Shown: in pieces, positions 1 through 32,000 of the stretch | How positions within the stretch are numbered: position 1 is the stretch's first letter | Layout of the letters: the number at the start of each line of letters is the position of its first letter | Origin: Acaryochloris thomasi RCC1774 | GTDB taxonomy: Bacteria; Cyanobacteriota; Cyanobacteriia; Thermosynechococcales; Thermosynechococcaceae | Assembly: GCF_003231495.1 (NCBI RefSeq) | Contig: NZ_PQWO01000006.1 | Span: forward strand, 180,001 to 212,000 | DNA length: 32,000 bases | Direction: 5' to 3' | Made by a program: the position numbers and the translations under genes | The notes under the pieces: generated by a model | Seen by the model: the letters and a program-made list of their open reading frames with translations, nothing else | The model's database searches: none | Told to the model about the DNA's origin: nothing

Positions 1-174
1 AATCAGGCTGGAGCCAGCAGCCAGCGCCATTTCCAGGTATCCAGTGGCGGGCATCACCGCTGTCTCAAACAGACAGTGATCGTTCAGAAAAGCTGGGATC
101 GCAGGACTAACCTGAGACTCAAAGCAAATGTTAGTCATCCCAGCTAGATGGAGGCGCTGCCCCAATAGCGGATG
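1..174 (-). other. Start of a PKS dehydratase (DH) domain, truncated by the window edge
   Basis: HPLLGQRL...FESQVSPAIPAFLNDHCLFETAVMPATGYLEMALAAG follows the post-AT linker (YPFQRHRHW). It matches the DH N-terminal HxxxGxxxxP-region pattern, with Glu in the Gly position. Confidence 0.6.
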
Positions 175-3100
175 CATCGTTTGACTACGGGCATCACTGG
201 GAAGAGCCTGTCCCTGTATTTTTGGTGCAGGATCAATCCAGTGACGGTGACGCTGGAACGGATAGGTCGGCAGCGGCACCCGGTAGCGCTGCTCATCAAC
301 ATAGAAGCCAGCCCAGTCCAGCTTGACACCAGCCTGCCAGAGCTGACCGACGGTTTCGAGTACAAAGCCAACGTCTGAAGCTTCCTCTTTAGGATGGCGA
401 ATGGAGGAAAGCACGACTCGCTCAGCTCCAGTCTGCTTGGAAGCCAGAGACTTCAGCATCCGTCCAGGACCAACTTCCAGAAGGACGCGCGTTTCATCCT
501 CTAACAGTTCCTTGACTCCAGCGGTGAAGCGCACCGTGGATCGGAGATGGTTCGCCCAGTAGCTAGGATCAGTAGCTTCTGCATCTGTAATCCAAGTTCC
601 CGTCACGTTTGAAATGTAGGGAATCTGAGGCGGATTGAGCTGCACCTGTCGCACCCGCTCAGTGAAAGGCTCCAGGATAGGATCCATCATGAAGGAGTGA
701 AAAGCGTGGGATGTGTGCAGGGTTCGGAAGTCAATACTTTCGTCTTCCAGCTTCTGCTTGAGAGCATCAATAGCCTCTGCAGGTCCGGCCACGGTACATA
801 GAGATGGAGCATTACTGGTCGCCAGAGCGAGCTGATCATTCAACAGTGCTTCGACTTCATCTTCTGGCAAGAAAACGGTCAGCATCGAGCCTGACGGCAG
901 GGACTGCATCAACCGGCCCCGTTCTGCAACGAGCGCCAACGCTTCTTCTAGCGAGAAGACGCCCGCTAAGCAAGCCGCCGTATATTCGCCAATGCTGTGG
1001 CCAATCATGGCCTGCGGCTGAATGCCCCAAGCCATCCAGAGCTGAGCAACGGCATACTCTGTGACAAAGAGCGCAGGCTGAGTGATGTTAGTTTGCTTCA
1101 GGAGCTCGGTGTTGGCTGCAGCATCTCCCGAGGTGTTGTAAATGATTTCGCGTAGATCTAGGCCAAGGTGCGGCTCTAGGATTTCTGCGCAGCGATCGAC
1201 TGTTTCTCTGTAAACGCGCTCTGTTTCGTAGAGATCGCGGCCCATATTGACGTATTGAGCGCCCTGTCCCGACAGCATAAAGACAATCGAAGGCTGATGG
1301 GTGTCGGGGGCGTAGATGGCTTCTTCGGGTTCCCATGTGGTTAGGGTTGCGATCGCATCCTCCCCACGTTCACAAACCACTGCTGTCCGATATTCGAACG
1401 CTCGCCGACCCACCTTTGATGTGTAGGCAACATCAGCTAGATTTTCAATCGGAGTCTCACGTAGATAGATAGCAAAATTTTCAACCGCCGCCGCCAGAGC
1501 TTCCTCTGTCTTGCCAGAAAGCACCAATAGCTGCCAGGAACGAGATTCTCCAGAGGCATCTATCTTGGGTGATTCTTCCAGTACCGCATGGGCATTGGTA
1601 CCCCCGACCCCGAACGAGCTAAGCCCTGCCCGACGTGGACCCCCATTCGTCTCCCAAGGCAGCAGCTCTTTGTTGATGTAAAAAGGGCTGTTCTCTAGAT
1701 CAAGCTGAGGATTCGGTGTTTCAAAGTTGACAACTGGCGGAATCTGCTTGTGCTTGAGCGCCAAGGTCGCCTTAATTAAACCCGCAACGCCTGCCGCTCG
1801 ATTCAGATGACCAATATTGCTTTTGATAGATCCCAGGGCACAGAATCCCTGTTGTTCGGTTTGCTCACGAAAGACTTTGGTTAAAGCTGCCACCTCAATG
1901 GGATCGCCCATTTGGGTTCCTGTACCGTGGGTCTCAATGTAGGAAATACTCTCAGGCTCAACTCCAGCCAGAGCGTGAGCCTCAGCAACTACATCTGCTT
2001 GACCATCAACGCTAGGGGCCGTGTAGCCAACCTTCAACGAGCCATCATTATTGAGCGCCGTACTTCTGATCACAGAATAAATATGATCACCGTCAGCCAA
2101 AGCGTCCTCAAGACGTTTTAGAACAACAATTCCAGCTCCATTACCAAGAACAGTTCCCTGCGCCTCAGCATCAAAGGGACGGCAGTGACCATCGGCTGAC
2201 TCAATCCAACCTTCCTCAAAGGGATGGCCTATTCGATGGGGCACATTAATGGTCACGCCTCCCGCCATCGCCATATCGCATTCACCACTGAGGAGGCTCT
2301 GGCAAGCTAAGTGTGTGGCAACTAAAGAAGTCGAGCAGGCCGTATTCACAGAGAATGCAGGCCCTTTCAGATCGAGCTTGTACGAGATCCGAGTGGCGAC
2401 AAAATCTTTATCGTTGGCAATCTCCACCGGACCCGCCCCCATCGACTGGATAAAGTCTGGACGAGACAGAAGATTATTGTGCCAATAGCTGCTGAACAGA
2501 GCACCAGCATAGACCCCAATTCTGCCAGGGAAGGTATCCGGATCGTAGCCTGCATTCTCTAGAGCTTCCCAAGCGCACTCCAACATGATTCGATGCTGGG
2601 GATCAAGCGCAGAAGCCTCCCGAGGACTGAATCCAAAGAAGTACTCATCGAACAGTTCGATATCGTCGATAATCGGGCCTGACTTGACATATCCCGGCTG
2701 GCTCAACAAAGTCGGATCAACGCCAGCGGCCAACAGCTCCTCGTCTGTAAAAGCAGTCAGCGACTCTACGCCATCACAAAGATTCTGCCAGAACTGCTCA
2801 ACAGTATCAGCCCCAGGGAAACGCCCTGCCAAGCCGACGATGGCAATGCCCTCCACGCTTGACGTAGCATCACCCTCGAACCCCTGGTTGCGGCGCTGCT
2901 TTTGGCGCTGCACTCTATCTTTGACAGCCTGAAAAGAAGATCCCGTCGATGGAGCCGCCGTTAAAAACTGCGCTAAAGAATGAACGGTCGGAGACTTAAA
3001 TAGCTCAATTGGGGAAAAGTCAGATTCAAAAAGGCTTGTCAACCGTTGATGGACTTGGGCGAGTAGCAGTGAACCGCCCCCAATTTCAAAGAAATTATCG

Positions 3101-4689
3101 TGAATCCCGACATCCGTTAGACCCAGTACATCCTGCCAGACCTCAAGAATCTGTTTTTCTACCGTAGTCTGAGGCGTAACGTTTGTGCTCCCCGCCGGCT
3201 TAACGGGTTGACGCGGCGTGTAGCTGATGGCCTCTGCCAGCTCAATCGAGGCAATCTCCTGCTCAGGACTTTCAACGATGCCGTTTAGTAGAGACTGATA
3301 GTTTCTGAGAAATGCCGCGATTGTCTCAGCTTCAAATAAATCCGTTTTGTATTCTAAAGCGCCGACTAGCCCGTCCTCTCCTTCCTCCCAGAAAAAAGAT
3401 AGGTCGAAGTCAGCATTTCTCTCAGGTGCTACCATCGCCTCAATCTGAACATCCGGCAGCTGAAAGGGCTGATTTTGGGTGTTGAGCAACGCAAACAGAA
3501 CCTTCGAGATTGAAGGGAGTAAAAGACCCTGAATGTCTCCCAATTGCTGAAACGGCACATCTTGATGCTTAAAGGCATCCAATGATGTCACGCGAACGCG
3601 ATCCAGCAGTTCCTTGAAGCTTGGATTGCCCGATAGCTGACACCGCAGGGGAATAATGTTGTTGAAGTACCCAATCAACTTCTGAATCTCTGGCCGATTG
3701 CGACCGGCAACTGGCGAGCAAACCGTGATATCTTCCTGGCCGACATATCGATACAGAAGCGTTTGGAATGCAGCTAAAAGAGTGACAAAAAGCGTTGTTC
3801 CTGAATCTTTTGCGAGAGACTCTAAAGCAGTCTTCAGAGAGGACGGCAGCGTCAGAGATTGTCGAGTCCCTGCCATTGCCGGGAAAGAGGGTTGTTCGTG
3901 GTCGACAGGTAAAATAACGGATGGACAGCCCTCTAGCTGCTGTTCCCAGTAAGATATTTGTGGCGCTAAAGCACCGGTGGCAATCCAGCTACGCTGCCAG
4001 TTCGAGAAATCAGCATATTGAATCGGCAGATCCGGGACCGTTGCAGGCTGTTTTATCTGATGGGCCTTGTAAATTTCTCCTAGCTCAGAGAAGAATAATC
4101 CCTCTGACCAGCCATCGAAAACAATGTGGTTAATGCATAGACTCAGTACGTTCTGGTCTTCATCCAGTTGAAGTAGCTTAGCTCTTAGAAGAGGTGCTTT
4201 GCCCAAGTCAAAGGGCCGATTGATGTTGTCCTGAACGAGCTGCTTGAGCCTTTCGTCCCGTTGCTCAGCCGACAACTCCCTTAAATCATAGGTTTCAAAA
4301 ATACCGGCAATACTGTCTGAGACAGCCTGTATCGGTGTCCCATCCACCTCTTTAAAGTAGGTTCTTAAAGCCTCATGACGATTCAATACCTCAATCAGGC
4401 TCTGCTCAAGAATTTGCGGATTCAAGGAGCCGTTGAGCCGAAAAGTGTAGGGAATATTGTAGGCACTATTTGACCCAATCTTAGCCAGGAACCAAAGACG
4501 CTCTTGAGCAAAGGAGAGCGGTAGATTCTGGTCCCGACTGACCGGTTCTAAGGGTGGAGCTTGCTTTTGCGCCTCCATAGCGGCTCGAATAGCTTCCCAG
4601 AAGTCCTGTCCTTTCTGGTCAGCGGATGAGTCATTAGTGCCAGGACTTTCAATATCGATTTTTTCTTGATGGTCTGATGCGTCTGGCAC
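1..4689 (-). CDS. Hybrid NRPS-PKS megasynthase, N-terminal 1563 codons (C-T-KS-AT-DH...), 3' end beyond the left window edge
   Basis: Not in the ORF track because there is no stop inside the window. My manual reverse-complement translation is open from 4689 to 1. The GTG at 4689 follows an in-frame TAG and a GAGGAG Shine-Dalgarno 7 nt upstream; an alternative ATG lies near 4577. Domain motifs read directly are listed in the sub-features below. Confidence 0.9.
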   Translation of the reverse strand, partial: MPDASDHQEKIDIESPGTNDSSADQKGQDFWEAIRAAMEAQKQAPPLEPVSRDQNLPLSFAQERLWFLAKIGSNSAYNIPYTFRLNGSLNPQILEQSLIEVLNRHEALRTYFKEVDGTPIQAVSDSIAGIFETYDLRELSAEQRDERLKQLVQDNINRPFDLGKAPLLRAKLLQLDEDQNVLSLCINHIVFDGWSEGLFFSELGEIYKAHQIKQPATVPDLPIQYADFSNWQRSWIATGALAPQISYWEQQLEGCPSVILPVDHEQPSFPAMAGTRQSLTLPSSLKTALESLAKDSGTTLFVTLLAAFQTLLYRYVGQEDITVCSPVAGRNRPEIQKLIGYFNNIIPLRCQLSGNPSFKELLDRVRVTSLDAFKHQDVPFQQLGDIQGLLLPSISKVLFALLNTQNQPFQLPDVQIEAMVAPERNADFDLSFFWEEGEDGLVGALEYKTDLFEAETIAAFLRNYQSLLNGIVESPEQEIASIELAEAISYTPRQPVKPAGSTNVTPQTTVEKQILEVWQDVLGLTDVGIHDNFFEIGGGSLLLAQVHQRLTSLFESDFSPIELFKSPTVHSLAQFLTAAPSTGSSFQAVKDRVQRQKQRRNQGFEGDATSSVEGIAIVGLAGRFPGADTVEQFWQNLCDGVESLTAFTDEELLAAGVDPTLLSQPGYVKSGPIIDDIELFDEYFFGFSPREASALDPQHRIMLECAWEALENAGYDPDTFPGRIGVYAGALFSSYWHNNLLSRPDFIQSMGAGPVEIANDKDFVATRISYKLDLKGPAFSVNTACSTSLVATHLACQSLLSGECDMAMAGGVTINVPHRIGHPFEEGWIESADGHCRPFDAEAQGTVLGNGAGIVVLKRLEDALADGDHIYSVIRSTALNNDGSLKVGYTAPSVDGQADVVAEAHALAGVEPESISYIETHGTGTQMGDPIEVAALTKVFREQTEQQGFCALGSIKSNIGHLNRAAGVAGLIKATLALKHKQIPPVVNFETPNPQLDLENSPFYINKELLPWETNGGPRRAGLSSFGVGGTNAHAVLEESPKIDASGESRSWQLLVLSGKTEEALAAAVENFAIYLRETPIENLADVAYTSKVGRRAFEYRTAVVCERGEDAIATLTTWEPEEAIYAPDTHQPSIVFMLSGQGAQYVNMGRDLYETERVYRETVDRCAEILEPHLGLDLREIIYNTSGDAAANTELLKQTNITQPALFVTEYAVAQLWMAWGIQPQAMIGHSIGEYTAACLAGVFSLEEALALVAERGRLMQSLPSGSMLTVFLPEDEVEALLNDQLALATSNAPSLCTVAGPAEAIDALKQKLEDESIDFRTLHTSHAFHSFMMDPILEPFTERVRQVQLNPPQIPYISNVTGTWITDAEATDPSYWANHLRSTVRFTAGVKELLEDETRVLLEVGPGRMLKSLASKQTGAERVVLSSIRHPKEEASDVGFVLETVGQLWQAGVKLDWAGFYVDEQRYRVPLPTYPFQRHRHWIDPAPKIQGQALPSDARSQTMHPLLGQRLHLAGMTNICFESQVSPAIPAFLNDHCLFETAVMPATGYLEMALAAGSSLI
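440..1290 (-). other. Acyltransferase (AT) domain, malonyl-type signature
   Basis: FMLSGQGAQY, GHSIGEYTAAC (985-1002, Ser codon 994-996), HTSHAFHS (HAFH at 697-708, the motif associated with malonyl-CoA specificity), VLLEVGPG at the end. Confidence 0.9.
1349..1356. repeat. HIP1 octamer GCGATCGC
   Basis: Exact match read in the sequence. Confidence 0.95.
1574..2856 (-). other. Ketosynthase (KS) domain
   Basis: IAIVGLAGRFPGA start. Active-site NTACSTSLVATHLACQSLLSGECDMA (Cys codon 2335-2337), then ETHGTGTQMGDPIE, SIKSNIGHLNRAAGVAG, and SSFGVGGTNAHAVLEE at the end. Confidence 0.92.
2965..3165 (-). other. Thiolation / carrier (T) domain directly after the C domain (approximate borders)
   Basis: EKQILEVWQDVLGLTDVGIHDNFFEIGGGSLLLAQVHQRL. 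The Ser codon of the GGGSL attachment motif is at 3070-3072. Only about 60 residues separate it from the end of the C domain. Confidence 0.75.
3250..4560 (-). other. NRPS condensation (C) domain of the megasynthase (approximate borders)
   Basis: Translated motifs in canonical order: LPLSFAQERLWFL (C1), NHIVFDGWS (C3, HHxxxDG with first His replaced by Asn, at 4111-4131), QYADFSNWQ (C4), IGYFNNIIPLRC (C5), HQDVPFQQL (C6). Confidence 0.8.
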
Positions 4690-4770
4690 TGGGTCACTCC
4701 TCTACGGGCTGAGGTTCACAATCTGATTAATTATCTGGAGGAAATACCGTTTCTATGCAGGACGGTACGA

Positions 4771-5022
4771 CTAAGCGCTTTGCTTGCTTTTCAGCAATTC
4801 TTCAATATTGGCAACGGTTCTAAAGTTATCAAGGTTGATCTCACCCATATCAAACTGAACGCCAAACTCATCCTGTAGCTGAAAGATGAGATTCATCGCG
4901 TTCACTGAGTCCAGTCCGAGCGCAAAAATATCGCTATCGTCTGCGATTTGATCCTCTGTTGTATTTGGTAGAATAGATAGAACAACGGAGTAAATCTTGG
5001 GCTTAATTTCTTCAGCAGTCAT
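4771..5022 (-). CDS. Free-standing acyl/aryl carrier protein
   Basis: The track ORF 4771-5034 starts at TTG; the first ATG (5022) gives 83 aa beginning MTAEEIKPKIY. Phosphopantetheine motif LGLDSVNAMNL (Ser codon 4906-4908). Size and acidic helical character are typical of ACP/ArCP. Confidence 0.85.
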   Translation of the reverse strand: MTAEEIKPKIYSVVLSILPNTTEDQIADDSDIFALGLDSVNAMNLIFQLQDEFGVQFDMGEINLDNFRTVANIEELLKSKQSA

Positions 5023-5114
5023 TTTATAAATCAACTTTTATAAGCGTTACAACCAGGAAATCAATTGTCTGACTAGATCTATCTTTGTGATGGTAGAGAA
5101 GTTACTCCCGAAAC

Positions 5115-5157
5115 TCATGAAAGCAACAGAAGAGCTGGCAAAGAGCCACTTTCATGA
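5115..5157 (-). other. Perfect 9-bp inverted repeat TCATGAAAG / CTTTCATGA with 25-nt loop in the ligase-carrier protein spacer
   Basis: Read directly: 5115-5123 pairs with 5149-5157. The function is unknown; the structure is only a prediction from complementarity. Confidence 0.5.
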
Positions 5158-5174
5158 CTCGTCACCGTCAACGG

Positions 5175-5214
5175 CAGCATCTCATGAAAGCAATTCGCCC
5201 CTGAAGAGATGCTG
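5175..5214 (-). other. Perfect 9-bp inverted repeat CAGCATCTC / GAGATGCTG with 22-nt loop, overlapping a third copy of TCATGAAAG
   Basis: Read directly: 5175-5183 pairs with 5206-5214. CTCATGAAAGCAA at 5181-5193 repeats 5114-5126. Confidence 0.5.
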
Positions 5215-5238
5215 TTAGCTAGAAATAAGGAAAATGAG

Positions 5239-6762
5239 CTAGATCAAGTCCTTACGTAATATTTTACCCAGAGCGCTCTTAGGAATTTCATCTCTGAACT
5301 CAACAATCCTCGGAGTCTTGAAGTCAGCTAGCTTATCTTGGCAGTAACTGATGATGCTAGACTCCTCACATTCTCCCTCAGCAACTACTACGGCTTTGAT
5401 CACCTCCCCTGCATAGGGGCGCTTAGTCCCCACGACCACAACTTCTTTCACATTGGGGTGTGTCGCTAAGAGATTCTCAATTTCAAAGGGATCGACCTTA
5501 TGGCCACCCGTATCAATAAAGATTTTCTTGCGGCCCGTTATGAAGATGTAGCCGTCTTTATCTTTAGTCCCTAGGTCTGACGTGAAATAATGACCTTCTC
5601 GAAAGACCTCTTTGTTAACCTCTGGGGCATCATGATATCCCTGGGTTAGCGTGTTACTCTTGATGGCCAGCTCACCCGTCACGCCGGGTTGCGCCTCGTT
5701 ACCGTCATCACCCATAACTTTGATCTCGACATCTTGCATGGGTTGACCCACAGAGTCGTACCGATGCTCAGGAGATGCCTCCATATTAATTGCGACTGAT
5801 CCCGCCTCTGTACAGCCATAAAGCTGACGAATGGGGAGTCCAAATCGAAGCAAGAATTTGTCAAAAATATCTTTTGCTAGGAAGTTGCCTGCCGAGATAC
5901 ACAGCCGCAGAGTGGATAGATCAATCGTCGGATCGGGAGGCGTAGAGGCCAAAATGCTGTATACGTAAGGCACACTCGGCAAGATCGAGATCTTTTCTGT
6001 TTTGATGAGCTCCAACACTCTAGGCCGACGAAAAACAAAAGGAATTTCAGAAACGACCCCATCCTTTGAATAGGGTTCAAGAATCACCAGTTTGGCTCCT
6101 GAACAAGTTGCTGCTAGCAAGCATTCACCAAACCCGTAGGCGTGATACATCGGCACGCTACAGAAAATACTGTCTTCCATGGTGACGCCTAGCGTTTCAA
6201 CGCAGCTTCTCGCCTGGGAGAAAACGTTCACCTGAGTTCTGCTGACTCTCTTCGGTTTACCGGTGGAACCAGAAGTGTATTGATATAAGACGGCTCCCTC
6301 ATAAGAATCAGTTGATGGATCCTCGGTGGAGGCACCCCGTACGACATCTTCGAATGCGACACCACAGGGAGGGTTGTTCCCAACCACAACTAGCTTTATC
6401 TGTCGGTCGCTTTTATCAATAAGTGCTTGGCAAGTCTCAGCACGGGCTGCATCAGTGATAATGAGCTTCGTCTGGCTGTCTTCAATGTAATGGTTGAGTT
6501 CGCTTTCTTTGAAGGATGGGTTTAAAAGCAATGCGATCGCATGTAGGCGAGAGACCGCGAAAAAGCTGATTAAGAACTCGGGACAATTCGGTAAAACCAA
6601 GGCGATACAATCTGATTCGCTGATTCCCAGAGAACCTAGTCCATTCGCAAGTCTAAGAACTATCTCACGAAGAGCTTGATAAGTGAGTCTTGATTCACCG
6701 CAAACAACGGCATCATTATCTGGATAACTGCTCGCCGTTTTATCCAGCATTTGATTCAACAT
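5239..6762 (-). CDS. Stand-alone adenylate-forming ligase (aryl/acyl-AMP or -carrier-protein ligase)
   Basis: 507 aa with ANL-superfamily core motifs YTSGSTGKPKRV, YGCTEAG, FTSDLGTKDKDGYIFITGRKK and PKSALGKILRKDL. No fused carrier or C domain. It sits between the chorismatase and the carrier protein. Confidence 0.85.
   Translation of the reverse strand: MLNQMLDKTASSYPDNDAVVCGESRLTYQALREIVLRLANGLGSLGISESDCIALVLPNCPEFLISFFAVSRLHAIALLLNPSFKESELNHYIEDSQTKLIITDAARAETCQALIDKSDRQIKLVVVGNNPPCGVAFEDVVRGASTEDPSTDSYEGAVLYQYTSGSTGKPKRVSRTQVNVFSQARSCVETLGVTMEDSIFCSVPMYHAYGFGECLLAATCSGAKLVILEPYSKDGVVSEIPFVFRRPRVLELIKTEKISILPSVPYVYSILASTPPDPTIDLSTLRLCISAGNFLAKDIFDKFLLRFGLPIRQLYGCTEAGSVAINMEASPEHRYDSVGQPMQDVEIKVMGDDGNEAQPGVTGELAIKSNTLTQGYHDAPEVNKEVFREGHYFTSDLGTKDKDGYIFITGRKKIFIDTGGHKVDPFEIENLLATHPNVKEVVVVGTKRPYAGEVIKAVVVAEGECEESSIISYCQDKLADFKTPRIVEFRDEIPKSALGKILRKDLI
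6533..6540. repeat. HIP1 octamer GCGATCGC
   Basis: Exact match read in the sequence. Confidence 0.95.
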
Positions 6763-7035
6763 TGGCCTACCCTATATTTATAAATTTCATCATAATTACG
6801 CTGTCCCAAACCCCTGCGAGCCAAAACATATAGCGAGTTCACTAGAACATTACCGCGTCAAATGTATTGATCCCCAGGAAAGTCATAAAATTGACATCCC
6901 CCCGTCTTCTCACATCTTATCTGATGCACCGATATTCTCATCGAAATCGCTGTCTGCGGGAAGTAAGTATCCACTCATCCCTTCCGCCTGTAATGCTTGG
7001 GGATACTGCGGTTCTAGAATCTATCGACCCTATCT

Positions 7036-8031
7036 CTACCTTTCTTCGATAATGGCTTCAATTTCAATATCTAATTCAAATCGGCAAATATCTGATTTAA
7101 GGTAGATAATGTGATCGTCTTTAGTCGCCATGATCAGCTTTGGGAAAAGCTCTCGAACATGTGCCGCGTCTTCTGCTCGCCTTATATAAACCTTAAAAAT
7201 TCTGTCATGCTTGACGGGATCGGGCATCAGGTTACCGTAGCTCTGACGCTCAAACAAAAGCCCCATCTCCTCAAAGACTAGGCTCATATTGTCAACTGTC
7301 GTATACAGTTGCTCCGTCATGTCTGATAGCGTGACTGACTCATGGCTTTTGATACTAGCCGTTCCCGAGAGGAACCCAACTTGCTTGCTGTCACGCATAA
7401 GAACAGTCCCCCTCGCAAAGCTAGGAGAGCGAGGACCGTAACGCTTCGGATATTTATATGCCGCAATCTGCTCGGGGTTTTCGACATGTTTGCCGTCCTC
7501 TTTACCCGCGACGAAGTACATAACAAGCTTGTTGTCATCGATTCCAACGGCAGAGGCTGCGGGCAGTTTGACATCGAACCCCTCTCCGTAAAAAGCCTCA
7601 AAGGCGAGCGAACGTGCTTTACAGAAAGAGCGATAATTCTCTAGAGAAGAGGTCTCTTCATTGATATATGGAACGTAGTGCCAGACCCGGTATAAATTCC
7701 AGTTTTTGGTCAGCTCCAAGAAATCCATATAAACCTCGTAGGTTGCTTTCTCGAGAGGGAATTCAACCTCTCGTGTCAGCGCTCCGATGAAATAATCATC
7801 ACTCTCTAAAATATGAAAGCCAAATTTTTGATAAACGCGTCCAGGACAAGAAAAAATTCGTTCTCGACTTTCTTCACCCAGTACCGGGATTTTGACGTGG
7901 ACGTCAATGCTCTCTGCCGTTTGTACACACTTGGTCTCACCTCGTCCAAAGAGGACCTGAAGCGTCTTCTGCTGATAAAGCGGCTTGAGTTCATCAGACT
8001 CTTTAGATTCGATGGATGGTTGTGTGACCAT
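7036..8031 (-). CDS. FkbO/Hyg5/XanB2-family chorismatase (chorismate to hydroxybenzoate or dihydroxycyclohexadiene carboxylate)
   Basis: 331 aa. Motifs I associate with this family from memory: YRVWHYVPYIN, NYRSFCKARSLAF, KLPAASAVG, VENPEQIAAYKYPKRYGPRSPSFARG, LSGTASIKSHES, SDICRFELDIEIEA (RidA/YjgF-like C-terminal part). Not verified by HMM. Confidence 0.7.
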   Translation of the reverse strand: MVTQPSIESKESDELKPLYQQKTLQVLFGRGETKCVQTAESIDVHVKIPVLGEESRERIFSCPGRVYQKFGFHILESDDYFIGALTREVEFPLEKATYEVYMDFLELTKNWNLYRVWHYVPYINEETSSLENYRSFCKARSLAFEAFYGEGFDVKLPAASAVGIDDNKLVMYFVAGKEDGKHVENPEQIAAYKYPKRYGPRSPSFARGTVLMRDSKQVGFLSGTASIKSHESVTLSDMTEQLYTTVDNMSLVFEEMGLLFERQSYGNLMPDPVKHDRIFKVYIRRAEDAAHVRELFPKLIMATKDDHIIYLKSDICRFELDIEIEAIIEER

Positions 8032-8980
8032 AATTGCTCCCCAGAATTAATAGCTTAGCGCTTCATAGAAAAACAGCTAAAATATGAAAAAAGATAAAAT
8101 GCTTGTAGAGGCCTCTGATGAATCCCCATCACGGCTTAAGAGTGAATCCATTGATGGTGCCGACCCTTTATCCAAGGTGTAGGTGCTCCCTAGGTTTATT
8201 CTCCGAAGCAACGACCGGCGTGAGCAGTCGGTGCCTACAAAATTCATCGCATAATTCAAAAACTGTAAATTTTAAGAACTATGAAATGGTAGGTGCAAAT
8301 AGCCTTACCTGAAGTGGCGTTTAGATGTTGATTTATCAAAACTAATTTAACCCATCTCTCCTAGTGTTGCCAACTCTTCCGTAGCGTATCTACAAGTAAT
8401 CGCGCTTTCTTGGCGACGCTCACTATTTTGTTCTGCAGAGTCGCAAAGAATCGAAGACTCCTGCTCAAAACCGTTGCTAGGACTCCAGATTGTTTAACAG
8501 ATTGCAATGTAAGAGAGTCAATCATGCCGAGCTATCTCTCAATAACGCACTTTTTATAACCTAGGCTCCAGGCTCAGTAGCCCGGAAATTGCATTGTGCA
8601 AACTGGCGTACTGCTTGTTATTGTCAAAGATGCTGCTCTTTGAATCTGTGTCTTCAACTACTAAACTTTCCATCACAATACTTGAATTATTTCCTTGGGA
8701 AAAATATATATGTCAGCGATACTCTGAGCTGCTAGCCGGATGGTAAAGGCTGGCTCAGCTCTCTATATTTGTGCCTTCAAAGCTGTTTTGGCTTCGTAGA
8801 GAATCCGGGATTTAGTTGTGAAAATGGAAATTTATTAGAGAGATTCTTTTTGAAAATAACGAAAAAACCTGTGGGGAATTCATCTTCTAGACGGCTATGG
8901 TCAATGGAGTGTTGAGTGTGAGAAAGGTAGATCTCTGCTAACCTATATCTCTCTTTACCATCTGCCCTGAATCGATCGCA

Positions 8981-9778
8981 TCATCGATTACTCACCCTCA
9001 GATGAGCTCGGCTAACGACTGTCTTGGTGATTAGCTGCCGCGCTGCAAGCCAGACGAAGGGAGGAATCGTTGTTGCATATCGTCGCCATAGTCGCCCCGG
9101 CTCTTGATATAGACGATATGCCCATTCCATTCCCAATGTTCTTATCCACTGAGGCGCATACTTTTGTAGCCCGGCATAAACGGGGAAGACGCCACCTAGT
9201 CCCACCATGGTGGCGTTGATCCTGCCTCGATGCTGAGCAATCCATTTTTCCTGTTTAGGGCAGCCTAAAGATAGGAAAAGTAAGCCTGCTTCTGTGCCAT
9301 TAATTCTTTCTACGATTTTTTGGTCTTCTTGATCTGTCAGAGGCCGAAAGGGCAAGGACTCCATACCGATAATGTCTAAGCTGGGATATTCACTTTCCAA
9401 TCGCTGACGCATTTTTGCAAGAATCTTTGTCTCAGAACCCAGGAAAAATATGCCGACTTTTTGCTGCTGTGCCTCTTCACAGAGTTTCTTGAGCAGATCC
9501 ATGCCAGCAACTCTTTCTTGGCTGTATGCCCCTAGAAATTTCAGCATCCAGACCAGCGGCATTCCATCTGGGGTGACCAAATCAGCTGAATGTAAAATCT
9601 GTTTGAAGGATGGATCCCAATACGCTTCCATCAGCATGTGAACATTAGCCACACAAATGGTCTTGCTAATATTCTGTTTTGCCCAGGCAATGATCTGAGT
9701 TGCACTTTGCTTTAGAGATAGTGCATTGACATTCGTTCCAATAACCTGGATCTTATCAAGGGTTCTAATATGATTCAT
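8981..9778 (-). CDS. WecB/TagA/CpsF-family glycosyltransferase (WecG/TagA-like)
   Basis: 265 aa with family-typical VTPDGMPLVWM, GIFFLGS and SLGCPKQEKWI motifs. Confidence 0.8.
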   Translation of the reverse strand: MNHIRTLDKIQVIGTNVNALSLKQSATQIIAWAKQNISKTICVANVHMLMEAYWDPSFKQILHSADLVTPDGMPLVWMLKFLGAYSQERVAGMDLLKKLCEEAQQQKVGIFFLGSETKILAKMRQRLESEYPSLDIIGMESLPFRPLTDQEDQKIVERINGTEAGLLFLSLGCPKQEKWIAQHRGRINATMVGLGGVFPVYAGLQKYAPQWIRTLGMEWAYRLYQEPGRLWRRYATTIPPFVWLAARQLITKTVVSRAHLRVSNR

Positions 9779-10219
9779 GCTTTTGATCCGTTTGAATTTG
9801 GAGAGAATGCAGGTTTATTTTTGCTGCCTCTACCCTGCTCTTGATATCTTGCTGAGAGCGAGTAAGAAACGCGTTAGCGCTCGATGTGGTAGTTGCACTG
9901 TATCGATGGAGTCAAGATGCCATATGTTGCCTAGTACCTCGATAAGGTGTAAGTGACGACTAAACTGCAGAGAAGGCAAAATGCCTAAATTACAGCATTA
10001 CGCTGCCAAATAAATTGTGATGGTGTTCTGCAGCCTGTTTTTGAAGACCCGCAACGGATCCTTCCAAAACGCCATCATTTACATGTCTGTTAGAACTGGC
10101 TAATTTATGCAAATGCCCTGCATCGAAGGAGAAGGTCTGCCGTTTTGCAATGCTTCTAGCCAAGCCGTTAAGGGACTCATCGGGTAACTTTTGTGTTAAT
10201 CAAATTAAGTGACGGCACT

Positions 10220-12451
10220 TCAACTCTGGGCATAAATGACAACAGGAACCCGTTTATAGGCGGGGGTCCCACAGCGCGAATCAATTTTTGCTTTGAACAG
10301 CACATTGGCCTCTGGATAGAACATTAGCGCTGCACTTGAGCGGATGTTCCCGTAGATAATTTCTACTTGTTCTAGCTTGTCAGCATTGCCCTGTACGGTG
10401 ACGCGCTGATGATTGCTGAAGCCTGCTTCTTTTGCATCATCTGGGTTCATCAAAATGCAGTTGCGATGGGGCATGGCTCGATAGCGATCGTTCAACTGAT
10501 ACACCACTGTATTGTGTTGACCATAGCTGCGCCCTGTAATCAGCGCTAAGACTAAGCTAGGGATCTGATCCGAGATCCCAAACGCTTCGGCTTTAGGCAA
10601 ATGTAGCTCAGGTATTGGTGTCACCTGCATCTGGGCTTTGCCAGAAGGTGTTAGAAATTTTGGCTGCTTGAAAATGCGTCCGCTGATTGTAAACTCAGCT
10701 TCTGTTTTGTCAATGTCTGCGATGGCTGCGTATCCTGGGATCGTTTGAGCAATCAGTTGCCGGACATACTCTGTATTCTGCAGGCGACGCCAGTCAACTG
10801 GGCTATTCCCTAAAAGCCGATGGGCTAATTCGGTTAAGAACTCGACTTCGGAGATTAGATCTCCTTTCAGGTGGGTTTCGCCTGGATCGTTGAGTCGGAC
10901 AAAGTTATTCCCTGATTCGGTTGTTGTCCGGTGGGGCGTTTCGAAGCGGTTGAAGACGGGGATGATGATGGTGTTTTGATTGGCTAGGCCATGAAAGTGA
11001 CCTAAGTTTGGCTTTGTTGCCAGATAGATTACTGTCTTGATCTTCCCGAATGCGCTTTTGGCCTGGGCAAGGTCTGGGTTGGCAGCGTAGAGGTTGCCGC
11101 CAACACACAGCAGTGTCTCTACTTTGTGGGTGTCTGCAGCTTCAATGAGGGCTCGGGCGTCGTAGCCAGGGACACGGCTCAGAGATTTGCCGAGTAGCGT
11201 TTCTAGGGCCTGCTGAATTTCTTTTTTCAGCTTTGTTGTTACCCCCATGGAGCCAAAGCCTTGGACGTTAGAGTGTCCTCGAATGGGCATGGTGCCTGAG
11301 CCTTCTTTCCCTGCGTTTCCAGTCATGAGGGCAGTATTGGCGATGCTGAATACGTTATCTACGCCGTTGGCTTGCTGGGTGATCCCCATTGCCCATGCCA
11401 GTACAACATTCTGGGCTTGCCCAATGATTTGGGCCGCTGCTTCTATCTCACGCTGGGCAACGCCACAGGTTGCAGTAATGGTGTCCCAGGAAGTCGCATG
11501 AACCTGCTCTATAACTGCTTCCCAGCCATCGACGTGGCCTTGTAGAAAATCAAATTCTACGAGATCCATTGCCAATAATGCTTTCTGAATGCCGACAAAG
11601 AGTGCCACATCGCTGCCGGGAATCGGCTGCAAATATAGTGAGGCAATTTCAGAACCCGTCAATAGCGACTTAATCGGAAAGGCTGGGGAAGCAAATTTGA
11701 CTAATCCTACTTCTTGAACCGGGTTGATGACAATGATGTGACCGTTGCGATCGCGTATTTTAATCAGTTCATTTACGAGTCGGGGATGATTCGCAGGCGC
11801 ATTCGAGCCAACGAGAACGACGCAGTCAGATTTTTTTAGGCTCTTTAAGCTCACCATTGAGGTACCAGAACCAAACACCTGTTTGAGTCCAACGGTGGAT
11901 GGCGCATGACAGAGGTCAGAACAGTCTGCTAGGTTATTAGACCCCAGTGCCCGGATCATCAACTGCAATAGGTACGCAGCTTCGTTAGAGGATCGCCCTG
12001 AACTATAGGAAGCTACTCGCTCAGGTGGGCATTGAAAGGCATCTGTCGCAATCTCATAAAGTTCGTCCCAGCTTAGGCGTTCGTAGTGGCTTTGGCCTGC
12101 CCGTAGGATCACAGGAAAGCTCCAGCGACCAAGCCGGTCTGCTTCATAGGAGGTCAGTTGCTGCAGTTCAGTAAGAGAGTGGCGTTCGAAAAAGTGCTCT
12201 GACACAGCAGGCATTAACTCTGCATGAATAGCCTCAACGCTCTTCATACAGCGCTGCAGAGACTCTCCCACTTCGTTGGTGAATCCGCCATGCTGCCCAC
12301 CTGTGCCCCAAGCACAGGAAAGACAGGCGCTCTTGTGATTAAGGGTTCGCCACAGCCTCGGCCCTCGAGTCGAGAGGGTCTTGGCTGCCCAGTAATGAAT
12401 CACAGGCATCCCACCGCCGACTGTGGGAAGTTGAGGGCGATTCTCTGACAT
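10220..12451 (-). CDS. FdhF/YdeP-family molybdopterin oxidoreductase
   Basis: 743 aa. The N-terminal NHKSACLSCAWGTGGQHGGFTNE block is characteristic of the YdeP group. Length and layout match molybdopterin oxidoreductases. Confidence 0.8.
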   Translation of the reverse strand: MSENRPQLPTVGGGMPVIHYWAAKTLSTRGPRLWRTLNHKSACLSCAWGTGGQHGGFTNEVGESLQRCMKSVEAIHAELMPAVSEHFFERHSLTELQQLTSYEADRLGRWSFPVILRAGQSHYERLSWDELYEIATDAFQCPPERVASYSSGRSSNEAAYLLQLMIRALGSNNLADCSDLCHAPSTVGLKQVFGSGTSMVSLKSLKKSDCVVLVGSNAPANHPRLVNELIKIRDRNGHIIVINPVQEVGLVKFASPAFPIKSLLTGSEIASLYLQPIPGSDVALFVGIQKALLAMDLVEFDFLQGHVDGWEAVIEQVHATSWDTITATCGVAQREIEAAAQIIGQAQNVVLAWAMGITQQANGVDNVFSIANTALMTGNAGKEGSGTMPIRGHSNVQGFGSMGVTTKLKKEIQQALETLLGKSLSRVPGYDARALIEAADTHKVETLLCVGGNLYAANPDLAQAKSAFGKIKTVIYLATKPNLGHFHGLANQNTIIIPVFNRFETPHRTTTESGNNFVRLNDPGETHLKGDLISEVEFLTELAHRLLGNSPVDWRRLQNTEYVRQLIAQTIPGYAAIADIDKTEAEFTISGRIFKQPKFLTPSGKAQMQVTPIPELHLPKAEAFGISDQIPSLVLALITGRSYGQHNTVVYQLNDRYRAMPHRNCILMNPDDAKEAGFSNHQRVTVQGNADKLEQVEIIYGNIRSSAALMFYPEANVLFKAKIDSRCGTPAYKRVPVVIYAQS
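11747..11754. repeat. HIP1 octamer GCGATCGC
   Basis: Exact match read in the sequence. Confidence 0.95.
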
Positions 12452-12766
12452 TTAGGGATGCTCCTGCACAGTAGATATATTGTACGTGCAGTTTTAAATA
12501 ATTTTGCCGTCCACCAAGCAATGGCTCAACAATGTCTGCCTATTTAACTATGGCGATTGACGTTTACGACAAAAGCAAAGCCTCTGGCATAACCAAAGGC
12601 TTCTCGATAGGTGCGGCCCCCCCGCACACTCAGCTAAGTATCTTAATATGTACATTACATTTCAATGGTGAACATCTAGTGAAGGAATATCTTGAGCCGT
12701 TGAGCTTTCTGGCACTTTTTCCTTGCTAGGATAATCAGCGTTAATGAATTCCTCGCGGTTTGATTT
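12452..12766. promoter_or_regulatory. Divergent intergenic region that must hold the promoters of the YdeP-like (-) and aldo/keto reductase (+) genes
   Basis: 315-bp gap between two back-to-back gene starts. No specific -10/-35 elements could be assigned with confidence. Confidence 0.4.
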
Positions 12767-12769
12767 GTG

Positions 12770-13954
12770 ATGCGATATCGACGCTTCGGGCGCACTGAGC
12801 TACAAATGCCTGTCTTTTCCTGTGGCGGAATGCGCTACCAGTATTCTTGGAGAGATGATCAGGTAGAAGGTATCACCCAAGCCAGTCAAGACAATCTTGA
12901 GGCAACGATTCGCCGCGCTCTTGATTTGGGCATCTATCACATTGAGACAGCGAGGGGATATGGTACCTCAGAAGTTCAGTTGGGTCGCATCTTGCCTCAG
13001 CTACCGCGTGAGCCATTGATTATTCAAACAAAGGTTAGCCCTAAGCCAGATGCCGAGGAGTTCCGGCACACGTTTGAGCAGTCTTTGGCCAATCTTCGGC
13101 TTGATTATGTCGATCTGTTGGGGCTGCACGGTATCAATACGCCTGAAATTTTAGAGTACAGTCTTCGACCTGGGGGCTGTCTTGATATCGCCCGTCAGCT
13201 ACAGGCCCAGGGTAAGGTCCGCTTCATCGGCTTTTCGACCCATGGACCCACTCAGGTGATCGTAGATGCGATCGCAACTAACCAATTTGACTATGTAAAC
13301 CTGCACTGGTACTACATCAATCAACATAACTGGCCTGCTTTGATGGCTGCCGCTGAGCGCGATATGGGTGTATTCATCATTAGCCCCTCCAATAAAGGAG
13401 GACTTCTCTATAAACCCTCACAAACACTGCTAGACCTCTGCTTTCCCCTTAGCCCAATGGTGTTTAACGATCTGTTTTGCCTAAGTCATCCACAGGTTCA
13501 TACCCTCAGTCTTGGGGCTGCTCACGCAACAGACTTTGACGAGCATCTCAAGGCCCTTCCCCTTCTAGAGCAGGCTACGCAATATTTACCCCCCATTATT
13601 GAACGGTTGGAAGATGAGGCTATTGAAGTACTAGGAGAAGACTGGGTCAAAAACTGGCATAGAGGACTTCCCGAGCCAGACGAGACGCCGGGCAACCTTA
13701 ACATCCCTGTGATTCTGTGGCTGCGGAACCTTGCGATCGCATATGACATGGTTGAATATGCCAAGATGCGATATAACTTGCTTAGTAACGGGGGACATTG
13801 GTTCCCTGGGAACACAGCCGCCCAAGTGCAAAACCTCGATCTGAATAACTGCTTGAGCGCTAGTCCCTACCAATCTCAGATCCCTGAACTACTAGCAGAT
13901 GCTCACCACCGACTCGGCGACAAACCGCTCCAACGTTTGTCGAAAAGTGAGTGA
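12770..13954 (+). CDS. Aldo/keto reductase family oxidoreductase
   Basis: The track ORF starts at GTG 12767 and an ATG follows at 12770. MRYRRFGRTELQMPVFSCGGMRY, HIETARGYGTSE and DLLGLHGIN resemble AKR N-terminal and active-site blocks. 394 aa. Confidence 0.75.
   Translation: MRYRRFGRTELQMPVFSCGGMRYQYSWRDDQVEGITQASQDNLEATIRRALDLGIYHIETARGYGTSEVQLGRILPQLPREPLIIQTKVSPKPDAEEFRHTFEQSLANLRLDYVDLLGLHGINTPEILEYSLRPGGCLDIARQLQAQGKVRFIGFSTHGPTQVIVDAIATNQFDYVNLHWYYINQHNWPALMAAAERDMGVFIISPSNKGGLLYKPSQTLLDLCFPLSPMVFNDLFCLSHPQVHTLSLGAAHATDFDEHLKALPLLEQATQYLPPIIERLEDEAIEVLGEDWVKNWHRGLPEPDETPGNLNIPVILWLRNLAIAYDMVEYAKMRYNLLSNGGHWFPGNTAAQVQNLDLNNCLSASPYQSQIPELLADAHHRLGDKPLQRLSKSE
13268..13275. repeat. HIP1 octamer GCGATCGC
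   Basis: Exact match read in the sequence. Confidence 0.95.
13733..13740. repeat. HIP1 octamer GCGATCGC
   Basis: Exact match read in the sequence. Confidence 0.95.
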
Positions 13955-14802
13955 TTGGAGTGCCTTTGCTCAAATAGTAGCCCACCCCAAATTCTGTAAT
14001 AGCTGCAACCGGCCTAGGCGCTCTCAAAATTACGATCTAGCCCTAAGGCGTTATGACTTTGATTTTGAAGGCCAACGACTGCTAAACACCGCCTACGCCG
14101 TATAGGGTGCAAACATTGCGGTTCACAGGAGTCTATGATTAAATATATGACAACCTGTTAAGTTGTTTTAAATTAAGCTGCGCTATCATTCCACGCTACA
14201 TTTTCAGTGATGGTGGAATAGCTGGCTAAAATTTATTCAGCGTGGGTTGGGGGTCCTACACTGATAGCATTCTTTTTTAGGGAGTTCAGTCAAATTGAGC
14301 GGTTGCTGTAGAGAATCGGGGGGTTCTAAACGGCACCGAATCTTTATCACTGTGAAGCTAAGAGACGCTTAGTTTCTAGACTTCTGTCTTCTGGCTGTTA
14401 AGCAGCGTTATGAGGTCTGACTATCTGCCTTAGAGTCTTCTATTGACTCAGTCAGATTGTTCGGTTCACGGGTGCTTTTGGGATTGGAGACCTAATCAAA
14501 CTTAAGAAACGAAGTCTGGGCACATTTTGCCTAAAGCTATCGTCCTTGTGATTCATACTCAACTCCAGGAGTCGCATGCAGGGAGGTCCATTGGGTTTGT
14601 TGTGCGTCCGAGAAGCACGCCGATCTAGAACTAAATGTCTTTTTCCTGTTTAGAAAGTAAAATTAGCTTATTGTCGTTTTTTCGGCCTAATATTGGAGAC
14701 TTCCGTCTGCATAAGTCGGGCCTTCTCCATATCTATATTCGAGCCATCTACCGTTCGAATCATTCTGTTACTTCAAGTAAATGACATTGAGTTTGAACCC
14801 GT

Positions 14803-15993
14803 ATGAAGATTGCTGTAATTGGTGCAAAGGGTTTACCTGCTCAGCAGGGGGGGATAGAACAGCACTGTGCTGAAATATGTGCGCGTATGGCTGCTTGGGG
14901 GCACGAAGTTGACCTCTTTGCCCGACCGTCTTACAACGGGACATCTTGGTTTCATCATGACATTTACCATGGTGTGAGGGTTATCACGTTGCCGAGCTTG
15001 CCCCTCCGAGGAATTGACGCATTCTTGAATTCGGCGCTAGCGGCCATCATGACCTTGAGACGACCGTACGACGTTGTTTTTTTTCATGCCCTGGGACCTT
15101 CTCTGTTCTCCTGGATTCCCAAGCTAGTCACCACCTCTAAAGTCATTTCTGTTTGCCATGGCTTGGATTGGCAGAGGGCTAAGTGGGGTCGGTTTTCAAG
15201 TTTGATGCTACGTCTTGGTGAAAAGACCGCTGCTCACTGCGCAGACGATATCATCGTTGTGTCTCATGCTCTGCAGTCATATTTCTCGCAAGCTCATGCT
15301 AGAGAAACAACCTATATTCCCAACGCACCGGCAAAGTATGCTGACTCAGATCCCAACTTTGCCTATGGACAATCTCTAGGGTTAACGGCAAATAAGTACG
15401 TTTTGTTTCTGGGCAGAATAGTGCCTGAGAAATGTCCAGATCTATTGCTTGAGGCCTTTAGCAAACTGCAGCCAGCCGGCTGGAAACTAGTATTTGTCGG
15501 TGGAGGTAGCGACACCGAAGAATTCTCAACAGATTTGCAAAAACGTGCTACGGGTCGGATGGATATCGTTTTTACCGGTCAGCTAAAGGGCAAGTTTCTA
15601 GCTGAAATAGTTAGAGGATCAGGTTTATTTGCCTTGCCTTCTGATTTAGAGGGTTTGCCCCTAGCGATGCTGGAAGCGATGCGAGAAGGTATCCCAGTTC
15701 TTGCCAGTGATATCCTTGTTCATCAGCAATTACTGGGGCGGGATCGGGGTGTTTTGTTTAAAGCTGGAGATCTTGAATCATGTATCGAAGCTTTGGACTG
15801 GTCGATTAACCATTCTGGCAATTTAGCGGAAATGGCCCACGCAGCTCAGAAACACATTCAGAGACATTACGATTGGGACGGCATCACAATTGAAACGCTG
15901 AACCTATGCTTTGCCCTCCTTGGAAGCAGCCCAGATGTTTCTCTGCCCATTATTTCTACTCAAGGTAAAAAATACTTTAGACATAGAATGTAG
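14803..15993 (+). CDS. Glycosyltransferase family 4 (GT-B, retaining type)
   Basis: 396 aa. N-terminus MKIAVIGAKGLPAQQGGIEQHCAEICARMAAWGHEV (DUF1972-like GT4 start). C-terminal EGLPLAMLEAM E-x7-E motif. Confidence 0.8.
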   Translation: MKIAVIGAKGLPAQQGGIEQHCAEICARMAAWGHEVDLFARPSYNGTSWFHHDIYHGVRVITLPSLPLRGIDAFLNSALAAIMTLRRPYDVVFFHALGPSLFSWIPKLVTTSKVISVCHGLDWQRAKWGRFSSLMLRLGEKTAAHCADDIIVVSHALQSYFSQAHARETTYIPNAPAKYADSDPNFAYGQSLGLTANKYVLFLGRIVPEKCPDLLLEAFSKLQPAGWKLVFVGGGSDTEEFSTDLQKRATGRMDIVFTGQLKGKFLAEIVRGSGLFALPSDLEGLPLAMLEAMREGIPVLASDILVHQQLLGRDRGVLFKAGDLESCIEALDWSINHSGNLAEMAHAAQKHIQRHYDWDGITIETLNLCFALLGSSPDVSLPIISTQGKKYFRHRM

Positions 15994-16116
15994 ATCTAAA
16001 TCGTGTCTCTACCAATGGGTGAGAAGTAACGAGTTAAATATCCCTACTTTCGATATTAAGTGGCTAGTATAGGTATTAGGTATTTTAATTTTTAAGTGCA
16101 GCAGTAAGGTATCTCC

Positions 16117-18228
16117 ATGGATCAGAGTTTATCCCGACTTCCTCTTGTCTTTAGTCGGCATCGATGGTCAGCTTTAGCAGCTTTTTCCGCCGTTATGTGT
16201 GGTCTTTGCCTATACGTGGTTTTTGCGCCTCGTTTATACACCTCTAAGGTGCGCCTGATTTTGGATGGCACGCCAAGCACGAGCGTCTCGGATTTTGGTA
16301 GCACGATTGCTCAACAGCCCGGTAATGGCGCTCTGGCGAACCAAGAAGAAATTGTCTCTTCGAAACGTCTTCTTGAGAGAGCTCTGCAGTCCTATCGTCA
16401 GCAGTGGGATGATCCAGTAGATATTCCACTATCAGTTGGAGAACTCAAGCAAAGCCTCCAGACGGGTATTGTTCCTGGTACCGACATCTTTCAACTGCAG
16501 TATACAAGCTCTGACCCCGAGTTAGCTTCTAGAATGCTCAACTCCATTGCTCAAACAGTTGTGCAAGAAAATACGGAAACAATTCAGGCTGAAGCTAAAT
16601 CAGCTCGTGAATTCTTAGAAGGGCAAATTCCTCAGCGACGTCAAGAGCTGCTTCAGGTTGAAGCAAGAATGAGCAAATTCAAGCAAGAATATGGTTACGT
16701 GACGCTGAGTGCTGAAGGGAATAATAACGAGGCAAATCAGCTATTGGTTAATAGCTATGCCCAGTTAGAAGGTCAAATTCGTGATTTGACGTCACAAATT
16801 CAAGAAGTTGATGCGCGCAATCTGTCTTTGAGTACTTTGACGAATGCAGGCAGCATTAATAATACCTATACTTCGGTTCGAACGGGGCAAGATCCCGAAC
16901 TGCAGAACTTAAAGTCAGCCGTGACAAATTTAGAATCTCAGGTCGCTGCGCGTCGGACTGAACTTACAGATAGCCATCCAATCGTTATTCAGCTTGTTCA
17001 AGAACTGGATGCTGCTCGCACACTATATAATCAGCGACTATCACAGTTGGGAGGCGGTTCAAGTGTTAACATCGCGCCTGAAAGCGCACGGGTAGGTCAA
17101 GACTTATCTGTGCAGTTGATTCAGGGGAAAATTGAGCGTCTGTCTCTCCAAGAAAGATTAGAGGCCGCTCGAGGTAGCATGAAGCAGCTAGAGTCGCGCC
17201 GTCAGCAATTTCCCATCCTAGAGCAGTGGTTCACCCAGATGGATCGACGCAGGGAGGCTCTGTTCAACTCTATCCAGTTGCTAGAGCGCAAGTTGGATGA
17301 AGTTCGAGTGGCTGAGGCACAACTGCTGAGCAACTTCAGGATTCTTGATCTTTCTGAACCCAGCGGCAAACCCAGTGATCCAAATATTCCTGTGGTGCTT
17401 ATCTTGGGTACGCTAGCGGGCGCGGTTCTTTCAATCGGTACGGTAATACTGCTGGAGGCTCTAAATAGAAAGCTTTATAGCGCTGATGAAATTGAGGAGC
17501 TGGTGGAGTTGCCTGTCTTAAGTACATTGCCTCGGCTCTCGAAAAACACTCTCAATTTAGGCGAGCCAGCAAGCTTTTACGAAAATTCAGCTATTTTAGA
17601 AGCGTACCGAGCGTTGTTCAAAGCATTGGAATTTAGAGGTTTGGAAGAGTTCCATACTCTGGTTGTTAGTAGTGCTATTTCAGGGGAAGGTAAATCAGTT
17701 GTAACGTCCTATCTTGCTGCCGTTGCGGCTATGCTCTCTCGCCGAACATTAATTATTGATGCCGATCTGCGACGACCGACGATCCATAAGCAGTTCCAAT
17801 TACCGAATAAATCAGGCTTATCAGACATCCTTTCAGGTGACGTAAGTCTTGAAAGTGCTGCACAGTCAACATCGATTGATAACTTATCCGTAGTCACGGC
17901 CGGTAGTTCCTGCGTTCTCCCCTCCCGCTTTTTTGAATCAGACGGCATGAAGATTTTGCTTGAAGAAGCGCGGAGTAGCTACGATCTCGTTATTGTTGAT
18001 ACGCCTCCTGTCACGAGCTGCGTTGATGCTATGGCGGTTAGCAGCGAAGGATATCCTCTTCTGCTCATTGCTCGACCAAATGTGACAGAGAAAGATCTCT
18101 TAAAGCGATCGGCAGCGGAGTTGATAGAGCACAATATCAATGTTTTGGGTGTTGCTGTGAATGATGGGATCCCCAAGACTGACAGATATTATCAATACAG
18201 GCTAGAGAGCTATCAAGAGACAGCGTAG
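16117..18228 (+). CDS. Polysaccharide co-polymerase / BY-tyrosine autokinase (Wzc/GumC-like, PCP-2a)
   Basis: 703 aa. N-terminal TM segment, a long coiled-coil periplasmic region and a second TM segment (VVLILGTLAGAVLSIGTVILL). Walker A SGEGKS, Walker A' LIIDADLRRP, Walker B DLVIVDTPP. C-terminal Tyr-containing tail DRYYQYRLESYQETA. Confidence 0.9.
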   Translation: MDQSLSRLPLVFSRHRWSALAAFSAVMCGLCLYVVFAPRLYTSKVRLILDGTPSTSVSDFGSTIAQQPGNGALANQEEIVSSKRLLERALQSYRQQWDDPVDIPLSVGELKQSLQTGIVPGTDIFQLQYTSSDPELASRMLNSIAQTVVQENTETIQAEAKSAREFLEGQIPQRRQELLQVEARMSKFKQEYGYVTLSAEGNNNEANQLLVNSYAQLEGQIRDLTSQIQEVDARNLSLSTLTNAGSINNTYTSVRTGQDPELQNLKSAVTNLESQVAARRTELTDSHPIVIQLVQELDAARTLYNQRLSQLGGGSSVNIAPESARVGQDLSVQLIQGKIERLSLQERLEAARGSMKQLESRRQQFPILEQWFTQMDRRREALFNSIQLLERKLDEVRVAEAQLLSNFRILDLSEPSGKPSDPNIPVVLILGTLAGAVLSIGTVILLEALNRKLYSADEIEELVELPVLSTLPRLSKNTLNLGEPASFYENSAILEAYRALFKALEFRGLEEFHTLVVSSAISGEGKSVVTSYLAAVAAMLSRRTLIIDADLRRPTIHKQFQLPNKSGLSDILSGDVSLESAAQSTSIDNLSVVTAGSSCVLPSRFFESDGMKILLEEARSSYDLVIVDTPPVTSCVDAMAVSSEGYPLLLIARPNVTEKDLLKRSAAELIEHNINVLGVAVNDGIPKTDRYYQYRLESYQETA

Positions 18229-18289
18229 TAGCTTTATTGAAGTTGTTTCGTCCTCAATAGGAGTGAGTTTGGCTGTTGCTTAAATCAGG

Positions 18290-19795
18290 ATGAGGGATGC
18301 TATTAGGGGAGATTTTTTTGTGTTACCCGTTGTCGTAAAGCGTTTCTTGAATCCAGCGTTCTGGGTCGTTGTCAGTGTTGTTATTGCGGGCTTGCTGGTT
18401 GGCGTGATTGCTGGCACTTCCCCTTCTTTGCTTGTTGCTGCGCTTGCGGCTCCCTTTCTGCTAGCCTATTTTTTTTGGGATTTTGAGCGAGCTGTCATTG
18501 GCTTATTGCTCATACGCAGTTCATTAGATACTTTCTCTGAGGGAGGAATTCCTGCTGCTTATGCCATAGGTTTAGACGCACTGACGCTGATTTATATCAC
18601 TGTGCAATTGCTGACGGGGCGTCCTGTCAAAACTGACTGGTTTTGGTGGTGCTTGGCAGGGTGGGTCGCATTCCATGGCTTATGGTTGATTTTTCTGCCT
18701 CTAGGAGGATTAGGATTCGATGCTGATCCTTCTCTTCTAAGGATCAGCCTGCGGGAGTGGGTTCGCTGGTTTACGCTTGCGATGGTTTACTTGCTTGTCA
18801 TGCAGCTCAAGGACAGAGTGCATCCGAGCAAAGCACTCTCTCTCATGTTTTTTTCCTTGATTCCGCCTGTTACCTTCGGTCTAGTCCAGTTACTTGCGCC
18901 ATCAAGTTTACCTGAAGAGCTAGTTAGGACGGGGCGAGGAGGGCAGTCTGCCCAACTGGCTGCACAGGGAATCGATATCTCTCGGATCAATGGGACATTT
19001 GGTCACCCAAATACTTTTGCCCTTTATCTAATACTATTTATTGCTTTAGCCTGGTGGAAAACAAACCAATCAAAAAAACGCTGGCCTTGGTTAGCGCTCA
19101 TGTTTTTACTAACGTTTGTTCTTGTCGGGACCAAGGCTTTAGGCGCATTAATAATGTTCTCTATCTTTATCCTGATTCAAGCCTTGACAAAGATCGATCC
19201 GCCGAAACTTTTCGCAAGTGGAATTTTTCTAGTCATTGCGATAGCCTTGTTCGGAAGTACAGAATTTGGGCAAGCCCGTTTACTAGAAATTTCTGAAACG
19301 CCATTACTCAATCCAGAGATTGATGTATCGAGGGCCATTCTGATGCGAGGGAATAGCTTTAACTGGAGAATAGCTCAATGGGTAGATGTTTTAGGTGCAT
19401 GGCGAGAACACCCATTTTTGGGTTTCGGCCTGGATTTAAGTCAATTTATCCCTAAGGAAAATAATTTAGCCCCTCATAACGACTATATCAGAGCGTTAGT
19501 TGAGACGGGATTGCTGGGGCTAGCTGGTTTGCTTACGTTCCTAGCTCTACAGCTCACACGTTTATTAGCTTTACTCAAAGGCTCTCAAGGGCAATCTCAG
19601 CGTAACTTATGCTCGGGATTATTTGCGATTGGTGTCGCCATATGTGTTGGCATGCTTGCCGACAATGTATTGAGTGCTACGCCTTTCTGGCTATATTTCT
19701 GGTCTGTAATGGCGATGGCGGGCTGGGACTGGGGAGACCCACAAAATCCTCAAGATGCTGGTGATATAGATTCGCGAACAATAGAGAAGAGCTAA
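18290..19795 (+). CDS. O-antigen ligase/polymerase family membrane protein (Wzy-like)
   Basis: 501 aa and highly hydrophobic with many predicted TM segments. The Wzy_C-type block NLAPHNDYIRALVETGLLGLAG is present. It sits directly after the Wzc-like gene. Confidence 0.7.
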   Translation: MRDAIRGDFFVLPVVVKRFLNPAFWVVVSVVIAGLLVGVIAGTSPSLLVAALAAPFLLAYFFWDFERAVIGLLLIRSSLDTFSEGGIPAAYAIGLDALTLIYITVQLLTGRPVKTDWFWWCLAGWVAFHGLWLIFLPLGGLGFDADPSLLRISLREWVRWFTLAMVYLLVMQLKDRVHPSKALSLMFFSLIPPVTFGLVQLLAPSSLPEELVRTGRGGQSAQLAAQGIDISRINGTFGHPNTFALYLILFIALAWWKTNQSKKRWPWLALMFLLTFVLVGTKALGALIMFSIFILIQALTKIDPPKLFASGIFLVIAIALFGSTEFGQARLLEISETPLLNPEIDVSRAILMRGNSFNWRIAQWVDVLGAWREHPFLGFGLDLSQFIPKENNLAPHNDYIRALVETGLLGLAGLLTFLALQLTRLLALLKGSQGQSQRNLCSGLFAIGVAICVGMLADNVLSATPFWLYFWSVMAMAGWDWGDPQNPQDAGDIDSRTIEKS

Positions 19796-19802
19796 GCTGA
19801 CG

Positions 19803-20591
19803 ATGAAAAAAGCAGGTTTCTGTGTATTGACGACGCAAAGGAGCGGCTCAACGTGGCTTGCTGAATTATTAGATAGCCATGAGCAGGTCACAATGTTCGG
19901 TGAGCTATTCTTTTGGCAGAGCAAAGAGGTGGAGATGAAAAATAGGGCTAGAAGGCTGAGCTCTGGCCATAATAAGAAAATTAGTATTGGTAAGTCTATG
20001 CTGACCTATAAGAGCTTCAAAGGCAACCGAAGAAGGCCTTGGTCTATTTTTCAATACATTGACCAGCTCAAATTATCTCCTGAACTCGGGGATATGGTGG
20101 GCTTCAAGCTCATGTATAATCAGCTGTTGCCAAGGCCAGAAATATTATTGAAGCTAGCGCTAGATGAATACAAAGTTATTCACCTAGTTCGACAAAACTA
20201 CCTCGATATTTTGATTTCAAAGGCTAGTATGAATCAAAATAGCGTTGTTCATGCAAAAGCCGAGGTTGCGCAAAAACCGGTGATCTTAGATGTATCCTCT
20301 TTGGTTAAGGATCTTTCGATACGAGAGGCGGCCACGCGGGCGGTCAGAAGTACCTTGCGTGCGTTGCCCAACCCTGTATTGGAAATCAGCTACGAAAAGC
20401 TGCAAAGTAGTAAAAATGATCTGCTTTCGTCAGTCATTGAGTTCTTAGGGTTACAGAGTCTAGATGTTGAGTTTGAAAGCGACCTGCGAAAGATAAGTAA
20501 AGGACTTTATCGTGAGAAGATAGCGAACTATGACCAGGTTTGTTGTGTATTGGAAGGTACAAGATTTCAGGCTTTGCTCAAGGATTTCTGA
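19803..20591 (+). CDS. PAPS-dependent sulfotransferase (type A)
   Basis: 262 aa. 5'-phosphosulfate-binding loop CVLTTQRSGSTWLAELL (19830-19856). 3'-phosphate-binding-like IHLVRQNYLDILIS. Starts 7 nt after the Wzy-like stop. Confidence 0.75.
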   Translation: MKKAGFCVLTTQRSGSTWLAELLDSHEQVTMFGELFFWQSKEVEMKNRARRLSSGHNKKISIGKSMLTYKSFKGNRRRPWSIFQYIDQLKLSPELGDMVGFKLMYNQLLPRPEILLKLALDEYKVIHLVRQNYLDILISKASMNQNSVVHAKAEVAQKPVILDVSSLVKDLSIREAATRAVRSTLRALPNPVLEISYEKLQSSKNDLLSSVIEFLGLQSLDVEFESDLRKISKGLYREKIANYDQVCCVLEGTRFQALLKDF

Positions 20592-20629
20592 CGTTCTTTT
20601 TTTTCATGCTGTGTCATGGATTTTGTGTT

Positions 20630-20637
20630 GCGATCGC
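20630..20637. repeat. HIP1 octamer GCGATCGC
   Basis: Exact match read in the sequence, in the spacer between the first sulfotransferase and the first GT2. Confidence 0.95.
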
Positions 20638-20693
20638 AAGCAATATTCCGATTTTTTCTATAGCTTATTTTCGCTAAATCCTAGTTGATTGGT

Positions 20694-21659
20694 ATGCCTA
20701 AAGTTTCGATCATTATCCCAGCCTATAACTCAATGGTTTTTTTGCCAGAAACCGTTGAATGCGTTCTGAGCCAAACCTTTAGCGACTTTGAGCTTTTGAT
20801 CGTCAACGATGGCAGTTCAGATAACATCATAGATTGGACTGCTCAACAAACCGATCCTCGTATTTGTTTGATTTCACAAGAAAATCGTGGGGCACCCATA
20901 GCTCGGAATACGGGCCTTGAACAGGCAAAAGGAGACTATATTGCCTTCCTAGACTCCGATGATCTATGGGATTCAACAAAGCTAGAGAAGCAAGTTTTGC
21001 TCTTAGATAAAAATCCAGACATCGGTGTTGCCTACGTCTGGACACGACTCATGGACCGGCATGGAAAACCGCTAGATCGGGTGTGGGCTTCAAAGGCGTC
21101 CGGGCATGTCTGGAAGCGCATTGCCGTGCAAGATAATATGATTGCTAGTGGCAGTGTTCCTTTGGTGCGTCGAGACTGCTTTAACGTTGTTGGAGGATTT
21201 GACCCTAACCTTCGGGGGCAGCAAGATTGGGATATGTGGGTCCGGCTCGCATCAAAGTATCGTTTTGGGTTGATCCCCGAAATCTTATCCTTTCATCGAC
21301 ACCATCAAAGCAGCATGTCGCGAAGCCGGAGCATGAACGATACAGAGAAATATTCTTTAGAGGTCATTGATAAAAACTTCAGCTCTGCTTCGCCTGACCT
21401 CGTGCATCTGAAACAGAAAAGCTATAGCTATTTTCGTATTGCTCAAGGCTATAGTTATGTTGATAATGGAGAGCCTCGTAAGGCTCTAGGATCCGTTGGC
21501 TCTGCCTTTTCTTTATACCCAAAGGCTGCTTTCTCTCTTTACTTTTTGCGTTTGCTGTTCGCCTCTTTAGTGACACTTCTCTTGGGCGTAGGTGGATATG
21601 AAAAAGTGAGATCCTATCTCCACTCTATTAAGCTCATGGCATTGGGGATTGGCTCGTAA
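20694..21659 (+). CDS. Glycosyltransferase family 2
   Basis: The track ORF starts at TTG 20685; ATG 20694 gives MPKVSIIIPAYN. Motifs LIVNDGSSDN and FLDSDDLW (DxD). Hydrophobic C-terminal tail. Confidence 0.85.
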   Translation: MPKVSIIIPAYNSMVFLPETVECVLSQTFSDFELLIVNDGSSDNIIDWTAQQTDPRICLISQENRGAPIARNTGLEQAKGDYIAFLDSDDLWDSTKLEKQVLLLDKNPDIGVAYVWTRLMDRHGKPLDRVWASKASGHVWKRIAVQDNMIASGSVPLVRRDCFNVVGGFDPNLRGQQDWDMWVRLASKYRFGLIPEILSFHRHHQSSMSRSRSMNDTEKYSLEVIDKNFSSASPDLVHLKQKSYSYFRIAQGYSYVDNGEPRKALGSVGSAFSLYPKAAFSLYFLRLLFASLVTLLLGVGGYEKVRSYLHSIKLMALGIGS

Positions 21660-21696
21660 ACTAAAATGGTCTATATATCACGATTAGTCTCAAGAG

Positions 21697-22716
21697 ATGC
21701 TACCCCCTCTGTCTCTCAACCGTTCTCAAAGCCTCGTTTCTGTGAATAGAAAAATACCAGCAGTCTCAGTCGTGGTGCCCGCCTACAACTCGATGGAGTA
21801 TTTGCCAGAAACAATCTCTAGCTTACTGGCGCAGAGCTATACAGACTTTGAAGTCATCATCGTTAACGACGGCAGTACCGACAATACCCAAGAATGGGGA
21901 TCGCAAATTCAGGACTCAAGGGTTGTTCTCATTTCACAGGAAAATCGAGGTTTATCTGGAGCTAGGAACACCGGCATCTGCCATGCAAAGGGGCAGTACA
22001 TCGCATTTCTCGATGCCGATGATCTTTGGCATCCCAGCAAACTGAAGAAGCAAGTACAGGAGCTAGACAATAACGCCAGTGCAGGGCTGGTTTACTCCTG
22101 GGTGTCTTATATTGATGATCAAGGCCGATCTACAGGGAAATGTCTGCGGAATTCAGAAACAGGGATGATTTGGGACACGCTGATTCAACACAACATTGTT
22201 GAATGTGGCAGTGTTGCTATGGTTCGACGAGAGTGTTTCGATCAATGCGGTCTGTTTGATGAAGCCTTGAAATCTGCAGTGGAAGACTGGGATATGTGGT
22301 TGCGAATTGCGGCTCAGTATCCGTTTGCGGTGGTCAAAGAAGCCCTAACCTACTATCGTCAGCACCCTGGTGGTGCTTCAAAAGACTGGAAGTCAATGGA
22401 GCGCAGTTATCAAGTTGTCATTGAGAAAGCTTTCTCTACGGCTCCAGCAGCCGTTCAGTCCTTAAAGGATGAAAGTTGTGGTTATGCTAATTTGAAACTA
22501 GCGTGGAAACCCCTACAGGCAAAGGAGAAAGATTGCAAACAGGCCATTGAATACCAAAAACGCGCCGCACATCTCTATCCACCCCTGAAATATACAAAAG
22601 AGTATGCACGCTTGAGTATCGCAATTTTTTTAATGCGAACGTTAGGTCCAACCCTATATAGAAATGTTTTAGATACCGTTCGCTCAATCAAAGGGTGGAT
22701 GGTAGGTACATCATAA
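21697..22716 (+). CDS. Glycosyltransferase family 2 (paralogue of the preceding gene)
   Basis: 339 aa with VSVVVPAYNSMEYLPET, IIVNDGSTDN and FLDADDLW. By hand alignment about 58% identical (65 of about 112 positions) to the N-terminal catalytic region of 20694-21659. Confidence 0.85.
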   Translation: MLPPLSLNRSQSLVSVNRKIPAVSVVVPAYNSMEYLPETISSLLAQSYTDFEVIIVNDGSTDNTQEWGSQIQDSRVVLISQENRGLSGARNTGICHAKGQYIAFLDADDLWHPSKLKKQVQELDNNASAGLVYSWVSYIDDQGRSTGKCLRNSETGMIWDTLIQHNIVECGSVAMVRRECFDQCGLFDEALKSAVEDWDMWLRIAAQYPFAVVKEALTYYRQHPGGASKDWKSMERSYQVVIEKAFSTAPAAVQSLKDESCGYANLKLAWKPLQAKEKDCKQAIEYQKRAAHLYPPLKYTKEYARLSIAIFLMRTLGPTLYRNVLDTVRSIKGWMVGTS

Positions 22717-22803
22717 AAGTCTTTTCTAATCTGCATGAATCTGAACGGACTCTGCAGCTTGAGGTACTTGCGTCGCCAATGATGTCCAAATTTTGCTTAG
22801 CCT

Positions 22804-23913
22804 ATGATTCTTTCTAGCTCCACAAACGTTCAAATCGAATCTAAGCATCTCCAGATAGGATTTGTCCCCTTCATTACTTCCAACTCATATCAGACGCAGT
22901 TGACCGAACAGTTGACCCAATTGGGTGTTCGCGTGTTCGCGCTTGATGGAGGTGACTACTTTCTTCCTTGGGTTGCTTGGAGAATGAATCTGAAGGTCGT
23001 ACATATTCACTGGTTAGATACATTTTATTGGGGGAAAAATACCTTTAGATCTTATCTAAAACTATCTCTTTTTATTGCTGGATTGATTTTTCTGAAGCTA
23101 ACTGGAATTAAAATCGTGTGGACAGTCCATAATCTAAAGCGACACGAGTGCCTAAATCCCAGGCTAGAAAAAATTTGTACTTCGGCTGTCGCCAAATTTT
23201 CTCATCGGCTGATTGTACACTGCGATATTGCAAAGACAAAAATAACTGAGTCTTTTCCCTTCATGCCGAGTGAAAAAGTCGTTGTTGTTCCCCACGGCAA
23301 TTACATTGGTCAATATGACAACAAGATTAAAAAAAAAGAAGCTCGAAAAGTCCTAGGTATCTCTGATTCCAGCTTTGTTTTTCTCTTTCTAGGTCAAGTA
23401 AGAGCTTATAAGGGAATCATAGATTTAATAGAGGCCTTTAAACAGCTTGATGAGGCTGAAAATACGACTTTACTGATCGCCGGCAAGGTCGTTAAGGATT
23501 CTGTGGGTAAAGATATTCAGGCGCATGTTGGCGATTCGAACAAGATCTATTTGAACTTAGCGAATATTAAAGATGAAGAAATTCAGCTCTATATGAACTG
23601 TGCCGATATCGTTGTTTTCCCTTATAAAAATGTTTTGACATCGGGGGCCGTTATTTTAGCGATGTCTTTCGCAAAGCCCTGTATTGCTTCTAAAGTAGGC
23701 TGTATTGAGAATACACTTGATAGTGATGGTGCTTACTTGTATGAATCTGACGATCCGAGCGGTTTGCTCACCGCGCTGCAAGCCGCGCTACAGGAGAGAA
23801 CTCGGATGTCTGAGATGGGGCAACACAATTACGTAACGGTCAAACAGTGGGATTGGAGCATTCTTGCCAAAGACACCCATGCCGTCTACCTAGACTCTGT
23901 GAAAAAGAGATAA
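22804..23913 (+). CDS. GT-B fold glycosyltransferase (GT4/GT1-like)
   Basis: 369 aa. N-terminal VHIHW...WTVHNLKRHE block. C-terminal half with FLFLGQVRAYKGI and a Rossmann-like VVFPYKNVLTSGAVILAMSFAKPCIAS. Confidence 0.65.
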   Translation: MILSSSTNVQIESKHLQIGFVPFITSNSYQTQLTEQLTQLGVRVFALDGGDYFLPWVAWRMNLKVVHIHWLDTFYWGKNTFRSYLKLSLFIAGLIFLKLTGIKIVWTVHNLKRHECLNPRLEKICTSAVAKFSHRLIVHCDIAKTKITESFPFMPSEKVVVVPHGNYIGQYDNKIKKKEARKVLGISDSSFVFLFLGQVRAYKGIIDLIEAFKQLDEAENTTLLIAGKVVKDSVGKDIQAHVGDSNKIYLNLANIKDEEIQLYMNCADIVVFPYKNVLTSGAVILAMSFAKPCIASKVGCIENTLDSDGAYLYESDDPSGLLTALQAALQERTRMSEMGQHNYVTVKQWDWSILAKDTHAVYLDSVKKR

Positions 23914-24048
23914 ACTTCACATAGATAAGCTGTAGATACCGAAAAGCTCTATGAGTGGCTAAAGTATTGCGTCGGGCCTTTGTTGTAGAGAGGCAATCCT
24001 AAGCTTTATCTTTTTAGTATGCTGTTTCTCCTTTATACCTCATTCTAA

Positions 24049-24846
24049 ATGCCATCATTAAGGAATATATATCTAGGCTGCCGTCAGTTTTTAGGTCCAA
24101 ATACACAGGAAAAAATTGCATTTATACATATCCCTAAATGTGGTGGATCCTCAGTGAATCATGCAATTCGCAGAAGCTTTGGATTGTCTGAGTACTACTT
24201 CAAAAAGAATAGATTTGAGCTAGAGAGTGGTTCCTCTTTAAGAGCATCACTAATTGTAGAGGACGATCTGATGGCTTATCGAGAAAAACTGCTCTTATAT
24301 TATTTGTCAAGTCATAACTGCAGATATATTAGCGGACATTTTGACTATGCTTCAAATGCCTTCGATGAATTTAAGGATGCGTGGAGCTTCATTACAATTT
24401 TGCGTGAGCCCATATCTAAGTGGTTCTCGCAATACTTCTATAATCGCAACAAAAATTTTGGCACTTTTCAAATTGAAGCGACTTTAGACGAGTTTCTCGA
24501 CTCAGAGGAGGGGATTGCTCTGGGAGGAGATTATGTGCGCAAGTTCTCAGGCTTAAGGGGGAGCGATGTCCATCTGAATTGTGACGCTGTCGAGCGTGCT
24601 GTCAGCAACCTGGATAACTTTGCTCTTGTGGGTTTTTTAGAACATCTTGATCGGTTTGTTGATGACTTTGAAGATCTGTTTAACGTGCGTCTTTTTATTA
24701 CAAAAGGGAATGTTAGCCCTGTTGTTAAGTCAAAGCAAAAGCAGCTTGTGACAGATGCACATCGAAAGAGGGTCGAAGAAATTTGTCAGCCGGATACGCT
24801 AGTCTACCAAGCCGCACTGAAGAAGATGGGGTTACTTGAGGCCTGA
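24049..24846 (+). CDS. Sulfotransferase family 2-like protein (type B)
   Basis: 265 aa. FIHIPKCGGSSVNHAI (24127-24153) matches the HxPKxGG(T/S)S 5'-PSB signature. ITILREPISKWFSQY resembles the 3'-PB region. Confidence 0.7.
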   Translation: MPSLRNIYLGCRQFLGPNTQEKIAFIHIPKCGGSSVNHAIRRSFGLSEYYFKKNRFELESGSSLRASLIVEDDLMAYREKLLLYYLSSHNCRYISGHFDYASNAFDEFKDAWSFITILREPISKWFSQYFYNRNKNFGTFQIEATLDEFLDSEEGIALGGDYVRKFSGLRGSDVHLNCDAVERAVSNLDNFALVGFLEHLDRFVDDFEDLFNVRLFITKGNVSPVVKSKQKQLVTDAHRKRVEEICQPDTLVYQAALKKMGLLEA

Positions 24847-24851
24847 TCCAA

Positions 24852-25829
24852 ATGAAGCAATATATTCCTACAGGCTTAAAGCAGCATCTGCGCAAAACGT
24901 TGCGCAAGGTCAAGCCTGTGATCTGGACAAATCTGGGGCCGGTGAGCTGGCGGTTGGCGCGCTCATCTCCTCTGGCATCACCGCCGGTACTAATTTTATC
25001 TTTGCCCCGTAGCGGTTCGAGCTGGGTCGGTGAGATTTTGGGACAATCAGAGTCGTCACTTTATCTCCATGAACCGATTACCCAAACGTATCTTGATCAA
25101 AATGTTGAGGCCGGTCCGAGCTTTTTTGAAATTGACGCCAATAATTTACCCATAGGCTATCGGTTCGCTGCTGATGCGGCTTTCCTCGGTTTACCTATTT
25201 TCCACCATGTGATCGTAAAGTCCCCTTCGCAGTGGATGTGGCGGCAGAACCGTCAGCATCAGCGAGCATTGATCAAAGAGGTTAATCCCTTTGCTCTTCA
25301 ATGGTGTATCGATGAATATAAACCTCGAATCATCTATCTTGTTCGCCATCCGGTGTCTGTGGCTAACAGCTTTTCCCGCATGGGATGGACTGGCAAGCAA
25401 TTTGAGAGTCGGCTCTCTCCGCAAACGTTATCTACGCTGCATCCAAACTACCAAAATTTTACTCACTCTTTCTGGGCTGAGATGGGTGCGCTACAGGCGG
25501 TTACTTTAAATCGGTCGCTTGAGATTCTGCAGAAGTATGACGACTTTACTGTGGTGGAGTATGAGGAGATTTGCGCTGATCCTTTGACTACCTTTCGTCA
25601 GCTTTATAATTTTGCGGGTCTGCAGTGGCAGCAGGCGATAGAGGACCGCATCCTCTCAAAGAGCAATGCTTCTAATCAAAATCGAACCCAGACATACTCT
25701 ACCTCCCGCTCTAGCAATGCGATGATTAATTCTTGGAAAGGTGAAGTTTCTGAGGGTGTGATCGCAGAGGTCAGAGATGCTTACTGCGCTTATAACCCTC
25801 CCTACTATGCTGCGGCTGACGACTGGTAG
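24852..25829 (+). CDS. PAPS-dependent sulfotransferase (type C)
   Basis: 325 aa with LILSLPRSGSSWVGEIL (25005-25025) and IIYLVRHPVSVANSF. Starts 5 nt after the preceding stop. Confidence 0.75.
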   Translation: MKQYIPTGLKQHLRKTLRKVKPVIWTNLGPVSWRLARSSPLASPPVLILSLPRSGSSWVGEILGQSESSLYLHEPITQTYLDQNVEAGPSFFEIDANNLPIGYRFAADAAFLGLPIFHHVIVKSPSQWMWRQNRQHQRALIKEVNPFALQWCIDEYKPRIIYLVRHPVSVANSFSRMGWTGKQFESRLSPQTLSTLHPNYQNFTHSFWAEMGALQAVTLNRSLEILQKYDDFTVVEYEEICADPLTTFRQLYNFAGLQWQQAIEDRILSKSNASNQNRTQTYSTSRSSNAMINSWKGEVSEGVIAEVRDAYCAYNPPYYAAADDW

Positions 25830-26508
25830 GCGGAGGCTAATCAGTGGTTTTGATGGGTTGCGATCTCAACCAAAATATTTCGAGCCGCTTTGATCTCGCT
25901 ATTCTTGATTTCCCAAGAGTTTAAGATCCTACTAAATTTCGCCCCTTGACCAACCCATCTATATCAAAGAGCAGGCATATTTTTAGAGACAGGTATTGCA
26001 ACTACTACCAAGACAGCGGAGAAACGTTACAGCTCATCGGATTAGACTGAAATGTGTCCACTATTCTTCTACTGCACCTAACATAACAGCGCTCGTTTAT
26101 CGCTGAACGTCTTTACTAATGCTCCTAATCCAGGCTACATTAATCTTAATAGGGGGTAGAGATTGAAGGGTAGAATTAAGTTCATATAAAATTTCTGCTT
26201 AGCTTGATGAGGTTTGTTGAATTACGATATTGACGATTGTATCAGAGTTTATTGTCTGAACTTAGTGTTTAGTAAAACTAAACGTTTCGTTCTGATTATT
26301 CCAAAGAGATCTTGTTTCTATTTCTTTCTATGTCTTTGTATTGTTTCGAGATTTGATAGTCTGTATCACACCGGAACCTTGCTTGCTTCAAAATTTTTAA
26401 TAGGCTTGCTTAGAGTATGTTTGGGGCAAGCCTCCGAATTATAGTTGAGCCTTCAGACGACAGCTCAAGTCAATATTTAGAGAGTAAGCACTAAATTAGG
26501 TAACTATT

Positions 26509-27282
26509 ATGAAAGCTGTAATACTGGCCGGAGGACTAGGTACTCGCCTGAGTGAAGAGACCAGCATTAAACCAAAGCCTATGGTTGAAGTTGGTGGCAT
26601 GCCTATCCTTTGGCACATAATGAAAATTTACTCAGCCCATGATATTAACGACTTCATTATTTGTTGTGGCTATAAAGGTTACGTTATTAAAGAATTTATC
26701 TCCAGTTATTTCCTCCGTGTGTCAGACGTAACCTTCGACATGCGAGATAACCAAATGACAGTGCACAATGGTAACGCTGAACCTTGGCGTGTCACCTTAA
26801 TTGATACGGGTGAGTTGACCATGACTGGCGGACGTCTCAAGCGAGTCAAAGAACACATCGGTGATGGCACGTTTTGCTTTACCTACGGTGATGGCGTTGC
26901 TGACATCAATATTTCAGACCTAGTCAGATTTCATCGATCACAGCAAACATTAGCGACTTTGACTGCCGTGCAGCCGCCAGGACGATTTGGGGCGATATCT
27001 CTAGGTGAAGAACAGACAATTATTGACAACTTTCAAGAAAAGCCCGAAGGGGATGGTGCCTGGATCAATGGCGGGTACTTTGTACTCGAGCCACAGGTCA
27101 TCGACTTTATAGCAGACGACACGACCGTTTGGGAGCAGGATCCCTTGAAGAAGTTAGCTCAGAAAAAGCAATTAGCAGCATATAAACACGATGGCTTTTG
27201 GCAGCCGATGGATACTTTAAGAGATAAGCGCGTCCTCGAAGACCTGTGGAGAAATGAAAAAGCCCCGTGGAAAGTTTGGTAA
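26509..27282 (+). CDS. rfbF: Glucose-1-phosphate cytidylyltransferase
   Basis: 257 aa, near-colinear with enterobacterial RfbF as I remember it: MKAVILAGGLGTRLSEETSIKPKPMVE.GG.PILWHIMKIYSAH.INDFIICCGYKGYVIKE, MTGGRLKRV, FTYGDGVAD, PPGRFGA, FQEKPEGDGAWINGGYFVLEP, GFWQPMDTLRDK, APWKVW. Confidence 0.92.
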   Translation: MKAVILAGGLGTRLSEETSIKPKPMVEVGGMPILWHIMKIYSAHDINDFIICCGYKGYVIKEFISSYFLRVSDVTFDMRDNQMTVHNGNAEPWRVTLIDTGELTMTGGRLKRVKEHIGDGTFCFTYGDGVADINISDLVRFHRSQQTLATLTAVQPPGRFGAISLGEEQTIIDNFQEKPEGDGAWINGGYFVLEPQVIDFIADDTTVWEQDPLKKLAQKKQLAAYKHDGFWQPMDTLRDKRVLEDLWRNEKAPWKVW

Positions 27283-27425
27283 AATAACGGCGGGTAAAGG
27301 TCTACCTAGTTTTCTCAAACTTATGAATAAGTAGCATAGCAAACATGATGATGGCTGACTTTCTTGGCCCCATCTATTGATTATCCAGAAATATTTCTCT
27401 CTTCGTCTCAATACAGGTATGACTC

Positions 27426-28433
27426 ATGACTCCGCTGGTAAGTGTTTGCATTCCTACTTACAACGCCTCCAGGCATTTAGAGGACTGTCTTAACAGCGTT
27501 ATTTCTCAGACCTTAACCGATTTTGAAGTTTTGGTTGTTGATAATCAGTCATCAGACAACACGCTTGAAATTGTCAAATCATATGCTGAACGTGACAGTC
27601 GTTTTAGAATTATCGTAAACGATCAGAATATTGGTGCCATCAACAACTTTAATCGCTGTGCTGAACTGGCTCAAGGGGAATGGATAAAATATGTACATGC
27701 AGACGACTTGATTGAGCCCCACTGCCTAGAAAAGCTAATCTCAGCAAAACAATCAGACAGCGCTTTGGTTTGTTGTCGCCGGAACTTTCTCTTCGAACCA
27801 GGTGTCAGTGAAAAAACAGAGAAATACTATCTAGATATCTTATCTAAAAGATCTATCGAAACCCTTTTCCCTGATTCGATAAATATCTCCGCGCGAAGTT
27901 TCTGTAAGGCTACTCTTGAAAATATAGGATTCAATATTGTCGGTGAGCCAGTGGCTGTAATTTTAAATCGCAATGCGTTCTACCGTTACGGTGTTTTCAA
28001 CCGGCATATTGTAAATAAATGCGACGTAGAGCTGTGGACTAGAGTCGCAACTCATACAGGGATTACCCACGTACCAGAGGTATTGGCTACTCACCGGGTC
28101 CATAGTGGTTCAGTAACGACTGGCAATACAGCAGATCGCCACTATAGAAAATCCAAAATTGACCAGCTTATTATTCTGTATGAATTTGTATTGAACCCTA
28201 TCTATGCTCCGTTACGAGACGTTGCCAAAAATTACCCGACGGTAAACTTACAGAATCTTCTTGCTAAAAGCGCACATATCGCTAGGAGAATTGCCGAGAA
28301 AGATACTAGTGTAATGCCTCAATGGGAGGAAATACAGAAGTATTATCCAGCACTTTCGAATATATCAAAGCTCAGTTTTCCCCAAAAAATCACTCACTAT
28401 ACCAACCGATTAGGCAAATCACTGGAGAACTAA
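27426..28433 (+). CDS. Glycosyltransferase family 2
   Basis: 335 aa with VSVCIPTYNASRHLEDCLNSVISQT, VLVVDNQSSDNT and VHADDL (DxD-equivalent). More divergent than the tandem GT2 pair. Confidence 0.8.
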   Translation: MTPLVSVCIPTYNASRHLEDCLNSVISQTLTDFEVLVVDNQSSDNTLEIVKSYAERDSRFRIIVNDQNIGAINNFNRCAELAQGEWIKYVHADDLIEPHCLEKLISAKQSDSALVCCRRNFLFEPGVSEKTEKYYLDILSKRSIETLFPDSINISARSFCKATLENIGFNIVGEPVAVILNRNAFYRYGVFNRHIVNKCDVELWTRVATHTGITHVPEVLATHRVHSGSVTTGNTADRHYRKSKIDQLIILYEFVLNPIYAPLRDVAKNYPTVNLQNLLAKSAHIARRIAEKDTSVMPQWEEIQKYYPALSNISKLSFPQKITHYTNRLGKSLEN

Positions 28434-29215
28434 GCTTCATGTAGTCTGCTCGATAAAAATACATAACTGCAATGTTTGCACCATAGGCAAGAGATCATGG
28501 ACCAATTTCAGAGCTGCTTTATAACTGATATTAAAATCTTCAGCTCATCTGTTAGGAAAAGAGAAAGCTGATGTGACAAAGGCTGTGGAATTCTCAGATT
28601 GAAAAAAAAGATGATAGATTTGATTGAAAATAAAAAGTAGGTGATGTTTCTGACTCCATCCGTAAGATAGGCTTAAAATATTTATAGAGAACCATCAATA
28701 CTCTTTGGAGTAGCTCGACTACAGTTAGCGAGTAAACACTGCAAAAGGTATCTAAGCTCTTATTACCCTACCTGAAATAAATCCCCAACATATTGAGGGA
28801 AGACTAGCACAGAGCTGTTGCATTGTTCTTTGAGAAAACTCGGATAAGCTCAATATCCTAAATAAATCCAAAGGACACTACCAGCATATATTTCTTGTAG
28901 ACTAATTTATTTGTTGGAGTTTAGTTCTAACCAAAAATAAAAGGACGATATAGGAATATACATGTTCTTGTTCTGCAATAATTCGAGTATCTGAGAATCA
29001 TCTTTAGTATTGGCTAATAGCAAGGGTACTAGATTGCATGCTAGGGATTAAAATCGTCAGCATAATCTGGATTTTTGCACCACAGGTTGATGGTTTGCGG
29101 GTGGGATTCTCAATTTAAATCACATGTAAAAAATACTTCAACTAAGGAGCATTCTATATTCTTAACAGGGCATTCATTCTGTAAAACGCCATGACAAAGG
29201 ATCTTCTTCTATATA

Positions 29216-30304
29216 ATGATTAGAAAATACTATAAATCCCTGTTAATAATGAGTCTGTCATTTTTAGGTGCAAGCGCTCTTCTGAAAACTGCACTATCTA
29301 AATTTGCTCCTGAACCTATTGTTCGGACTTACACAGTTAAGATGGCAGAGTTTGAGAAAGCACCCAATCAATACAAAATTCTCTTTGTGGGCTCCAGTCA
29401 TATTCACTACCATCTTATGCCCGATCAATTTGACTCACACGCGCGTAGTCAAGGGTTCTCTTTCCAGTCTTTTAATATGGGTAGCCCAAATTTAGATAGA
29501 ATGGAAACGAATGCGTTAGTCAAAAGAATTATAAGTTCAGGTCCAGAAAATCTCAAGTATATATTTATAGAACCTAGATCTTTTAGCAGCAATTTCAAAA
29601 ATCCAGATAGCCTCCGAGCAGTCTATTTTCATAATCATGAAAATACAGCATTTCTGCTGGACTATATTGTCCGATCTAGCCTAGAATTTGATGAAAAATT
29701 TCTAAGAATAAAAAGTGCGATTCAATCATTCAGTATAAACTTTTTCAATATAGGAGATCTACATAAAGGACTGACTCAAGGTGCAACGAATAAGCTTGAT
29801 GTTTATTCATTAGGGCCTCAGAAGAATGGCTTTGCAGAAATGAAATGGTATTGTCGCCGGGTTGAGGGTAAAGAAGGAAAGGCATGCTTGAGGAAGATTC
29901 AGAAATTCTCAAAAAAGCTTGACGAAGAGAATGATTTTTATCGTTCAGCTCAGACAGAGTACAATAAATCATTACGTGGCACCGAGCCTTTTTCAAAGTA
30001 TCAAATACAATCTTTAGTTGATCTCTCTAATACTCTAAAGGAACAAGGCATAACGGCGATATTTTTAAATACCCCTGCTGTATACGGAGGGAATGATCAG
30101 AGTATTGCTTTCAAGCTAGCATATAAAAGAGATACTCCCCCCATACATATCTTGGACTATAATGATCCTTCTCAATTTCCAAGTCTTTTTCAAGAGGATC
30201 TATGGTATGACAACACTCATCTTAATCAGCAAGGTGCTCAGCTCTTAACACAGTATATAGCGAGTGATTTCTTGAAAAAATTTAGCGCGAGTCTGGAAGA
30301 GTGA
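29216..30304 (+). CDS. Membrane-anchored SGNH/GDSL-like protein, probable partner of the MBOAT acyltransferase
   Basis: 362 aa with an N-terminal hydrophobic anchor (SLLIMSLSFLGASALL). Four SGNH-like blocks in order: ILFVGSSHI (block I Ser, near 29390), FNMGSPN (block II Gly), VYGGNDQS (block III GxND), WYDNTHLNQQGAQ (block V DxxH). Its stop overlaps the MBOAT start. Confidence 0.55.
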   Translation: MIRKYYKSLLIMSLSFLGASALLKTALSKFAPEPIVRTYTVKMAEFEKAPNQYKILFVGSSHIHYHLMPDQFDSHARSQGFSFQSFNMGSPNLDRMETNALVKRIISSGPENLKYIFIEPRSFSSNFKNPDSLRAVYFHNHENTAFLLDYIVRSSLEFDEKFLRIKSAIQSFSINFFNIGDLHKGLTQGATNKLDVYSLGPQKNGFAEMKWYCRRVEGKEGKACLRKIQKFSKKLDEENDFYRSAQTEYNKSLRGTEPFSKYQIQSLVDLSNTLKEQGITAIFLNTPAVYGGNDQSIAFKLAYKRDTPPIHILDYNDPSQFPSLFQEDLWYDNTHLNQQGAQLLTQYIASDFLKKFSASLEE

Positions 30305-31722
30305 TTTTTACAGAGTTCAAATTTCTTTTCTTCTTTGCCGCTGTTTTTTGTGTCAACTGGTTACTGCGGAAATTTGTATTTAGAAAAATATTTCTATTGA
30401 TTTGTAGCTATCTATTTTACGCCGCGTGGGACTGGCGATTCCTCTCTCTAATTTGGATGTCAACAATTGTTGACTATATTCTTGGTCTCCAAATGAAAAG
30501 CGCACCAGATGTTTCTCGAAAGCGCTTCCTATTGTCTATTAGCCTTGTTGTTAATCTTGGAGTCCTTGGCTTTTTTAAATATTTTAATTTTTTCCTTGAA
30601 TCAGCTTTTGATCTTTTAGCTTGGCTAGATTTGCCCACGAGTACTAACTCGCTTGAAATTATTTTGCCTGTGGGTATTAGCTTCTATACTTTTCAAACGC
30701 TGAGCTATACGATTGATGTTTATCGAGGACATTTAGAACCAACGAGAAGCCCTATTGATTTTGCTTTATTTGTTGCTTTCTTTCCGCAATTAGTGGCTGG
30801 TCCCATTGTGCGCGCGAGTGACTTCATCCCTCAGTTGAGCAAAGCGCGATCCTTCGTGACTGTTCCTGTGCGAGCTTGCCTAGTTTTATTCCTCTTTGGC
30901 TTTTTTAAGAAAGCATGTATTGCCGACAGCATTGCACCGGCCGTTGATGCTGTTTATAGCCAACCTTCCGAATATTCTGCCTTTTCCATATGGCAGGCGA
31001 TCTGGCTCTATGCGATCCAGATTTACTGCGATTTTTCTGGTTATACAGATATGGCGATCGCCTGTGCTGGTTTACTCGGCTTCAGTTTTCCGGATAACTT
31101 CAACTATCCATACTTTGCTTCCAATATTTCTGATTTTTGGAGAAGATGGCATATTAGTCTTTCCACATGGCTTAAAGATTATCTGTATATTCCCCTTGGC
31201 GGTAACCGTGGCTCTAGGGGGGGCAGCTATCGGAATTTAATGATCACAATGGTTTTAGGAGGACTGTGGCATGGTGCTGCGTGGCGCTTTATCGCTTGGG
31301 GGGCAATGCATGGAGGCGCTCTTATTGGGCATAAAGTGTATCTGAAACAACAGTCTAGCCACCGGAGAGATCTTGACAAACAAGAAAAATTTATCGTCAG
31401 TCTTCTAGGAACCTTACTGACCTTTACATGGGTCTGTTTAGCTTGGGTATTCTTTCGTGCCGATGGTCTAGATGATGCAATGTCTGTTATTTTCAATTGT
31501 TTCTCTTTTGGTGCAGAGAGTAAGGCTACGCTTGGCTTTGAATATATTCCTTTGCTAATTGGTCTGCTGCTAACTCATTGGCTCAGCTACCGAGGGTACT
31601 TAGAAAGAGCCTTCAGTTCTCTTCCTGGTTGGGGGTTCTCACTCGTTTATGGCGCAGCTTATGCCGTCGTCTTTGCGGCTAAGCCAACAAACTATGAGCC
31701 ATTTATCTATTTTCAATTCTGA
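30301..31722 (+). CDS. MBOAT-family membrane-bound O-acyltransferase (AlgI/DltB/PatA-like)
   Basis: 473 aa and polytopic. Family blocks FYTFQTLSYTIDVYRG, FFPQLVAGPIVRA, FWRRWHISLSTWLKDYLYIPLGGNR and GGLWHGAAW (conserved His). The GTG start at 30301 overlaps the upstream TGA (GTGA). Confidence 0.85.
   Translation: MIFTEFKFLFFFAAVFCVNWLLRKFVFRKIFLLICSYLFYAAWDWRFLSLIWMSTIVDYILGLQMKSAPDVSRKRFLLSISLVVNLGVLGFFKYFNFFLESAFDLLAWLDLPTSTNSLEIILPVGISFYTFQTLSYTIDVYRGHLEPTRSPIDFALFVAFFPQLVAGPIVRASDFIPQLSKARSFVTVPVRACLVLFLFGFFKKACIADSIAPAVDAVYSQPSEYSAFSIWQAIWLYAIQIYCDFSGYTDMAIACAGLLGFSFPDNFNYPYFASNISDFWRRWHISLSTWLKDYLYIPLGGNRGSRGGSYRNLMITMVLGGLWHGAAWRFIAWGAMHGGALIGHKVYLKQQSSHRRDLDKQEKFIVSLLGTLLTFTWVCLAWVFFRADGLDDAMSVIFNCFSFGAESKATLGFEYIPLLIGLLLTHWLSYRGYLERAFSSLPGWGFSLVYGAAYAVVFAAKPTNYEPFIYFQF
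31054..31061. repeat. HIP1 octamer GCGATCGC
   Basis: Exact match read in the sequence, inside the MBOAT gene. Confidence 0.95.
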
Positions 31723-32000
31723 TATCTATCTACTTCAAGCAGAAACCTAGAAGCTTGGATCTTTACGCTGCTGCAACGTCTATTCTCTGAACAAGCTGTC
31801 TCTTGAGCTCTGGCAGTGTCTAATCGATTGTCATTGTATTAAAGATATCTCCCGTATCTTGTCGAATGAATATGCCGTTAGGAGTAAAATCCTGAATTTA
31901 GGTCAGATTCTTTAGGAAATAAGATATTCAGCTGACTAATCATTTGAGCAAAGCAGAGGATTCTAGTATGCTGATGTTGGGCGGAGTGTAGAGCGTTACT

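Follow-up and report, generated by a model that had tools for sequence, protein, structure and literature searches.

Among the described systems closest to the locus considered here, the ambigol pathway of Symphyonema bifilamentata (Fischerella ambigua 108b) is said, following the work of Kresna et al. from 2021, to employ a DAHP synthase (Ab7) and a chorismate lyase (Ab5). Activation reportedly falls to a stand-alone adenylation enzyme (Ab6), which is accompanied by an ACP (Ab8) and a C-PCP-TE protein (Ab9) whose C domain moves the aryl group from the ACP to the PCP. Priming of mycobacterial p-hydroxyphenylalkanoates and phenolic glycolipids involves the chorismate lyase Rv2949c, the ligase-ArCP protein FadD22, and Pks15/1. 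Enterobactin-type assembly lines consist of a ligase (EntE), an aryl carrier (EntB), and a C-A-T-TE protein (EntF), with the aryl acid supplied by the isochorismate route. The priming trio of xanthomonadin and arcuflavin biosynthesis comprises a chorismatase (XanB2 or ArcB), an AMP-ligase (XanA2 or ArcT), and an ACP (PMC3949708). In actinomycetes, enzymes of the same chorismatase family, namely FkbO/RapK and Hyg5/Cuv10/Nat-hyg5, supply chorismate-derived starters for polyketides and depsipeptides (PMC7170507).

The window, that is, the whole stretch of 32,000 nucleotides of Acaryochloris thomasi RCC1774 that was analysed, carries between positions 1 and 8031 four co-directional genes on the minus strand, encoding a chorismatase, an ANL ligase, a carrier protein, and a megasynthase, separated by intergenic gaps of 81-273 bp (Table 1). 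The original prediction had placed four such genes at these positions, and all four assignments are upheld by the open reading frames and by Pfam; its remark that the megasynthase is absent from the list of open reading frames is accounted for by a frame that runs off the end of the window. With a probability of roughly 0.6, an aryl-primed hybrid assembly line begins at this locus, and an aroyl group is passed in it from the ACP through the C-T pair to the KS.

Table 1. Positions, strand, and basis of assignment of the features of the locus
Feature	Position	Strand	Basis
Chorismatase, FkbO/Hyg5/XanB2 family, 331 aa	7036..8031	-	Pfam, NCBIfam, PDB matches
Stand-alone ANL (adenylate-forming) carboxylic-acid ligase, 507 aa	5239..6762	-	Pfam
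Free-standing carrier protein, 83 aa	4771..5022	-	PP-binding match
Hybrid megasynthase, N-terminal 1563 aa, C-T-KS-AT-DH...	1..4689	-	Open frame to base 1; cut by window edge
Condensation domain without partner adenylation domain	3232..4530	-	PF00668
PCP-type carrier domain (T)	2962..3153	-	PF00550
Ketosynthase	1720..2850	-	PF00109 + PF02801
Acyltransferase	451..1284	-	PF00698
PKS dehydratase, first 57 residues; remainder past window	4..174	-	PF21089
Non-coding spacer, 949 bp, 5' of chorismatase	8032..8980	.	Only short ORFs

By description only, ambigol biosynthesis resembles the window locus in its cyanobacterial host, in a hydroxybenzoate that would derive from chorismate, and in a layout where an adenylating enzyme and an ACP, both free-standing, accompany a protein with an A-less C-carrier pair at its N-terminus; relatives of the window cassette additionally carry a DAHP synthase and a chorismate pyruvate-lyase (Rv2949c/UbiC-like), which are shikimate-pathway supply genes. 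The two differ in that the window encodes a chorismatase where ambigol biosynthesis has a chorismate lyase, halogenase and P450 genes are absent from the window, and the T domain of the window is fused to KS-AT-DH, whereas the TE of the ambigol system frees the acid; neither a TE nor a remnant of one was found in the window. The priming trio of chorismatase, hydroxybenzoate ligase, and carrier known from xanthomonadin and other aryl polyenes is likewise present, but in those systems the starter is extended by dissociated KS/CLF, KR, and DH proteins of the type II FAS-like kind, and no C domain is present, whereas extension in the window would proceed via C-T on a type I KS-AT-DH contained in one polypeptide. 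The mycobacterial system also holds a chorismate-derived hydroxybenzoate on a carrier and elongates it on a type I PKS module whose reductive loop contains a DH, although it operates without a chorismatase or C domain, has its carrier fused to the ligase, and belongs to another phylum. FK506 and rapamycin biosynthesis differ in loading a dihydroxycyclohexene acid through a CoL-ER-ACP module, and the identity of the window chorismatase to Hyg5 and FkbO is low. Three relatives of the window locus (L013, L014, and L016) show the ligase, free carrier, and C-A-T-TE layout of the enterobactin type; the window, in contrast, has neither an A domain nor a TE, and its aryl acid is predicted to come from the chorismatase.

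The identity of the chorismatase, which had been set out beforehand as a point on which the original prediction could fail, withstood comparison with family models and solved structures. The 331-aa protein scores 66.9 bits against Pfam PF21168 (FkbO_Hyg5-like_N; gathering threshold 27, E 2.2e-18) and 173 bits against NCBIfam TIGR04444 (FkbO/Hyg5 subfamily; E 8.8e-51), the latter under the 325-bit cut-off; the protein is clearly homologous but lies outside the actinomycete-centred trusted range. Its PDB matches include Hyg5 (5AG3, E 7e-38) and FkbO (4BPS, E 5e-27), over residues 76/95-328. In the alignment, E334 of the YjgF-like C-terminal domain of Hyg5, which we take to be the catalytic Glu of chorismatases, corresponds to E323 of the window protein and is invariant across 24 homologues. 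The Hyg5 signature G173/G240/C327 reads A161/G223/C316 in the window protein, a match at two of three positions; the Gly/Gly/Cys signature of CH-II enzymes (Hyg5-type, producing 3-HBA only), represented by G164, G231, and C318 of Nat-hyg5 (PMC7170507), is thus broken by an Ala at the first position. The Ala/Gly/Cys pattern is shared by verrucomicrobial homologues that lie in aryl-polyene-like loci and points towards a XanB2-like type of chorismatase. Alignment is an unreliable guide to the subtype and product of a chorismatase (PMC3949708). The product of the window enzyme is predicted to be 3-hydroxybenzoate, possibly together with 4-hydroxybenzoate. A JGI homologue with 91% identity is annotated as chorismate lyase/3-hydroxybenzoate synthase, and plasmid genes of the FkbO/Hyg5 family in actinomycetes are 34-39% identical to the window chorismatase (tblastn). 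The nearest relatives outside the cyanobacteria belong to Verrucomicrobiota, with about 40% identity; they share the AASAVG, SGTAS, and DICR residues and adjoin ligase and type II KS genes.

The ligase matches AMP-binding (E 4e-77) and AMP-binding_C in Pfam, and its core motifs A3, A5, A8, and A10 are all found (YTSGSTGKPK, YGCTE, GRKK..GGHKV, and PKSALGK among the core sequences). Its A4 motif, PMYHAYGF, has Ala where amino-acid-activating domains have Asp235, and the ligase is therefore not an amino-acid activator. No NCBIfam equivalog was matched above its cut-off, and the best matches in NCBIfam and the PDB are generic, with long-chain fatty-acid CoA ligases among them; the nearest PDB relatives are oxalate-, feruloyl-, 4-coumarate-, and benzoate-CoA ligases and DhbE. 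We infer a hydroxybenzoate:ACP ligase. The carrier protein matches PP-binding (E 1.8e-12), with its phosphopantetheine Ser in LDSV, and gave only sub-threshold matches to NCBIfam ACP models; it comprises 83 aa from the ATG at 5022, the length at which the homologue in L001 is called, or 87 aa if translation begins at the TTG (5034).

From 4701 leftwards, the megasynthase frame runs through 1567 codons without a stop and reaches the window edge; a GTG start at 4689 is located 7 nt 3' of a Shine-Dalgarno-like GAGGAG. Pfam and active-site motifs agree on the predicted order C-T-KS-AT(HAFH, malonyl-type)-DH, continuing leftwards: Condensation at residues 54-486 (E 3.8e-92), PP-binding at 513-576 (E 1.3e-11), KS at 614-990, a KS-AT linker, Acyl_transf_1 at 1136-1413 (E 6e-56), and PKS_DH_N at 1506-1562. 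The C-T pair lacks an adenylation domain, a point absent from the original prediction, and the KS follows the T domain, which lies 26 residues after the C domain and 37 residues before the KS, matches the PCPs of GrsA and TycC, and carries its Ser in GGGSLL (3064-3081). The active-site motif of the C domain is NHIVFDG (4111-4131); its nearest solved structures are those of canonical peptide-bond-forming domains (5U89, Txo1/2, and TycC), whose motifs are kept. The C domain thus resembles amide-forming C domains, and its sequence bears no mark of a thiol acceptor, an observation that speaks against aroyl transfer to a thiol. The remaining domains have the hallmarks of a cis-AT modular type I PKS, with an intact Cys-His-His triad in the KS (TACSTS, HGTGT, and NIGH), GHSIGE and HAFH motifs in the AT, and a DH in cis. 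An HAFH motif in the AT denotes malonyl specificity, an established PKS rule, which here indicates a putative malonyl-CoA-specific AT. The best homologues of the KS, with about 55-59% identity, are the KS-AT regions of C-A-T-KS-AT hybrid synthases. The DH (PF21089, E 4e-15) covers profile positions 1-57 of 103 and has its catalytic His in HCLFETAVMP; the ACP of the module, like any modules that follow, would be encoded past the window edge.

The predicted link from chorismatase through ligase and ACP to a C-first megasynthase is sustained by comparison across cyanobacteria, where the gene order chorismatase-ligase-ACP-C-first protein occurs in about 20 loci, including those of Symploca, Pseudanabaenales, Pleurocapsa, Symplocastrum, Caldora, Halomicronema, and Microcoleus. 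This linkage persists in distant cyanobacteria although the flanks differ; the chorismatase adjoins the ligase in every close relative, and the two form one ORF of 836-842 aa in L014, L015, and L016. A separate Rv2949c-like chorismate lyase is found in cyanobacterial loci. The usual fourth gene encodes an A-less C-T-TE protein, and the TE is present in L002, L003, L006, L010, L011, L015, L131, and L132. The four-gene cassettes of L002, L003, L006, L010, and L131 neither contain nor adjoin an A domain, and many such cassettes have none within 10 kb. In the three C-A-T-TE cassettes, the A domain bears Asp235, and amide formation does occur in the cassette family in these members. In a neighbour-joining tree, the C domain of the window nests among the N-terminal C domains of A-less C-T-TE proteins, which form a large cyanobacterial clade with HHxxxDG kept throughout, and it stands apart from the C-A-T-TE members.

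Relatives of the window megasynthase itself are known from L001, L007, and L130, with 88-93% identity; none of them, nor the window, reaches the end of the gene, and a search among the homologues for a full-length orthologue found none. Among the loci compared, the exchange of the TE for KS-AT-DH is confined to the window and this group of relatives. The C-T-KS-AT frame is uninterrupted in two independent assemblies (the window and L001), whereas L007 ends inside the T domain and L130, which shows split genes, has the C domain only, so that neither covers the T-KS junction. Compared with L001 (81-92% identical), dN/dS of all four genes and of each domain is about 0.02-0.09 (carrier 0.016, C domain 0.055) at saturated synonymous divergence; all four genes are under strong purifying selection.

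In the proposed assembly line, the chorismatase would convert chorismate into 3-hydroxybenzoate (possibly also 4-hydroxybenzoate), as judged from family membership and active-site residues, and the ligase would adenylate the hydroxybenzoate and thioesterify it to the 83-aa carrier, as suggested by the conserved adjacency and by the fusions in relatives. The C domain at the N-terminus of the megasynthase would then accept the aroyl group that this carrier bears and, since its module has no adenylation domain, most likely pass it on to the thiol on the phosphopantetheine arm of the T domain in the same module; this carrier-to-carrier step, drawn by analogy with Ab9 of ambigol biosynthesis, is the weakest link. 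The original prediction of a megasynthase that condenses and extends the starter thus holds for the domains present, whereas amide-forming condensation is not the likeliest role of a C domain in a C-T pair devoid of an A domain. In most relatives, the TE would next free a benzoic acid, often tailored; in the window, KS-AT-DH would take the place of the TE, so that the aroyl-S-T would prime the ketosynthase. The first extender would be provided by the malonyl-specific AT. With at least the DH in the reductive loop, the intermediate offered to modules beyond the left edge would be of the hydroxycinnamoyl or hydroxyphenylpropionyl type.

A different course of events, which we consider unlikely, though the likeliest of the alternatives, is that an A domain encoded past the left edge or elsewhere in the genome loads the T domain in trans with an amino acid or another amine-bearing acid, and that the C domain makes an N-aroyl-aminoacyl thioester which the PKS extends. 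Loading in trans of A-less modules has precedents among NRPS systems, the C domain has its closest solved relatives among peptide-bond-forming domains, and L013, L014, and L016 combine C-A-T-TE with the Asp235 of amino-acid activators; against this stand the grouping of the window C domain with the A-less clade, the many four-gene cassettes with no A domain within 10 kb, and the Ala at the Asp235-equivalent position of the sole adenylating enzyme of the locus. It is improbable that the ligase activates another acid, such as a fatty acid or cinnamate, with the chorismatase serving another purpose and the starter not being a chorismate-derived benzoate: generic best matches and the lack of an equivalog reaching its cut-off would agree with this, but the chorismatase neighbours the ligase in every close relative and is fused to it in three genomes, shikimate-supply genes co-occur, and the arcuflavin and xanthomonadin clusters combine a XanB2-type chorismatase with an AMP-ligase that activates 3-HBA (PMC3949708).

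Precedent for a chorismatase that makes 4-HBA for quinones or 3-HBA as a diffusible signal comes from XanB2, which ties chorismate to ubiquinone and the DF signal (PMC3949708; PMC5714133). A merely coincidental proximity to synthase genes is nevertheless very improbable, considering that the ligase-ACP-C-T linkage is kept in distant cyanobacteria with differing flanks and that cyanobacterial loci have their own Rv2949c-like chorismate lyase. The truncation of all copies and the split genes of L130 might raise the suspicion that the C-T-KS fusion has no function, whether as a decaying or chimeric remnant or as an artefact of assembly; the unbroken frame in the window and L001, the intactness of every catalytic motif, and a dN/dS of 0.03-0.09 per domain at saturated synonymous divergence make this highly unlikely.

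The original prediction did not recognise the combination as a described pathway, which holds only in part. A ligase, a free ACP, and an A-less C-PCP protein reportedly occur together in ambigol biosynthesis, and chorismatase cassettes with C-T-TE proteins are common in cyanobacteria; only the fusion of C-T to a type I PKS, with KS-AT-DH in exchange for the TE, is rare and, within the literature searched, undescribed. In the window locus, a cassette common among cyanobacteria has been rewired in a rare way. A further step, which we propose tentatively and at slightly less than even odds, is that the A-less C-T of the locus, recruited from the widespread cyanobacterial C-T-TE off-loading proteins, constitutes a new type of PKS loading module, which would accept an aroyl group from a free carrier, prime a type I ketosynthase, and lead to an undescribed family of hydroxyphenyl-capped polyketides.

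If the mechanism is true, a cassette for making and releasing benzoic acids would have become a PKS loading stage through the swap of TE for KS-AT-DH, carrier-to-carrier acyl transfer by condensation domains, which has been little studied, would be extended to PKS priming, and a portable route for aryl starters into engineered synthases would be available. The practical value of the window locus itself is limited, as it is truncated; the chorismatase-ligase-ACP-C-T-TE cassettes, which are common and uncharacterised in cyanobacteria, are tractable for in vitro reconstitution.

In the spacer upstream of the chorismatase gene, all ORFs are of 64 aa or less, apart from one of 81 aa on the plus strand (7813-8058) that overlaps the chorismatase start. 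The spacer gave no Rfam match, and its matches to promoter and terminator consensus sequences are at chance level. The gene beyond it encodes a WecG glycosyltransferase, and the spacer is probably the right-hand border of the cluster together with its promoter region.

The four co-directional minus-strand genes occupying the first 8 kb of the window, namely a chorismatase, an ANL ligase, a free acyl carrier protein (ACP) and a megasynthase, were recovered from the ORF list and by translation at the coordinates of the original prediction, and the interpretation given there, an aryl-starter assembly line, is based on a real observation and is essentially right. The megasynthase had been said to be missing from the ORF track; this was borne out, because its frame runs off the window, and the open frame was found by translating the minus strand. 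Pfam assigns FkbO_Hyg5-like_N to the 331-aa protein, AMP-binding and AMP-binding_C to the 507-aa protein, and PP-binding to the 83-aa protein. All catalytic motifs of the megasynthase (NHIVFDG, GGGS, TACSTS/HGTGT/NIGH, GHSIGE, HAFH and the dehydratase His) are intact, as are LDSV of the free carrier and motifs A3/A5/A8/A10 of the ligase. The intergenic gaps within the cassette span 81-273 bp, and since the genes to the right have unrelated functions (a WecG glycosyltransferase, a molybdopterin oxidoreductase and an aldo-keto reductase, then a polysaccharide cluster), the right border of the cluster is placed in the spacer that follows the chorismatase.

Positions of the features in the window and in the comparison loci (L numbers)
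Feature	Sequence	Position	Strand	Remarks
Chorismatase	window	7036-8031	-	331 aa, ORF list
ANL ligase	window	5239-6762	-	507 aa, ORF list
Free ACP	window	4771-5034	-	87 aa from TTG; 83 aa from ATG at 5022
Megasynthase	window	GTG at 4689 to base 1	-	frame open for 1567 codons; GAGGAG 7 nt upstream of GTG
Condensation (C)	megasynthase	residues 54-486		Pfam
PP-binding (T)	megasynthase	residues 513-576		Pfam
KS	megasynthase	residues 614-990		Pfam
KS-AT linker	megasynthase			Pfam
AT	megasynthase	residues 1136-1413		Pfam
PKS dehydratase	megasynthase	residues 1506-1562		Pfam, first 57 profile positions
Right-border spacer	window	8032-8980		949 bp
CTTTCATGAG decamers	window	5114-5123, 5181-5190	-	67 nt apart
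WecG to aldo-keto reductase	window	8981-13954
WecG to aldo-keto reductase	L001	4134-8877
Polysaccharide gene cluster	window	14803-31722	+	co-directional
Sulfotransferases	window	19803-20591, 24852-25829		clear
Sulfotransferase candidate	window	24049-24846		weak, E 0.007
Fused chorismatase-ligase	L014	9968-12493		uncultured cyanobacterium
Fused chorismatase-ligase	L015	9983-12493		Symploca sp. SIO2C1
Fused chorismatase-ligase	L016	9983-12511		Caldora sp.
Ten-gene cassette	L011	~7.3-19.4 kb		Symplocastrum torsivum
Ten-gene cassette	L132	~0.7-12.6 kb		Microcoleus sp. FACHB-SPT15
Transposases	L131	7036-8082, 12364-13482		Halomicronema hongdechloris C2206
C-T-reductase cluster	L133	1-13.6 kb		Scytonema sp. 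NUACC26

The chorismatase assignment is upheld by a match to PF21168, and the generic RidA-like protein originally named as the alternative did not hold. The protein scores 173 bits (E 9e-51) against NCBIfam TIGR04444, under the 325-bit cut-off, and can be aligned for most of its sequence with Hyg5 (5AG3, E 7e-38) and FkbO (4BPS, E 5e-27). The Hyg5-type signature is Gly/Gly/Cys (PMC7170507); the corresponding positions in the window enzyme are Ala161/Gly223/Cys316, and those of FkbO in the same alignment are Gly/Ala/Ala. The Ala/Gly/Cys pattern also occurs in ~40%-identical verrucomicrobial homologues adjoining ligase and type II ketosynthase genes, that is, in xanthomonadin or aryl-polyene-like loci, and a 91%-identical homologue bears the JGI name 'chorismate lyase / 3-hydroxybenzoate synthase'. 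The pattern, these loci and the name together point to 3-HBA as the predicted product, perhaps accompanied by 4-HBA in the manner of XanB2, the product of a chorismatase being not safely readable from an alignment (PMC3949708). A role of the enzyme in primary metabolism was considered and rejected. Cyanobacteria also have a second clade of chorismatases, which share ~50% identity with the window enzyme (L017-L027 and L043; Scytonema HK-05, Aetokthonos, Okeania, Moorena and others). In this clade the first signature residue is Gly (TG[VI]G), as it is in Hyg5 and FkbO, and homologues of the ligase, ACP, C or KS are absent within 10 kb of its members, so a different use of the chorismatase is indicated there.

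Close homologues of the window chorismatase (59-93% identity) are all cyanobacterial and, where the contig permits, are followed by the orthologous ligase, the small ACP and a C-domain-first protein. In three of these loci chorismatase and ligase form a single ORF of 836-842 aa; by the Rosetta-stone argument, this makes the chorismatase product the likely substrate of the ligase. Three accessory genes occur in several relatives and fit a chorismate-consuming pathway: one for a luciferase-like monooxygenase, lying between ligase and ACP, one for an Rv2949c-like chorismate pyruvate-lyase and one for a DAHP synthase; no remnants of these three, or of a thioesterase (TE), were found in the window. 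The extended and mutually conserved ten-gene cassettes of L011 and L132 comprise a Zn-ADH, a metallo-beta-lactamase-fold protein, the chorismatase, the ligase, the luciferase-like monooxygenase, the ACP, the Rv2949c-like chorismate lyase, the DAHP synthase and C-T-TE, thus combining chorismatase and chorismate lyase in a single cluster. At L131, a DDE transposase splits the chorismatase from a shortened ligase and a second transposase follows the cassette, which suggests decay or mobility in that genome.

The cassette varies in its fourth gene, which encodes a C-T-TE protein of 780-910 aa without an adenylation (A) domain in L002, L003/4, L006, L010, L011, L015, L131 and L132, and C-A-T-TE in L013, L014 and L016; the C-T-KS-AT continuation is seen only in the window and L001, while L007 and L130, at least 79% identical over the part present, both end earlier. 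When the window C-T region was used as a query, most matches were A-less proteins from cyanobacteria (C-T-TE, C-T-R and C-T), with no KS among the best 120 matches. A neighbour-joining tree (no bootstrap) places the C domains of the window and L001 inside an A-less N-terminal clade, beside the protein P0241 and the cassette proteins L003, P0242, P0245 and L131, and leaves those of ordinary C-A-T-KS hybrids outside it; the KS-AT part is closest (55-59%) to the KS-AT of those hybrids. The simplest history is that of a C-T-TE off-loading protein whose TE was lost to a segment beginning KS-AT-DH. The C-T and KS-AT parts have nearly the same GC and GC3, which are therefore not usable as evidence of recent fusion. 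Relative to L001, dS reaches or exceeds 1, and dN/dS is 0.055 for C, 0.046 for KS, 0.033 for AT, 0.043 for the ligase, 0.029 for the chorismatase and 0.016 for the ACP; by these substitution patterns the C-T-KS fusion is predicted to be functional, not decaying, and a pseudogene reading was rejected given the low dN/dS. One more branch of A-less C-T proteins, apparently uncharacterised, is represented in L133, where a C-T-reductase protein clusters with an Rv2949c-like chorismate lyase, three sulfotransferases, an APS kinase, Asp/Arg hydroxylase-like proteins, a ThDP enzyme and a radical SAM protein, no ligase or ACP being called near its gene.

The locus has a single carboxylic-acid-type adenylating enzyme, carrying Ala, not Asp, at the alpha-amino-binding position of amino-acid activators, and no A domain; a fatty-acyl-AMP-ligase reading of this 507-aa protein was considered and rejected. 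Two carrier sites are present, the free ACP and the T domain, with one intact C domain between them in pathway order. In the proposed mechanism, the free ACP would receive the aroyl group, the C domain would move it to the T-domain thiol, and from T it would go to the KS for extension with malonate (HAFH) and at least dehydration. An aryl-starter reading in this general sense is highly probable, and the probability of the whole statement, aryl starter together with the specific hand-over, is put at about 0.6. In the main rival reading, an amino acid is loaded on T in trans and the C domain forms an amide, in line with the ordinary amide-forming domains that are the nearest solved relatives of the window C domain and with the C-A-T-TE members of the cassette family, which have an Asp235-type A domain. 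Transfer of the aroyl group to the T thiol by the C domain, an even bet when taken singly, is proposed by analogy with ambigol biosynthesis. In that pathway, which Kresna et al. are said to have described in 2021, the chorismate lyase Ab5 reportedly makes 4-HBA, Ab6 activates it, the ACP Ab8 tethers it for chlorination, and the Ab9 condensation domain transfers it to a peptidyl carrier protein before release by the Ab9 thioesterase domain. The window ligase, free ACP and A-less C-T arrangement resemble ab6, ab8 and ab9 of that pathway, but in the window locus no TE follows T; literature searches for the Ab9 mechanism and for C-T-TE gave no readable description.

The priming trio also works like xanthomonadin/arcuflavin initiation (XanB2/ArcB, XanA2/ArcT and ACP; PMC3949708). 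However, the starter would here be extended by a type I module with a C-T pair as its entry point, and the locus is therefore not a member of that pathway. The chemistry is similar to mycobacterial FadD22-Pks15/1 priming, where a reducing type I module likewise extends hydroxybenzoate. No description of cyanobacterial chorismatase clusters or of an A-less C-T-KS loader was found in the searchable literature, whose coverage is incomplete. The claim that the combination is not described thus stands for the unusual fusion to a PKS, but not for the cassette, which is common and follows a logic already characterised in a cyanobacterium; the novelty is narrower than first claimed, and the unusual feature is the replacement of TE by PKS.

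The locus is an orphan, truncated genome-mining lead. Exact-sequence look-ups gave no record for either the chorismatase or the ACP of the window, and the nearest contigs, L001 (91%), L007 (93%) and L130 (88%), stop inside or before the megasynthase gene. The relatives that the 1563-aa fragment retrieved in a word-indexed search were at most 59% identical and all had other architectures, and a metagenome scan with the AT-DH part reached at most 58%; matches in an exhaustive representative search with C-T-KS were dominated by 4-8 kaa multimodular synthases. In the plasmid collection, the only chorismatases came from actinomycetes and Caballeronia (34-39%).

Promoter and terminator scans gave only chance-level hits, Rfam gave no match, and the ligase-ACP spacer folds no better than shuffled sequence (z = -0.35). 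This spacer, at the position where relatives have the luciferase-like monooxygenase gene, contains the decamer CTTTCATGAG twice, with the inverted copy TCATGAAAG between the two, against a chance expectation of ~0.09 copies in the window. Beyond the right border, the order of WecG, the 743-aa molybdopterin oxidoreductase and the aldo-keto reductase is kept in L001, and WecG also adjoins the cassette in L130; as the arrangement is absent from more distant relatives, it reflects recent shared ancestry, not cluster membership. The polysaccharide cluster further right encodes a GT4, a Wzc-like chain-length/tyrosine-kinase protein, a Wzy_C polymerase/ligase, three GT2s, another GT1, a nucleotidyl transferase, an MBOAT O-acyltransferase and the sulfotransferases, and looks like a locus for a sulfated, possibly O-acylated exopolysaccharide.

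Follow-up and report, generated by a model that had tools for sequence, protein, structure and literature searches.

The megasynthase gene at the left edge of the window (the whole 32,000-nucleotide stretch of DNA analysed here) opens with a condensation (C) domain and a thiolation (T) domain that have no adenylation (A) domain between them. By sequence comparison, this C domain is a member of a distinct clade of A-less C-T proteins and not the remnant of a module whose A domain was lost recently. The best-supported reading of the locus is aryl transfer between carriers, which the original prediction had listed as an alternative: with modest confidence, we propose that 3-hydroxybenzoate (3-HBA) on a free carrier protein (CP) is relayed by the C domain to T, and then passed to the ketosynthase (KS) as a polyketide starter.

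An A-less C-T module at the head of the megasynthase

The megasynthase gene is encoded on the minus strand (window positions 4689 to 1), starts with GTG at 4689 and is cut by the window edge, so that 1563 amino acids are visible in the order C-T-KS-AT-DH. A Shine-Dalgarno-like GAGGAG was read from the sequence at 4697..4702 (minus strand), with a 7-nt spacer to the GTG start codon (4689-4687). Domains, all on the minus strand, were placed as follows: the C domain of the A-less clade at 3232..4530 (aa 54-486; Pfam E-value 3.8e-92; profile positions 3-448 of 456); a PCP-type T domain with the core GGGS at 2962..3153 (aa 513-576; Pfam PP-binding E-value 1.3e-11, with PCP matches in PDB); a KS at 1720..2850 (aa 614-990; Pfam) whose Cys-His-His triad is intact (TACSTS, HGTGT, NIGH); an acyltransferase (AT) at 451..1284 (aa 1136-1413; Pfam and the motifs GHSIGE and HAFH); and the N-terminal part of a PKS dehydratase (DH) at 1..174 (aa 1506-1562; Pfam PKS_DH_N profile positions 1-57 of 103). 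We take the HAFH motif of the AT to be the established malonyl-type signature.

Every motif string quoted in the original prediction was present in the translation of window positions 4689 to 1: LPLSFAQERLWFL (C1) at aa 56-68 (nt 4486-4524), NHIVFDGWS (C3) at aa 187-195 (nt 4105-4131, with NHIVFDG itself at nt 4111-4131), QYADFSNWQ (C4) at aa 224-232, IGYFNNIIPLRC (C5) at aa 339-350, HQDVPFQQL (C6) at aa 375-383, and the carrier core FFEIGGGSLLLAQ at aa 533-545, which includes the modifiable Ser540 (nt 3070-3072). The order of C domain, carrier and KS was as first described; the distances were not, with the T core lying ~47 (not about 60) residues past the C domain and a 37-residue linker preceding a KS that had been thought to follow directly. 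The Pfam domain scan of the 1563 aa gave zero AMP-binding matches, and the gaps between C and T (26 residues) and between T and KS (37 residues) are too short for an A domain to hide in the C-T-KS stretch. The scan thus bore out a C-T head without an A domain and turned up no A domain that had been overlooked. Compared with a canonical NRPS C-A-T module, the A domain between C and T is absent and the C3 motif has NH in place of HH.

A scan of genome contigs recovered only one independently assembled ortholog (L004; 78% identical), whose 7-kb contig breaks off within the T domain. Exact look-ups of the CP and ligase sequences returned no record, and the AT-DH part, searched against metagenomes, had a best match of 59% identity. 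Among the top 120 full-length matches, the orders present were only C-A-T-KS or KS-AT-T-C, and no second protein headed by a fused C-T-KS emerged; locus L095 has an internal C-T-KS within a long NRPS-PKS, which is a different situation from the N-terminal C-T-KS of the window. The KS shares ~60% identity with many KS domains located after PCPs in cyanobacterial NRPS-PKS hybrids, including those after C-A-T, and its similarity was therefore set aside as uninformative with respect to substrate.

The best PDB matches of the window C domain were LCL-type (270-283 bits; TycC, teixobactin Txo1/Txo2, 5u89), and it is ~44% identical to ordinary peptide-bond-forming LCL domains. Like these elongation domains, it has a complete fold in which motifs C1-C7 are recognisable; unlike them, it is not followed by an A domain, belongs to a separate clade and differs at ~9 positions that are near-invariant in canonical domains. 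A starter (lipo-initiation) assignment was rejected on the score of CDA-C1 (4jn3), only 45 bits against the 270-283 bits of the LCL domains. An X-type or inactive assignment was rejected because the glycopeptide X domain (4tx2) scored 144 bits, well below LCL, and because the second His, the Asp and the Gly of C3 are kept (His188, Asp192, Gly193). Neither an X-type C domain nor a T domain without its serine, the two other outcomes that would have spoken against the original prediction, was therefore found.

The predicted NH variant, in which the first His of C3 is replaced by Asn and the second is kept, was read in the translation as NHIVFDG. A sequencing artefact at the Asn codon was ruled out, since the 78% identical ortholog also carries NHIVFDG. 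On the sequences compared, the variant is real but minor, and we regard the His-to-Asn change as tolerated variation in a clade with relaxed constraint on the C3 motif. A tie between the NH variant and the feeding of a KS was considered and dropped: of two sister proteins that each lie ahead of a PKS gene, P0017 has NH and P0014 has HH, so the two features do not track each other cleanly.

The clade was delineated by a neighbour-joining tree (the only tree method applied) of 255 C domains, with clade sampling seeded with the window protein; on this sampling, 98 of 98 members of the window clade were A-less and 0 of 123 C-A domains fell inside it. In 98 of 100 bootstraps the group around the window domain held at least 96 of the 99 A-less domains and zero canonical ones. 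A clade profile built without the window's own 11-member subclade scored the window C domain at 560 bits, versus 510 bits for the canonical profile (+50). The clade comprises ~100 sampled A-less C-T proteins, mostly cyanobacterial, with the architectures C-T-TE, C-T and R-C-T; in databases its members fall into more than 100 cyanobacterial protein clusters under the generic label “condensation domain-containing protein”. At about nine positions where canonical C domains are at least 86% invariant, the clade departs from the canonical residue, and the window C domain goes with the clade (e.g. G324C, T345I, E381Q). Cys324 and Tyr341 are 94-96% conserved in the clade, and the C3 Asp and Trp-Ser are nearly invariant. 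Departures from the His dyad were found in 18 of 99 clade members (15 HQ, 3 NH) versus none of the 123 canonical domains (all HH), and one A-less subclade is without the catalytic His (HQxxxDG). Such departures would be expected if amine activation were not the task of the C domain.

Chorismatase, ligase and free carrier in the window and in relatives

The first gene of the cluster, at 7036..8031 on the minus strand, encodes a 331-aa chorismatase of the FkbO/Hyg5 family (Pfam FkbO_Hyg5-like_N), which the original prediction did not mention. Its TIGR04444 score of 173 bits is under the 325-bit cutoff, and its best PDB match is Hyg5 (5ag3; 133 bits), above FkbO (4bps; 98 bits). CH-Hyg5 enzymes (CH-II, 3-HBA forming) are marked by two characteristic Gly residues and a Cys, along with the catalytic Glu (PMC7170507). 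The window enzyme has residues matching Hyg5 Gly240, Cys327 and Glu334, but Ala (SAVG) in place of Gly173. It probably makes 3-hydroxybenzoate from chorismate.

The 507-aa ligase and the free carrier that had been placed upstream of the megasynthase were both found on the minus strand. The ligase (5239..6762) is a stand-alone ANL (AMP-forming) enzyme with Pfam AMP-binding and AMP-binding_C domains; in NCBIfam and PDB it lies closest to acyl/aryl-CoA ligases and aryl-AMP ligases, with NRPS A domains scoring far lower. It is 90% identical to the ligase of L004 and 55-65% identical to the ligases of other hydroxybenzoate cassettes, and is a predicted hydroxybenzoate:carrier-protein ligase. The CP (4771..5034, from the ORF list) is ACP-like by its LGLDS motif and ACP-family matches, and is 48-84% identical to the CPs of homologous cassettes; the ORF runs for 87 aa from TTG 5034, with a start at ATG 5022 (83 aa) more likely. 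No A domain or hydrolase shuttle was seen in the 27 kb upstream of the megasynthase, no halogenase or other on-carrier tailoring gene was seen in the window, and the region from 12.7 to 31.7 kb is an exopolysaccharide locus.

The order chorismatase-ligase-CP-[C-T-X] was present in all four close relatives examined (L004, L001, L082, L083), and in L085 and L088 a chorismate lyase and a DAHP synthase are added or substituted. The window ligase and CP are homologous to those of L001, L082, L083, L085 and L088, and their identity across cassettes (55-65% for the ligase, 48-59% for the CP) indicates that ligase, CP and C-T travel together. Of the 10 family contexts examined, 8 have both an aryl/acyl ligase that stands alone and a free CP close by, without a visible amino-acid A domain, none being visible in flanks of up to 10 kb around the cassettes. 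Several of these contexts are short, self-contained cassettes ending in a thioesterase (TE); the window protein has no C-terminal TE, its T domain being followed by KS-AT-DH. A PKS fed by C-T was seen, besides the window, only in L084 and L090, where a stand-alone C-T gene, with ligase and CP upstream, overlaps the immediately following KS-AT... PKS gene; this arrangement is a split version of the C-T-KS fusion in the window.

The nearest described parallel is presumably the ambigol system. Its proteins Ab6, Ab8 and Ab9 from Symphyonema bifilamentata (formerly Fischerella ambigua 108b) are the subject of Duell et al. (2020) and Kresna et al. (2021); Ab9 is a C-PCP-TE protein whose C domain, as Kresna et al. 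reportedly found, takes 3-Cl-4-HBA from the free carrier Ab8 and hands it to the PCP of Ab9. Like the window, the ambigol system combines a chorismate-derived hydroxybenzoate, a stand-alone ligase, a free CP and an N-terminal A-less C domain fused to a PCP. Ab6, Ab8 and Ab9 were also sought by text search, which gave no relevant match. The clade member P0028 (locus L088), which is 42% identical to the window C-T, lies in the order lyase-ligase-DAHP synthase-CP-C-T-TE-halogenase, preceded by a halogenase and a P450; we take this to be the gene order of ab5-ab10 of the ambigol cluster, and presume the link to Ab9 from this synteny. Neither the cluster members nor the homologs of P0028 have more than generic names. 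Between the window and L088, the ligases are 55% and the CPs 48% identical. Ambigol-like loci have a chorismate lyase (4-HBA), whereas the window has a chorismatase (predicted 3-HBA); a halogenase is present in ambigol, whereas the window shows neither a halogenase nor any other gene for tailoring on the carrier; and the C3 motif is HH there and NH in the window. The ambigol C-T is fused to a TE, and the aryl group is released, whereas the window C-T is fused to KS-AT-DH instead, from which we infer that its aryl group would be extended and not released.

In aryl-capping NRPSs (EntE/EntB/EntF, DhbE/DhbB/DhbF, MxcE/MxcF/MxcG), an aryl-AMP ligase loads a free aryl carrier and an N-terminal C domain takes the aroyl donor, as proposed for the window; there, however, an A domain follows the C domain and an amide is formed with aminoacyl-S-PCP, whereas the window has no A domain. 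The similarity of the window C domain to those of aryl-capping systems is low, at 122 bits with the MxcG model and 62 bits with the EntF model. The described systems primed by chorismatases load through a CoA-ligase-type domain and an ACP, or through a ligase and a type II ACP, and are not known to use a condensation domain for loading. Unlike the FkbO, Hyg5, cuevaene and xanthomonadin pathways, the window has an NRPS-type C-PCP pair interposed at the loading step; on our reading, it resembles them in having a cyclic acid supplied by a chorismatase, activated by an ANL enzyme and used as a polyketide starter. Described chorismatase-primed polyketides include rapamycin/FK506 (FkbO), Hyg5/BC325, cuevaene and xanthomonadin with its 3-HBA:ACP ligase (PMC7170507). 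A further A-less C-T, LgnD C1-T1, is loaded with an amino acid by the type II thioesterase LgnA (PMC8748450). In LgnD and the window alike, a C domain directly before T without an A domain means that the substrate must reach T from another carrier; in LgnD a type II thioesterase transfers the amino acid, whereas in the window no such hydrolase is visible and the partner is an aryl-acid ligase with a CP.

The proposed aryl relay and its alternatives

In the proposed relay, the chorismatase would convert chorismate into hydroxybenzoate, most likely 3-HBA, and the 507-aa ligase would adenylate this acid and thioesterify it onto the free CP. The C domain would dock the aroyl-S-CP at its donor site and move the aroyl group onto the phosphopantetheine thiol of the adjoining T domain, a carrier-to-carrier transthioesterification in which no amino acid would be involved. 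The KS would then take the aroyl group from T as its starter and extend it with malonate supplied through the AT (HAFH), with reduction and dehydration to follow. A direct hand-off from CP to KS would be simpler than a relay through two carriers, and no tailoring gene that might account for the second carrier is visible. In addition, the family may do more than relay, since the minimal chorismatase-ligase-CP-C-T-TE cassettes would otherwise run a futile cycle.

The original prediction held that the acceptor carrier must be loaded in trans, and aminoacylation of T by that route is not favoured, given a clade that is A-less throughout, cassettes without an amino-acid A domain and a ligase of acyl/aryl type. 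Under that explanation, which we judge unlikely, an A domain (or an A-T protein with a shuttle) beyond the window would load T, the C domain would form an amide from aroyl-S-CP and aminoacyl-S-T, and the KS would extend an N-aroyl-aminoacyl starter; the aryl-capped siderophore synthetases are the model for the amide step. Amide formation by the window C domain is possible, as it retains the second His, Asp and Gly of C3 and is ~44% identical to LCL domains, and its closest PDB matches are the peptide-bond-forming LCL domains. The KS belongs with those placed behind PCPs in NRPS-PKS hybrids, the gene cluster runs past the left window edge, where its remainder could hold an A domain or a shuttle enzyme, and an A-less C-T module served in trans is documented in LgnD C1-T1 with the TEII LgnA (PMC8748450). 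Against this stand the A-less state of the entire clade, the loss of the catalytic His in one subclade and the 27 kb upstream, in which neither an A domain nor a hydrolase shuttle lies, together with the 8 of 10 family contexts that have a ligase and a CP but no amino-acid A domain in their flanks, several of them ending in a TE.

Two other explanations keep the aryl acid and change the role of the C domain. Ester-forming C domains exist, and a single ligase could load hydroxybenzoate on both CP and T, with the C domain joining the two through the phenolic OH and the depside priming the PKS; in the C-T-TE relatives, the TE would release or oligomerise the depside. We consider this quite unlikely for the window and for those relatives alike. 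It would resolve the apparent futility of the chorismatase-ligase-CP-C-T-TE cassettes, and a phenol is a weakly nucleophilic acceptor, which could explain the altered signature residues of the clade. However, the ACP-like CP (LGLDS) and the PCP-like T (GGGS) match different families, which makes a single ligase for both less likely; the ambigol system, moreover, reportedly releases the monomeric acid, which we also count against a depside. About as unlikely is a C domain that serves as a docking or gatekeeping scaffold, with T loaded directly by the ligase or the aroyl group passing from CP to T or KS without the C active site. The glycopeptide X domain, a condensation-like domain that only recruits partners, is a precedent and matches the window C domain (4tx2, 144 bits), and the His dyad varies in the clade (NH in the window, HQ in 15 relatives). 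Yet the fold is complete (Pfam positions 3-448 of 456), the X domain matches the window domain much less well than the catalytic LCL domains do, and the near-invariance of the C3 Asp and Trp-Ser, with Cys324 and Tyr341 conserved at 94-96%, points to selection on a defined function.

Beyond the window itself, we put forward more tentatively that the A-less clade as a whole may be a separate C subtype devoted to thiol-to-thiol acyl relay (“transthiolation”), which would couple ligase/carrier cassettes for aryl acid tailoring to a TE, a reductase or a PKS, and would work without the canonical His in the HQ subclade. An aplysiatoxin-like product, suggested by a 3-hydroxyphenyl terminus, was pure speculation and was dropped; a literature search for cyanobacterial chorismatase-primed polyketides and the aplysiatoxin cluster gave no relevant match.

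Implications for condensation domains and polyketide priming

If the relay is true, condensation domains would recurrently move acyl groups between carriers, beyond amide and ester formation, and this role would span the more than 100 generically labelled cyanobacterial protein clusters. Genome-mining tools should then no longer predict an amino acid for these A-less C-T modules. The signature residues of the clade, together with its natural HQ and NH variants, are ready targets for examining the roles of the HHxxxDG histidines. If the acyl-relay subtype also holds, the window would hold the first example of a modular PKS primed with a chorismatase-derived hydroxybenzoate via a C-PCP adaptor fused to the first KS. 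With the relay, the ligase, CP and C-T would form a portable adaptor that primes polyketide synthases with aromatic acids, and the locus would predict an undescribed cyanobacterial polyketide with a 3-hydroxyphenyl head group.

Domain anatomy of the megasynthase gene

The megasynthase gene starts at GTG 4689 on the minus strand, behind GAGGAG with a 7-nt spacer, and was read over 1563 codons as far as the left window edge, where the reading of the gene cluster also ends. Scanning of its translation with Pfam assigned a Condensation (C) domain (aa 54-486; E 3.8e-92; 446 of 456 profile positions), a PP-binding carrier (T) domain (aa 513-576; E 1.3e-11), a KS domain (aa 614-990), an AT domain (aa 1136-1413) and the start of a DH domain (aa 1506-1562), with no AMP-binding match in the 1563 aa. 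A hidden adenylation (A) domain between C and T is impossible because the gap is only 26 residues, and the 32-kb window holds no further A domain elsewhere. The A-less C-T module that the original prediction had placed at the head of the megasynthase (2965-4689) is thus confirmed as real, with no A domain overlooked in that reading. All motif strings it had quoted were recovered from the translation, among them the C3 motif NHIVFDG (aa 187-193, nt 4111-4131), an NHxxxDG variant that keeps the second His, as described; the T-domain core FFEIGGGSL contains the modifiable Ser540. An intact Cys-His-His triad is present in the KS, and the AT carries GHSIGE and HAFH, the latter of which we take to be a malonyl-type signature. 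A 115-aa ORF at 2585-2932 on the plus strand, antisense to the T-KS linker and free of Pfam matches, is almost certainly spurious.

A clade of condensation domains from A-less proteins

With the C-T part as query, hundreds of proteins were recovered, mostly cyanobacterial, that align to about 95% of its length at 40-59% identity and combine C and PP-binding domains with or without a thioesterase (TE). Domain scans of the best 120 matches gave 80 C-T-TE, 10 C-T, 5 R-C-T (R: reductase-like) and 12 C-T-C proteins. Since C domains of ordinary C-A-T modules on genome contigs are about equally similar when the C domain alone is compared (40-46% identity), the A-less grouping was put to the test. In a neighbor-joining tree of 255 C domains, sampled from a seed of similarity to the window protein, the window domain fell within a 98-member clade whose every member is A-less and which contained 0 of the 123 C domains preceding an A domain. 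The window and at least 96 of 99 A-less domains, with no canonical one, shared a bipartition in 98 of 100 neighbor-joining bootstrap replicates. A clade profile built without the window's own 11-member subclade scored the window domain at 560 bits, versus 510 bits for a canonical profile.

About nine positions that are ≥86% invariant in canonical C domains carry another residue in the clade, and the window follows the clade. Gly324 is replaced by Cys (99% G in canonical domains vs 94% C in the clade), FVNT by FNN(I/L), PFE by PFQ and Lys427 by Asp; the window itself has G324C, FNNI, PFQ and K427D. Its clade-specific replacements of residues near-invariant in canonical domains (aa 302, 324, 336, 341, 345, 381, 390, 395, 427 and 459; nt about 3310-3790, minus strand) cluster in motifs C4-C7, and they could reflect loss of the contact between C and A domains or an altered active site. 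Among PDB matches the window domain is nearest to the LCL type (5u89, Txo1/2, TycC; 270-283 bits). The sequence is far from starter, Cy, E and X domains; a starter-type identity was rejected, as was the X-type class that would have counted against the original prediction.

The 99 sampled A-less domains include 15 with HQxxxDG and 3 with NHxxxDG, departures that represent only about four independent events, versus HH in 123 of 123 canonical domains. The HQxxxDG subclade (P0018 of locus L085 and 14 more C-T-TE proteins) has Gln for the second, supposedly catalytic His, and its proteins still lie within complete cassettes of chorismate enzyme, ligase and free-standing carrier protein (CP). The nearest relative of the window locus, contig L004 of an uncultured cyanobacterium MAG, has identical gene order (amino acid identity: chorismatase 93%, ligase 90%, CP 84%, C-T 78%) and stops within the T domain. 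It also reads NHIVFDG, and HH is found in the next relative, P0001 (59%), and in every C-T-TE relative of the window's subclade, from which it follows that His was replaced by Asn recently and that the Asn has been kept. Judged from these sequences the Asn is real, and the NH variant by itself is a minor feature.

Cassette genes and their neighborhoods

The upstream 507-aa ligase and free carrier of the original prediction were found on the same strand as the megasynthase, accompanied by a gene absent from that reading. Directly upstream lies the CP (ORF 4771-5034, minus), whose start, by comparison with orthologs, is more likely ATG 5022 (83 aa), followed by the AMP-forming (ANL) ligase (5239-6762, minus) and an FkbO/Hyg5-type chorismatase (7036-8031, minus). 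The ligase best matches acyl/aryl-CoA and aryl-AMP ligases (150-227 bits), with NRPS A domains well below its best matches (e.g., LgrA, 156 bits). The chorismatase scores higher with Hyg5 (133 bits) than with FkbO (98 bits) and has residues corresponding to Gly240, Cys327 and the catalytic Glu334 of Hyg5, with Ala where Hyg5 has Gly173 (SAVG, not TGIG). Two Gly and one Cys are the hallmark of the subfamily forming 3-hydroxybenzoate (PMC7170507). This acid is the likely, though not certain, predicted product, and the Ala may mark a cyanobacterial subgroup of its own.

To the right of the chorismatase lie a WecG-type glycosyltransferase, a molybdopterin oxidoreductase and, from 12.7 kb, an exopolysaccharide-type locus (12767-31722, plus; 8981-9778, minus) with GT4 and GT2 glycosyltransferases, a Wzy-like polymerase, a tyrosine-kinase-like P-loop protein, two sulfotransferases and the WecG-type transferase. 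Its G+C is 0.37-0.46 vs 0.51-0.54 in the PKS part, and the biosynthetic cluster may be of different origin.

Ten family contexts were examined. Ligase and CP occur in 8/10 and a chorismate-using enzyme in 8/10; no amino-acid A domain was found in the flanks examined, except at L087, where a C-T-TE with docking domain closes an NRPS-PKS line. Compared with their counterparts across hydroxybenzoate cassettes, the window ligase shows 55-65% identity and the CP 48-59%, so ligase, CP and C-T move as a unit. L001, L082, L083 (46-50% identical proteins of the window's own subclade) and L004 share the order chorismatase-ligase-CP, then C-T-TE or C-T. L085 has chorismatase, ligase, luciferase-like monooxygenase, CP, chorismate lyase, DAHP synthase and C-T-TE, and L089 has ligase, CP, radical-SAM enzyme, glycosyltransferase and C-T-TE. 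L088 (Pelatocladus) opens with a P450 and a halogenase, continues with chorismate lyase, ligase, DAHP synthase, CP and C-T-TE, and closes with another halogenase-like gene, which is the order reported for ab5-ab10 in the ambigol cluster. L084 (2981-9116) and L090 (5233-11734) have ligase and CP, tailoring genes (upstream genes include glycosyltransferase, radical-SAM and sulfotransferase; L090 adds chorismate lyase) and a separate C-T gene (611-613 aa), its end overlapping the beginning of a PKS gene that encodes KS-AT-KR. These are the split counterpart of the window's C-T-KS fusion; of their C-T proteins, P0017 carries NH and P0014 HH.

At L086 (8001-10925; P0090, Scytonema sp. NUACC26; four similar proteins exist) the reductase-like domain of an R-C-T protein is N-terminal, chorismate lyase, several sulfotransferases and APS kinase surround it, and neither ligase nor CP occurs within 8 kb. 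In L083 (7036-8082; Halomicronema hongdechloris C2206) a DDE transposase separates the chorismatase from a shortened 468-aa ligase, with a second transposase just downstream; this cassette may be decaying or mobile. A-less C-T-C proteins of ~1045 aa inside NRPS clusters (L012, L028, L064; Nostoc, Aerosakkonema) and an internal C-T-KS within a long NRPS-PKS protein (L095) are other A-less module kinds, outside the studied clade.

Proposed priming of the PKS

Domain anatomy, cassette conservation and clade membership, all observed, best support an aryl relay that primes the PKS, a model we hold to be somewhat more probable than all others combined. Hydroxybenzoate would be adenylated and loaded onto the free CP. 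From there the A-less C domain would move the aroyl group onto the thiol of the T domain fused to it, and the KS would accept it as starter for extension with malonate. The transfer chemistry leans on the ambigol C-PCP-TE protein Ab9, whose C domain reportedly (Kresna et al. 2021) moves 3-Cl-4-HBA from the free carrier Ab8 to its own PCP; this likeness is one of reported behavior and gene order.

Aminoacylation of T in trans followed by ordinary amide formation seems unlikely to us, even with the second His intact, the LCL affinity of the C domain, and documented A-less C-T modules served in trans such as LgnD/LgnA (PMC8748450). The minimal cassettes (L001 2043-7989, L082 5258-11059, L083 5638-12349) hold only chorismatase, ligase, CP and C-T-TE and would give back the free acid if the C-T-TE merely relayed and hydrolyzed, so shuttling may not be all that these proteins do. 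They would not be futile if one ligase loaded both carriers and an ester-forming C domain made a depside, which we nevertheless rate as improbable. A purely structural C domain, against which the strong conservation of clade-specific residues speaks, is about equally improbable. 

Since A-less C-T modules have been described before and Ab9 is a precedent, the kind is not new. What is new is the fusion of a C-T unit with a modular PKS at its first KS, of which no second case at a protein head occurs among the matches listed (only the split L084/L090 are comparable), and its pairing with a chorismatase. At the family level, a robust, signature-bearing and generically annotated A-less clade is new, and in some of its members the HHxxxDG histidines appear, from the motifs they carry, to be dispensable.

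Follow-up and report, generated by a model that had tools for sequence, protein, structure and literature searches.

Acaryochloris thomasi RCC1774 carries a gene array predicted to make a sulfated, O-acylated polysaccharide

What product should be expected of a run of 13 co-directional genes, all on the plus strand, in the marine cyanobacterium Acaryochloris thomasi RCC1774? The genes lie at 14803-31722 of the window (the whole 32-kb stretch of DNA that was analysed), and an initial annotation had read them as a locus for a sulfated, O-acylated exopolysaccharide. Domain assignments for all 13 genes support a Wzy-dependent polysaccharide system, and we conclude that the array is probably a chromosomal Wzy-dependent surface or exopolysaccharide locus. 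With three credible sulfotransferases and an MBOAT/SGNH-like acylation pair, its product is best predicted, from homology, to be a sulfated, O-acylated polymer.

Gene content

The array contains a GT4 glycosyltransferase, a Wzc-type protein, a Wzy protein, three sulfotransferases, three GT2 glycosyltransferases, a second GT4, rfbF and an SGNH-like/MBOAT pair. Each gene listed in the initial annotation was recovered, on the plus strand and at the positions below, together with a WecG-family gene outside the array.

14803..15993, +, GT4 (GT-B) glycosyltransferase, first in the array (Glycos_transf_1 84.7 bits, Glyco_transf_4 61 bits)
16117..18228, +, Wzc-type polysaccharide co-polymerase (PCP-2a) fused to a bacterial tyrosine autokinase (Wzz, GNVR and AAA_31/ParA P-loop domains)
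18290..19795, +, Wzy-family polymerase, O-antigen polymerase/ligase superfamily, polytopic membrane protein (Wzy_C 45 bits, cut-off 31.7)
19803..20591, +, ST1, Stf0-like/Sulfotransfer_3 cytoplasmic sulfotransferase (Pfam matches; TTQRSGSTW, LVRQN...S)
20685..21659, +, GT2 glycosyltransferase a (PF00535 111 bits; one C-terminal TM-like segment)
21697..22716, +, GT2 glycosyltransferase b (PF00535 143.5 bits)
22804..23913, +, GT4 glycosyltransferase b (PF00534 58.8 bits)
24049..24846, +, ST2, Sulfotransfer_2-clan (HS2ST/HS6ST-like) cytoplasmic sulfotransferase (HIPKCGGSS, ILREP; family profile)
24852..25829, +, ST3, Sulfotransfer_1/3-type cytoplasmic sulfotransferase (PF13469 54.9 bits, PF00685 50.7 bits; LPRSGSSW, LVRHP)
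26509..27282, +, rfbF, glucose-1-phosphate cytidylyltransferase, CDP-glucose synthesis (TIGR02623 456 bits, cut-off 300)
27426..28433, +, GT2 glycosyltransferase c (PF00535 115 bits)
29216..30304, +, DltD-like SGNH-fold protein with N-terminal membrane anchor, an unannotated ORF (predicted structure, conserved residues)
30301..31722, +, MBOAT (AlgI/DltB-like) membrane O-acyltransferase (PF03062 108 bits; histidine motif WRRWHISLS)
8981..9778, -, WecG/TagA/CpsF (GT26) glycosyltransferase (PF03808 209.5 bits), outside the array

Assembly genes and glycosyltransferases

The Wzc-type protein scores 137 bits against the tyrosine autokinase model TIGR01007 (cut-off 108) and has two TM-like segments. 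By eye, its translation contains Walker A (GEGKS), A' (DADLRRP) and Walker B (VIVDTPP) motifs and ends in a tyrosine-cluster tail, YYQYRLESY. The Wzy protein has about 10 TM-like segments. Its domain, Wzy_C (PF04932), takes its name from O-antigen ligases and includes those of the WaaL type, which we counted against its assignment as a polymerase, and its sole NCBIfam match is a weak one to the O-oligosaccharyltransferase TfpM. These observations, together with rfbF (classically an O-antigen gene), speak for a cell-bound glycan instead of a released exopolysaccharide, such as an LPS side chain resembling O-antigen, a capsule firmly attached to the outer membrane or some other glycoconjugate of the envelope, with the Wzy_C protein as its ligase or polymerase. 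So does the reported growth of RCC1774 in suspension, unlike strain HCIR111A, which forms matrix-embedded aggregates (PMC6002478); this report also makes expression of the locus putative, and we counted it against the polysaccharide reading. However, capsule and EPS systems, unlike O-antigen Wzz, typically have a PCP-2a that is fused to a tyrosine kinase and carries a tyrosine tail, and the same Wzc-Wzy pair is found in the homologous cores of other cyanobacteria; we regard a cell-bound glycan as unlikely.

The first GT4 shares 56% identity with the first gene of the syntenic Moorena locus L017, and GT2 a shares 52% with its counterpart in L001. Homologues of the second GT4 (42-47% identity) directly adjoin ST2 homologues in L004, L044 and L048; a cellulase-family gene lies between the two in L001. 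rfbF stands alone, as neither a CDP-glucose 4,6-dehydratase nor a later CDP-sugar pathway gene is present in the window, a point that we also counted against the polysaccharide reading. The WecG-family protein is 30% identical to XssN of the synechan cluster (E 1.7e-30), and in L004, L011 and L012 genes 55-62% identical to it are found no more than 10 kb from ST2 homologues. It may possibly be a detached member of the polysaccharide system.

Three divergent sulfotransferases

The motif pairs quoted in the initial annotation (TTQRSGSTW/LVRQN in ST1, HIPKCGGSS/ILREP in ST2 and LPRSGSSW/LVRHP in ST3) are all present in the translations. All three proteins have 5'-PSB and 3'-PB motifs and no TM-like segments. 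ST1 is above the Pfam cut-offs for Sulfotransfer_3 (PF13469, 46 bits), Sulfotransfer_1 (PF00685, 39 bits) and Stf0 (PF09037, 26.8 bits), and RefSeq names it a Stf0 family sulfotransferase. ST3 is likewise above its cut-offs and is 23% identical to XssE. ST2 taken singly reaches only 17 bits against Sulfotransfer_2, below the cut-off of 22, which we counted against the polysaccharide reading. The profile of its 22-member family matches the carbohydrate sulfotransferases HS6ST (5t03, E 7.5e-10) and HS2ST (4ndz, E 5e-6), and K30, H97, R119 and S127 are invariant among the 22 homologues (18 of which match PF03567); this match and the kept Lys, His, Arg and Ser support a role in polysaccharide synthesis. 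The three had been called unrelated. They are indeed divergent (pairwise BLASTP gives only P-loop matches of about 20 residues), but they are better described as three divergent subfamilies of one PAPS-sulfotransferase superfamily.

The public gene model of ST2 is truncated in both GenBank and RefSeq (230 aa, lacking the PAPS loop, where the full ORF has 265 aa); that of ST1 is truncated in GenBank only.

Could at least one of these enzymes act on a glycolipid, a small molecule (e.g. the product of neighbouring NRPS/PKS genes) or a protein, its position in the array being incidental? In favour of this are the likeness of ST1 to the trehalose/glycolipid sulfotransferase Stf0, a weak match of ST3 in the PDB to CurM, a polyketide sulfotransferase (E 0.075), and the presence of an NRPS/PKS cluster some 10 kb upstream. 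Yet the NRPS/PKS genes are on the opposite strand with unrelated genes between, all three sulfotransferase genes are placed among glycosyltransferase genes of a single co-directional array whose spacers are short, ST2 and ST3 remain side by side next to glycosyltransferases in the close relative L082, and ST2 homologues adjoin homologues of the second GT4 in several genomes. We therefore consider such a target very improbable and favor sulfation of the polysaccharide.

A predicted acylation module

The protein at 29216-30304, which has no match in Pfam or NCBIfam, had been called SGNH-like, and structure prediction and conserved residues bear this out. Among 50 homologues, no substitution is seen at G59, S61 or N87, while S60, G89, D332 and H335 are almost invariant. 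The family profile matches DltD (3bma, E 0.01) and OatA-SGNH (6vjp, E 0.02). In a Foldseek search with the AlphaFold2 model (pLDDT 92.9), DltD accounts for all of the best eight hits (probability about 1.0, TM only 0.38-0.41), and the SGNH enzymes TesA and PatB come next; the TM of about 0.4 was counted against the acylation reading. One TM-like segment (residues 9-27) is seen. DltD-like proteins of this kind form a large family outside Pfam.

The MBOAT gene starts 4 nt before the end of the DltD-like gene, and L082 and L083 have the same adjacent pair, again overlapping by 4 nt; in L086 and L087 the order is reversed, with MBOAT first and a 3-nt gap. In distant bacteria, too, members of the family are found next to an MBOAT partner gene. 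Three observations support an acylation module: the fold resembles DltD, the Ser/Asp/His invariants are in place, and the position beside MBOAT is conserved. In this module the DltD-like protein is predicted to be the extracytoplasmic acyl-transfer partner of the MBOAT.

Two-component MBOAT and SGNH-like systems include DltB/DltD (teichoic acid D-alanylation), AlgI/AlgJ/AlgX (alginate acetylation) and PatA/PatB (peptidoglycan acetylation). Like these, the RCC1774 pair combines a polytopic MBOAT bearing a His motif with a membrane-anchored SGNH-fold protein bearing Ser/Asp/His, translationally coupled. Unlike the Dlt system, it has no adjacent DltA ligase or DltC carrier gene, its MBOAT is far below the equivalog cut-off of the DltB model TIGR04091 (169 versus 375 bits), and its SGNH partner belongs to a separate family (10-13% identity to DltD).

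Conservation in other genomes

The right half of the array is syntenic in L082, where the array ends at MBOAT; all nine genes covered by the L082 contig are kept, at 55-90% amino-acid identity. The core GT4-Wzc-Wzy-GT2-GT2-GT4-ST2 recurs in L001 at 36-56% identity, and L017 has the same core genes except the second GT4.

The 32-kb window contains neither a Wzx flippase nor a priming phosphoglycosyl transferase nor an OPX outer-membrane exporter, which leaves the set of assembly steps incomplete there and was counted against the polysaccharide reading; the priming transferase and PAPS supply must be encoded outside it. Across the acylation module the GC content drops to 0.37-0.39 from about 0.47, and L082 shows little conservation of two long non-coding spacers (25830-26508 and 28434-29215). 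These features, and growth in suspension, would suit a remnant that is incomplete, perhaps put together by horizontal transfer, and either silent or only weakly expressed, and from which RCC1774 makes no distinct polymer. Against this, all 13 ORFs are intact, the retention of nine genes in L082 argues for purifying selection, and in cyanobacteria the Wzx, OPX and priming genes are usually detached (PMC8205485). A remnant thus seems improbable, and a working polysaccharide locus remains our preferred reading.

Comparison with known polysaccharide clusters

The xss (synechan) cluster of Synechocystis sp. PCC 6803 (sll5042-sll5060 on pSYSM; PMC8205485) and the RCC1774 locus are both cyanobacterial Wzx/Wzy-type clusters. 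Each contains several glycosyltransferases, a Wzy and a PCP that includes a kinase-like domain, as well as at least two sulfotransferases from distinct subfamilies; each also has a WecG-family glycosyltransferase in or near the cluster, with OPX encoded elsewhere. The two are not orthologous gene for gene: best identities are 22-30%, and gene order and strand organisation differ. xss is plasmid-borne and includes Wzx (XssH), a priming transferase (XssP) and the regulators XssQ/R/S, none of which is in the RCC1774 window; it has two sulfotransferases and neither rfbF nor an MBOAT/SGNH pair, whereas the chromosomal RCC1774 locus has three sulfotransferases and both.

Across cyanobacteria, Maeda et al. 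(2021) found PF00685, PF03567 and PF13469 sulfotransferase genes mostly in putative EPS clusters, counting 13 in A. marina and 30 in Trichodesmium, and clusters other than xss were typically partial (PMC8205485). Like the RCC1774 locus, these uncharacterised clusters (their Fig. 4 supplement and Supplementary file 3) and the syntenic loci L001, L017 and L004 identified in our analysis are partial Wzy-type clusters with sulfotransferases of the same Pfam families. Accessory genes differ: RCC1774 has ST1, ST3, rfbF, GT2 c and the DltD-like/MBOAT pair, and L001 has a methyltransferase, a cellulase-family protein, an ABC transporter and a pyruvyl transferase.

The initial annotation had held that such clusters are rare outside cyanobacteria. 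This argument adds nothing here, as RCC1774 is itself a cyanobacterium, and its premise is weak: ST2 homologues occur at more than 300 genome loci in many phyla, often beside GT2, GT4 or Wzc genes in polysaccharide loci. A Leisingera plasmid carries an EPS locus with two adjacent sulfotransferases, one an ST2 homologue at 32% identity. As far as the accessible portions of the reports go, sulfated capsule clusters are described in Vibrio, Cobetia and Actinoplanes, and Vibrio sp. KMM 8419 (PMC11641403), Cobetia marina KMM 1449 (PMC11766843) and the Leisingera plasmid have, like RCC1774, sulfotransferase genes inside Wzy/Wzc-type clusters; they belong to other phyla and share no synteny with it in those portions.

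Proposed mechanism and significance

The mechanism proposed here draws on knowledge of the gene families. The five glycosyltransferases, cytoplasmic or associated with the membrane and perhaps joined by the detached WecG enzyme, would assemble an oligosaccharide repeat on a lipid carrier, and one sugar may come from CDP-glucose made by RfbF. The three soluble, signal-less PAPS-dependent sulfotransferases would sulfate different hydroxyls of the repeat at the cytoplasmic face. A flippase encoded elsewhere would move the unit outward, and Wzy would polymerise it under control of the Wzc co-polymerase/tyrosine kinase. On the periplasmic side, the anchored DltD-like SGNH protein would esterify the polymer with an acyl group (most likely acetyl) handed across the membrane by MBOAT, and an OPX exporter encoded elsewhere would release it. 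Glycosyltransferases, sulfotransferases, Wzy and PCP with OPX elsewhere follow the logic of the characterised xss system, which supports this scheme.

Sulfotransferases of PF00685, PF03567 and PF13469 had already been reported in cyanobacterial polysaccharide clusters (PMC8205485). The RCC1774 locus is thus a fairly ordinary find, a new example of a cluster type already known and common in cyanobacteria, and is of modest interest as an uncharacterised cluster.

Gene content of the predicted polysaccharide array

ORF listing and translation of window 14803-31722 revealed 13 genes, all on the plus strand and separated by short spacers, with the exception of two non-coding gaps (25830-26508 and 28434-29215). 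The array carries locus tags of approximately C1752_02338-02346 and lies on a 289-kb contig of the marine cyanobacterium Acaryochloris thomasi RCC1774.

Genes of the array: window coordinates, strand, assignment (ST, sulfotransferase) and basis of the assignment
14803-15993, plus: GT4 (Pfam/NCBIfam scan)
16117-18228, plus: Wzc-type co-polymerase/tyrosine autokinase (Wzz, GNVR and P-loop domains; TIGR01007)
18290-19795, plus: Wzy_C membrane protein (Wzy_C, 45 bits)
19803-20591, plus: ST1, predicted sulfotransferase (PF13469, PF00685, PF09037)
20685-21659, plus: GT2a (Pfam/NCBIfam scan)
21697-22716, plus: GT2b (Pfam/NCBIfam scan)
22804-23913, plus: GT4b (Pfam/NCBIfam scan)
24049-24846, plus: ST2, predicted sulfotransferase (family profile against solved sulfotransferases)
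24852-25829, plus: ST3, predicted sulfotransferase (PF13469, PF00685)
26509-27282, plus: rfbF (TIGR02623)
27426-28433, plus: GT2c (Pfam/NCBIfam scan)
29216-30304, plus: DltD-like SGNH protein (predicted fold and conserved residues)
30301-31722, plus: MBOAT (PF03062, 108 bits)

The Wzc-type protein, the Wzy protein, three GT2 and two GT-B glycosyltransferases and rfbF named in the initial annotation were all confirmed by the ORFs and the Pfam/NCBIfam scans, and the six sulfotransferase motifs quoted there were all found in the translations. The Wzc-type protein scores 137 bits against TIGR01007 (cut-off 108) and has two TM-like segments, with Walker motifs and a Tyr-rich tail (YYQY..Y) seen in the translation; according to Pfam, NCBIfam and the translations, the array thus encodes both a Wzy and a PCP-2a with tyrosine kinase, the combination used to recognize the Wzx/Wzy pathway. 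In the 32-kb window, no ORF of 100 aa or more was identified as a Wzx, a priming phosphoglycosyl transferase or an OPX (Wza); by analogy with the synechan (xss) cluster of Synechocystis sp. PCC 6803, for which the OPX is encoded elsewhere, all three may be encoded elsewhere in the genome. The rfbF product matches the TIGR02623 equivalog model at 456 bits (cut-off 300), identifying it as a glucose-1-phosphate cytidylyltransferase. The adjacent GT2c may use CDP-glucose from this lone rfbF directly as a donor, or the CDP-glucose may supply enzymes whose genes lie elsewhere.

Neither of the two large spacers contains a credible ORF or an Rfam match, and no tRNA genes were found in the window. We did not draw operon boundaries from promoter-like or terminator-like sites, because their frequency in the window was not above that in shuffled sequence. 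The 680-bp spacer before rfbF does not align with that of a close relative (L082, see below) except for a conserved island of about 45 nt (TGAACGTCTTTACTAATGCTCCTAATCCAGGCTACATTAAT, window 26103-26147). This island matches nothing in Rfam and may serve as the promoter or operator of a sub-operon made up of rfbF and GT2c.

Three divergent predicted sulfotransferases

ST1 passed the cut-offs of three Pfam models (PF13469, 46 bits, cut-off 27; PF00685, 39.2 bits, cut-off 22; PF09037 (Stf0), 26.8 bits, cut-off 22), and its translation carries TTQRSGSTW (5'-PSB loop) and VRQNYLDILIS (3'-PB). ST3 likewise scored above the cut-offs of PF13469 (Sulfotransfer_3, 54.9 bits) and PF00685 (Sulfotransfer_1, 50.7 bits), with LPRSGSSW and VRHPVSVANS in its translation. 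Classification by HMM, which the initial annotation proposed as a check, therefore succeeded for ST1 and ST3 and fell short for ST2 on its own: as a single sequence, ST2 reached 17 bits against PF03567 (Sulfotransfer_2; cut-off 22, E 0.0069) and had no NCBIfam match.

Using a family profile built from an alignment of 22 ST2 homologues, we were able to identify matches to heparan-sulfate 6-O-sulfotransferase (HS6ST, 5t03; E 7.5e-10) and heparan-sulfate 2-O-sulfotransferase (HS2ST, 4ndz; E 5.1e-6). The aligned blocks (HIpKcGG/HIqKTGG, ILRePvs..S/MLRdPvs..S and GH/HGH) cover the loop for the 5'-phosphosulfate of PAPS, the Arg/Ser block for its 3'-phosphate and the GH block with the catalytic His, and 18 of the 22 family members match PF03567 individually. 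The conserved PAPS-contact residues expected of a sulfotransferase are present in ST2, with K30, H97, R119 and S127 invariant among the 22 homologues; at the family level, ST2 thus combines homology to solved sulfotransferases with PAPS-contact and catalytic residues.

In pairwise BLASTP comparisons of ST1, ST2 and ST3, only about 20 residues around the P-loop align. Judged from their sequences, the three are predicted to be divergent subfamilies of one PAPS-sulfotransferase superfamily, so the earlier description of "three unrelated sulfotransferases" stands as to three predicted sulfotransferases, but "unrelated" does not agree with the P-loop matches and the shared superfamily. All three lack a TM-like segment and a signal-like N-terminus, and would therefore fit cytoplasmic action.

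Public gene models of ST1 and ST2 vary in length. The public ST2 model (GenBank PZD73288.1, RefSeq WP_233501543.1) has 230 aa; with its start at V36, it misses the PAPS loop HIPKCGGSS. A third public version has 191 aa. The 265-aa ORF opens with the first ATG that follows an in-frame stop, and homologues at 88% and 83% identity align with it over its entire length. For ST1, the GenBank model (PZD73284.1, 232 aa) lacks TTQRSGSTW and the RefSeq model (WP_110986293.1) is full length. Public names are "Stf0 family sulfotransferase" for ST1, "sulfotransferase" for ST3 and, in UniRef, "Sulfotransferase family protein" for ST2. The corrected ST2 gene model is among the most useful by-products of this analysis.

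A putative DltD-like/MBOAT acylation pair

ORF 29216-30304 matched no model in Pfam (E up to 10) or NCBIfam; a word-seeded homologue search returned one non-self homologue, and its profile form found almost nothing. An exhaustive profile search recovered at least 1,904 representative clusters (50% identity) at E <= 1e-3, of which 888 remained at E <= 1e-10. When 50 family members were searched against Pfam (E up to 0.01), none matched a relevant model, and the UniRef label "DUF1574" for this ORF was not reproduced for the ORF or these 50 relatives. In the alignment of 50 members, G59, S61 and N87 are invariant, and conservation is 90% or higher at S60, G89, D332, H335 and G340. In terms of SGNH proteins, these residues match blocks I (GSS), II/III (N-x-G) and V (D-x-x-H). 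The family profile has weak matches to DltD (3bma, E 0.01) and to the OatA SGNH domain (6vjp, E 0.02), the latter alignment spanning the DxxH block.

The AlphaFold2 model of the protein, which rests on the 50-sequence alignment from the exhaustive search, has a pLDDT of 92.9 and a pTM of 0.91 (a two-sequence alignment gave a pLDDT of 38.5). Foldseek against the PDB placed DltD from four species in the top eight positions (probability about 1.0, E 4.5e-4 to 3e-3, with TM of only 0.38-0.41), and classical SGNH enzymes including TesA and PatB ranked below. The protein has one N-terminal TM-like anchor, and its stop codon overlaps the start of the MBOAT gene by 4 nt; the MBOAT translation carries the histidine motif WRRWHISLS. 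A MBOAT gene directly adjoins the DltD-like gene in L082 and the genes of two distant family members at 23-25% identity, one in L083 (6001-7122) and the other in L086 (4219-5196) and L087. In L082 and L083 the MBOAT gene follows with a 4-nt overlap, whereas in L086 and L087 it comes first. The "SGNH-like/MBOAT pair" of the initial annotation proved correct, because the predicted fold, the conserved Ser/Asp/His triad and the adjacency to MBOAT in these loci agree. In L086, the pair is immediately preceded by genes for a PP-binding carrier protein, a MaoC dehydratase and an SDR, a hint that some lineages may use acyl donors borne on a carrier.

More narrowly, 29216-31722 is predicted to be a two-component cassette for acyl transfer that resembles DltB/DltD but lacks DltA and DltC. 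It differs from the Dlt system proper, which has a DltA ligase and a DltC carrier: no ligase or carrier gene is located beside the pair, and the MBOAT scores 169 bits against the 375-bit cut-off of the DltB equivalog TIGR04091. The AMP-binding gene elsewhere in the window (5239-6762) is part of a natural-product cluster (see below). GC content is 0.37-0.39 in window 28001-31000 (the spacer and the DltD-like/MBOAT genes), compared with 0.42-0.48 for the remainder of the array and 0.50-0.55 for the NRPS/PKS region, and the DltD-like protein is the least conserved array product against L082 (55%); separate acquisition of the acylation module would fit both observations. The large unnamed DltD-like family, found with MBOAT genes and without a Pfam match here, deserves a family model, and its recognition also ranks among the most useful by-products.

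Comparison with xss and other loci

We compared the window proteins with the products of the xss cluster, taken from plasmid pSYSM, by BLASTP. The best matches share 22-30% identity, which is family level only; the array Wzy, ST1, rfbF, DltD-like protein and MBOAT have no matched counterpart, and gene order differs. For these reasons the array is not an orthologue of xss (xssA-xssP), and the synteny check put forward earlier revealed no gene-for-gene correspondence. For XssS/XssR/XssQ-type regulators, the window ORFs gave no match to XssQ, no response-regulator domain and no STAND domain.

Synteny is much closer in L082, a 13-kb Logan contig, which keeps the order GT2a-GT2b-GT4b-ST2-ST3-rfbF-GT2c-DltD-like-MBOAT at 55-90% amino-acid identity and in which the array ends at MBOAT, since a minus-strand P450 gene comes next. 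The core GT4-Wzc-Wzy-GT2-GT2-GT4-ST2 recurs in a metagenomic locus (L001) at 36-56% identity, and a Moorena MAG locus (L017) contains all core genes except GT4b; the accessory genes of both differ from those of the array.

Outside these loci, a search of genome contigs gave more than 300 confirmed ST2-family loci among the matches listed (the best of them at 46% identity), in Bacteroidota, Rhodothermales, Alpha- and Gammaproteobacteria, Planctomycetes and others; in many of them, homologues of GT2, GT4 or Wzc lie no more than 10 kb away. A link of ST2 to Acaryochloris marina plasmids was not found, the plasmid matches being all to Rhodobacterales genera. A locus on one of them, a Leisingera sp. 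S132 plasmid (NZ_CP083559.1, 10910-24747), has the look of a roseobacter cluster for sulfated EPS: after a GT4 come two neighbouring sulfotransferase genes, of which one is homologous to ST2, and then another GT4 and genes for a Wza-like exporter, for YjbF/YjbH proteins and for a tyrosine autokinase. Published work also describes sulfated capsule clusters in Vibrio (PMC11641403), Cobetia (PMC11766843) and Actinoplanes. The earlier reading of a sulfated, acylated polysaccharide locus thus keeps the support of Wzy/Wzc, sulfotransferase and acylation homology, but its premise that such clusters are rare outside cyanobacteria is weak at the genomic level, because of these ST2-family loci in many phyla, the Leisingera plasmid locus and the published non-cyanobacterial clusters.

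Other genes in the window

A WecG/TagA/CpsF glycosyltransferase gene (8981-9778, minus strand) is located about 5 kb upstream of the array, with unrelated genes between them. Its product is 30% identical to XssN (E 1.7e-30), and WecG genes with 55-62% identity are found near ST2 homologues in Adonisia, Leptolyngbya and an unclassified cyanobacterial MAG; the gene may belong to the array's system as a detached member. The intervening genes encode an FdhF/YdeP-type molybdopterin oxidoreductase (10220-12451, minus strand) and a 395-aa aldo/keto reductase (12767-13954, plus strand). Weak homologues of the latter (28-30%) occur near ST2 homologues in three Rhodobacteraceae loci, which is probably a coincidence.

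Window 1-8031 (minus strand) contains a natural-product cluster, in which a reading frame that continues past the left end of the window (1,567 aa or more) encodes a hybrid NRPS/PKS (Condensation, PCP, KS, AT and the start of DH). The AMP-binding enzyme (5239-6762) and an FkbO/Hyg5-like chorismatase (7036-8031) are encoded upstream of it on the same strand, suggesting that the cluster uses a chorismate-derived starter unit.

Proposed pathway and implications

Domain identity, conserved residues, predicted topology, predicted fold and synteny together suggest a pathway for the array. A lipid-linked repeat would be assembled in the cytoplasm by the array's glycosyltransferases and sulfated there by the three PAPS-dependent enzymes; the sulfated unit would then be flipped by a Wzx encoded elsewhere and polymerised by Wzy/Wzc, O-acylated in the periplasm through MBOAT and the DltD-like SGNH protein, and exported through an OPX encoded elsewhere. 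RCC1774 is reported to grow in suspension, in contrast to strain HCIR111A, which aggregates in extracellular matrix (PMC6002478); given the reported growth of RCC1774 in suspension, the array may be conditionally expressed.

Maeda et al. (2021) found PF00685, PF03567 and PF13469 sulfotransferases in many cyanobacterial genomes, with 13 listed for A. marina MBIC11017 and 30 for Trichodesmium; most of them belong to putative EPS clusters of the Wzx/Wzy or ABC type, which are usually partial (PMC8205485). The array is an uncharacterised member of this known class, the cyanobacterial sulfotransferase-bearing Wzy-type polysaccharide clusters. Its combination of three sulfotransferase subfamilies with a DltD-like/MBOAT cassette is absent from the other loci compared and is not conceptually new, and neither the array nor the by-products overturn current understanding. 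A further-reaching proposal, which we regard as rather unlikely, is that a triply sulfated EPS is also esterified by an undescribed MBOAT plus DltD-like cassette, that such cassettes are a general carrier-independent (in some lineages carrier-protein-dependent) glycan acylation device, and that this would be their first link to sulfated EPS.

To our knowledge, bacterial sulfated polysaccharides with an assigned gene cluster form a very small set, and among the cyanobacterial ones only synechan has been dissected genetically; the array, if its predictions are true, would add to this set. Combinatorial glyco-engineering of the kind proposed by Maeda et al. (PMC8205485) would find candidates in its three divergent sulfotransferases. 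For A. thomasi itself, the product would be a heteropolysaccharide with up to three sulfation positions and an ester group.
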